A stretch of 33,884 nucleotides of DNA from contig CAYVCF010000003.1 of assembly GCA_964450135.1 (NCBI GenBank), positions 1 to 33,884 on the forward strand, given 5' to 3'. The notes below the pieces were generated by a model that worked only from the letters and a program-made list of their open reading frames with translations, ran no database searches and was not told the origin of the DNA. Every line of letters begins with the position of its first letter. The stretch's first letter is position 1. The stretch is from Candidatus Woesearchaeota archaeon (lineage in GTDB: Archaea; Nanobdellota; Nanobdellia; Pacearchaeales; GW2011-AR1). Positions 1 to 33,884 of the stretch are shown piece by piece. The position numbers and the translations under genes are program-made.

Positions 1-62
1 ATTTTTCGAGGCTCGGATTTTGGAGGAGAAAAAACTTCGTTAAATTCCGATGTTAGACGAAA

Positions 63-190
63 TTTTTTCTTCGGCTGAAATTTAAATCTCTTATTTGCCA
101 ATCCCCCACCCGACGGAAAAAGCAGTTTTCTTTCAGAAAACAGATAGCAAAAACTTTCAGTTTTGGAAATTAATAATTGAGATGGGGGCA
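63..190. repeat. Left arm of a long imperfect inverted repeat bracketing the 248-1282 gene
   Basis: Four blocks are perfect reverse complements, in mirrored order, of right-arm blocks. They are ttttttcttcggc (63-75), aaatttaaatctc (78-90), cggaaaaagc (114-123) and gagatgggggca (179-190). Their partners are 1391-1403, 1372-1384, 1345-1354 and 1300-1311. Confidence 0.75.
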
Positions 191-247
191 CGAACGATGA
201 AACGAAAACTAAAACCTTTTAAATAACCTAATTTTAATAAGAATATT

Positions 248-1282
248 ATGCTAAGTAAAACATCAAAAATACTTTTAGGAATTTATGCATTTTTGCTTTT
301 AGTAATTCTCTTAACTTTTTCAGATAGTTTTGGATTTTTCTTGTTGATTGGAACAGGATTATTTACCTTGGTTACTTCAATATTTGTCGTAAACGATGTT
401 AAAAAACTAAAAAATTCTTTAACATCAAGAATCTTTAGTGTTGTGCTAATTATTTTAATCCTTTATTTTGCAATTATGCTTTTTTATGGGTTAGGCAACA
501 TAGGAGTAGGAGAAAAAGGACTTGTGTTTATGTTCTCCTTATTTGCTATGTTAATCTTTGCTGGACTATCCTTAGTAATTGGTATTATATTGGTTGTAAT
601 AAATAAAAATCAAAATGTTGAGAATAAACCAAACAAAATTCTTTCAATAATCTTAATCGTTATTCTTGCCTTATTGTTTTATAGTTCTGCTGTTTCAAGT
701 ATGGCAAGATTAACAGGTTCGTCTGGATTTTGTTCAATGCATATTGAAATAAAAAGTAACTCTTTTATCTTTGTTAAAGGTATGCAAGATTCTTGCATTT
801 TTAGAGTTGCTTTAGATAATTCAGATATTGCTCAATGCAAACAAATAAAAGACTCTTATGTAGATGTAGCAAATTCTCTAAAAAACAAATGTATTCTTAA
901 TGTTGCAAGAGATTTAAGTGATACAAGTCTTTGTTACCAAATAACAAACGACAAACAAAGACAAGGGGATTGTGTTAGGTATATTGGAGAGAATACAGGA
1001 GACCTTTCAATATGTGAAACTCCTGGTGTTGATAGAGATATGTGCTACTCCAATATTGCTCGTGGAGAAAGAGAAAATGGAAATCCTGAAATATGCAGGT
1101 ATATAGAGAACAATGAATCTAGATATCACTGTTATAGCATAATTGCAATAGATAAGAGAGACCCAAGTATATGTGAAAAATATTTCCCAACAGACGCTGT
1201 TTTAATACAAGAAGGAGTAAATCCTGCTGATTACTCAAAATCAAAATGTATTGTTGATGCAGAAAAAGGATATTTTAATTAA
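248..1282 (+). CDS. Polytopic membrane protein with a Cys-rich repeat C-terminal domain (hypothetical)
   Basis: 344-aa ORF. The N-terminal ~160 aa contain several hydrophobic helices. The C-terminal half has about 12 Cys in a recurring C-x(15-18)-C pattern with D/N-rich spacers. No family recognised. Confidence 0.7.
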   Translation: MLSKTSKILLGIYAFLLLVILLTFSDSFGFFLLIGTGLFTLVTSIFVVNDVKKLKNSLTSRIFSVVLIILILYFAIMLFYGLGNIGVGEKGLVFMFSLFAMLIFAGLSLVIGIILVVINKNQNVENKPNKILSIILIVILALLFYSSAVSSMARLTGSSGFCSMHIEIKSNSFIFVKGMQDSCIFRVALDNSDIAQCKQIKDSYVDVANSLKNKCILNVARDLSDTSLCYQITNDKQRQGDCVRYIGENTGDLSICETPGVDRDMCYSNIARGERENGNPEICRYIENNESRYHCYSIIAIDKRDPSICEKYFPTDAVLIQEGVNPADYSKSKCIVDAEKGYFN

Positions 1283-1299
1283 TTCTAACTAATGACTAC

Positions 1300-1403
1300 T
1301 GCCCCCATCTCAAAACTCTTCTTTTTAGGAAAAAGAAGCAAAAAGCTTTTTCCGTCCCCCGCCCAATTTTGGAGATTTAAATTTCTTAACGCCGAAGAAA
1401 AAA
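1300..1403. repeat. Right arm of the inverted repeat bracketing the 248-1282 gene
   Basis: tgcccccatctc (1300-1311), gctttttccg (1345-1354), gagatttaaattt (1372-1384) and gccgaagaaaaaa (1391-1403) pair with the left arm 63-190. Confidence 0.75.
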
Positions 1404-1731
1404 CTCACTCCTTTCAGTCGTGCCACATTGCATTCTCGCTATCGCTCGGGTCGTTGAACAGGCATTAAACGGCTCGGACTTTGCAAGTCCTCGACCCATA
1501 TTTTTAGGAAATTTATAATCTTTTTAGATAGTTCGAAAAACATCGCTTAATCGCGATGTTCTATTCAATTTTTGAGTAATTATTTTTTATAAATTTTTTT
1601 ATTTAAAACAGACACATTTAGACGAGAACTAATTTTCGGTTTTGACTGAGATATATGTCATGGTCTTATACAAAAAACAAAACCAACCGCAACATATTTA
1701 AATAAGATTTTGCTTTTACAATTATAAGGAG

Positions 1732-2019
1732 GTGAAAGTGATTCCCAAGAATCACAAAAAAAAGATGGCAAAGAATCAAATGCCTGTTGCAAAAAAGAGC
1801 AGTGGACTAAAAAAAGTTTTGTCTTTTGTTGCATGGCTTACAGGAGTAATTGTTTCGTTAGTTGTCGGCAATGCGTTGATAATCGGAACATTAGTTCTTC
1901 CTCAATGGTTAGGCGGGGATACTCAAGCAGGGATAATTGTCGCTATGGCTGTTGGATGGATAGTGATTATCACAACTTTATTAAGCGTTGTCTTAGCAAT
2001 TATTCACGCAATCAGATAA
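1732..2019 (+). CDS. Small lysine-rich N-terminus / two-TM membrane protein (hypothetical)
   Basis: 95-aa ORF with two clear hydrophobic helices. aggagg at 1727-1732 overlaps the called GTG, so GTG 1738 or ATG 1765 may be the true start. Confidence 0.55.
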   Translation: MKVIPKNHKKKMAKNQMPVAKKSSGLKKVLSFVAWLTGVIVSLVVGNALIIGTLVLPQWLGGDTQAGIIVAMAVGWIVIITTLLSVVLAIIHAIR

Positions 2020-2069
2020 TTTTTTTTCTACTTCTTAACTTTTTTAAATAACGATTAATTCATTTAATT

Positions 2070-3446
2070 ATGCAAGAAATTTATTTTGAAAACTATGGTT
2101 GCGTTGCAAATCAAAATTCAACAGAGATTATGAAAGGTTTGGTAAAACAATCTGGATTGAACATTACAGAAAATTCCGACTACGCAGATTTGATCATTAT
2201 TAATTCCTGCGTTGTAAAAGAATCAACAATTTCAAAAATCCGAAGACGAATTCAAGAATTGCTGAAAAAAAATAAAAAGAATTTTCAAAACAAAAATTCT
2301 TTAGGATTCTCCACTTCGTCACGAAAGAATTGCAGATTAAAATCAGTAGAGAATAAAAAAATAATCTTAGCTGGATGCATGCCGAGAATTTTTCAAAAAT
2401 ATTTTAAGGATAAAAAAATTTATCTTCTTGACACGAGCCATATTAAAGATTTGCTGAATTTGATTAAAGACATAGAGAATAATAATTATGATGAAAAAAA
2501 ATATTTATCTTTGAGAAATGAAGTAAAATTAAATCTTCCGAAAATTTCTGAAAGCAAGATAATCCGCATCACGCAAATTTCAGAAGGATGTTTAGGAGAA
2601 TGTTCTTATTGTCTCACGCGATTTGCAAAAGGAAAACTTTTTTCTTACCCTGAAAAAGAAATAATTGAATCAATAAAAAAAGATTTATCGTCTGGGGCAA
2701 AAGAAATCTGGATAACCTCGCAAGACAACGCATCTTATGGAAATGAAACTGGAAATTATTTTCTTCCAGAATTATTAAAAAAAATTTTAGAATTAAAAGG
2801 AAATTTCAAAGTTCGTTTAGGAATGATGAATCCGAACAATGTTTTGAAAATTCTCGACGACATTATTGAAATTTATCAAAATCCAAAAATGTTTAAGTTC
2901 ATTCACATTCCAGTTCAGACGGGTTCAGACAAAATTTTAAAATTAATGAATAGAATGTATAATGCAAAAGATTTTTTAAAAATTGTTAAGAAATTCAGAG
3001 AAAAAATTCCAGAGATTACAATCTCAACAGATATTATCTCTGGATTTCCAGAAGAAACTGAAAAAGATTTTCAAGAAACAATTGGATTAATTCAAAAAAT
3101 CAAACCTGAAATTTTAAACAGAAGCAATTTTTCTTCTCATAAACAAACTTCTGCATCAAAATTAAAAAATAAAATCCCTGAAAAAATAATTACTCAAAGA
3201 GCAACAGAACTAATGAAAATTCATCTTGAAATTTGCGACGAAATTCAAAAAAATTATTTAGGCAAAGAATTAAAGGTCTTTGTTGATGAAAGAGGTTTTG
3301 GAAATACTTTTTTAGCAAGAACAGAAAATTACAAACTTGTTGCTGTTCAATCATCTGAAAATATTTTAGGAAAATTTGTAAAAGTTAAAATTAAAAAATT
3401 ATTTCCACATTATTTAATTGGAGAGATTGTTAAAAATGAAATTTAA
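2070..3446 (+). CDS. MiaB/MtaB-family radical-SAM tRNA methylthiotransferase (archaeal type)
   Basis: MTTase N-terminal motif (YFENYGCVANQNSTEIMKG), radical-SAM CxxxCxxC (CLGECSYC) and a C-terminal TRAM-like segment. A K/N-rich insertion follows the N-domain. Confidence 0.85.
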   Translation: MQEIYFENYGCVANQNSTEIMKGLVKQSGLNITENSDYADLIIINSCVVKESTISKIRRRIQELLKKNKKNFQNKNSLGFSTSSRKNCRLKSVENKKIILAGCMPRIFQKYFKDKKIYLLDTSHIKDLLNLIKDIENNNYDEKKYLSLRNEVKLNLPKISESKIIRITQISEGCLGECSYCLTRFAKGKLFSYPEKEIIESIKKDLSSGAKEIWITSQDNASYGNETGNYFLPELLKKILELKGNFKVRLGMMNPNNVLKILDDIIEIYQNPKMFKFIHIPVQTGSDKILKLMNRMYNAKDFLKIVKKFREKIPEITISTDIISGFPEETEKDFQETIGLIQKIKPEILNRSNFSSHKQTSASKLKNKIPEKIITQRATELMKIHLEICDEIQKNYLGKELKVFVDERGFGNTFLARTENYKLVAVQSSENILGKFVKVKIKKLFPHYLIGEIVKNEI

Positions 3447-4254
3447 TTTAAAATCAAAAGTTTTTCTTGCACCAATGGAAGGAATAAATGATATTGCTTT
3501 CATAACTCTTTGCAAAAAAGCAGGGGCGGGAATTATTTTTTCTGAAATGACTCATCCTCTAACTCAACAAAAGATTTTTACTGATGAGAAATTAGTCATT
3601 CAATTATTTTCCACAAATGAAAAAGGAATTAAAGAGTTTGTAAAAGAATATGACAAAAAAGTTTTTGGTTGGGATTTTAATTTGGGCTGTCCCGCAAAAA
3701 CCGCAAAAAAACATGGCTTCGGAGTTTTTCTTCAAGATTTGAATTCAATTGAAAAAATTTTACAAACAATTCGCAGTTCAACTAAAAAACCTTTTTTTAT
3801 AAAATTGAGAAAGTCCCAGCAAACTTTGGAAATTTTGAAAATCACAGAAAAATATTGCGACGCAATTACAATTCATCCGCGAACACAGGAGCAAGGATAT
3901 TCTGGAAAACCTGATTTGAAATTCGCGACCTCTTTAAAAAAGAAAACAAAACTTCCAATAATTTATTCTGGAAATGTTGATGAAAAAAATTACAAAAAAC
4001 TTTTGAAAAAATTTGACTATTTGATGATTGGTCGTAGAGCAATTGGCGATCCGAATGTTTTTAATTTTTTTTCAAAAAAGAAAACAAATTTTGATTTTAA
4101 GGACTATTTAAAACTCGCTGAAAAATATAAACTTCCTTTTAAACAAATAAAATTTCAGGCAGTGAATTTTACAAAAAGAAAGCCAGACGCGAAAAAATTA
4201 CGCCTTGAAATTTTTAAGACGAAAAATTTGGAAGAGTTGAAGAAGATAATTTAA
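3436..4254 (+). CDS. dus: tRNA-dihydrouridine synthase
   Basis: FLAPMEGINDIAF and NLGCP motifs typical of the Dus family. I prefer ATG 3436 (MKFNL...), which overlaps the upstream stop by 11 nt, over the ORF-track start at 3418. Confidence 0.8.
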   Translation: MKFNLKSKVFLAPMEGINDIAFITLCKKAGAGIIFSEMTHPLTQQKIFTDEKLVIQLFSTNEKGIKEFVKEYDKKVFGWDFNLGCPAKTAKKHGFGVFLQDLNSIEKILQTIRSSTKKPFFIKLRKSQQTLEILKITEKYCDAITIHPRTQEQGYSGKPDLKFATSLKKKTKLPIIYSGNVDEKNYKKLLKKFDYLMIGRRAIGDPNVFNFFSKKKTNFDFKDYLKLAEKYKLPFKQIKFQAVNFTKRKPDAKKLRLEIFKTKNLEELKKII

Positions 4255-4734
4255 AGAAAAAATAATGCAAAAAATCTTTACTTATGTTTTTCGTCGGCAA
4301 AATTGTTGAGCAAAGTTAATTGCAAAAAATTATTTTCAAAATAAAGAAATTGCTTAAAATTTTTGCATCTCAATCACAGCAAGTTGCGGGGTCTTGCGAA
4401 AATTTTTTTCTACGCAACCGGCAACACAGAAAACAATCTCCAATTTATTTTCTCCGTCGATGTTTTCTGTTCTCCCCAAATCCGCGAATAAATCAAAAAG
4501 GATTTGGTGATTTTCTATCTCTCGCCAAATTTCTTTATTTGTCAGTTAATTTGCCGAGGCCAGAAAATACCGACGACAAAAAAATTTTCTGTATTTCAAT
4601 TTGTTTCGTAGCAAGCTACGGGGTATTAACCAAAATTGAAAATAATAGAAGATATAGTTTGTAATAACTCATAACTCAATTCTCGTCGCGAATTTCAATT
4701 TTTTGAAAAGTATTTTTTATTAAAATTTTAAGAA

Positions 4735-4992
4735 TTATTTAACATAAACAGAATCATTTGGTCTGACTACATCAGTTACTTTTAATCCAATTTTTTGTCC
4801 TTTGCTGGTTTTGTCAATTGACTTATGTTCAATCTGCATTTCTTTTACTTTTTGTTCAAAGTCAGTTGTGGCGCCTTTTATTTTAATTTTGTCCCCAATC
4901 TTAAAAGAAGAAATAACTTTTACAACAGCGACGCTGATTTTATCAAAATAATGAATTATTTCGCCGATTTTTTTAAGTTCTTTTTCTGTCAT
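4735..4992 (-). CDS. Small EF-Tu domain-2-like beta-barrel protein
   Basis: 85 aa. GDKIKIKGATTDFEQKVKEMQIEHKSIDKTSKGQKIGLKV resembles the translation-factor domain II barrel. Confidence 0.5.
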   Translation of the reverse strand: MTEKELKKIGEIIHYFDKISVAVVKVISSFKIGDKIKIKGATTDFEQKVKEMQIEHKSIDKTSKGQKIGLKVTDVVRPNDSVYVK

Positions 4993-4993
4993 T

Positions 4994-5665
4994 TTATTTT
5001 TTTATTATCTTTATTCTTTTTTGTAAAAAAAGAAATCCCGCTATAACTAGTAAAACCCCAATTATAATTCCTATTCCAGAAATATTTTTTTGAGAGACGC
5101 CGACGACATTTCCAGTTAAAGTTGAATTACTTAAAATTCCAAAACTTAAAATTCCTAAAACAATTGAAGTTATTCCAGCAGTTCTTGATGCAACAGGAAC
5201 TCCTGCTTGAATTTCATAACCTGCTCTTCTAATTTCTTTCTCAACATAAGGAGTAATTGGTTTTGTTAAGGTAACATTAACTGACACTGCGTCTCTTCTT
5301 TGTTTCATTTCACTAACTTGTTTATCTAATCTTTTTGCTCTTGAATAAATCATACTAAAAAGTTTTGCAACTTCTCTTTCATCTAAATTTTCTTCTTGCT
5401 TATTTTGTACGACCTGTCTTGCATAATCTACTGCTTCTTCAAGTTCATGCGCTGTAACAGGGTAGTTTCTTTTTCTTCTTGCATCATCTGCATCAGAAAG
5501 AATTTTATAAATAGAACCTTTTAATATTTGAACAGGATTTTTTTCAGAATAAGCATCAGAATTATTCCTAAAATTGTGCTTCCTATTATCCCTATCATTC
5601 CAACCTTCCTCAGAAAATCTTTCTTTTTTATTTTGCTTTAATGCACTTCTTAATCTTTTATCCAT
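4994..5665 (-). CDS. Hypothetical protein with charged N-terminal region and C-terminal membrane anchor
   Basis: 223-aa ORF ending 1 nt from the next start. Two hydrophobic segments lie near the C-terminus. No family recognised. Confidence 0.6.
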   Translation of the reverse strand: MDKRLRSALKQNKKERFSEEGWNDRDNRKHNFRNNSDAYSEKNPVQILKGSIYKILSDADDARRKRNYPVTAHELEEAVDYARQVVQNKQEENLDEREVAKLFSMIYSRAKRLDKQVSEMKQRRDAVSVNVTLTKPITPYVEKEIRRAGYEIQAGVPVASRTAGITSIVLGILSFGILSNSTLTGNVVGVSQKNISGIGIIIGVLLVIAGFLFLQKRIKIIKK

Positions 5666-5680
5666 ATTATTTATAAATAT

Positions 5681-6487
5681 TTATTTAACAACTTTCATTT
5701 CTTTCCAAGCAAGATTGAATAATTGTTCTAATGCCTGCGCGAAGAATTCTGTGTTAATCCAAACACCGACGTCGTAATTTGGATGAAACTGCTCGTCATT
5801 CAAAAGCATAAACATTAATTGCGAAGAATCAACAATTGAAAATCTTGCCTTGACATTTTGCATGTCTCTAACTTCTGCAACTTTTTTAAAGTCCCTTGCA
5901 ATCTTAATATTGTTTTTATCTATTGGAGCGGCAATTCTGACGCTGATTCCTCTTTTCTTGCATTTCTCTAAACTCGGCATAAGCACTTCCATTTTTCTGT
6001 TAAGACCTTGCGCAGTTGTGACAATTGTAACTGTTTTTTCTGCGTTCCTTATCATCATATCAAGATGGTTGTAAATATTTTGCCTTCCTCTCATGCTTCC
6101 TGACAAATCTGTTGGCTCCACGAATTTCACGCCTTGAGTAAATAATGTACTGAGTTCTTCAAGAACTTCTTCGCCTTTTAATTGTTCAAGTCGTTTTGAT
6201 TTTTCCTGCGCGCTGACAATCAAATTCTTTTTTACTCTTTCAACAACTTCTTCTGGCTTAAGAGCAATAAATTTTATTGGCTTTCCAAGTTTCATGATAA
6301 TAAATCCTTTCTTCTCTAAACTTTCTAAAATGTCGTATGTTCTTGAACGCGGAACATCAGAAATATTGCTAAGTTCTCCTGCAGTTGAAGTGCCTCGCGA
6401 CAACAGGGCAGTCCAGACCTTAACTTCATATAAGTTTAAATCAAATATTTTTCTTAACCTTCCGAGGAATTCATCTTTTACTATCAT
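5681..6487 (-). CDS. TrmB-family transcriptional regulator
   Basis: N-terminal wHTH (LYEVKVWTALLSRGTSTAGELSNISDVPRSRTYDILESLEKKGFI) plus a TrmB-like C-terminal domain. Length is typical. Confidence 0.8.
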   Translation of the reverse strand: MIVKDEFLGRLRKIFDLNLYEVKVWTALLSRGTSTAGELSNISDVPRSRTYDILESLEKKGFIIMKLGKPIKFIALKPEEVVERVKKNLIVSAQEKSKRLEQLKGEEVLEELSTLFTQGVKFVEPTDLSGSMRGRQNIYNHLDMMIRNAEKTVTIVTTAQGLNRKMEVLMPSLEKCKKRGISVRIAAPIDKNNIKIARDFKKVAEVRDMQNVKARFSIVDSSQLMFMLLNDEQFHPNYDVGVWINTEFFAQALEQLFNLAWKEMKVVK

Positions 6488-6559
6488 ATTTTTTTATGTA
6501 TTGTTTTATTTTTAAAGATTGTTATTGTGCAAGAGTGTTATCGTATAATCCCTTTTTAA

Positions 6560-9418
6560 TCACAATAGTCCAATCACGCCTTTTTTATCTTTAATTTTAA
6601 ATGAAATTGTCTTTTTAAATCTTTCCTTGTTAGTTGTAACATTTTCAATAAAAAATTTTATCGACGACGAATTTGTTTTTTCTTCAATGGATTTTCTGTG
6701 TTTCTCGACGATGTTTGCAAATTCTTTATCTGCGACAATTCCAAGTTTAACAAAATCTTTTTTATTCAGTCCGATATTTTTTCTAAACTCTTGAATGTTC
6801 CTTGAAAGCTCGCGAGCATAACCTTCTGCTTCAAGTTCAGATGTTAATTTTACATCAAGATCAACAGAAATAATTTTAGAATTTTTATTTTCTTTTAAAA
6901 ATAATTCCTTGACATTTAATTGCGATTTTATGATCTCTTGCAGTTCGTTATTTAATTTTAAATTTTTTCCAAAAATTTTAGCGTTCGCCAACGGCCACTT
7001 CAATCCAATTTTAATTTTATCTCTTTCACGAAGTCCTGCTGAAACAATTTCTCTTACAATTTTCATTTCGCAAATAATTTTTTCATCAATTTTTTTATCG
7101 TCGTGATTTGGCCAATTTTCAAGATGCACAGATTCGTTTTTATTATTTATTGTTTGATAAATTATTTCTGCAACAAACGGCATTATCGGAGCGATAATTT
7201 TTGAAAATTCATTTAATGCATATTCAAGAGTTTTGATTGCGTTTTCATCTTCTCCAATTCTATCCCTGTTTATTTTCACATACCAAGTTGAAAGATCGTC
7301 GACAAAATCTTTTATCTCATTGCAAACCTTTATTGTATTATATTTTTTAAAATGTTCTGTAGAATTTTTTATCAACTCGTTCAATCTTGACAAAATCCAT
7401 TTATCTGTGACCTCCTTTGAATCGGAATATTTTTTATTTGAATTTTTTTTATTTATCTCGTAGAAATTTTTTACATTGTAAATTAACAACAAAATTTTTT
7501 TATAAACCTCTTCCACGCCTTTTTCTGAAAAATTAAAATTATCTGCGTTCATCACGCTTGTTGAGACCAAATAAAATCTCAAAGCATCTACCCCATATTT
7601 TTTTATTAAAATATTTGGATCTGGAAAGTTGCCTTTTGACTTTGACATTTTTTGTCCATCTTCGGATAAGATCGTGCCTGTTGTTAAAACATTTTCAAAC
7701 GGAATTTCATCAAATAAAATTGCAGACAAAACAATCATATAATAAAACCACGCTCGAACTTGTCCGATATATTCGACGACAAATTGCGCAGGAAAATTTT
7801 TTTCAAAAAATTCTTTATTCTCAAAAGGATAATGAAACTGAGCGAAAGTCATTGAGCCCGACTCAAACCAGCAATCCAAAACTTCAGGAACTCTTGTCAT
7901 TTCTTTTCCGCATTCGCATTTTAATTTTATTTTATCAAGATAGTCCTTATGCAAATCAATTTTTCCTTTGATATTTTTTCCTTCTTTTTTTAATTCCCCC
8001 ATGCTCCCGATTACTTTTATTTTTCCGCATGAACATTTCCAAACCGGAATCGCAGACGCCCAATATCTGTTTCTTGAAATATTCCAATCCGGCGCTGTTT
8101 CAACACTGTGTCTGAATCTGCCGTCTTTTAAAAATTCAGGATACCAATTTATTTTTTTATTTAGCTGTAAAATTTTTTTCTTTATTTTTTGAATATCAAC
8201 AAACCACGACGGAAGAGGCATATAAATCAGCGGGGTCTCGCATCTGCAACAAAACGGATATTCGTGTTCTGTTTTTCTCACAGAAATAATTTTATTTTGT
8301 TTTTTTAAAAATTCAATTATTTTTTTATTTGTATCAAAAATATATTCTCCTGAAAAATCTGCAACTTCTTTTTTGAATCTCCCTTTCTCATCAACCGGCT
8401 CAACAATAGAAATATTATTTTTTTTAAAAACCTCGTAGTCCTCTTCTCCATACGGCGCAGTGTGAACAATTCCTGTTCCATCTTCTGCCGTTACAAAATC
8501 TCCAAGCAAAAATCTGAACGCGTCTTTTTTATTTTCATAGTAAGGAAACAAGGGTTCATATTTTATTCCTTCCAACTCTTTTCCGACGACAATTTTTAAA
8601 ATTTTGTATTCTTTTTGTTCCTTGAAATATTTTGAAATTAAATCTTTTCCAAATAAATAAATTGTTTTGTCTGACTGATCTTCAAGATAAGCATATTCCA
8701 TTTTTGGGTTTACAGTCAGCGCAAGATTTGAAGGCAAAGTCCAAGGCGTTGTTGTCCAAGCCAAAGCATAAACTTCTTTGTTATTGAATTTGTCTTTTAG
8801 TTTGAATTTTATTGTGATAGATTCGTCCTTGACATTTTTGTAAGAATTATCCATCGCGATTTCAGATTTTGCTAAAGGCGTTGAACACCGAGGACAAAAC
8901 ATCAAAACTTTTTTCCCTTCATAAATAAATCCTTTTTCCCAAAGTTGTTTAAACGCCCACCACACGCTTTCAATGTATTCATTGTCCATTGTTTTATAAG
9001 AATTTCCAAAATCAACCCATCGCCCAATTTTTTCAACCATTTTTCCCCATTCTTTTGCATAAGTCAAAACTTTCCCTCGACAAAATTTATTAAATTTCTC
9101 AATTCCTATTTTTTCAATTTCATCTTTTGAATTTATTTTCAATTCTTTTTCAGCAATATTTTCAATCGGAAGTCCGTGACAATCCCATCCCCAAACTCTT
9201 TTTACATAACGATCATTCATTGTCCAAAATCTTGGGAAAATATCTTTCAACACCGACGCTAAAAGGTGACCATAATGCGGAAGCCCTGTTGCAAACGGCG
9301 GGCCGTCGTAAAAAATATATGGCTTTGATTTTTCAGTTTTTTTCAAGGACTTTTCAAAAGTTTTATCTTTTTTCCAAAATTCTAAAATCTTATTTTCCTG
9401 TTCAGCAATGTCTGTCAT
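6560..9418 (-). CDS. ileS: Isoleucine--tRNA ligase
   Basis: FYDGPPFATGLPHYGH (HIGH region), KMSKS and the editing-domain WTTTPWTLPSN motif. 952 aa. Confidence 0.93.
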   Translation of the reverse strand: MTDIAEQENKILEFWKKDKTFEKSLKKTEKSKPYIFYDGPPFATGLPHYGHLLASVLKDIFPRFWTMNDRYVKRVWGWDCHGLPIENIAEKELKINSKDEIEKIGIEKFNKFCRGKVLTYAKEWGKMVEKIGRWVDFGNSYKTMDNEYIESVWWAFKQLWEKGFIYEGKKVLMFCPRCSTPLAKSEIAMDNSYKNVKDESITIKFKLKDKFNNKEVYALAWTTTPWTLPSNLALTVNPKMEYAYLEDQSDKTIYLFGKDLISKYFKEQKEYKILKIVVGKELEGIKYEPLFPYYENKKDAFRFLLGDFVTAEDGTGIVHTAPYGEEDYEVFKKNNISIVEPVDEKGRFKKEVADFSGEYIFDTNKKIIEFLKKQNKIISVRKTEHEYPFCCRCETPLIYMPLPSWFVDIQKIKKKILQLNKKINWYPEFLKDGRFRHSVETAPDWNISRNRYWASAIPVWKCSCGKIKVIGSMGELKKEGKNIKGKIDLHKDYLDKIKLKCECGKEMTRVPEVLDCWFESGSMTFAQFHYPFENKEFFEKNFPAQFVVEYIGQVRAWFYYMIVLSAILFDEIPFENVLTTGTILSEDGQKMSKSKGNFPDPNILIKKYGVDALRFYLVSTSVMNADNFNFSEKGVEEVYKKILLLIYNVKNFYEINKKNSNKKYSDSKEVTDKWILSRLNELIKNSTEHFKKYNTIKVCNEIKDFVDDLSTWYVKINRDRIGEDENAIKTLEYALNEFSKIIAPIMPFVAEIIYQTINNKNESVHLENWPNHDDKKIDEKIICEMKIVREIVSAGLRERDKIKIGLKWPLANAKIFGKNLKLNNELQEIIKSQLNVKELFLKENKNSKIISVDLDVKLTSELEAEGYARELSRNIQEFRKNIGLNKKDFVKLGIVADKEFANIVEKHRKSIEEKTNSSSIKFFIENVTTNKERFKKTISFKIKDKKGVIGLL

Positions 9419-9553
9419 TTTTTTAATTGTCCTTTTAAGTTTTTATATTTAACTTTCTGTACATTCAGAAGAATTTGCAAGAATTATTTTTTCAGTGTCG
9501 TCAGAAGAATCAAATAAGAGATTATAAAAAAGAAGTTTTTAAAAATTGTGTAT

Positions 9554-10270
9554 TTAAAATCCTTCCAACATTTCTTTTTCCAAAAAATGAAGTTTTGCTG
9601 AAACAATAAAACAGAACGGGTTTTTTATTCTGACTTTTCTTAAAATTTCAAGGGGGGCATAAACAATTTTTGGATTTTCTGTTCCGAGTCGTGAACAAAC
9701 CAAAATATTTCCTAATTTTAATTTTTGTTTTTCTGCAGAAAGTTCAAATTGTTCAACCGCTTTTTCAAAATCAAGTCCGATATCGACGAGAATTAAACTA
9801 TGAGCGTTAATTGAAAGATTTTCTTTTACAATTTCTATAAAACTATCTGGAGTAAAATTTTTTTCTTTTTGCCACACAGGCATTGAAGAAATTTTTCCAA
9901 ATTTGTAAAGTTGCAGACCAGTTTGAGAAATCGCGTCAAAAATACTCGCGTTGTAAATTATTTCATATTTTGTTCTACAGGCCTTTGCTTCTTGAATTAA
10001 ACTAATGTGCGTTGTTGCGAAAAGCGGACTTCCGTAAATTAAAAGCGCGACATCTTTTTTGCTTGCCTCGTCGACGATTTGCAAACTTTCAACAAATTCT
10101 CTGTCTGCTTGAATAATTTTTTTCCCAAGAAAGTTCTCTAATAATTTAATTTCATAAGGAAATTCAATAGTATAATTTTCCAAATAAACTTGTTTGCATT
10201 TTTTAACCGCTTCCAATCCTTGTTTTGAAATGCTTTTTTCATTCAGACCAAGTCCGATTAAGTATAACAT
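9554..10270 (-). CDS. dphB: Diphthine synthase
   Basis: MLYLIGLGL N-terminus and tetrapyrrole-methylase-like fold, 238 aa. Archaea/eukaryote-specific enzyme. Confidence 0.85.
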   Translation of the reverse strand: MLYLIGLGLNEKSISKQGLEAVKKCKQVYLENYTIEFPYEIKLLENFLGKKIIQADREFVESLQIVDEASKKDVALLIYGSPLFATTHISLIQEAKACRTKYEIIYNASIFDAISQTGLQLYKFGKISSMPVWQKEKNFTPDSFIEIVKENLSINAHSLILVDIGLDFEKAVEQFELSAEKQKLKLGNILVCSRLGTENPKIVYAPLEILRKVRIKNPFCFIVSAKLHFLEKEMLEGF

Positions 10271-10781
10271 AATTTAGAAAGTTTTTTTGAGTTTATAAGT
10301 TTTCTTTTGTGAATATTGTAAAGTAAAAGAGCTTTGGTGAAACCATAAAAAAGCGTTAAGTCAAGTTCATAACTTAACCTAAATCTCATTTGGATAAGCT
10401 TTTACTCCTCGATGAAATCTTTTTTCATTAAACCATCTTCGCCATTTTTCTATGCATTTGTCGTCGAGCCACAGCGGAAAAGCAAAAGCAACGAATTTAT
10501 TATAAGAGATTTTTATTTTCTGACTTCGTTAATCCTCGTCGGTAATTGGGAAGTCCACAGAATTTTGCATCCTGAAATTTGTTTCAAAAAATATTTAAAA
10601 TTAGTTGAAGAAAAATTTTCTAATCGGGAAGTTGGTTAATTTTTATTTATTTTATTTTTTGAATAAATTTAGCACGAGCTAAAATCTTTTTATTATTTTT
10701 GGATTTACAATTTAATTTTTAAAAAAGTTATAACCAAAATTTAATTTTTTCAAGAACCTTGATTTAAATTTTATAATTAAT

Positions 10782-10833
10782 AAACCCGTTTAAACTGGTT
10801 TGTTCGGAATACTTAATAACAGTATCTCCGAAC
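10782..10833. promoter_or_regulatory. GTTTAAAC-centred 20-nt imperfect palindrome followed by a 12-bp bulged stem-loop
   Basis: aaacccgtttaaactggttt (10782-10801) is palindromic with one mismatch. gttcggaatac (10802-10812) pairs with gtatctccgaac (10822-10833) with one bulge. A near copy of the palindrome lies at 15036-15055. Confidence 0.45.
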
Positions 10834-11057
10834 AGGATTTTTTAAAATAATTTACCCCTAAAAAATTTCAAGAAAAATATACCCCTCCGATTGCTCGGAG
10901 AGTTATGTCTAAATTAAAAAAATATATCGATAGGAAATATTAAGGGATAAGACAGAAAAAATTTTTAAACAAAACATTTAAAAACCGCCAAATCAAAATA
11001 TTTTTGTAGAGAAAAGGAAATGCACTATTCTCTTATTGATTAAACAAAATAAGAAAA

Positions 11058-11729
11058 ATGACAGAAAGAAAAGTTGTAATACCTGGAGAAATTATCAAAG
11101 AAGGAAATGATTTTTTGCCAGGAGACGGAACAGAAAAACAAGGAAATAATATTATTGCTCTAAAATTCGGTTTAGCAGAAGAGCAAGACCGGCTTGTAAA
11201 AGTAATTCCCTTATCAGGGGTCTATATTCCTCGTCGTGGAAATGTTGTAATCGGCAGAGTTACAAATGTGACTTTTAACGGTTGGTGCATAGACATTGAC
11301 ACATCTGAAAATTCTTTTTTGCCTCTGGCAGAAGTTCCAAGATTCATAAATAAAAACGAACTTGAAAAATTAATGGACATCGGAGATATGGTTGTCGCGA
11401 AAATCTGGAACATTGGCGGAAGAGGAATTGACTTAAGCATAAATTCAAGAGGTCTGGGAAAAATAGATGAGGGTCTAATTATAAAAGTTAATCCGCACAA
11501 AGTCCCGCGAATTATCGGCAAAGAAGGAAGCATGATAAATTTAATTAAAGAAAAAACAAAATGCGAAATCACAGTCGGACAAAACGGATTTATTTGGATT
11601 CAAGGTAAAAAAATTGAAGAAGAAATTTTATCAAAAAACGCAATAAATTTTATTTGCGAAAAATCTTTTGTTTCAGGTTTAACAGAAGAAGTTGAAAATT
11701 GGTTTGCAAAAAATGGAGGAGAAAAATGA
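11058..11729 (+). CDS. rrp4: Exosome complex RNA-binding subunit Rrp4 (S1 + KH)
   Basis: VIPGEII...PGDGT N-domain, S1 segment (GNVVIGRVTNVTFNGWCIDI) and KH motif (RIIGKEGSMINLI...VGQNGFIWI). Confidence 0.9.
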   Translation: MTERKVVIPGEIIKEGNDFLPGDGTEKQGNNIIALKFGLAEEQDRLVKVIPLSGVYIPRRGNVVIGRVTNVTFNGWCIDIDTSENSFLPLAEVPRFINKNELEKLMDIGDMVVAKIWNIGGRGIDLSINSRGLGKIDEGLIIKVNPHKVPRIIGKEGSMINLIKEKTKCEITVGQNGFIWIQGKKIEEEILSKNAINFICEKSFVSGLTEEVENWFAKNGGEK

Positions 11730-11950
11730 AAGAAAGATTGGGAAGAACATTTGTCGCCGGAAAATTAACTAGACAAATTTTTGATTATTTGGAATCAAGA
11801 GGACTTACTGCGATAAGGTATTCTGGAGGAAAATTTGACATTTTTGATTTAGGAGATTTTAATGGAAAACTTTCAGAACAAGATGCAGAAAGATTAAGAA
11901 GAAAAAATAATCTTACAGTTTCAGTTTATGAATTGGAGGCAACAGCATAA
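11726..11950 (+). CDS. Unrecognised 74-aa ORF (orfA) inside the exosome operon
   Basis: ATG 11726 overlaps the rrp4 stop (ATGA). Protein-like composition. Its 3' end is DNA-similar to the end of orfB. Confidence 0.5.
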   Translation: MKERLGRTFVAGKLTRQIFDYLESRGLTAIRYSGGKFDIFDLGDFNGKLSEQDAERLRRKNNLTVSVYELEATA

Positions 11951-11968
11951 AATGACAAAAGAATTTAA
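11941..11968 (+). repeat. 28-nt perfect direct repeat, copy 1 (orfA stop / orfB start junction)
   Basis: aacagcataaaatgacaaaagaatttaa is identical to 12189-12216. Confidence 0.9.
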
Positions 11969-12203
11969 TCAAAGATTAATAACAAGAAGAACAAGAGAAG
12001 GAGTTCAATATTCCTTATATTCAGGAGAAAGTAGAATTGCTGTAGCAATTAGTGTTAGAGGGTTAATGCAAACTTGCGCGAATGCAAAACCATTTAGAAC
12101 TTATGCCAGAGAATCTGAAAGACAATTAAGAGAAAACCCAGATTTAAATGCAATAGAAGTTAAATTATACAATGTATATGAGGGGAGAAACAGCATAAAA
12201 TGA
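11952..12203 (+). CDS. Unrecognised 83-aa basic ORF (orfB) inside the exosome operon
   Basis: Starts MTKEF with the same five codons as rrp41, because of the 28-nt repeat. Its stop overlaps the rrp41 ATG (ATGA). Confidence 0.5.
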   Translation: MTKEFNQRLITRRTREGVQYSLYSGESRIAVAISVRGLMQTCANAKPFRTYARESERQLRENPDLNAIEVKLYNVYEGRNSIK

Positions 12204-12216
12204 CAAAAGAATTTAA
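12189..12216 (+). repeat. 28-nt perfect direct repeat, copy 2 (orfB stop / rrp41 start junction)
   Basis: Identical to 11941-11968, 248 bp downstream. Confidence 0.9.
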
Positions 12217-12916
12217 ACGAGCAGACGGAAGAAAGCCAGACGAATTTAGAAAAATAATTGCAAAAGTTGGAGTTGTGCCAAACGCCAACGGAAGTGCAGT
12301 TTTTGAATTTGGGGGAACAAAAGCAATTGCAGCTGTCTACGGCCCAAAGGAAATGCACCCGCAACATTCTCAAAATCCAGAAAAAGGGACTTTACGAGTT
12401 ACTTACAACATGATGAGTTTCTCTGTTCACGACAGAATAAAACCTGGACCAAGCAGAAGAAGCATGGAAATCAGCAACATAAGTGGCTGGGCTCTTGACC
12501 CTGTTGTAAATTTAGATAAATTTCCAGGAAAAGTTGTTGATGTTCACATTGATATTATGCAAGCAAATGCCTCAACTCGTTGTGCTGGAATAAACGCTGC
12601 TTCGCTTGCGTTGGCTCACGCAGGAATTCCAATGAAAGATTTGGTCTCAAGTGTTTCAATCGGAAAATTAGATAAACAATTAGTTGTAGATGTCAGCAAA
12701 TTTGAAGAGGACTGGGAAGAAGGCGAAGGTGCAACAGATATCGCAATGTCTTTCACAAGTGCAGGCGAATTAACTCACATCCAGCTCGATGGCCACATCA
12801 GTGTCAAAGAATTAAAAGAAGCAATTCACCTTGGACAAAAAAAGACAAAAGAAATTTACGAAATTCAAAAAAAAGTTTTAAAGGACTCAATAAAATTAGG
12901 AGAAGAAAATGGATAA
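12200..12916 (+). CDS. rrp41: Exosome complex exonuclease Rrp41 (RNase PH domain)
   Basis: RADGRKPDEFR motif and RNase PH fold signatures (GSAVFEFGGTKAIAAVYGP, ANASTRCAGINAASLALAHAGIPM). Confidence 0.9.
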   Translation: MTKEFKRADGRKPDEFRKIIAKVGVVPNANGSAVFEFGGTKAIAAVYGPKEMHPQHSQNPEKGTLRVTYNMMSFSVHDRIKPGPSRRSMEISNISGWALDPVVNLDKFPGKVVDVHIDIMQANASTRCAGINAASLALAHAGIPMKDLVSSVSIGKLDKQLVVDVSKFEEDWEEGEGATDIAMSFTSAGELTHIQLDGHISVKELKEAIHLGQKKTKEIYEIQKKVLKDSIKLGEENG

Positions 12917-13361
12917 ACAAAAAAGATTAGAAATTGGAAGACCGGAAGTTTTGCAAGTTGGAACTGAAACAAGACCAATTGTATATTTAGAAAAAATGGA
13001 AAATCCCGATTATTTTGTTTTTATAACTACTCCAACCGAGACGTATGTAGAGAGAAGTTTGAATAATTCACATTTTTCTGTCGCAAAAATATTTTTGCAA
13101 ACTTTATGGAAAATTCCCGACGACAAAGTTGATTATTTTTTGCATAAATCAAAATTAAATTTCAAAAACCTATTTTTGCAAAGTTCTCTAGAAGTGATAA
13201 GAATAAAACCAACCTTTGCAACTATTTTAGGTCAAAATGTTTCTGTAAAAGATTGGAGATTTGCTGAAAGATATGAAGAAATTTTTTTTGGAAGAAGATA
13301 TCAACAACTTGTTGCCCAATGGAATCAAGCAATGCAACCAAGACAAGAGGTGACAGCGTAA
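12909..13361 (+). CDS. Unrecognised 150-aa ORF (orfC) between rrp41 and rrp42
   Basis: Start overlaps the rrp41 end by 8 nt. Ends ...EVTA-taa-a-atg, like orfA (...EATA-taa-a-atg). No family recognised. Confidence 0.55.
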   Translation: MDKQKRLEIGRPEVLQVGTETRPIVYLEKMENPDYFVFITTPTETYVERSLNNSHFSVAKIFLQTLWKIPDDKVDYFLHKSKLNFKNLFLQSSLEVIRIKPTFATILGQNVSVKDWRFAERYEEIFFGRRYQQLVAQWNQAMQPRQEVTA

Positions 13362-13362
13362 A

Positions 13363-13485
13363 ATGAAAAATGAACTTAAAATAAAATTGAATTTATGCGA
13401 TATCGTCGGAGGCATAGAAAAATATCGCTCACCTGAACAAAAAAGGGAAATTCATAAAAAAAACCTCGAGGTTGTTTTTAAATGA
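13363..13485 (+). CDS. Unrecognised 40-aa basic mini-ORF (orfD), not in the ORF track
   Basis: My translation is MKNELKIKLNLCDIVGGIEKYRSPEQKREIHKKNLEVVFK. The start lies in a diverged copy of the repeated junction. The stop overlaps the rrp42 ATG (ATGA). Confidence 0.35.
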   Translation: MKNELKIKLNLCDIVGGIEKYRSPEQKREIHKKNLEVVFK

Positions 13486-14282
13486 CTGAACAAATTACCC
13501 CAAAACTTACAGCAGACAGAATAAAAAAATATTTAGAACAAGGAAAAAGATTTGACAAAAGAGAGCTAATAGAGTTTAGAGAAATTTCAATTGAGACAGG
13601 AATTTCAGAAAACGCAGAAGGAAGCGCAAGAGTTAAAATCGGAAAAACAGAAGTTCTCGTCGGTGTTAAGATGAATGTCGGCGAGCCATATCCTGATTCT
13701 CAAGACAAAGGAAATTTAATGGTAAGTGTTGAACTTCTTCCATTGAGTTCTCCAAAATATGAACTCGGCCCTCCGAAATTTGATTCAATTGAAATAGGAA
13801 GAATTACAGACAGAGCAATCAGAGAAAGTAAAGTAATTGAATTAGAAAAACTTTGCATTAAAGAAGGAGAAAAGGTCTGGACAATTTTCATAGATGTTTA
13901 CTCAATCAACGACGACGGAAATTTAATTGACGCTGCGTGCATTGGCGCAATCGCTGCTTTGAAAAATGCAAAAATTCCATTTTACGACGAAGAAACAGGA
14001 AAAATTGATTATGAAAAAGAATCAAAACAAAAACTTCCGCTAGCAAAAAAAATTCCGCTTTCAATTTCTTTCCATAAAATAGGAGATAGTATAATTGTTG
14101 ATCCAACAACAGAAGAAGAAAATATAAGCGATACAAGAATTGCAATCGGAAGCGCAGACGGAATAATTAGTTCAATGCAAAAAAGCAACGAGCAAAGCAT
14201 TAAAGTTGAAGAAATGGAAAAAATTTTAGACATGGTTGAAAAGGTCTGGAAAGGCATTAGTAAAAAATTAGAAAAATTATAG
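13482..14282 (+). CDS. rrp42: Exosome complex subunit Rrp42 (inactive RNase PH-like)
   Basis: RNase PH-like domain (DKRELIEFREISIETG...NAEGSARVKIGKTEVLVGVK). Position follows rrp41. Confidence 0.88.
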   Translation: MTEQITPKLTADRIKKYLEQGKRFDKRELIEFREISIETGISENAEGSARVKIGKTEVLVGVKMNVGEPYPDSQDKGNLMVSVELLPLSSPKYELGPPKFDSIEIGRITDRAIRESKVIELEKLCIKEGEKVWTIFIDVYSINDDGNLIDAACIGAIAALKNAKIPFYDEETGKIDYEKESKQKLPLAKKIPLSISFHKIGDSIIVDPTTEEENISDTRIAIGSADGIISSMQKSNEQSIKVEEMEKILDMVEKVWKGISKKLEKL

Positions 14283-14322
14283 TAAATGACATAATAAATT
14301 AAACAAAATCTATGCCCTTGAC

Positions 14323-14330
14323 TATAAATA
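14323..14330 (+). promoter_or_regulatory. TATA-box-like element upstream of rpoK
   Basis: tataaata ends 32 nt before ATG 14362. The spacing fits a short-leader or leaderless archaeal promoter. Confidence 0.4.
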
Positions 14331-14361
14331 AGTTTTTAAATTAAAAAAATCAAAATATAAA

Positions 14362-14748
14362 ATGATAGATGCAAATCAATTTACAAAATACGAAAAAGCA
14401 AGAATACTTGGTGCAAGAGCTTTGCAAATTGCAATGAACGCCCCCTTACTTATAAAAATAAATCAAGAGGACTTAGAAAAAATTCACTACGACGCTCTGA
14501 AAATCGCAGAAACAGAATTAAATTCAAATGTTCTTCCAATTTCTGTTCACAGACCTTTTCCAAAAAAGAAAGAAGAAAAATTAAGAAGAACAAAAGAACA
14601 AAAAATTGACGACGACGAAATTGAAAAAAAAGAAGCAAGCGAGGAAGAAGAAATCGCAAAAGAAGGCGAGATAATGGAACTTGCAAATCCTGAAGAAGAA
14701 AAAGACGAGACAGAATCTTTTTCAGAAAGTTCTGAAGAAAGGGAATAA
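14362..14748 (+). CDS. rpoK: DNA-directed RNA polymerase subunit K (Rpo6) with a long charged C-terminal extension
   Basis: FTKYEKARILGARALQIAMNAPLL core. Residues ~65-128 form a K/E/D-rich tail. Confidence 0.85.
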   Translation: MIDANQFTKYEKARILGARALQIAMNAPLLIKINQEDLEKIHYDALKIAETELNSNVLPISVHRPFPKKKEEKLRRTKEQKIDDDEIEKKEASEEEEIAKEGEIMELANPEEEKDETESFSESSEERE

Positions 14749-15035
14749 AATTATTTTTATGACGAGAGATCTTTGAATTATAAATCTTGCAAAGCAGTTA
14801 AATTAAATAATACACGCGACTTTGTCGCGAGTAAATTTGGTTCCGAAGGCATAGGATTTAATTTACCCAAAATCCGACACTTATCAGGATTTTTTCTCAG
14901 AAAAAATTAATGCAAAAAGAAACTTTTAATCCTGATTATTATGATTTTCTCGTCGGTGTTCAACAAATTGAAAAAATTTTAGAAAACAATCACGCAAATG
15001 TCTGCCACTTTAGTGGAGGGTTGTTTACGATTAGC

Positions 15036-15055
15036 AAACCAGTTTAAACTTGTTT
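15036..15055. promoter_or_regulatory. Second copy of the GTTTAAAC-centred imperfect palindrome
   Basis: aaaccagtttaaacttgttt. The 26-nt stretch 15036-15061 matches 10782-10807 at 23/26 positions. Confidence 0.4.
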
Positions 15056-15095
15056 GTTTGGGGATATTGCATAAACTTTTTGTATTGGTTTTATT

Positions 15096-15590
15096 TTATT
15101 CACAACTTTCAATAGAATTTATTACACTCACAACTCCGCAAGAATCTCCATTTACAAATGGAATTATTTCTATTCTGTCTGGCTTTAATTTAAAATAATC
15201 TGTTTTTATTTTGTAGGTTTTTCCAGAATTTGTCGTCGGTATTTTTGTATCTGAGCCAGTTCCCACTGCTTCAAGGTTTGCATTATCTATATAATTTAAT
15301 TCTATTGTTTTCACATTTCCCTCTCCAGAAACAGAGAGAATTATTTTATCTAAATTTATTTCTCCGACTTTTACAGAAAATTTTGTCTGCGTCGTCGCTG
15401 AATCAATTTCAGTGTAGCAAGTGTATAATTGATTTAATTCAACTTTGTTAAAGACCTCTAGACAAGATTCTGCTTCGTCCAAATTTTTTTCCACAATGTT
15501 TCTTGCCACAACCCAAACAATGGAGGTTATTGCTAAAACAAGTGCGATTAAAAGAACTGTTGCGATTATTGTTGAGACAGCTTTTTTCAT
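15096..15590 (-). CDS. Archaeal type IV pilin-like protein (class III signal peptide)
   Basis: MKKAVSTIIATVLLIALVLAITSIVWVV N-terminus (archaellin/pilin N-terminal domain). C-terminal IIPF...C...C motif shared with two paralogs. Confidence 0.8.
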   Translation of the reverse strand: MKKAVSTIIATVLLIALVLAITSIVWVVARNIVEKNLDEAESCLEVFNKVELNQLYTCYTEIDSATTQTKFSVKVGEINLDKIILSVSGEGNVKTIELNYIDNANLEAVGTGSDTKIPTTNSGKTYKIKTDYFKLKPDRIEIIPFVNGDSCGVVSVINSIESCE

Positions 15591-15624
15591 CTTGAACCTC
15601 CGAGTAAAACGAGGATTTTAAGAG

Positions 15625-15652
15625 ACAGAAAATTTTTTCTAAAATTTTCTGT
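15625..15652. other. Perfect 12-bp stem-loop between the two pilin genes
   Basis: acagaaaatttt (15625-15636), loop ttct, aaaattttctgt (15641-15652). Member of the ACAGAAA/TTTCTGT hairpin family. Confidence 0.6.
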
Positions 15653-15774
15653 ATGTTTACCAAATCTTTTTCCTTCGGTGATTTGGGAAAGACAAAAAAC
15701 GTTTTGTTTTTTGTATTCAAAATCTTTAATGGCGATCTGTGCGAAGGCACAGCTGAGATTTTGAAATTGTTTTT

Positions 15775-16239
15775 TCATATTGTAATTTCTTCTCCGTATT
15801 TCTCGTCGCAAACATAAGACGCCTGACCTTTATTTGAATTTCCAAGCAAGACAGGAATTAAAATAATTTTTTCTGCTGAAGAAATTGAAGACGGAAGAGA
15901 TGCGTCGCTGACTGAGTTTACTTTTCCTGCTGGAAGCGGTTCGTTTATTTCTTCTGTTGTGTAACTCTCGTCGCTGAAAATTTTTATTTTGAATTTTAAA
16001 ATAGGAACTGTTCCTGTGTTGGAAATATCTAAACCAGAATAAGAATAACCTGCTTCAAAATTTATCTTTTCGCAAGCGAGTTCAATATTTTCGTTTCCGA
16101 ATTTTGTTATTGCTTCTTTTGTAATTCCTCTCATCCACAAAAATACAATCATTCCCAAAACAAGAACAATGCTTATTAAAAGAACTGTTGCGACAATCGG
16201 AGAGACCGCTTTTTTTATTTTTCTTTTTTTTAGATTCAT
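15775..16239 (-). CDS. Archaeal type IV pilin-like protein (class III signal peptide)
   Basis: KKAVSPIVATVLLISIVLVLGMIVFLW N-terminus. Shares a 19-nt identical stretch (attaaaagaactgttgcga) with the 15096-15590 paralog. Confidence 0.85.
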   Translation of the reverse strand: MNLKKRKIKKAVSPIVATVLLISIVLVLGMIVFLWMRGITKEAITKFGNENIELACEKINFEAGYSYSGLDISNTGTVPILKFKIKIFSDESYTTEEINEPLPAGKVNSVSDASLPSSISSAEKIILIPVLLGNSNKGQASYVCDEKYGEEITI

Positions 16240-16291
16240 GAAATATTTAGTAAGAAGGAATTTATAAAACTTCTTGAAATTGATAATATTA

Positions 16292-16597
16292 TTATTCAGC
16301 GGGCATTAAATAATACTCGGCGTCCCATTTACCATTTTCAGAAGGGGCTATTCCAAAAAGACATAGAAATAATGTGTCAACTATTCCTGAAGGGTATTTA
16401 ACTCTTATCTCCGAATTGATTTGTTTATCCATGATTTCTAACAATGTAAAAGAAGCCTCCCTTACAGAATGGCAATCGCGTTTTTGATACATTCTAAGGT
16501 ATTCCTCTCCAACAATTAATTGATCTCTTGAAGTTATTTGTTTTATATCAGGAGTTACTTGCTGATCTGCAAAACAACCAGAAAGGTCTTGTCTTTT
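16292..16597 (-). pseudogene. Start-less open frame, possible 5'-truncated gene fragment
   Basis: The frame is open for 101 codons. The only ATG is at 16492 (66 aa). The 35 upstream codons (KRQDLSGCFADQQVTPDIKQITSRDQLIVGEEYLR) look coding. Composition is less A/T-run-rich than the neighbours. Confidence 0.3.
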
Positions 16598-16749
16598 TTA
16601 TATCTATCCTTATGTTCTATCATAATAAATTCAGAATTTTTGCATTTTTAAACTTTTCCTTTTGTTGTCATTATATGATTAAAAATATTTCCCAATTTTC
16701 TAAACTAATACAAAGTTAAAAATATAAAACCTCTTTTCTTTAGTTAGTT

Positions 16750-17448
16750 ATGAAAAAAAATGGTTCGCATGTCGGTTTTGTTCTTTCGTTTGTGGTTTTT
16801 GTGACTTTTTTAATTTTTATTTATTCTGTTCTTATTCCGACGACAAAAGTTAAAGACAAACCATTAATTCTTGAAAAAATTGCAGAAAATCTTTTAAAAA
16901 ATATTTCATCTGAAATAATAACTCTCACGATTTCTGTTTCTCCTGAATTTGAATTTAATTCTGAATGTGTTTCAATAAGTGACTCTGAATTAATTAGCAG
17001 GTTGAAAAAAGGTTTTGTTGTTAAATCCAATGAAAAAATTTTGGATTATCAAAGCTCAACGGTCTTTAAAATAAAAAATGAAAACAAAAGATTTTTGAAA
17101 ATTTTTTCTTCAGATAGTTTTGAAGACAAGACAAAATTTCTTGGAAGTTGCGAATCCATTGATGACAATTTTGAAATCAATTCTGTAAAAATTGAAAATT
17201 ATTCTTTTGAGAAAAAAATAAATTTATTGTTTGAATTTTATGAAAGAGATTATGAAAATTTAAAAACAAGTTTGGAAATTCCGGAAGATGCTGAATTTGA
17301 ATTTGATTTTTACGACGACAATGGAAATGTAATCGCCACAAAAAACACAACTGCCCTGACAAATATTTATTCTAAAAAAATTTCAGTTCAGTATATTAAT
17401 AATTCTGTTTCTTTGGTTTCTGGAGAAATTAATTTAAGGATTTGGTGA
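16750..17448 (+). CDS. Pilin-like / N-terminally anchored hypothetical protein
   Basis: MKKNGSHVGFVLSFVVFVTFLIFIYSVL N-terminus resembles a class III signal peptide. The remainder is unrecognised. Confidence 0.6.
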   Translation: MKKNGSHVGFVLSFVVFVTFLIFIYSVLIPTTKVKDKPLILEKIAENLLKNISSEIITLTISVSPEFEFNSECVSISDSELISRLKKGFVVKSNEKILDYQSSTVFKIKNENKRFLKIFSSDSFEDKTKFLGSCESIDDNFEINSVKIENYSFEKKINLLFEFYERDYENLKTSLEIPEDAEFEFDFYDDNGNVIATKNTTALTNIYSKKISVQYINNSVSLVSGEINLRIW

Positions 17449-17527
17449 TTATTTTTCAACAGCTAGAATTATCTCATCGCATTTGAAAAAAGATCCAATT
17501 TAAAAAATCAAAGTTGTTAATAGAATT

Positions 17528-18136
17528 ATGATTAAGGAAAAAGCATTTCAGATTGTAAAAGATTTGGAGTTTGATAAAGAAAAGATTATTTTCAAAAAGG
17601 AGAATTTAGAGATTTATATTTATCGTCATTCAAAACTTTCTAAAAGATTTAAAGATTATGATTTAAATAAAAATTTTCAGGTTTGGTTAAAAGATGGCGA
17701 AAGAAGGTTTAGACCAAATCATCTTAGAGTTATGATTGATTTAAATTTACGAATAAGGAGCAGACCAGAATTAAAGAAAAATTTGCTTTTATCATTTGAT
17801 AATATTTTTTATGGGAAAGATCCAGAGAAAGAATTGCAAGAATTAGAAAAAGAAAAATTTGAACATTTTTTGAATCCTCTTATTATAACTGGAATTTTAT
17901 TTCAATTATTTGTTATAGAACAAGAATATGGATATGCTCGCGAGAGTAAATTTGAACCAGCTACTTTATTTTTGCATGGATGGGTTAGAGAATTTATTGA
18001 TAGCCCAAAAGAAATTGATAATCTTTGTATGAGTGTTGCTAAAGGACAGCCCCCAAAAGCAAAATATGTTTCATTAGAGAATAAAAAAGATAAGAAATAC
18101 GACGATAATCTTAAACCTCTTTGGTATTTGGATTAA
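17528..18136 (+). CDS. Hypothetical protein, candidate type II restriction endonuclease partner of the adjacent methyltransferase
   Basis: 202-aa ORF convergent with the MTase, with stops 1 nt apart. I cannot see a clear PD-(D/E)xK or HNH motif, so the call rests on context only. Confidence 0.35.
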   Translation: MIKEKAFQIVKDLEFDKEKIIFKKENLEIYIYRHSKLSKRFKDYDLNKNFQVWLKDGERRFRPNHLRVMIDLNLRIRSRPELKKNLLLSFDNIFYGKDPEKELQELEKEKFEHFLNPLIITGILFQLFVIEQEYGYARESKFEPATLFLHGWVREFIDSPKEIDNLCMSVAKGQPPKAKYVSLENKKDKKYDDNLKPLWYLD

Positions 18137-18137
18137 T

Positions 18138-18965
18138 TTATCTTTCAAATATTATTTCTGCGTCATCTCCTGAAAGAGTTTTCTGTCCTTTTTGCAATCT
18201 TTTTTTTATTATCTCAATATACTCTTTGCTTATTTCAATTCCAATAGAATTTCTTCCATAATATTTTGCTACTGCAGAAGTTGTTCCGCTTCCGGCAAAA
18301 GGATCCAAAATTAAATTCCCCTCGTCAGAACAGGATAAAATAATTCTTCTCAATAATTCAAAGGGTTTTTGTGTTGGATGTTCTCCTGCCCATTTTTCTT
18401 TTTTAGGAGTTAGAGGAATAACCCAAACATTCCTGCATTGTTTTCCCTTTGGGTTTATTGAATCAAAAATATGCTCTTTTGTAAATGGATAATTAAATTT
18501 CCATTTTGATCCGTCGCCGTTTTTTGTAGCCCAAATTAAATGTTCTGTGCTTTCTGTAAACATTCTGCAACTTATATTCGGTTGAGCATTTGGTTTAAAC
18601 CATACAATACTATTATTTATCTTGATTTCTGGATGAAATTCTTGAATAATAAATCCTATTTGATAGATATTATGAAAACTTCCAGAAATCCATAAACTTC
18701 CGCCATGCTTTAAAATTCTAAAACATTCCGCGACCCATTCTCGATTAAACTTAAAAAAATCATCTTTTGAAAACATATCCCATTCTTGTTGCATTGTAAC
18801 ATGCTTGCTGTATTTCCAGCCCAAGCCATTTTTCTTTGACATGTTATATGGCGGATCAGCGAATATTAAATTAATCGAGTTATCAGGAATTTTTTTTAAT
18901 ACTTCTAAGGAATTTCCATGAATTATTTTATGAGTAGTTTTCATTTTCTTTTTTGTTTGTTCCAA
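18138..18965 (-). CDS. Beta-class N6-adenine/N4-cytosine DNA methyltransferase
   Basis: Motif IV IFADPPYN near the N-terminus and motif I DPFAGSGTT near the C-terminus. DPPY favours m6A. The called start is TTG 18965; ATG 18944 is an alternative. Confidence 0.88.
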   Translation of the reverse strand: MEQTKKKMKTTHKIIHGNSLEVLKKIPDNSINLIFADPPYNMSKKNGLGWKYSKHVTMQQEWDMFSKDDFFKFNREWVAECFRILKHGGSLWISGSFHNIYQIGFIIQEFHPEIKINNSIVWFKPNAQPNISCRMFTESTEHLIWATKNGDGSKWKFNYPFTKEHIFDSINPKGKQCRNVWVIPLTPKKEKWAGEHPTQKPFELLRRIILSCSDEGNLILDPFAGSGTTSAVAKYYGRNSIGIEISKEYIEIIKKRLQKGQKTLSGDDAEIIFER

Positions 18966-19078
18966 TAAGGAGATTTACATTTTGGACAAATTATTGGTTT
19001 CTTAGAATTTCTCGGCAACCATTTATGAGAACATCTTTCGCATTTATATCCGCGAAGTTTTAGAATTATTTCCCCCAT
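18941..19078 (-). CDS. 45-aa zinc-ribbon mini-protein overlapping the methyltransferase start (not in ORF track)
   Basis: My translation is MGEIILKLRGYKCERCSHKWLPRNSKKPIICPKCKSPYWNKQKRK, with CxxC...CxxC. The stop tga 18941-18943 overlaps the MTase 5' end. Confidence 0.5.
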   Translation of the reverse strand: MGEIILKLRGYKCERCSHKWLPRNSKKPIICPKCKSPYWNKQKRK

Positions 19079-19171
19079 TTTAATTTTAATAAATTCAAGT
19101 TTATAAATCTTTACTTAGTGAAGTATAACCTTTTGAGTAACAATTATAAATTGTCTTGAAACTTTTTTGTC

Positions 19172-19729
19172 TTAACTGCATTCCAATTTCTGCAAAACTT
19201 TTGCTTCACCGCAAGTCACAAATCTGTTTTTGTTTTTGAATTCTTGAAATCTAAATGGAATTATTTCAATTGAATAAGGATTTGCAAAAGAATAAGGAAC
19301 TTGAAAAATTGCGGTTTTCTCGTCGTTAGATTCTAATGCGTTGTAAAATCTTAGCGAGCCTCCGTGTTGTGTCGCAGAATTTCCAACTCCAGCGAGTTCG
19401 CTTAAAACTTTATTAAAATAATTTGATAAATCTTTTGTTCCTATTTTTTGCTCTTCGCTTTCTGTTACTCTTATAAAATATCCATCAATGTTAAACTTTC
19501 CGCTATTTTTTAAAATAATTTTAATTTCTTTTACGGTCTCTCTATCTGGAATTGGTAAATTTACGCAAGATAATTCTTTAATTAATATGGAGGTCTCTTC
19601 AGGACATTTTAATTCCTCTTCTGGAACATATGACTTCAACCACAAGTAAACACCGACGCTGATTATTATTACAAATAAAATTAAAAGAACATAACCCACG
19701 ATTTCGCTCAATCCTTTTTTATTTATCAA
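19172..19729 (-). CDS. Archaeal type IV pilin-like protein, probable TTG start
   Basis: From TTG 19729 the protein reads (M)INKKGLSEIVGYVLLILFVIIISVGVYLW, a class III signal peptide. The track's 79 extra N-terminal residues are low-complexity and overlap spacer repeats. C-terminal IEIIPF...C...C is as in the other pilins. Confidence 0.7.
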   Translation of the reverse strand: MINKKGLSEIVGYVLLILFVIIISVGVYLWLKSYVPEEELKCPEETSILIKELSCVNLPIPDRETVKEIKIILKNSGKFNIDGYFIRVTESEEQKIGTKDLSNYFNKVLSELAGVGNSATQHGGSLRFYNALESNDEKTAIFQVPYSFANPYSIEIIPFRFQEFKNKNRFVTCGEAKVLQKLECS

Positions 19730-19786
19730 AAAACCTTGTGGGTTTTTACCCCCCACTAAAGTATGGGGTTTGTTTTGGTTTTTTGA

Positions 19787-19850
19787 CACAAAAATTTTGT
19801 TTTCTGTTTTTAATTTTTGTGCAGAGAAAATTCGTCGTGAAATTTTCTCT
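19787..19850. other. Two adjacent perfect 10-bp stem-loops upstream of the pilin-like gene
   Basis: cacaaaaatt (19787-19796) pairs with aatttttgtg (19812-19821). agagaaaatt (19823-19832) pairs with aattttctct (19841-19850), with loop cgtcgtga. Confidence 0.6.
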
Positions 19851-19949
19851 TGTTCCCAAAAAAATACGCGCGTAACTAAACTACAACATAAATGTCGTGG
19901 ATTTTTTTTAGGACTTAAAAAATTTCTGCGGTTCTTTGATTTAAAATTT

Positions 19950-20471
19950 TTATTTTTTAACAACATATTGATTTCCTTTAATTTCCTGAGCGATTATAAA
20001 ATAAAAATTTTCTCCTGGGTTTAATTTAAAATTATAAGAGGTGTCTTTTATTTTTACTTCAATTTCTCCTGAAGCAGACGCGCTGATTCTTTCTTTTTGA
20101 TAGCCCTTTTCGCTAATTATTAAAGTGAACGATGTCTCTGGAATTGTCACAGAAACAGTTCCTGTTTCTAAATCCCTGTAACTCGCAATGTAAACTCCGT
20201 CGGTATTTCCAAAAATAAAATAAATTTCTTTTTCAGTTCCTGCATAAGCAGAATAAAGTCGCGTGAAATTTTCAAGCAAGGTTTCTATATTTTTTCTGTT
20301 GTAAATTCCGTAATCCAAAACCTCTTCGCTTTCAATTCCCAGTTCTTCTTTTAAGCTGTAAATTTTTACATTTTCTGAATTATCAGAATAATTTCTAACA
20401 GCAAAAAAACCTGAGATGATTGAAATTATAATTATCGCAGATAGCAAATATGCTTGTCCTCTTTTTTTCAT
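19950..20471 (-). CDS. Pilin-like protein (KRGQ-type class III signal peptide)
   Basis: MKKRGQAYLLSAIIIISIISGFFAV N-terminus. 173 aa. Confidence 0.6.
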   Translation of the reverse strand: MKKRGQAYLLSAIIIISIISGFFAVRNYSDNSENVKIYSLKEELGIESEEVLDYGIYNRKNIETLLENFTRLYSAYAGTEKEIYFIFGNTDGVYIASYRDLETGTVSVTIPETSFTLIISEKGYQKERISASASGEIEVKIKDTSYNFKLNPGENFYFIIAQEIKGNQYVVKK

Positions 20472-20548
20472 AATTTATTTAAGAGAAAAGGTTTTATTAA
20501 TGTTTTGAAAATTTTTGTATCTAAACTATAAAATTTGATAAATGATTT

Positions 20549-23500
20549 TTATCTTCTCTTCAAAATCAAGACCCCGATAATTAAAATACCGACGATAAAT
20601 ATTCCTGCGATTAAATAATAAATCGCATTGGATTTCTCAACTCCATTTTCACCTTCTCCTGCAAAAATATTTCCTTTAGTTATTTTTACATACAGATCTC
20701 CAAGTCCGGTTAAATTTTTGAAAATATTTTTCTTTCCATTTTTTAATTCTACATTTATTTCAACATTGTCTTGTTTGATTATTTTTCCTGTTGATAAAAT
20801 AGTGTCAATTTTGCTTGTTGTTTTTCCAGTTAATTTTATTGCCTGGTTTTGCAGTTGTTCTTCTGTAATTAAATTTTTCTCTCCTAAAATAATTAAGTTT
20901 CTATTTTCTGGAGAGCTTGGAATATTTTCTAAAATTTCTATTTGCTCGTCAATAAAGTCCCCTTCTGCAAATAAAGATGAAACTCTCAAATTGTAAATTC
21001 CTTTTTTTGTATCTTCAGGAATTTTTAAATATAATCTTTTTGCGATTTTGTCGTCGTCGCTGTCTTTGCCTTCTATTTCAAATGTTTCGCTTTGTGTAGA
21101 AATATTCAAACCAATAATCTCTATTTTTATTTTTCCCTGAACATCATCTTCTCCAATATTTTCCAAGGTGGTTTCTACTGCGATTTCATAGCCCTCATAA
21201 ACAGAGGTCGGAGTGATTTTCACGTCGCTGATAACAACTTTTTCTTCTGGAATTTCAAAATTAATTTTAATATATTCTTCGTTGCAAATTGTTTCATTGT
21301 CTTCATCTTCTGCTTTTACATAAATGTAATAATCATTTTCTTCGTCCAAATCCTCTGGCGTCTGAATTTCAAATTCAATTGTCTCATCTTTTGATGACTT
21401 TAATTTTACATCTTGTTTGAAAGTTTCAATTTCTTTGTCATCGCTTAAATCATAAAGCACGACTTTTAATTTAAATTCTTTTTTCTCATCAAAATTGTTT
21501 TCAATATTTACTTCTCCTTTTATTGTCTCGCCAACTTCAAAGTCGTCTTCGTCGTCGGGATTTTCAATATCTAATGCGATTGTTGAGTCAGGTTGTTCAC
21601 ATGTCTTTATATCTTTGAACCCAGGAATGCATTTTATTGAACAGCACAAATCACAATCTTCTGCTAAAAGATTTACTCCTTTGCAGGTCTCTTTTGATGA
21701 ACAAATAAATCCGTTTTGTTGCGAACAATTTTGTTGCGCCTTTAGGACAAAAGTTGAAAATGTTGGAACATTAAAACTTAATTTTCCTAAAACAGCGTCG
21801 TAACTTATATTTTCGCAAATATTTTCTGGACAAATTTGGTTTACATTATTTTTGTTGAATGTGAAATCATCATTATAATAAATTGTCGGAGTTTTTTTAA
21901 ATCCTAACTTGTAAAAGGTTACTTTTGCTGGAATATTTTTTAGTGCTTGGAAAAAATTTGAATCCACTCCGATTAATCCGTTTAATATTTCTGTATAGCT
22001 GTCTAAATCAACAATGTCATTCATGTCTACGCAATTTAAGAATTCAATTTTTCCGTGAAAAATTCTTTCTAAGATTAAATTTTGAACACAATCTAATTCT
22101 GTTTCATCTAATTCTGAAAAATTTGTTGTTTCTCCGTTGTATTTTTCTGTAATTGGGAATTTACTTCTTACAAGAGTCCAGTTTTTTGAATTATGTAACA
22201 CGTCGTCTTCAATAATAAACATTACATTAAATGTTCCGTTGTTTCCGTTTCCATTATTTGTATACGAATTTGTGTCGCTTACAACCAAAACTCCGTCGAC
22301 AAACCACTTTGTTGTGATTGTTCCTTGAGCATCTGGGTCTGTCCAGTTTACACTAAAGGTTATATCTGAGTCCTCTGTTGTCAAGATTTTTCCTGTTGGT
22401 GAAAATGAATTTATTACTGGCGCGACTGGTTTATTTACGACTTTTATGTTTGCGATTTCTTCATCCCAAAATTCTCCATCTGTAACATTAAAAACAAAAT
22501 TATAATCCCCTGAAGAAACATAATTAATATTCCACTTGAATAATCCAGTTGTTGAATTTAAACTTCCGAAATTTGCGTTTGTGTAATATCTTAATGCGTC
22601 GTGGTTCGTGTCTGTTGCAGTTAATTGTATTGTTAAATTTTCACCTTCATTAATTGTTTTGTCTCCGATAAAACTTAAAACTGGTGCGACATTTTTTTCG
22701 CAGTTTACAATTAATAAATTTTCCAATGTGTTAAAATTTCCGTTGCCTCCATTTTGGAAAGTTCCATTTGCAGAACATTTTTTTTCTGAAGTTACATTAA
22801 CTCTGAATTTTGCTCCAGTGTTAAATCCAATCTGGTCTGATGTATCAAAATATCCGTTTCCTCTTAATGAAGAAAATATTTTTGAATCATCAACAATTCC
22901 TGAATATTTGTAGCCCTTGTTTGTTCCGTCGAGGATTTCAATTGTGAAAGTTGTTCCTGCTGGCGCGACTTCTGTTCCAATATTTATTTTTCCGCGAACA
23001 TAATTTACCATTAAGTCATCTGTTGCATCACTTTGAGTTGGAGGTTGAGAAACATTTCCGTTTGCATAACCTTTTGTATTTTCCAAAAATTGCCAATCCC
23101 CGTCGGTGTTTGTATCAACCCCGTTTGGAATTCTTTGCCAAGTTTTTGAAGTCGCAGTACTTTCTGCAAGAGTTGAAGTTTCGTCAATAAGATTATCAGA
23201 AGAATCTTTTAATGTCACAAATTCATCGGCATTATTTAATTTTGTTGCAGTTAATTCATAGACATAATAAGAATTTGCATTTATTGTGGTAGATAAATTT
23301 TTAATTAAACTCGGAGAAGTTAATCCGTCGTATAATTTCCAATTTGTTAAATTAACCGCAAAACTATTTGGATTATAAAGTTCAACCCATTCGTTACCTG
23401 AGTCGGTTCCAGCAGGATTTGATTCAAATTCATTTATTAAAATTGTTGGGGAAGAAGAGCTAGAAATTGTAATTTGATTTGCTCCTGATATTGCAGGAGT

Positions 23501-23866
23501 TGATGAACCCAAACTTTCAAATCCATAAGTTCCTGAAAATGTGTAAACCCCTGAAGTAGTTAGAGCAGTTAATGTATAAGTGTAGGAAGTTGAAGTTGCT
23601 CCGCTGATTACTATCCATTTTAAGTGTCCTGTTTGGGTCGTATCTCCCCCCCCATTATTATTTATTGTCCATAATGTCGACGGCAAAATTTCATCAATTG
23701 CATAGAATGTGTCTCCTCCACTCACAGCAACATTTAATGTTACAGAAAAACTTTCTCCAGGAGTTAAAGTTGTTTTTGAAAAACTTCTTGTGACACTTGA
23801 AGCACTTGCTAAATTTAGTAAAACAAAACATAAGACAATTGACAAAATTATTTTTTTATTTATCAT
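20549..23866 (-). CDS. Large surface protein: signal peptide, lamin-tail domain (LTD), Ig/cadherin-like repeats, Cys-rich module, acidic CARDB-like repeats, C-terminal TM anchor
   Basis: LTD signature ILINEFESNPAGTDSGNEWVELYNPNSFAVNLTNWKLYD...NNADEFVTLKD. Ig-like repeat PVLSFIGDKTINEGENLTIQLTATDTNHDALRY. C-terminal AIYYLIAGIFIVGILIIGVLILKRR. I prefer ATG 23866 (MINKKIILSIVLCFVLLNLASA), which overlaps the upstream stop (TAATG). Confidence 0.85.
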   Translation of the reverse strand: MINKKIILSIVLCFVLLNLASASSVTRSFSKTTLTPGESFSVTLNVAVSGGDTFYAIDEILPSTLWTINNNGGGDTTQTGHLKWIVISGATSTSYTYTLTALTTSGVYTFSGTYGFESLGSSTPAISGANQITISSSSSPTILINEFESNPAGTDSGNEWVELYNPNSFAVNLTNWKLYDGLTSPSLIKNLSTTINANSYYVYELTATKLNNADEFVTLKDSSDNLIDETSTLAESTATSKTWQRIPNGVDTNTDGDWQFLENTKGYANGNVSQPPTQSDATDDLMVNYVRGKINIGTEVAPAGTTFTIEILDGTNKGYKYSGIVDDSKIFSSLRGNGYFDTSDQIGFNTGAKFRVNVTSEKKCSANGTFQNGGNGNFNTLENLLIVNCEKNVAPVLSFIGDKTINEGENLTIQLTATDTNHDALRYYTNANFGSLNSTTGLFKWNINYVSSGDYNFVFNVTDGEFWDEEIANIKVVNKPVAPVINSFSPTGKILTTEDSDITFSVNWTDPDAQGTITTKWFVDGVLVVSDTNSYTNNGNGNNGTFNVMFIIEDDVLHNSKNWTLVRSKFPITEKYNGETTNFSELDETELDCVQNLILERIFHGKIEFLNCVDMNDIVDLDSYTEILNGLIGVDSNFFQALKNIPAKVTFYKLGFKKTPTIYYNDDFTFNKNNVNQICPENICENISYDAVLGKLSFNVPTFSTFVLKAQQNCSQQNGFICSSKETCKGVNLLAEDCDLCCSIKCIPGFKDIKTCEQPDSTIALDIENPDDEDDFEVGETIKGEVNIENNFDEKKEFKLKVVLYDLSDDKEIETFKQDVKLKSSKDETIEFEIQTPEDLDEENDYYIYVKAEDEDNETICNEEYIKINFEIPEEKVVISDVKITPTSVYEGYEIAVETTLENIGEDDVQGKIKIEIIGLNISTQSETFEIEGKDSDDDKIAKRLYLKIPEDTKKGIYNLRVSSLFAEGDFIDEQIEILENIPSSPENRNLIILGEKNLITEEQLQNQAIKLTGKTTSKIDTILSTGKIIKQDNVEINVELKNGKKNIFKNLTGLGDLYVKITKGNIFAGEGENGVEKSNAIYYLIAGIFIVGILIIGVLILKRR

Positions 23867-24552
23867 TAACACCCCGCTCCTGCTTTCCAAAAGCCAATTG
23901 CATTTAGTAGGTTTGACATTGAGACACTTCCAGATTTCCAACCGCTTATATAATTTAATAATTCAGACATATTTATTTTTCCATCTCCGTCGCTGTCTGC
24001 GTTAGTTGCACAGATGCTTGCCCCGTCGTAAACAACTTCAAGATACGGCGAGTTTATATTATCTGGATTGTACTCTTTTGATGCAAACATTATCAAGTCA
24101 TTTTCTCCATCTTCAATTAAAACAAATGAAACTTGCGAAGTTTGAACATAAAATAAAATATTAAACTCATATCTTCCAGAACTTGTGATTATTTTTGATT
24201 CAACTAAATTTGTTTCGCTTGGTTTGTTGTTCCAATTTATTGATTCTTCATTCCAATTATTATTTGAAACAAAATTTAATTTTGCGATTTCTCCTTGTTC
24301 AGGCATTGCAAAAATTGAAAGTTTTGCAGAAGTAATTGTTTTTCCATTTAACGACGATAAATCAAATTTTAAATAGCTTCTGTCTGTTCCATGACTTAAT
24401 TCGTGTCCGACTCTCAAAGTTGTTTCAGACCCGTAATTTGAATTTGGATTTTCTTTTTCAACATATGCGTCATCTGTTGGATAAATTTTCATTGTTCCTG
24501 CGCTGACGATTTGGCTCATTAATAGTATCATGATTATTATAACTCTTTTCAT
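23866..24552 (-). CDS. Secreted DNRLRE-domain protein with C-terminal dockerin-like repeat
   Basis: PTDDAYVEKENPNSNYGSETTLRVG...RSYLKFDLSSLNGKTITSAKLSIF matches the DNRLRE pattern. C-terminal DSDGDGKINMSELLNYISGWKSG / MSNLLNAIGFWKAG looks like a duplicated dockerin/EF-hand segment. Preferred start is MKRVIIIMILLMSQIVSA at 24552. Confidence 0.7.
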   Translation of the reverse strand: MKRVIIIMILLMSQIVSAGTMKIYPTDDAYVEKENPNSNYGSETTLRVGHELSHGTDRSYLKFDLSSLNGKTITSAKLSIFAMPEQGEIAKLNFVSNNNWNEESINWNNKPSETNLVESKIITSSGRYEFNILFYVQTSQVSFVLIEDGENDLIMFASKEYNPDNINSPYLEVVYDGASICATNADSDGDGKINMSELLNYISGWKSGSVSMSNLLNAIGFWKAGAGC

Positions 24553-24619
24553 TTTAATAATTCCGTTTTTATTTTTTTGGAATTTTAAAAGGCAAAAAAT
24601 ATGAAATATTTTTTTCATT
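24553..24619 (-). promoter_or_regulatory. Conserved upstream/promoter module, copy 1
   Basis: tttaataattc...gaattttaaaaggcaaaaaatat...atttttttcat is nearly identical to 25745-25799. In gene orientation TTTTAAAA lies about 33 nt before the ATG. Confidence 0.5.
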
Positions 24620-25744
24620 TTAGGGCGAGTAACTCCAACTCGCGTCGCTGTTTAATTTAAACCAATATCCTTTTCCTGGCTCTAATTCAAATGTGTTGAA
24701 CCATGTTCCAAAATATTTTGTCGCAACTTGATAACTTCCGTCGCTGTTTCTTTTTGAAACCTCAATTACTTGTGAAGGAAGAGAACTCAATAAAATATTT
24801 TTTGTTGAACTTATTCCGACGAGATTCATTCCCTGAATAAGATTTATTGTTTGTGTTTGCGTGAATCTTTTTCCGTTGATTGTTTGAGTTAAGTTTGCGT
24901 TTGATTCTACAAAATAACCTTTGTTGTTGAAAATTTGATTTGTTGTTGAAAAAGTTAATTCATATTTTTTTACAGAAATTATATTTGGATTTGCAAAAAT
25001 GTCTGCGACAAAATTTGAATTTGGAATTATTGGAAGCGAGATTAAATTTTGTCCTTTTTTTAATTCTACTTCAAAAGAACTTTCTCCTGAAAGCCATTTT
25101 AAAGATTTTTTAAACAATTCTTTGCTTTCATTTGTCCATTGATCAGCGTCGGCAATTCCAAAAAAAACCGTGTCTGCATTTACATTTGTCGAAGGATAAC
25201 CTGCTTTTGTTAAAGTTGTCCCTGCTTCAGCAACTCCGATAACAACATCGCCGTCTCCTAATTTAGACGCAAGAGTGTGAATTCCGTTGTATTTATTATA
25301 ACTCGCTAAATAATAAACATCTGCGTCTTTTGTTCTGTAAATCTGAACATCGTTGCCTGTCAACCAACTTGTGATTGAATGAGTTAAATCTATTGCCACA
25401 TGGAATGGAACATTTTGTCGTGATTTTGAAATAGCAAGAGTCCAGCCCCATTCGTCTAAATTATTTCCGTCAAGAATTAATGCGGGCTGATTATTTACTG
25501 GAATTAAATTCCAATGTGGGAAATCCTCGTCGTTGAGAACTAAAATTTTATATTGCGAGAGATTCATTGTTGTGAGATTTGCATCATAAATTATTTTGTA
25601 AGAAAATCCTGCTTCTTGAATTGCACTGACAACTTCTGGTTTTAGTTGATAGCTATAATGAACAACATAAGCAACATCTTCTGCTAAGACCAAATTTGCG
25701 AATAAGATTATTCCTATTATGATGACGAATATTTTGTTTTTCAT
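24620..25744 (-). CDS. Secreted hypothetical protein (signal peptide; C-terminal NLISLP...GKGYWF beta-sandwich-like module)
   Basis: 374-aa ORF with N-terminal MKNKIFVIIIGIILFANLVLA. No confident family. Confidence 0.65.
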   Translation of the reverse strand: MKNKIFVIIIGIILFANLVLAEDVAYVVHYSYQLKPEVVSAIQEAGFSYKIIYDANLTTMNLSQYKILVLNDEDFPHWNLIPVNNQPALILDGNNLDEWGWTLAISKSRQNVPFHVAIDLTHSITSWLTGNDVQIYRTKDADVYYLASYNKYNGIHTLASKLGDGDVVIGVAEAGTTLTKAGYPSTNVNADTVFFGIADADQWTNESKELFKKSLKWLSGESSFEVELKKGQNLISLPIIPNSNFVADIFANPNIISVKKYELTFSTTNQIFNNKGYFVESNANLTQTINGKRFTQTQTINLIQGMNLVGISSTKNILLSSLPSQVIEVSKRNSDGSYQVATKYFGTWFNTFELEPGKGYWFKLNSDASWSYSP

Positions 25745-25799
25745 TTTAATAATTCTTCCTTGCCTTTGAATTTTAAAAGGTAAAAAATATTTATTTTTT
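25745..25799 (-). promoter_or_regulatory. Conserved upstream/promoter module, copy 2
   Basis: tttaataattc...gaattttaaaaggtaaaaaatat...ttattttttt matches 24553-24619. Confidence 0.5.
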
Positions 25800-26297
25800 T
25801 CATTTTTTTCTAAGCATTATTAATATTGAGATTATAATTAAAACTCCGACAATTCCTAAGAGGATTGGGAGAAAAACATTTTCTGATTTTTTTTCAACAG
25901 GATTTACAATTACAACTAAGTCCTGAGCAACAGAAATGTCTGCGTTTGTGGTTGGGTCCTTGAAAGTCACTAAAACATCTCCGCTGTAATATCCTTCTTT
26001 GTCGATTTTAATATTGTAAAAAATTTCTTTTGTCTCGCCTTCTTTTAAGACAAATTCTTTTTGTCTAATTGTTACTCGGTCTGTCCAATTTCCTGTGGGA
26101 GTAACTAACACATTTACATCATAATCATTTTCGTTGTTTGCAATCACGCTGTTTTCAAATTCCAAAATTTTTCCTTCTGAAATATTTTTATATAAAACCA
26201 TTCTTGGCTTGTCAATTGACGCTGTCAGCGACGACGAAATCAACGAACTAAAAAATACAATCAAAATCAAACTTATGAAGATTTCTCTTTTTTTCAT
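25800..26297 (-). CDS. Surface protein with signal peptide, one beta-sandwich-like domain and C-terminal TM anchor
   Basis: 165 aa. N-terminal hydrophobic signal. C-terminal LPILLGIVGVLIIISILIMLRKK. Confidence 0.65.
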   Translation of the reverse strand: MKKREIFISLILIVFFSSLISSSLTASIDKPRMVLYKNISEGKILEFENSVIANNENDYDVNVLVTPTGNWTDRVTIRQKEFVLKEGETKEIFYNIKIDKEGYYSGDVLVTFKDPTTNADISVAQDLVVIVNPVEKKSENVFLPILLGIVGVLIIISILIMLRKK

Positions 26298-26438
26298 ATT
26301 ATTCTCGGTAGTGATTTATTTATAAGGATTATTATCTTGGAAAAACTATTTTGCAATATCCTCTATTATAGTCAATGACATTTCAAATTGAGATTCTATG
26401 TCTTGACTATTTAGGAAATGTAAAACATTTATCATTTA

Positions 26439-26813
26439 CTATACTACAAACCTGATTAAGTATACAGATAAAAAAATCATAAAAACAAAACTAAAACTTA
26501 AAATCAAATTTAATTTTGGAGTTTTTGTTTCAACAGGGGCTAATTTTATTTCTTGCAATTGAATTGGTTCTTGATTGAAAAATTTGGTTTGCAGAATTTC
26601 ATAATTTTTATTATCTGAATTTCTATTTTCTAAGTTTGTAAAAGTTGTTTCTTCTGAATTTTGTTCTTGAGAATTATTTTGAGAGTTTTCTGGACAGGTT
26701 TCTCCTACGCAAATATTAACCCCAATTCCTCCGCCCAAACCAAAACTTTCCGCTCTTAAAATTCCGAGAATAATTATTAAAAATAAAACTGCTACGATTA
26801 ATCTCTTTTTCAT
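26439..26813 (-). CDS. Small secreted/membrane protein (signal peptide, N/Q/E-rich middle, C-terminal TM)
   Basis: Preferred start is MKKRLIVAVLFLIIILG at 26813, in an attaaaATG context like the neighbouring genes. The mature end begins ESFGLGGGIGVNICVGETC. Confidence 0.55.
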   Translation of the reverse strand: MKKRLIVAVLFLIIILGILRAESFGLGGGIGVNICVGETCPENSQNNSQEQNSEETTFTNLENRNSDNKNYEILQTKFFNQEPIQLQEIKLAPVETKTPKLNLILSFSFVFMIFLSVYLIRFVV

Positions 26814-26968
26814 TTTAATTTTAGAACGCATTTCTTTAAATAAATTTATGAGACAGAAAGAATATATTGAAGTGAAATAAGATTAAATTTTCAAGAAACA
26901 ATTAATGTAAAACTAAATTTTAACTCGGGGTTTTTGGGTTCTGCAAGATATTTTCTCGTCGTGAAATT

Positions 26969-27232
26969 TCATTTATATATTTCGTCATGATGAGCATAAT
27001 CAAGAAGACGAATTATTCTCTCATTTTCAAGAATTTCGTAGGTCAATACAAAATTTCTAATATGAACTCTCCATTGTCCAGACATATTTGCAGTCAAAGG
27101 TTTTCCTATTTTTGGGTTTTCAATTATTTCATTTATTTTTCTTGTTAATATTTCAAATTGAAGTTTATCTTTTTTTGATAATTTAGAAAAAATTCTGTCT
27201 AAATGTTCTGAAATTAAAATCCCATAAACCAT
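26969..27232 (-). CDS. RelE/ParE-family type II toxin
   Basis: 87 aa. KIGKPLTANMSGQWRVHIRNFVLTYEILENERIIRLLDYAHHDEIY matches the RelE/ParE C-terminal pattern. It directly follows a small antitoxin-like gene. Confidence 0.7.
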   Translation of the reverse strand: MVYGILISEHLDRIFSKLSKKDKLQFEILTRKINEIIENPKIGKPLTANMSGQWRVHIRNFVLTYEILENERIIRLLDYAHHDEIYK

Positions 27233-27240
27233 AACTTAAT

Positions 27241-27468
27241 TTATGAATACTTCTTCTTAAAATTTTCTATACTTCCCACTTTAACAAATCTCCCCTTTCT
27301 TATAGATTCCAGTTTATTGAGATATTCTGCGCGTATTTTAGGAACAATTTCTATTTGAGATTTAATAAAAATATTTATTTGTTTGCTCATGCTTAAACCA
27401 TGTTCTCTGCAAAATTCTGCGAATTGATTATAAATACTTTCTTCTAAATTAAATGTTTTTATTACCAT
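27241..27468 (-). CDS. Antitoxin candidate (RHH/DinJ-like) of the RelE/ParE pair
   Basis: 75-aa ORF 8 nt upstream of the toxin. N-terminus MVIKTFNLEESIYNQFAEFCREHGLSMSKQINIFI fits a ribbon-helix-helix-like fold. Confidence 0.6.
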   Translation of the reverse strand: MVIKTFNLEESIYNQFAEFCREHGLSMSKQINIFIKSQIEIVPKIRAEYLNKLESIRKGRFVKVGSIENFKKKYS

Positions 27469-28031
27469 TAAATAATCTTATATAATGTTATTTAAATACT
27501 TTTTGTTTTAAATTTTTTGGTTTTTTGATATCGGGGGCAAATTTAAAAATAAATCTCTCGTCGAGAAATTAAAAGAAAGAAAAAATACGCACTTCGTGCA
27601 ATTTATTTTGCTTCAAAATTGGTTTTGCTTAATTTTTCCGCAGAAAAATTATTAATCTGAAAAGAATCTTTACTCTTGATTATTGGTTTTGAAAATGAGA
27701 GCAAAGTTTTTTGTAAATCGTGACTTACTTTAATTCAGGATTTAAAAGATTATTTATTTCCCAAAAAAATTTTTTCGCGAGCGAGCCAAATTATTTCAAA
27801 AGATTTCTCCCTCTCTTGTTTTCAAAAAAAAGAAATAAAAAATAAAGACAACCTTGCGGTTTTCTTATAGAGTTTTCCCTCTATTTGCGGTTAAGCGATA
27901 TTTTTTTATGCCTCCTTTCATATCGCGGAAAAGACAACTTAGCAGTTTTCTTTTTAATCTTTCGCGTTTATTTTCAGTTTTTAATTTTCTCGTCGACAAA
28001 CTGAAACCAAAAAATCCAATGGATTTTTGGG

Positions 28032-28151
28032 CACAGAAAAAATTTTTATTTTTTCTGTGAGACAGAAATTGCTGGTTTGCAAAGAGACTGCAATTTCTGT
28101 ATTTTTTCAAGTCTAAAAAAATTAAATGAGTTTTCACTAAGACTTGAAAAA
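28032..28151 (-). terminator. Three consecutive strong stem-loops just downstream of the 28193-29359 gene
   Basis: Stem 1: 28103-28114 pairs with 28140-28150/51 (12 bp). Stem 2: 28062-28072 pairs with 28090-28100 (11 bp). Stem 3: 28032-28042 pairs with 28049-28059 (11 bp). All three are perfect. Confidence 0.45.
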
Positions 28152-28192
28152 TAAAAAATTCAAAGAAAAAAAATAAAAAATAAAAAATTAAT

Positions 28193-29359
28193 TTAAACAG
28201 CTCTTCCTACAAAGTGGAATTTTCCGTTTGTGAATTTACCATGACATTCTTCTGGTTCATCTACATCATCATCAGTTAAGTCCAATCTAAATGTTATAGA
28301 CATACTTGCGCCTTGAGTTAAAAGAGATGCTTCTCTCCAGTCATTTAAGATTCTGCACATATCTTCAATATGTCCTTCGTTTTCATCTCTTCCACTATAA
28401 CTTGTAAGTGTAGTAAATTCATCATCATTTGCTTCACAAAGTTCTCCTTCACTTTCTCCTAATCCAGGATATCTGTTGTTATTATCTCCAGAATTTCTTG
28501 AGCCCTTTGTAGCATAGTAACTGAATTTATCATATCTAATTCCATTGCCTGCTCCGCAAATTGAAGTTGCATTATTTGTATCTGTGAAATAATCATCAGA
28601 TGCAATATACATATCCATTATCACTCCGCTATCTGCTTCAGCGCTATTCTTAAGTTTAATTGCATTTGAAGTTGCAACTTCACCTGGAATAACTTTTCCG
28701 AAGCTGATTGTTGTCTCGTCAAGCGAAACACCAAGTCCTGGATTGAAATTTAACCAATCAATATTTCCAGTTGTAATTAGGGTAGTATTTCCACTATCAC
28801 ATTCTTCATCATCATCAACCTTTATTGCAACTGAATTTGGAGAAGTCCATGTTGAATCAACAATTAATCTACAAATGTAAGTGTTTCCATCTGCACCACT
28901 ATAACTATCTCCAAAAGCAGTAGCATCAAAAGAAACTCCCCCATCAGTTAAATCTACTTCAGCACAAGGAGCAACTGGGTTTGTTCCAACATATAGATTT
29001 ACAGAAGCAATATCGTCATCTGTATCTCCATCTTCAACATAAACATAGTAATCAACTGTTTCACCAGTAAATACATAGTTCATTCTTTCAGAGACAAAAA
29101 ATCTATCATAACCATTTAAATTATATTTTCCCCCATCATCTTCCCAACCATATTCGTCAGCAGTATAAACTGTCTGGTCATTTGGATACCAGCCTCTTGC
29201 TGTGTGGTCTATGAAAATTTCAGGTTCATGACAAACAGGAGTTGGTTCATCAACATCTACAGTTATTCCTCCGCCAATTCCAGCTCCATCAGCCAAAACT
29301 ACAGGCATTACAGATGTCAATAACATCATAACAGCCATTAAAGCTAAAATTTTTTTCAT
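28193..29359 (-). CDS. Secreted acidic Cys-containing protein, compositionally distinct, probably highly expressed (hypothetical)
   Basis: Signal peptide MKKILALMAVMMLLTSVMPVVLA. D/E/T/G-rich mature part with about 9 Cys. Strong SD (ggagg, 29365-29369 on the minus strand). Lacks A/T runs and has no CGTCG word. Confidence 0.75.
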   Translation of the reverse strand: MKKILALMAVMMLLTSVMPVVLADGAGIGGGITVDVDEPTPVCHEPEIFIDHTARGWYPNDQTVYTADEYGWEDDGGKYNLNGYDRFFVSERMNYVFTGETVDYYVYVEDGDTDDDIASVNLYVGTNPVAPCAEVDLTDGGVSFDATAFGDSYSGADGNTYICRLIVDSTWTSPNSVAIKVDDDEECDSGNTTLITTGNIDWLNFNPGLGVSLDETTISFGKVIPGEVATSNAIKLKNSAEADSGVIMDMYIASDDYFTDTNNATSICGAGNGIRYDKFSYYATKGSRNSGDNNNRYPGLGESEGELCEANDDEFTTLTSYSGRDENEGHIEDMCRILNDWREASLLTQGASMSITFRLDLTDDDVDEPEECHGKFTNGKFHFVGRAV

Positions 29360-29385
29360 TTTCTTTTTTTATAACCTCCTTTCAA

Positions 29386-29404
29386 TTCTATTGTAAACTT
29401 TGTT
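29386..29404. promoter_or_regulatory. 8-bp palindrome/stem-loop in the leader of the 28193-29359 gene
   Basis: aactttgt (29386-29393), taa, acaaagtt (29397-29404). It lies between the SD and the upstream AT-rich region. Confidence 0.4.
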
Positions 29405-29572
29405 AAACAAAGTTGTTAATTCATTTCTGAAATAACTATGAAGTTCTGGAAAATTATTTTTTAGTCCATCTCTTTTTGCTCTCTTTTTTATCACCATATT
29501 GAATTCAAGAACAACTTCTTTAAAAGTATTATTGTCGTCGACATATCTATTTTTTGTTATTACTCAACTCAA

Positions 29573-29797
29573 ATGAAAATAAATCTTTCTAATAAATGTC
29601 GCGGATTTTTTAGGATTAAAAATATTTGGAAATATAATCTTCCAGATGCATGGAGATTATTTTATAGTATTGAAGGAAAAGATTTGGTTAGTAGCTCAAT
29701 TGTTTTGGTTTCAATTTGGTGTTGTAACAATCTACTGGATATTAACCCTATTAGAAATCCTGCAAAATCTTATAAATACTTTATTCTTAAATTTATT
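29573..29797 (+). pseudogene. Degenerate RelE/ParE-like toxin remnant
   Basis: NIWKYNLPDAWRLFYSIEGKDLV...IVLVSI resembles the RelE/ParE core (xWxxRxxxYRLxYxI...IxIL). The N-terminal ~40 aa and the C-terminal HxxxY are missing, and the frame is fused to the gatC frame. Confidence 0.35.
29771..29778 (+). promoter_or_regulatory. TATA-box-like element upstream of gatC
   Basis: tataaata ends 20 nt before ATG 29798, consistent with a leaderless transcript. Same octamer as upstream of rpoK. Confidence 0.4.
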
Positions 29798-30058
29798 ATG
29801 GCAGATTTTCTATGGCATGAAATTTCTGAAAAAGAAAAGCAAAAAATAAAAGAACAAGCAAGAGAAATTATGGATAGTTTTTCAAAAAAACTTTCAAGAA
29901 TAAATGTGTCAAAAATTTCAGAACCAAACATTGAAAGAAAAAATTGTGAAAGAAAAGAAGGCGAAGGGAATTGCGAAAAAATTGATAGAAAAATAATGTT
30001 TGAAAACGCGCCTGAAAAAAATTCTGATTTTATCGTCGGAGAAAGAAAAGTATGGTAA
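29798..30058 (+). CDS. gatC: Asp/Glu-tRNA amidotransferase subunit C
   Basis: 86 aa immediately upstream of gatA and overlapping it (atggtaa). The C-terminal FENAPEKNSDFIVGE resembles the GatC xNAPxxxxGxxxVP motif. Confidence 0.6.
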   Translation: MADFLWHEISEKEKQKIKEQAREIMDSFSKKLSRINVSKISEPNIERKNCERKEGEGNCEKIDRKIMFENAPEKNSDFIVGERKVW

Positions 30059-31389
30059 CCACTCTTCAAAAACTTCAAAATTATTTAAAAGAAATTGAAA
30101 AGAACGACAAGAACGGAAAAAAAATAAACGCGTTTTTAGAATTGCGAAATGAAAAAGATTTAATTGCAGAAGCAAAAATTATAGACGAGAAAATCAAAAA
30201 TAAAACTGCTGGAAGGTTGGCTGGAAAAATTATCGGAATAAAAGCAAACATAAATGTTTTGGGTTTGCATGCGAGTTGCGCTTCAAAATGTTTGGAAAAT
30301 TACAAGTCCCCTTATGATGCATTTGTCGTCGAGAAAATCAAAAAACAAGACGGATTAATTATTGGGATGTTAAACATGGACGAGTTTGCGTCTGGAAGTT
30401 CTGGCGAAACATCTGCGTTCGGACCGACAAAAAATCCTGTTGCATTAGGAAAAATTACTGGTGGTTCTTCAAGCGGACCGGCTGCTGCAGTTGCTGGAAA
30501 TTTTTGCGATATGGCTCTTGGAAGCGACACAGGAGGTTCAATCAGAAACCCTGCTTCGCATTGCGGAATCGTCGGCATAAAACCAACTTATTCTGTTGTC
30601 TCTCGTTACGGTTTAATTGATTTAGCAATGAGCACAGATACTATCGGGCCACTTGCAAAAAATGTTTATGACGCAACTTTACTTTTAGATGTAATAAAAG
30701 AAAAAGATGAAAAAGATGCAATCTCCCAAGAAAGCAAAAGAATTGATTTTAAAAAATTAGAACAGACCCCGAAAGAAATTGTCGTCGGTATTTTAGATAT
30801 TTCCGGCTTGAAAGTTGATGAAAGAATAAAAAAATTAATTGAAGAAAAAATAAATTTAGTTGTTAAAAAAAATAATTGGAAAACAAAAAAAATAAAAATT
30901 GAAAATCTTGATTTGGCGATTGAGACATACTATCCGATTGTTTATGTTGAAGTTTTTTCTGGAACACGAAAACTCGACGGAAGAAGATTTGGAAAAAAAA
31001 TTGAGGACTCGTGCGGGCCAGAATTTTTGCGAAGAATTTTAGGCGGAAGTGAAATTAGCAAAGCAGAACATTCAGGAAGATATTATCATCTTGCGTTGAA
31101 ATCAAAAAAATTAATTGAACAAGAATTTAAAATGGCTTTCAAAGAAGTTGATTGCATTATTTGTCCAACTGTTCCGATTCTTCCGCACAACATTGGTGAA
31201 AAAATTTCAGTTGAAGAAATGTATGCCTATGACGCGCTGACAATTCCATCGAGCTTGGCTGGAAATTGTTGCATTTCAATTCCTGCTGGAAAAATTCAAA
31301 ATATTCCTGTTGGCTTGCAAATAATGTGCGACAAATTTCAAGAACAAAAAATGTTGGAAATTGCGAGAGAGATTGAGAGGGGAAATTAA
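30052..31389 (+). CDS. gatA: Asp/Glu-tRNA amidotransferase subunit A (amidase signature)
   Basis: GGSSSGPAAAVA and DTGGSIRNPAS amidase-signature motifs. 445 aa. Confidence 0.9.
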   Translation: MVTTLQKLQNYLKEIEKNDKNGKKINAFLELRNEKDLIAEAKIIDEKIKNKTAGRLAGKIIGIKANINVLGLHASCASKCLENYKSPYDAFVVEKIKKQDGLIIGMLNMDEFASGSSGETSAFGPTKNPVALGKITGGSSSGPAAAVAGNFCDMALGSDTGGSIRNPASHCGIVGIKPTYSVVSRYGLIDLAMSTDTIGPLAKNVYDATLLLDVIKEKDEKDAISQESKRIDFKKLEQTPKEIVVGILDISGLKVDERIKKLIEEKINLVVKKNNWKTKKIKIENLDLAIETYYPIVYVEVFSGTRKLDGRRFGKKIEDSCGPEFLRRILGGSEISKAEHSGRYYHLALKSKKLIEQEFKMAFKEVDCIICPTVPILPHNIGEKISVEEMYAYDALTIPSSLAGNCCISIPAGKIQNIPVGLQIMCDKFQEQKMLEIAREIERGN

Positions 31390-31988
31390 TCTCTCGTCGT
31401 GAAATTTTTTATTTTAATCTCTTTATCCAAATCTTTTTTCATTAATTTGTAATCGCTTGAAATTATTTTCTTTTTGTTTTTTTCAATATCTGTAAATTCA
31501 ATTTGTTGTTTTGTCATCGCTGTTACTAAAATCAACAAGAAAGAATAAACTTTATTTTTTTGTTTTTTAACTTGTTCCAAAGAAACAGAGTTTATTTTTT
31601 TAAAACTCGCATTGATAAAATATTTTTTCATAATTCTTTTAACAGAATCCTTGATTGATTCACCTGCTAAAATTCTTCCGCCAGGCAAACTTAGTTTTTC
31701 TTTAAATGGGCGCTTGATTCTTTTGTGTAAAAAAATTTGGTTCTTATTTTTACAAATTGCAATTAAAATGACTGGAAGTGGAGAATTTTTTTCTGAAAGA
31801 TACGGGATAATTTTTTCAGCAGTTTCTGTAAGTTGATAATCCTCGTCGAGCTTTTCAAGAATTTTCTTTTTCATCAAATTTTTTAAATGATACGCCAACT
31901 TGTTAGAACGAATTTTCAAAGATTTTTCTATCTCGCTGAATTTTAATTTTTTCTCATAAAGAAAAAGTTGCAAAATATTTTTTTCCAT
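31386..31988 (-). CDS. wHTH-Nudix fusion protein with degenerate Nudix box (putative ligand-sensing regulator)
   Basis: N-terminal ArsR/MarR-like wHTH (FSEIEKSLKIRSNKLAYHLKNLMKKKILEK). The C-terminal Nudix fold has LPGGRILAGESIKDSVKRIMKKYF, in which the REx2EE glutamates are replaced. Confidence 0.65.
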   Translation of the reverse strand: MEKNILQLFLYEKKLKFSEIEKSLKIRSNKLAYHLKNLMKKKILEKLDEDYQLTETAEKIIPYLSEKNSPLPVILIAICKNKNQIFLHKRIKRPFKEKLSLPGGRILAGESIKDSVKRIMKKYFINASFKKINSVSLEQVKKQKNKVYSFLLILVTAMTKQQIEFTDIEKNKKKIISSDYKLMKKDLDKEIKIKNFTTRD

Positions 31989-32040
31989 AAGTCAATTTTT
32001 TTGAGGAATTATTTAAATATTATTGTGGTGAAATTTTTTC

Positions 32041-32565
32041 ATGGTTAAAGAAATTGAGTGTTATGTAAGCCAAGTTGAGATTGAAAGAGAAAAAAGAGAA
32101 AGGGAAGACTTTTTTAAATTTTGGCTCAAAACAGCTTCACATTTTTTTACACCTCCCTCTTTTAGAGTAGATGAAATAAGAACCTCTGATCCTGAAATAG
32201 GAGTTCATTTCATTGATCCCCGTATTTATCCAAATCCATTAAACGATAGAGTAAAGAGAGAATTAGAAGAATTTGACGCGAAAAATGTAAGTAATTTAGT
32301 GGATAATCCTGTTCGCTCAGAAATAGTTCAACGATCATGGATATATTGTGGATTTTGGAGTGCAGTAGATATTTATCCATTTAAGTCAAAAATTAGCATA
32401 AATTGTCCAGAAGTTTATACTCCGGCAAAACAAATGGCAAAATCCATTGAAAGAGTTTATCATAAAGATATTTCTTTGCTAATTGGATATCCAAGAGAAA
32501 ATAAGATATTAAATACCTCCACAATTAAAAAATTATTAAAATATTTTAGAAAAAATGTCAGATAA
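32041..32565 (+). CDS. Hypothetical protein (174 aa), first gene of the Nudix/MBL operon
   Basis: Clean ORF overlapping the Nudix gene start by 11 nt. No family recognised. Lacks the CGTCG word. Confidence 0.6.
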   Translation: MVKEIECYVSQVEIEREKREREDFFKFWLKTASHFFTPPSFRVDEIRTSDPEIGVHFIDPRIYPNPLNDRVKRELEEFDAKNVSNLVDNPVRSEIVQRSWIYCGFWSAVDIYPFKSKISINCPEVYTPAKQMAKSIERVYHKDISLLIGYPRENKILNTSTIKKLLKYFRKNVR

Positions 32566-33055
32566 AAATTTAACACATTATGTTGTTGTAACAGGAATTT
32601 TAGTAAACAGCGAAGGAAAATATTTAATTACAAAAAGAGCGGACTGGGAAAAAGCGTTTCCTGGAAAATGGGCTGTGCCTGGAGGAAAACTTGAAGTTCT
32701 TGATTATGTTCTTAGAAAAAAAGACACGCCGTCGCATTGGTATAATATTTTTGAAGATTTGCTGAAAAGAGAAATTAAAGAAGAAGTCGGATTAGAATTT
32801 GAAAATATTGGTTATATAACTAGTTTGGTTTATTTAAGAGAAGACAAAATTCCTTACTTGATTGTAAGTTTATATGCAAACGCGAAAAGTGAAAATGTAA
32901 AACTTTGCGACGCTTTGACCGAATTCGCTTGGGTAAATTTAGAAGAAGCGAAAAAATTTGATTTAATCGACGGGATTTATCAAGAACTTGAAATCTTAGA
33001 TAAGAAAATAAAAGGTGAGACAAAATTTGTCGAGCAGTGGAAAGCAAAAATTTAA
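32555..33055 (+). CDS. Nudix hydrolase with an insertion inside the Nudix box
   Basis: PGGKLE ... REIKEEVGLEF, with about 20 extra residues between the G-x5-E part and the RE-x2-EE part. Confidence 0.8.
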   Translation: MSDKNLTHYVVVTGILVNSEGKYLITKRADWEKAFPGKWAVPGGKLEVLDYVLRKKDTPSHWYNIFEDLLKREIKEEVGLEFENIGYITSLVYLREDKIPYLIVSLYANAKSENVKLCDALTEFAWVNLEEAKKFDLIDGIYQELEILDKKIKGETKFVEQWKAKI

Positions 33056-33110
33056 AAAAAATATTCTACAATTCCTAAAACCTTAAAAACCAAAATTGAT
33101 TTTCTTAATT

Positions 33111-33776
33111 ATGGATTTTGGTGAAATAAAAATTAGCTGGCTTGGAAATTCTGGCTTTTTAATTAAGAACTCAAAAGTAATTTACATTGATCCTTACAAC
33201 ATTAAAGAAGAAAGTGAAAAAGCAGATTTTATTTTTCTGACTCATAGCCATTATGACCATTGTAGCGTCGCTGATATTCAAAAAATTTTAAAGCCAGGAA
33301 CAAAAATAATTGCACCTGCTGGCTGTCAAAGCAAAATTGTAAGATTTGATATTCCCATTGATATTCAGTTAGTTGAAATAGGAAATGAATTTTCTTTAGG
33401 AGAAATAAAAGTTTCTGTTTTTCCTGCTTACAATATTGACAAGCCATTTCACAGCAAAGACGAGCAGTGGGTCGGGTATTTATTAAAGATAAAAAATTTT
33501 TTAATTTATCATGCAGGAGACACGGACTTAATTCCAGAAATGCAAAAACTTACAGGACATAATCAAGAGGATAAAAAATTTTTGGCTCTGCTTCCTGTTG
33601 GCGGAAGATTTACAATGAGCGCTGAAGAAGCAAGCGAGGCAGCGAAATTAATAAAACCGGACTTTGCAATTCCAATGCATTACGGAAGTGTTTCGGGCAA
33701 CAATACCGACGCTGAAGAGTTCAAAGAAATTTGCGAAGCAAATGGAATAAGAGTTGAAATTCTGGAAAAAAATTAA
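33111..33776 (+). CDS. Metallo-beta-lactamase-fold hydrolase (UPF0173-like)
   Basis: THSHYDHC (HxHxDH) motif and later conserved H/D residues (YHAGDT, PMHYG). I prefer ATG 33111 over the called TTG 33096. Confidence 0.85.
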   Translation: MDFGEIKISWLGNSGFLIKNSKVIYIDPYNIKEESEKADFIFLTHSHYDHCSVADIQKILKPGTKIIAPAGCQSKIVRFDIPIDIQLVEIGNEFSLGEIKVSVFPAYNIDKPFHSKDEQWVGYLLKIKNFLIYHAGDTDLIPEMQKLTGHNQEDKKFLALLPVGGRFTMSAEEASEAAKLIKPDFAIPMHYGSVSGNNTDAEEFKEICEANGIRVEILEKN

Positions 33777-33884
33777 TTACAAAAGTTTGAATTATAAATT
33801 TTATGCGATTTTACCGACGAGAAAATATCTTTTGCAAACTAGTTGAACAAACGAGTTTATGCAGTATCCACCGGAGGCATTTAG

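Follow-up and report, generated by a model that had tools for sequence, protein, structure and literature searches.

In the 33,884-nt window (the whole stretch of DNA analysed here), the palindrome CGWCG occurs 93 times, or 2.7 times per kb, and we regard it, with a probability of about 40%, as an archaeal counterpart of the cyanobacterial HIPs, with a CGWCG-specific methyltransferase encoded elsewhere as its likeliest reader. The organism is a Pacearchaeota/Woesearchaeota-like DPANN archaeon for which about 40 kb of sequence served as data, so that to call CGWCG a genome-wide signal in its DNA would be an extrapolation. The word is present as CGTCG (n = 54) and as its reverse complement CGACG (n = 39). 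The initial annotation had counted about 90 copies by eye and estimated an expectation of about 10; both figures were close, with 12.9 copies expected at zero order and 11.4 at first order (dinucleotide), which corresponds to an approximately 8-fold excess over the dinucleotide null. A third-order Markov model raised the expectation to 49.4. Within genes, 82 copies were found against 22.9 ± 4.1 expected when synonymous codons were shuffled within each gene with amino acids and codon usage kept (z of approximately 14, a 3.6-fold excess), and against 25.7 when each codon was modelled given its amino acid and the next base. Non-coding DNA of the window contained 12 copies against 1.75 expected, a number reached in 0 of 1,000 dinucleotide shuffles. 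The excess thus survived both the codon-aware and the third-order Markov nulls that had been proposed as checks, and no other 5-mer was as strongly over-represented as CGWCG under any of the nulls. The impression that most CpGs of the window sit inside the word was mistaken; it holds 177 of 820 (21.6%).

Copies start at 111, 2855, 3236, 3858, 4292, 4455, 4571, 4684, 4929, 5101, 5767, 5770, 6662, 6665, 6706, 7099, 7297, 7774, 8207, 8584, 9254, 9304 and 9784 in the first 10 kb; at 10069, 10072, 10462, 10537, 11232, 13118, 13404, 13658, 13910, 13913, 13985, 14490, 14610, 14613, 14951, 15234, 15390, 15393, 15804, 15903, 15969, 16838, 17313, 18100, 18512, 19321, 19654 and 19833 between 10 and 20 kb; at 20198, 20590, 21052, 21055, 21223, 21550, 21553, 21796, 22201, 22294, 22597, 22927, 23101, 23326, 23678, 23988, 24024, 24352, 24643, 24739, 24817, 25147 and 25528 between 20 and 26 kb; and at 26229, 26232, 26957, 27559, 27991, 29536, 30034, 30327, 30570, 30783, 30975, 31395, 31844, 32730, 32908, 32968, 33266, 33707 and 33815 from there to the end. 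Among the non-coding stretches, a 480-bp gap between convergent genes (4255..4734) holds four copies (4292, 4455, 4571 and 4684), a 787-bp gap (10271..11057), in which tRNA and Rfam searches gave no match, holds two (10462 and 10537), and single copies lie in a further gap between convergent genes (14749..15095; copy at 14951), in each of the two gaps on either side of a ParE toxin gene (26832..27864; 26957 and 27559) and in a divergent intergenic region (29360..29572; 29536, within GTCGTCGAC). An ORF at 4320-4664, inside the first of these gaps, is not among the public gene calls. The isoleucyl-tRNA synthetase (IleRS) gene (6560..9418, minus strand) contains 10 copies, and the gene of a large surface protein with a lamin-tail domain (20549..23941, minus strand) contains 14, mostly as NNC-GAC-GNN.

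Using the IleRS gene as an anchor, we collected related loci and scored 120 AT-rich DPANN loci, each of at least 8 kb, as trait-positive when z was 5 or more. Approximately 14 of the 120 carried the trait, spread over several clades; in the IleRS tree they sit among trait-negative neighbours in three or more distinct clades. Nearly all trait-negative genomes gave z within about ±2.6 under the codon-preserving null. The window and its relative L093 both use CGWCG at 11 shared synonymous opportunities (3.7 expected, z = 5.4), the window and a second relative, L094, do so at 12 (4.6 expected), and z for shared use between relatives spans 4.3–5.4; the copies in the IleRS gene occupy positions conserved in both relatives. 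Synonymous Cs within the word were kept between relatives in 14 of 15, 14 of 15 and 12 of 13 cases (92–93%), against 25–63% for CpG Cs outside the motif and 42–61% for other Cs.

Several segments had been called motif-sparse and read as recent acquisitions. Only one was significantly depleted, the gene for a secreted Asp/Gly-rich protein (28193..29359, minus strand), with no copy where its amino-acid opportunities predict 9.2, low CpG (10 per kb) and a GC3 of 0.17; the gene at 248-1282 was borderline (0 versus 3.0), the restriction-modification module was not depleted (2 versus 2.4) and the shortfall at 32041-32565 (0 versus 1.3) was not significant. The proposed acquisition is borne out in part by the strain-variable left end (1..1400), which has a single copy at 111 and is replaced in contig L004 by 2,558 bp of other DNA with no CGWCG, whereas a search for a donor of the gene at 28193..29359 found none.

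Copies had been reported in all three reading frames, which is correct, but use of the frames is uneven, with 64 of the 82 genic copies in the form NNC-GWC-GNN (frame 2). Over the codon-preserving null the excess is 3–4-fold in frame 2 and approximately 6-fold in frame 1 (NCG-WCG); it reaches approximately 7-fold in non-coding DNA and is seen on both strands. That both of these frames and both strands show it places the effect at the level of DNA rather than of protein or translation, and together with the non-coding excess this agrees with the DNA-level upkeep suggested in the initial annotation. In the context C_GAY_G, Asp is encoded by GAC in 86% of cases, versus 27–36% after A or T. C-ending codons in general are somewhat commoner before G. 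This habit and the dominance of the single frame NNC-GWC-GNN would fit an excess produced artefactually by amino-acid composition, codon usage or a translational preference for certain codon pairs, yet such an origin is hardly credible when the protein and codon nulls (22.9 and 25.7) lie far below 82, when frame 1 and non-coding DNA show the excess as well, and when the same null leaves nearly all trait-negative genomes unremarkable.

The word had also been extended to two 9-mers. The first, TTGTCGTCG, does occur 12 times, six times forward (10458, 15230, 21048, 29532, 30323 and 30779) and six times reverse (4571, 7774, 8584, 13118, 16838 and 17313), with one coordinate shifted from 7773 to 7774; the second, TTCTCGTCG, occurs nine times exactly as described (forward at 4680, 13654, 14947, 15800, 19317, 26953 and 27987; reverse at 9784 and 33815). 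Neither holds as an extended consensus, with observed/expected ratios of only 1.0–1.3 beyond the 5-mer under a maximal-order Markov model, and the oriented 9-mers carry no signal independent of it. The preference for T at position −1, which in the window stems in part from avoidance of ACGT, is not common to the other trait-carrying lineages, which differ in their flank preferences and have no flank in common. In pooled trait-positive loci the effect is tied to the palindrome rather than to its half-sites: CGWCG stands at 3.41, and mixed words stay near 1 (CGWCA 1.10–1.16, CGWCC 0.88 and AGWCG 0.73).

These properties bear on the earlier suggestion of an uptake signal, by which CGWCG would be a self signal for DNA uptake or recombination that spreads, like DUS and USS, through molecular drive. 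Its density lies within the range of uptake sequences, copies occur in coding and non-coding DNA, the word is lineage-specific and absent from variable DNA, the proteome is slightly shifted (dipeptides [DV][GAVDE] at 1.12 observed/expected in trait-positive proteomes versus 0.97) and the spacing of copies is partly even, which is also a property of USS (PMC1939737). Nevertheless, we consider this explanation highly unlikely: the 5-bp core lacks a common flank and would therefore give only approximately 8-fold discrimination, the word is palindromic where known uptake sequences are not, and it equals a known restriction-modification specificity. Pilin-like genes are present in the window but are uninformative, because type IV pilins are ubiquitous in archaea, and we know of no demonstration of natural competence in these organisms.

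Copies of CGWCG avoid each other at distances of 4–160 bp in the window (16 versus 30.0 expected), in L058 (12 versus 23.8) and in L093 (8 versus 21.4). The footprint of an abundant non-methylating DNA-binding protein, engaged in chromatin, chromosome organisation, replication or segregation and favouring a minimum density of sites, or diminishing returns from such sites, would fit this repulsion, and both the conserved positions and the compatibility of a dimeric reader with a palindrome suit such a protein. It is nonetheless an unlikely explanation, given that repulsion is absent in L094 (22 versus 24.5) and in low-density loci, that patchiness among close relatives would be unusual for a core chromosomal protein and that the analysis turned up no candidate for it.

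Presence of the trait goes with avoidance of AGNCT and with CpG at a normal level (median observed/expected 0.91 in trait-positive loci versus 0.50). Among words one change away, CGWTG/CAWCG is depleted (0.78, z = −3.6), TGWCG/CGWCA, the other deamination product, is not (1.10–1.16), and the near-cognate words CGSCG and CCWCG/CGWGG are enriched 2.2-fold and 1.7-fold. The depleted class, the normal CpG level and the near-cognate enrichment, which relaxed specificity predicts, are consistent with biased correction of T:G mismatches by a Vsr- or Mig-like enzyme, with or without a 5-methylcytosine methyltransferase, that restores C in CGWCG-like contexts and leaves the word as a neutral by-product without function. 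Site-directed repair would also retain the Cs inside the word, and related DPANN contigs do carry modules that combine a C5-methyltransferase with a 240-aa partner and Vsr. The contigs with these modules, however, are trait-negative, neither Vsr nor a C5-methyltransferase was found in the window, and the second deamination class shows no depletion; a purely site-local process would further account neither for the mutual avoidance of copies at 4–160 bp (window, L093 and L058) nor for the 12% surplus of [DV][GAVDE] dipeptides in trait-positive proteomes. We therefore judge biased repair to be a rather unlikely origin of the word.

If CGWCG is instead an archaeal counterpart of HIPs, it would be written wherever the protein sequence permits and in non-coding DNA, most copies arising where codons ending in C, rare elsewhere, are chosen in NNC-GAC-GNN and NNC-GTC-GNN, and an existing copy would be kept as lineages diverge. 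Its reader would most likely be a dimeric sequence-specific enzyme whose gene lies elsewhere in the genome, with a DNA methyltransferase specific for CGWCG as the leading candidate, since this exact specificity is known from existing enzymes: CGWCG is the specificity of Hpy99I (PMC2699513), M.Hpy99I methylates it to m4C (PMC3936762) and a Bacillus m5C enzyme shares it (PMC9808626). Upkeep could come from selection on a methylation-dependent function, such as a self or strand mark, or from methylation-coupled repair that restores the site from mismatches. Neither the 34-kb window nor any trait-positive locus yielded a methyltransferase, endonuclease or repair gene specific for CGWCG. The sole methyltransferase of the window, a CcrM/HinfI-like N6-adenine enzyme with a DPPY motif (18138..18965, minus strand), and the C5 methyltransferase of the trait-carrying contig L106 were both rejected as the cause, because contigs without the trait carry close homologues of each. 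Genomes normally avoid the targets of restriction-modification systems rather than accumulating them, which counts against this reading. More tentatively, CGWCG could be a selected 5-bp chromosomal self mark, gained independently in several DPANN lineages, probably along with a mobile gene for a methyltransferase or for repair, that sets synonymous choice, shifts dipeptides and spaces its copies.

Work on hyper-abundant palindromes has, to our knowledge, been confined almost entirely to cyanobacteria, and 30 years on it is still disputed what they do and whether they arose by selection or biased repair. CGWCG would provide a second, independent case, in very small archaeal genomes, and the trait is present or absent between close relatives, a patchiness that opens the question to phylogenetic profiling and metagenomic methylomes. 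Should an archaeal HIP system be confirmed, presence/absence comparison could find the responsible gene and hence the function of such palindromes. The word also distorts codon usage through neighbouring bases (GAC at 86% versus approximately 30%) and could be used to bin sequences of these uncultivated organisms and to flag foreign DNA in them.

Of the precedents offered in the initial annotation, HIP1 is the best and a polar word of the Chi/KOPS type is impossible, because CGWCG is its own reverse complement. DUS (Neisseria) and USS (Pasteurellaceae) have a similar copy density, lie in genes and spacers and are lineage-specific, and CGWCG shares hints of their even spacing and protein-sequence effect; they are, however, non-palindromic sequences of 9–12 bp with an extended consensus, whereas CGWCG is a 5-bp palindrome without common flanks. 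Very-short-patch repair in E. coli (Dcm CCWGG plus Vsr) likewise involves a 5-bp palindrome with a W centre, repair-driven shifts of site and neighbour frequencies have been proposed for its CCWGG/CTAG footprint, and Vsr genes adjoin C5-methyltransferases in related DPANN contigs. That footprint is a much smaller effect than the CGWCG excess, only one deamination-neighbour class is mildly depleted at CGWCG, and the sampled Vsr-bearing contigs lack the trait. Hpy99I and M.Hpy99I of Helicobacter pylori (m4C) and the Bacillus m5C methyltransferase recognize a sequence identical to CGWCG, but no homologue was identified here, and CGWCG is enriched and conserved where restriction targets are usually avoided. 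Compared with HIPs, CGWCG is found in archaea (DPANN) rather than cyanobacteria, has 5 bp with a degenerate centre instead of 6–8 bp, is enriched 3.6–8-fold, far under the 15–300-fold of HIP1 (GCGATCGC), has no cognate methyltransferase in the 34-kb window or the trait-positive loci, and goes together with the avoidance of another palindrome, AGNCT. HIPs occur as sporadic alternative palindromes, each with a matching methyltransferase (PMC4390886), and their sites are conserved (PMC5861425). Like them, CGWCG is palindromic and GC-rich, hyper-abundant both inside genes, in any frame, and outside them, written largely by synonymous choices, conserved between related genomes above neutral synonymous conservation, sporadic among lineages and equal to a known methyltransferase specificity (PMC4390886, PMC5861425).

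The 33,884-bp window (G+C 30.6%) contains 54 copies of CGTCG and 39 of CGACG, and this total of 93 copies of the palindromic word CGWCG bears out the hand counts of the initial annotation. Over the whole window, the 93 copies compare with 12.9 expected from zero-order composition, 11.4 from a first-order Markov model and 49.4 from a third-order model. Permutation of synonymous codons within each of 38 open reading frames (ORFs) gave 22.9 ± 4.1 copies where 82 were observed (z approximately 14), and a null in which each codon was conditioned on its amino acid and the base that follows gave 25.7 for the same 82. Dinucleotide shuffles of the 4.8 kb of non-coding DNA gave 1.75 copies against 12 observed, a count reached by 0 of 1,000 shuffles. 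CGWCG was the top over-represented 5-mer under every null, and the codon- and dinucleotide-aware calculation that the annotation had proposed as its own refutation (an observed/expected (o/e) ratio near 1) was run and left the excess standing in each case. The 9-mers TT(G/C)TCGTCG were present in the numbers claimed, 12 for TTGTCGTCG and 9 for TTCTCGTCG (both strands summed), with one coordinate off by one. They were rejected as an extended consensus because the maximal-order Markov o/e, 1.9 at the 5-mer, falls to 1.0–1.3 at lengths 6–9 and the flanks vary by lineage. T occupies position −1 in 61% of the window's copies versus 26–46% in other lineages with the excess, which partly reflects the strong avoidance of ACGT in the window genome. 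Nor do most CpGs sit inside the word, as had been stated: 177 of 820 (21.6%) do, at a window CpG o/e of 1.03.

Copies occur in every reading frame, as annotated, but unevenly, with 64 of the 82 genic copies placed as NNC-GWC-GNN. This skew follows from the opportunities: codons for Asp or Val often precede one that starts with G. Measured frame by frame against the codon-preserving null, the excess was 3.1-fold for NNC-GAC-GNN, 4.1-fold for NNC-GTC-GNN, 6.4-fold for NCG-ACG and 6.7-fold for NCG-TCG, and it was approximately 7-fold in non-coding DNA. Three codon-aware nulls, together with the breakdown by frame and the excess in non-coding DNA, rule out a codon, amino-acid or translational artefact, and codon usage as the origin of the excess retains a vanishingly small chance. 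In four pooled loci that show the excess over the codon-aware null (trait-positive), GAC is the codon in 107 of 125 cases (86%) where Asp stands between C and G, versus 27–36% after A or T; the figure in trait-negative relatives is 14–33%. The [DV][GAVDE] dipeptides that provide the frame-2 opportunities have an o/e of 1.12 in trait-positive proteomes (1595 versus 1419 expected) and 0.97 in trait-negative ones, a hint that the pressure reaches protein sequence.

The signal is tied to the complete palindrome. Among CpG-to-CpG spacings, CG-N1-CG is 3.1-fold enriched, nearly always with W at the centre, and the others are near 1 except CGCG (2.1-fold). The pooled o/e is 3.41 for CGWCG and 0.7–1.2 for words with mixed flanks, so that a multiplicative half-site model, in which CGWC is favoured and AGWC disfavoured, fails. 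Confinement of the effect to the palindrome suggests a symmetric, dimeric protein, hereafter the reader, that recognizes it. Such a reader could be a DNA-binding protein that does not methylate CGWCG, which we consider quite unlikely. When eight trait-positive loci were pooled, CGWCG itself stood at 257 copies versus 61.8 expected (4.2-fold, z 27), and the neighbouring words had o/e ratios of 2.19 (CGSCG), 1.71 (CCWCG/CGWGG), 1.10 (TGWCG/CGWCA), 0.78 (CGWTG/CAWCG), 0.73 (CTWCG/CGWAG), 0.70 (AGWCG/CGWCT) and 0.68 (GGWCG/CGWCC). This is not a clean very-short-patch repair signature, and a repair or drive process of relaxed specificity gains some support from it.

Two related contigs, L093 and L094, were near enough to the window (orthologues of 59–99% protein identity, with 68–76% identical codons at conserved residues) for a test in the style of that used for HIP1, the best known of the cyanobacterial highly iterated palindromes (HIPs). 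Among synonymous opportunities common to both members of a pair, stratified by frame and word, both used the word 11 times for the window and L093 (3.7 expected, z 5.4), 12 times for the window and L094 (4.6 expected, z 5.1) and 11 times for L093 and L094 (4.7 expected, z 4.3). In three pairwise comparisons from which near-identical genes had been dropped, a synonymous C was retained in 14/15, 14/15 and 12/13 cases inside CGWCG, in 25%, 63% and 62% at non-motif CpGs, and in 45%, 42% and 61% elsewhere (Fisher p = 2.6e-4, 5.8e-5 and 5.9e-3 in an earlier version of the test). The higher retention inside the word indicates that existing copies are protected, by selection or by site-directed repair. 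Neutral biased T:G correction is an unlikely explanation of the excess; CGWCG is very probably an actively retained feature of the DNA itself. More distant trait-positive pairs shared too few sites for this test, and no alignment of the window's intergenic DNA with L093 or L094 was obtained.

Gaps between copies look random overall (CV 1.07); the window contains nine overlapping tandems CGWCGWCG and no inter-copy gap of 4–35 bp. Under an opportunity-aware null, in which used and unused labels were permuted within gene and class, pairs at 4–160 bp were deficient in the window (16 versus 30.0), in the trait-positive locus L058 (12 versus 23.8) and in L093 (8 versus 21.4), with pairs at 161–400 bp as expected, and no deficit at 4–160 bp was seen in L094 (22 versus 24.5) or in low-density loci. 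Because of their common ancestry with the window, L093 and L094 are not independent replicates here; repulsion between copies is real in two independent lineages and is not universal.

We compared each gene's count with the expectation from its own amino-acid opportunities. Of the segments annotated as poor in the word, only 28193–29359 proved clearly devoid (0 versus 9.2 expected); gene 248–1282 was borderline (0 versus 3.0), and the restriction–modification module was not depleted. The product of 28193–29359 is a secreted, Asp/Gly-rich protein whose family is specific to DPANN; the gene is low in CpG and GC3, and a donor search named none, the nearest homologue being 75% identical, with no phage family match. 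Gene 248–1282 sits in a strain-variable segment: a contig of the same population, L004, 100% identical elsewhere, carries 2,558 bp of other DNA (L004 11793–14350; three ORFs of 102, 583 and 82 aa) in place of window 1–1400. All 28 copies in L004 fall in the shared part, and the alternative allele has 0 versus approximately 7 expected at window density. Two non-coding gaps, 4255–4734 (480 bp, four CGWCG copies) and 10271–11057 (787 bp), are unusually long for a compact genome, and a search of both for tRNA and Rfam families detected none.

The window encodes archaeal housekeeping proteins (among them exosome subunits Rrp4, Rrp41 and Rrp42, RpoK, a TrmB regulator, IleRS, GatA, Dus and a MiaB-like enzyme), a large surface protein with a lamin-tail domain and a CcrM-like DNA methyltransferase; the ORF at 26969–27232 is a ParE-family toxin. 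Contigs from Rifle groundwater metagenomes, 99.9–100% identical to the window, carry the same IleRS protein, and this population's six public contigs, at 99.9–100% identity, are too similar for strain polymorphism to be informative. The nearest genome relatives by IleRS are Pacearchaeota/Woesearchaeota (DPANN) metagenome-assembled genomes at 59–66% identity. The same codon-aware test was run on approximately 170 IleRS-anchored loci from GTDB genomes and JGI metagenomes, the sequence base being approximately 40 kb from the window's organism and 4–23 kb per relative, with the relatives' ORFs called mechanically. Of the 120 non-redundant, AT-rich loci that were 8 kb or longer, 14 had z ≥ 5: the window (z 18.7), L093 (53 versus 7.3 expected; IleRS 76% identical), L094 (39 versus 7.7), L058 (61 versus 17.8), L025, L107, L155, L096, L106, L171, L170, L124, L009 and L021. 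The remaining loci lay within about ±2.6, apart from L114 (3.4), L152 (3.0) and L101 (2.8), the depleted L078 (−4.8) and L138 (−2.8), and L159, whose z of 6.6 in one run came from only 4 copies and which fell under the cut in the 120-locus analysis; hence the null carries no generic bias. A neighbour-joining tree of IleRS distributes the trait-positive loci over at least three separate clades, with trait-negative neighbours in between. Median CpG o/e is 0.91 in trait-positive and 0.50 in other loci, and since CGWCG copies hold only about one-fifth of the window's CpGs, the CpG shift is broader than the word. Most related DPANN loci compared with the window (L007–L172) are strongly CpG-depleted, often to 0.2–0.4.

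Loci that avoid a second palindrome, AGNCT, number 8 of the 14 trait-positive and 9 of the 106 others (Fisher p = 5.5e-5); the window's genes hold 7 copies versus 59 expected, and the whole window 10; pooled AGWCT o/e is 0.19 in trait-positive and 0.84 in trait-negative loci. Avoidance is strong in the window, L058, L025, L009, L093, L094, L171 and L170. The two traits are correlated (odds ratio 14) yet separable, which excludes strict coupling: in L155, L107 and L096 CGWCG is in excess but AGNCT is not avoided, and L131, L126, L137 and L135 show the reverse. Conversion of AGWCT to CGWCG was also rejected, as non-synonymous substitutions would be needed and AGWCG, the intermediate, shows no enrichment (0.70–0.73). 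We know of no restriction enzyme with AGNCT specificity. Other palindromes are under-used in the window relative to the codon-preserving null (observed versus expected): ACGT (4 versus 38), TCGA (25 versus 62), GATC (20 versus 57), AGCT (26 versus 64), GTAC (4 versus 27), CTAG (7 versus 35), GGWCC (4 versus 9) and CCSGG (0 versus 5.4). Avoidance of multiple palindromes suggests pressure from many restriction systems.

Neither of two methyltransferase families accounts for the word. The window's sole DNA methyltransferase (18138–18965) belongs to the beta class, carries a DPPY motif, matches CcrM (E = 2e-53) and, judged by its sequence, probably makes m6A in GANTC, a site barely avoided in the window (o/e 0.76). 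Homologues 72–87% identical occur throughout Pacearchaeota and Nanoarchaeota, and contigs with 78–83% identical homologues show no CGWCG excess and no avoidance of AGNCT or GANTC, which excludes the enzyme as the cause of either anomaly. It adjoins a convergent 202-aa ORF without assigned function (together 17528–18965), and ORFs of 202–204 aa are often found near its homologues; the enzyme resembles a conserved methyltransferase, possibly an orphan, more than a mobile restriction system. When all loci were scanned by tblastn and by motif, one C5-methyltransferase was found, beside a transposase in trait-positive L106. Its homologues (68–81% identical) often adjoin a conserved gene of approximately 240 aa, and a Vsr gene is also present in L178, L179 and L180. 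Contigs with such homologues hold 0–6 CGWCG copies per 13–21 kb and are all trait-negative, as is L179 with 11 versus 19 expected at its higher GC, and this family was likewise rejected as the cause. The module, a C5-cytosine methyltransferase with a convergent approximately 240-aa ORF (a candidate endonuclease) and in some cases Vsr, spans L178 10001–12481, L179 10001–12379 and L106 9819–11716, the last next to the transposase; 5-methylcytosine systems with very-short-patch repair thus circulate in these archaea. No gene for a CGWCG-specific methyltransferase, endonuclease or repair enzyme was identified in the window or in the other trait-positive loci.

The initial annotation had speculatively linked the word to DNA uptake through a co-occurring LTD surface protein and type IV pilin cluster, and for the latter the sole direct support found was the ORF at 19172–19966, with its archaellin/type IV pilin N-terminal domain. 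Archaeal pilins are ubiquitous and hence uninformative here, the core is short and palindromic, and a shared flanking consensus is absent; an uptake or recombination signal is accordingly improbable. CGWCG is the specificity of Hpy99I (PMC2699513), the target of the m4C methyltransferase M.Hpy99I (PMC3936762) and that of an m5C enzyme from Bacillus (PMC9808626). A word that is enriched, conserved, patchy among lineages, absent from variable DNA and a known enzyme specificity suggests, with a probability that we put at roughly 0.4, a HIP-like word whose reader, a CGWCG-specific methyltransferase or an associated repair system, would be encoded elsewhere in the genome, beyond the window. The open-access papers searched contained no account of CGWCG over-representation, nor of any HIP-like word in archaea. 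The closest match is provided by the cyanobacterial HIPs, whose sites are conserved (PMC5861425) and among which every sporadic alternative palindrome is matched by a methyltransferase with the corresponding specificity (PMC4390886); CGWCG resembles them in being a palindrome, in its synonymous and non-coding enrichment, in its conservation in place, in its patchiness and in its known methyltransferase specificity.

Follow-up and report, generated by a model that had tools for sequence, protein, structure and literature searches.

The genes of the archaeal exosome reportedly lie in a superoperon of the order psmA-SBDS-rrp4-rrp41-rrp42-..., an arrangement attributed to Koonin et al. in 2001. 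Phage genomes contain so-called morons, extra genes lodged between neighbours that are directly adjacent in relatives, and these typically have a promoter and a terminator of their own. In coupled operons, a spacer of about 20 nt is enough to abolish termination-reinitiation almost entirely (PMC10666635; PMC6728339), and subunits of heteromeric complexes are over-represented among gene pairs that overlap tightly (PMC10666635). The locus described here lies in a window (the whole stretch of DNA that was analysed, 33,884 nucleotides) from a Pacearchaeota-type archaeon, a tiny groundwater organism, in which the genes follow one another in the order rrp4, orfA, orfB, rrp41, orfC, orfD, rrp42, all co-oriented and all tightly joined (Table 1).

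The core of this operon is that of an archaeal exosome: Rrp4 has its N-terminal, S1 and KH domains, and rrp41 and then rrp42 lie downstream, in an order that is the same in related loci. The inserted ORFs occupy 470 nt between rrp4 and rrp41 and 565 nt between rrp41 and rrp42, so that direct adjacency of the core genes is lost in the window. From stop to start the spacings run -4, +1, -4, -8, +1 and -4, made up of ATGA overlaps at 11726, 12200 and 13482, TAAaATG junctions at 11948 and 13359, and an 8-nt overlap at 12909; ORF coordinates and junctions agree throughout with the original prediction. Because an SD-like motif stands before all six internal starts in the window, independent initiation is possible, and translation here need not depend strictly on reinitiation. 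A scan for bacterial-type signals found no promoter or terminator belonging to the cassettes themselves. The four mini-ORFs have no match in Pfam, PHROGs, NCBIfam, PADLOC, the PDB sequences or the Rfam and tRNA scans, which bears out the earlier remark that their products belong to no recognised family. A type II toxin-antitoxin module was considered for orfA to orfD and rejected, there being no Pfam or PADLOC match; the lone PADLOC hit (E 0.0097 over 34 residues) is noise.

Table 1. Features of the exosome operon and its repeats, in window coordinates
Feature	Position	Strand	Description
rrp4	11058-11729	+	Exosome cap subunit, first gene of the unit; Pfam ECR1_N/ECR1_N_2, RRP4_S1, KH/KH_6
orfA	11726-11950	+	74 aa; ATGA overlap with rrp4; probable junction cassette gene
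Junction repeat, copy 1	11941-11968	+	End of orfA, TAA, a, ATG, first five codons of orfB
orfB	11952-12203	+	83 aa; begins MTKEF; probable junction cassette gene
Junction repeat, copy 2	12189-12216	+	End of orfB and start of rrp41
rrp41	12200-12916	+	RNase PH exosome ring subunit; Pfam RNase_PH and RNase_PH_C
orfC	12909-13361	+	150-aa mosaic junction ORF
MITE	13052-13188	+	137 nt inside orfC, read through in frame
Junction repeat, copy 3 (diverged)	13352-13379	+	orfC/orfD junction; 23/28 positions match
orfD	13363-13485	+	40 aa; links orfC to rrp42; ATGA overlap
Three-hairpin repeat element	13392-13482	+	About 90 nt; underlies orfD
rrp42	13482-14282	+	Second RNase PH ring subunit; Pfam RNase_PH and RNase_PH_C
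rpoK (Rpb6)	14362-14748	+	Next conserved gene; Pfam
Second orfD-type element copy	27843-27931	-	Intergenic; adjoins a ParE-like toxin gene

Contigs whose flanks are 92-98.5% identical have different inserts at these junctions, or none. In L085 (Rrp41 92% identical) rrp41 and rrp42 overlap directly, leaving an empty site, and the rrp4/rrp41 slot, lacking orfB, holds an unrelated 127-aa membrane ORF. In L172 (Rrp41 96%) orfA gives way to another ORF, of 114 aa, and orfB is absent from L084 (Rrp41 97%). It is absent also from L169 and L170, whose flanking DNA is 95-98.5% identical and whose orfA DNA is 100% window-type, with a 628-nt two-ORF block in its place; these two contigs are mosaics, the X1X2 block being 100% L084-type. 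Since contigs that are otherwise nearly identical carry different inserts or none, we take the four ORFs to be dispensable cassettes and not core exosome subunits. The original prediction had read the locus as the product of cassette-like insertion and had looked to synteny and dN/dS for a decision. Synteny strongly supports insertion and turnover, through the empty site of L085, the block swap in L169 and L170, and the replacement of orfA in L172. Selection differs as well: dN/dS is 0.04 for rrp4 (against L084), 0.05 for rrp41 and 0.11 for rrp42, and spans 0.04-0.11 over rrp4, rrp41, rrp42 and rpoK, whereas the mini-ORFs range from about 0.3 to 0.6. In one cassette family dS reaches 0.68, against 0.056 in the flanking rrp41, an excess of about 12-fold that suggests imported alleles or diversifying selection and not neutral drift.

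Both orfA and orfB probably encode genuine small proteins that are weakly constrained. Their codon usage is gene-like, their homologues are conserved without frameshifts, and an SD motif, GGAGGAG, lies upstream of orfA. A structure search had also been proposed at the outset: AlphaFold2 predicts for orfA (pLDDT 85) a beta-alpha-beta-beta-alpha-beta, ferredoxin-like fold for which the Foldseek matches are generic only, and the prediction for orfB (pLDDT 70) has no fold match. Homologues of orfA, whose dN/dS is 0.56, form only two clusters among 5.8 billion protein clusters; the only distant one found, 38% identical, lies at the psmA/SBDS junction in L175. For orfB, dN/dS is 0.48 against L172, with dS equal to that of the flanks. 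The orfB family (P0008, P0009, P0010) stands directly upstream of rrp41 in every member and conserves a core, YSG...CANAKPFRxY...ER; all four known members begin MTKxF or MKKEF, matching their own Rrp41, and an HMM run against all ORFs of about 170 fetched loci matched only the loci of known members, in four lineages. A dN/dS near 0.5 together with conserved motifs argues for some protein-level function, and the position of the family beside rrp41 in four lineages exceeds what would be expected of a pure hitchhiker.

The start shared by orfB and rrp41 belongs to a direct repeat, perfect over 28 nt in copies 1 and 2, which had been reported at the outset together with the diverged copy at the orfC/orfD junction, and both were found. 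Its core, GCRTAAAATG, occurs at these three junctions only in the 34-kb window (0.29 occurrences expected by chance), and the similarity of the third copy is in part that of the general SD-stop-start layout of such junctions. Homology with L084, L169 and L170 stops at 11963, within copy 1, and restarts at 12193, within copy 2. A further claim, that the 3' parts of orfA and orfB are similar in DNA, fell away, as the two are no more alike outside the repeat than shuffled sequences, in DNA or in protein. That the start of rrp41 is copied is real, but it is not simply the scar of a fresh insertion, for the members of the orfB family all share the start of their own Rrp41. The repeat marks either the scar left when orfB was inserted or a gene conversion between starts that were alike by ancestry; since MTKxF was already the start of the ancestral orfB family, conversion can explain it. 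In either case the repeat would permit precise loss of orfB.

At the rrp41/rrp42 junction, we read orfC as a genuine though mosaic ORF that has been lengthened by a 137-nt MITE. Its start falls on the ATG position from which rrp42 begins in L085, where the site is empty. At its ends orfC is conserved with a 113-aa ORF of L084 (protein P0004 is nearly identical), with dN/dS of 0.3-0.5 there; its outer parts have gene-like codon usage, and its core is hyper-diverged. The element is flanked by a 4-bp target-site duplication, TAGA, at 13048-13051 and 13189-13192, and its terminal inverted repeats, GAGAAGTTTG and CAAAGTTCTC, are the same at 9 of 10 positions, and over the first 17 they share 13. 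An unrelated ORF that intervenes between rpoB and rpoA (L164-L168) contains a second copy, with 137 of 138 aligned positions the same (99.3%); there the target-site duplication is ATCA (L164), unlike that in the window. L171 holds a third MITE flank. With inverted repeats, copy-specific target duplications, near-identical copies at unrelated sites and a length too short for a transposase, the element has the properties of a MITE; no autonomous IS with matching ends was seen in the window. Of the six frames of the element just one is open. This is the frame used in both copies, and the element thereby adds 47 codons to each of two unrelated ORFs. Element and duplication add up to 141 nt, so that insertion keeps the frame by construction. 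The segment has almost no codon-usage signal and an RNA fold z-score of -2.3.

We regard orfD as for the most part a non-coding repeat element that has been recruited to bridge the junction as an ORF. It shares 90% identity with its L084 counterpart, has a dN/dS of 0.55 and shows almost no codon-usage signal. The last of the three hairpins that underlie it, AAAACC-loop-GGTTGTTTTT, directly precedes the ATG of rrp42. The second copy of the element scores 99 bits with a covariance model, although this copy was among the training sequences, and a third, diverged copy is present in L171. Three base pairs are compensatory, and the loops of the last hairpin read TCGA, GCGA, GCAA and, in the diverged L171 copy, GCTT. 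The frame is open at the junction only; both non-junction copies are non-coding, with a stop in the orfD frame.

Such inserts are widespread. Among related Pacearchaeota and Woesearchaeota loci, of which only non-identical ones were counted (146 for the rrp4/rrp41 gaps), 63 of 119 have an insert at one or both junctions and 56 keep adjacency, so the statement that rrp4, rrp41 and rrp42 are normally adjacent fails as a rule for this clade. Gaps between rrp4 and rrp41 fall into two classes in these 146 loci, 72 of no more than 20 nt and 50 of 100 nt or longer, with nothing between. Inserts of at least 100 nt occur at 41% of rrp4/rrp41 junctions, at 38 of 139 (27%) rrp41/rrp42 junctions and at 15 of 115 rrp42/rpoK junctions, and the psmA/SBDS junction is also affected. 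In 94-97% of gaps at the two exosome junctions and in 88% at rrp42/rpoK, same-strand ORFs cover at least 90% of the length (100 distinct gaps were counted), whereas 1.2% of gaps are so filled after shuffling. In the relatives the stop-to-start spacing is +1 at 91 and -4 at 52 of 209 junctions (143 together), and an SD motif is kept by 30% of the conserved genes downstream of an insert, as compared with 67% where nothing interrupts the junction and 7% at positions taken at random. The 110 junction proteins form 91 BLASTP clusters, 83 of them singletons; named-family matches are confined to an acyl carrier protein, a cupin and zinc-ribbon-type proteins (phrog_1076, FmdB-like; NF047912, CxxC), and two further PHROG matches concern families without an assigned function. 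The surveyed junctions show no uniform insertion signature, and the start contexts of adjacent ORFs (109 pairs) are no more alike than controls (19.0 vs 18.9 of 44 positions). One contig from the same sample has rpoB and rpoA split by a 140-aa ORF, a 58-aa ORF whose start is duplicated on the 140-aa ORF, and a HepT/MNT toxin-antitoxin pair. Because about half of the 119 relatives carry similar inserts, the junctions of the exosome operon can be called hot spots for new mini-genes and mobile repeats on an essential transcript. This clade-wide occurrence, the MITE in orfC and the nature of orfD as a repeat element had no place in the original prediction.

Taken together, we think it probable, at roughly 60%, that the four ORFs are strain-variable "junction cassettes", that is, small, promoterless, dispensable genes together with gene-like read-throughs of mobile repeats, set precisely at the stop/start junctions and tolerated only if coupling is kept. 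The cassettes would be transcribed from the operon promoter and translated by a chain of termination and reinitiation linking rrp4, rrp41 and rrp42. Reinitiation would be lost once the distance from stop to start exceeds about 20 nt, so that an insert could survive only as an open ORF on the same strand, reaching from the upstream stop to the downstream start. Such a filter on ORFs would give rise to the exact +1/-4 geometry, to the in-frame MITE and structured repeat, and to almost free sequence evolution. The downstream genes would depend on translation of the cassettes, as the geometry and, by analogy, work in Haloferax and E. coli suggest. Turnover may proceed by recombination between co-existing strains; the mechanism of insertion, and any cellular role that the cassettes may have, we infer.

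The original prediction had offered two explanations of its own. One, that orfA and/or orfB are lineage-specific exosome accessory subunits or regulators, co-translated with Rrp4 and Rrp41 for assembly on the nascent complex, we consider unlikely. It has in its favour the fixed place of the orfB family upstream of rrp41 in all four lineages, with its shared start and conserved core, the ferredoxin-like fold predicted for orfA, which is common among RNA-binding and regulatory modules, and the enrichment of complex subunits among tightly overlapping pairs (PMC10666635). Yet orfA to orfD do not co-occur consistently with the core genes: orfB is missing or replaced in L084, L085, L169 and L170 and orfA in L172, all of them close relatives, the sole distant homologue of orfA sits between psmA and SBDS with no exosome gene adjoining, dN/dS is about 0.5 where the core subunits have 0.04-0.1, and the orfB HMM finds nothing outside the loci of known members. 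Distinctly unlikely, too, is that the mini-ORFs are selfish or conflict genes (addiction, immunity, anti-defence), kept diverse by frequency-dependent selection and lodged in essential transcripts, where silencing or loss would be prevented. Cassettes do differ among near-identical strains, and the dS of 0.68 has the pattern of allele import typical of conflict loci; the HepT/MNT pair occupies an analogous rpoB/rpoA slot in the same sample, and a ParE-like toxin gene adjoins the second orfD-type element. Neither orfA to orfD nor six cassettes of neighbouring strains, however, have a toxin-antitoxin or defence match in Pfam or PADLOC, the four ORFs show no sign of a two-gene toxin/antitoxin architecture, neither the MITE nor the orfD element occurs in any viral contig, and the recognisable cargo elsewhere is mundane (acyl carrier protein, cupin). 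The addiction module once suggested finds no direct support in the four ORFs, although the HepT/MNT pair does lie at the equivalent place in an RNA-polymerase operon.

We also weighed how such genes could arrive. It seems improbable that Pacearchaeota-type DPANN archaea have a dedicated and undescribed route by which promoterless mini-genes enter essential coupled operons (those of the exosome, RNA polymerase and proteasome-SBDS) at the start codons, with duplication of the first codons of the target; if they do, these operons would hold an integron-like, population-level reservoir of fast-turnover genes whose silencing would harm the host. For the window itself, a dedicated site-specific insertion (integron-like or target-primed) at start codons, with duplication of the first codons and the 28-nt repeat as attachment site, is quite improbable. 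Start duplications of 24-34 nt at three independent sites (28/28 in the window, about 24 nt with one mismatch in L164, 34/44 in L106) would fit it, as would the GTTGCATAAAATG that bounds the L084 X1X2 block at both sides, the 3' ends of about 20 nt common to different cassette bodies (PERRTA* in L172 and PERRVA* in L084; ACAGCRTAA in orfA, orfB and orfC), and an rrp41/rrp42 insert that starts and stops exactly at ATG. The repeats are nevertheless of unequal length (13, 24, 28 and 34 nt), GCRTAAAATG is limited to the exosome operon within the window, the 109 adjacent start pairs have no general excess of similarity, and no integrase or transposase is found among the Pfam-scanned window ORFs; SD-stop-start constraints alone yield similar 3' ends, and gene conversion at an ancestral MTKxF start can account for the window repeat. 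Finally, we hold it very improbable that the mini-ORFs are not genes but non-coding spacers or repeat elements whose frames are open by accident or through the gene caller. The near lack of codon-usage signal in orfD and the MITE segment, and the non-coding state of the repeat elements elsewhere, would agree with this. Against it, frames of 74-150 codons are very unlikely to stay open by chance in DNA of 31% G+C, the observed filling of gaps with ORFs far exceeds that of the shuffled control, codon usage is gene-like in orfA, orfB and the orfC flanks, the homologues of orfA and orfB keep their frames, and an SD-like motif precedes every mini-ORF.

Junction cassettes, as we prefer to read these ORFs, share with phage morons their small size, mostly orphan status and heterogeneous cargo, and their presence or absence at precise boundaries among close relatives; they differ in lying in an essential cellular operon, on which they apparently rely, and not in a phage genome. 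Like integron cassettes they are promoterless, co-oriented, packed small ORFs, many of them orphans, served by an upstream promoter and bounded by short repeats. These repeats, in contrast, are direct copies of the target start, and the ORFs lie inside an essential operon, not in an array beside an integrase. A repeat scan of 10900-14400 found no attC-type imperfect inverted repeats, those seen belonging to the MITE and the orfD element, and no intI or integrase domain was found by Pfam among 38 window proteins, small or unscanned ORFs aside. The MITE resembles Rickettsia palindromic elements and other in-frame MITEs (PMC10969869) in its terminal inverted repeats, 4-bp target duplication, multiple copies and read-through, but it comes from a DPANN archaeon, and both coding insertions known so far lie in dispensable junction ORFs within essential operons, not in housekeeping enzymes.

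With the exosome superoperon the locus and its relatives share core genes, order and orientation. Here, however, variable ORFs break adjacency at up to every junction, and psmA-SBDS does not lie upstream of the window rrp4. The -4/+1 spacing, the co-orientation and the setting in an operon for a heteromeric complex are those of termination-reinitiation pairs (Huber et al. 2019, 2023; PMC6728339, PMC10666635), whose published dependence on distance would explain why inserts have to be filled by ORFs. The known pairs are stable and functionally linked; in these archaea the chain appears to have been extended repeatedly by unrelated, dispensable ORFs.

Variable inserts at the junctions of the exosome operon occur clade-wide, in about half of the clade's genomes. 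Several public contigs come from the same organism as the window (99.97–100% identity). The closest relatives of its Rrp41 come from MAGs of Pacearchaeota, Woesearchaeota, and Nanoarchaeota (DPANN archaea); within reference genomes, identity reaches 78% at best. We fetched 160 related loci, located rrp4, rrp41, rrp42, and rpoK in each, and tabulated gap sizes over 146 non-identical loci. At rrp4/rrp41, 72 of the 122 loci scored have a gap of 20 nt or less, none has 21–99 nt, and 50 have at least 100 nt; the corresponding counts are 96, 5, and 38 at rrp41/rrp42 (139 loci) and 75, 25, and 15 at rrp42/rpoK (115 loci). The median insert measures approximately 260–290 nt at each junction, and the psmA/SBDS junction, further upstream, also takes inserts. 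When 100 distinct gaps over the three junctions were examined, same-strand ORFs covered at least 90% of the sequence in 94–97% of gaps at rrp4/rrp41 and rrp41/rrp42 and in 88% of those at rrp42/rpoK; 1.2% of shuffled gaps reached the same coverage. Stop-to-start spacing is exactly +1 (TAAaATG) in 91 of 209 junctions and exactly −4 (ATGA) in another 52, and an SD motif precedes the conserved gene in 30% of cases after an insert versus 67% at uninterrupted junctions. BLASTP clustering of the 110 junction proteins yields 91 clusters, of which 83 contain a single member. The proteins' only matches to named families are to acyl carrier protein, cupin, and zinc-ribbon-type proteins, and two further PHROG matches are to families of unknown function. 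Ordinary genes can be junction cargo, because an acyl carrier protein and a cupin occasionally occupy slots (L052 3128-3409, at an rrp4/rrp41 junction, and a junction ORF of locus L024).

In the window, the ORF map and the raw sequence bear out the gene order of the original prediction, with junction spacings of −4, +1, −4, −8, +1, and −4 nt from rrp4 through rrp42. The perfect 28-nt direct repeat is genuine, as is a third, diverged copy that matches it at 23 of 28 positions. Its core, GCRTAAAATG, is confined in the window to three junctions (0.29 occurrences expected); because these three sites all lie in this operon, we rejected it as a genome-wide junction or attachment motif. The claimed DNA similarity between the 3′ parts of orfA and orfB did not hold up, being no greater than chance, and we rejected the two as paralogs or a 248-nt tandem duplication, since outside the repeat they resemble each other only as shuffled sequences do. 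Hidden RNA genes were rejected after Rfam and tRNA scans, over both the whole window and the region, came back negative; a scan for bacterial-type promoters and terminators was uninformative. The superoperon is broken upstream of rrp4: psmA-SBDS precedes rrp4 in 125 fetched loci, and in the window this place is taken by an opposite-strand diphthine-synthase-like methylase followed by approximately 790 nt of mostly non-coding DNA. Downstream of rpoK lie two neighboring ORFs with hydrophobic, pilin-like N-termini (class III signal type) and no Pfam match, between which one gene caller places a 63-aa ORF. A palindromic motif, TTTCTCGTCGACAAA or, as its complement, TTTGTCGACGAGAAA, recurs in intergenic DNA of the window and of two related loci. 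At some sites approximately 35 nt of additional sequence is conserved with it, and the motif may be either a regulatory site or a repeat of the REP type.

Features of the exosome operon, its inserts, and related elements (coordinates are those of the window unless a locus is named)
Feature	Position	Strand	Remarks
rrp4	11058-11729		Rrp4 by Pfam
orfA	11726-11950		74 aa
orfB	11952-12203		83 aa
rrp41	12200-12916		RNase PH protein by Pfam
orfC	12909-13361		150 aa
orfD	13363-13485		40 aa
rrp42	13482-14282		RNase PH protein by Pfam
rpoK	14362-14748		Rpb6 by Pfam
28-nt junction repeat	11941-11968, 12189-12216		perfect copies, at orfA/orfB and orfB/rrp41
Junction repeat, third copy	13352-13379		diverged
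MITE, copy 1	13052-13188	+	137 nt, in orfC; terminal inverted repeats GAGAAGTTTG and CAAAGTTCTC, termini ~10 nt
MITE, copy 2	L164 5114-5250		in unrelated 140-aa ORF (P0003)
rpoB/rpoA insert	L164 5001-6228		same in L165-L168
orfD-type repeat element, copy 1	13392-13482	+	~90 nt, three hairpins, underlies orfD
orfD-type repeat element, copy 2	27843-27931	-	non-coding DNA
orfD-type repeat element, copy 3	L171 644-732		diverged; non-coding DNA
ParE-like gene and 75-aa partner	26970-27232, 27240-27468	-	ParE-like by Pfam PF15781 + PF05016
orfA homolog	L175 844-1044		66 aa
Region upstream of rrp4	9554-11057		methylase and mostly non-coding DNA
Pilin-like ORFs	15096-15590, 15775-16239	-	
Palindromic motif	~4278-4329, 26960, 27550-27584, 27980-28003; L171 536-586; L085 5044-5096		

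No family had been recognized for the four mini-ORFs, and Pfam is likewise silent on all of them. Searches of Pfam, NCBIfam, PHROGs, PADLOC, PDB sequence profiles, and Foldseek returned nothing specific for their products, and on these profile, sequence, and structure results we dismissed the possibility that they are known superoperon proteins or belong to an already described family. The codon usage of orfA is gene-like. An AlphaFold2 model built from three sequences (pLDDT 85) is a beta-alpha-beta-beta-alpha-beta ferredoxin-like fold for which Foldseek gives generic matches only (EF-G domains, ACT, PII; best E 6e-3). The searches proposed with the original prediction yielded a confidently predicted fold for orfA and no specific family or fold match. 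In a large protein database, orfA relatives form only two other clusters. Since one homolog (38% identity, E 4e-10) sits between psmA, the proteasome alpha-subunit gene, and SBDS, the family occupies different superoperon junctions in different lineages. For orfB, a word-indexed search returned only orfB itself. Scanning all of 1.84 billion representatives with phmmer turned up three proteins (P0008, P0009, P0010) at 47–71% identity, all encoded directly upstream of rrp41. A fifth match, the 3251-aa P0011, was rejected as an orfB-domain repeat protein: it is a TPR compositional artifact that the family HMM does not match. The family shares a core, YSG...CANAKPFRxY...ER, and each member begins MTKxF or MKKEF, as does the neighboring Rrp41; the resemblance between the two starts is therefore ancestral in the orfB family. 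The original suggestion that the rrp41 start was copied survives in part, in that the 28-nt identity is real; identity this perfect needs either recent duplication at insertion or gene conversion. Both orfA and orfB are real protein cargo, and pure artifact is rejected for orfA, orfB, and orfC on ORF filling, codon usage, and conserved homologs.

Synteny and dN/dS comparisons, both suggested with the original prediction, reveal turnover under relaxed constraint. In the contig L084, whose Rrp41 is 97% identical to that of the window, orfA is kept at 77% amino-acid identity and orfD at 90%, a 628-nt block with two unrelated ORFs replaces orfB, and orfC has 113 aa that resemble the window's only in the first ~21 and last ~23 residues. 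In L085 (Rrp41 92% identical), rrp4 and rrp41 are separated by an unrelated membrane ORF of 127 aa; its rrp41 and rrp42 overlap, leaving that junction empty, and the ATG position used there by rrp42 is the start of orfC in the window. Two further contigs, L169 and L170, are mosaics with clean recombination breakpoints in mismatch maps: at the DNA level their orfA does not differ from that of the window (100% identity), and the two-ORF block that follows is 100% identical to that of L084. In L172 (Rrp41 96% identical) a different 114-aa ORF fills the orfA slot, followed by an orfB homolog. Since these relatives differ in content, lacking mini-ORFs or carrying others in their place, the four ORFs are dispensable and are exchanged between co-existing strains. 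Relative to L084, dN/dS is 0.04–0.11 for the conserved genes (rrp4, 0.04; rrp41, 0.05; rrp42, 0.11; rpoK, 0.10) versus 0.3–0.56 for the mini-ORFs (orfA, 0.56; ends of orfC, 0.3–0.5; orfD, 0.55; orfB, compared with L172, 0.48, with dS equal to that of its flanks). It is unlikely that all of the unrelated cassettes form one family diverged beyond recognition, because orfB relatives are detectable at 47–50% identity where Rrp41 is 72–74% identical, because no other locus matches the orfB-family HMM, and because contigs with flanks 95–98.5% identical to the window differ in content. A recognizable cassette is common to both members in 5 of 156 genome pairs with Rrp41 80–90% identical and both rrp4/rrp41 junctions occupied. 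One family of ~97 aa (motif ...HNYE...CEDVKN...LETKLT), at the rrp41/rrp42 junction of L034, L106, L140, L144, L148, and L153, exceeds the adjacent rrp41 in dS by a factor of up to 12 (L144 versus L148: 0.68 for the cassette, 0.056 for rrp41), a pattern that points to diversifying selection or to divergent alleles having been imported.

Two of the inserts contain repeat elements. The 137-nt element in orfC, a MITE of the in-frame-fusion kind, is flanked by a 4-bp target-site duplication, TAGA; a second copy, with duplication ATCA, is identical to it at 137 of 138 aligned positions, and L171 holds a possible third flank. Five of its six frames are closed, and each copy is read in the one that is open. 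Element plus duplication make 141 nt (47 codons), so that the insertion always preserves the reading frame of the ORF it enters. Codon signal over the segment is near zero. Both near-identical copies lie inside junction ORFs of essential operons, the second within an insert that separates rpoB from rpoA on contigs obtained from the same samples, whose host co-occurs with the window organism and is possibly the same organism. The RNA-polymerase operon is thus a second essential operon with the same behavior. Its insert holds four co-oriented, tightly spaced ORFs, in the order 140-aa ORF, 58-aa ORF, MNT nucleotidyltransferase, and HepT toxin; the 140-aa ORF carries a duplicate (MKTRNIL) of the start of the 58-aa ORF (MITRNIL). 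The codon signal of orfD is also near zero, and a stop interrupts its frame in both non-coding copies of the element that underlies it. The last hairpin, AAAACC-loop-GGTTGTTTTT, directly precedes the rrp42 ATG; an AAAACC-loop-GGTT hairpin and then a T-run end the orfD-type element, which could be a terminator, a stability element, or a small mobile repeat. A covariance model run over 760 kb of related loci recovered only the known copies and one weak match in L171. Viral contigs contain no exact match to either element, and a viral origin was set aside on that result. Adjoining the second orfD-type copy is a ParE-like toxin gene with an upstream 75-aa partner lacking a Pfam match, a probable type II toxin-antitoxin pair.

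Termination-reinitiation coupling, as described in one archaeon and one bacterium, collapses at approximately 20 nt between stop and start, and the predominant overlaps in prokaryotes are those of −4 and −1, above all where the genes encode subunits of complexes (PMC6728339, PMC10666635). We propose that the exosome operon is a chain coupled in this way, and that a junction insert would be tolerated only if it restored the chain, as an open same-strand ORF running from the upstream stop to the downstream start; its protein sequence would then matter little. Such a filter would agree with the ORF filling and the +1 and −4 spacings, with the lower frequency of SD motifs at conserved genes downstream of an insert, with the relaxed dN/dS, and with a MITE that preserves frame and an orfD element open at the junction only. 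Some cargo is nevertheless real protein, namely orfA, orfB, the acyl carrier protein, and the cupin. The DNA might enter by insertion with duplication of the target start, by recombination, unequal or through short homology, where start regions resemble one another, or by allele exchange via conserved flanks. Start-region duplication is seen a third time in L106, where 34 of 44 positions agree. Across 109 adjacent start pairs there is no general excess of similarity, and target-site duplication as a general rule at junction inserts is unsupported by this comparison.

One alternative is that orfA, orfB, or both are accessory exosome subunits. The conserved position next to rrp41 speaks for this in the case of orfB, but dispensability between strains and weak constraint make it unlikely. 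Somewhat less probable is that the mini-ORFs are addiction or conflict genes; the HepT/MNT neighbor in the rpoB/rpoA insert and the allele-import pattern of one cassette family speak for such a role, whereas the four ORFs match no family in Pfam or PADLOC. Less probable again is a dedicated, integron-like mechanism that loads cassettes, as the Pfam-scanned ORFs of the window include no integrase, the repeat scan revealed no attC site, and there is no general signature.

If restoration of the coupled chain is indeed the filter, essential-operon junctions in small-genome archaea would be both a nursery and a parking place for new or mobile small genes, where an insert gains free expression and the single requirement is an open frame ending at the next start codon. 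This would provide a testable tie between translational coupling and gene birth and turnover, and could partly account for the abundance of tiny orphan ORFs in DPANN genomes. Near-identical strains in which a site is filled or empty, the MITE that preserves frame, and the repeat element open only at the junction would serve as natural experiments on the tolerance of a coupled operon for foreign sequence; for annotation, the warning is that the junctions of "conserved operons" in these lineages vary by strain. In the literature that we searched, variable ORFs at the junctions of the exosome operon, or at other coupled junctions, are not described for DPANN archaea. Coupled operons, in-frame-fusion MITEs, moron- or cassette-like accessory genes, and toxin-antitoxin modules are already known, and in making in-frame fusions the orfC element is like the Rickettsia palindromic elements, inserted repeats for which such fusions have been described (PMC10969869). 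The apparent novelty lies in how these are combined and in how often this occurs, in about half of the clade's genomes and at the exact stop/start junctions of essential operons.
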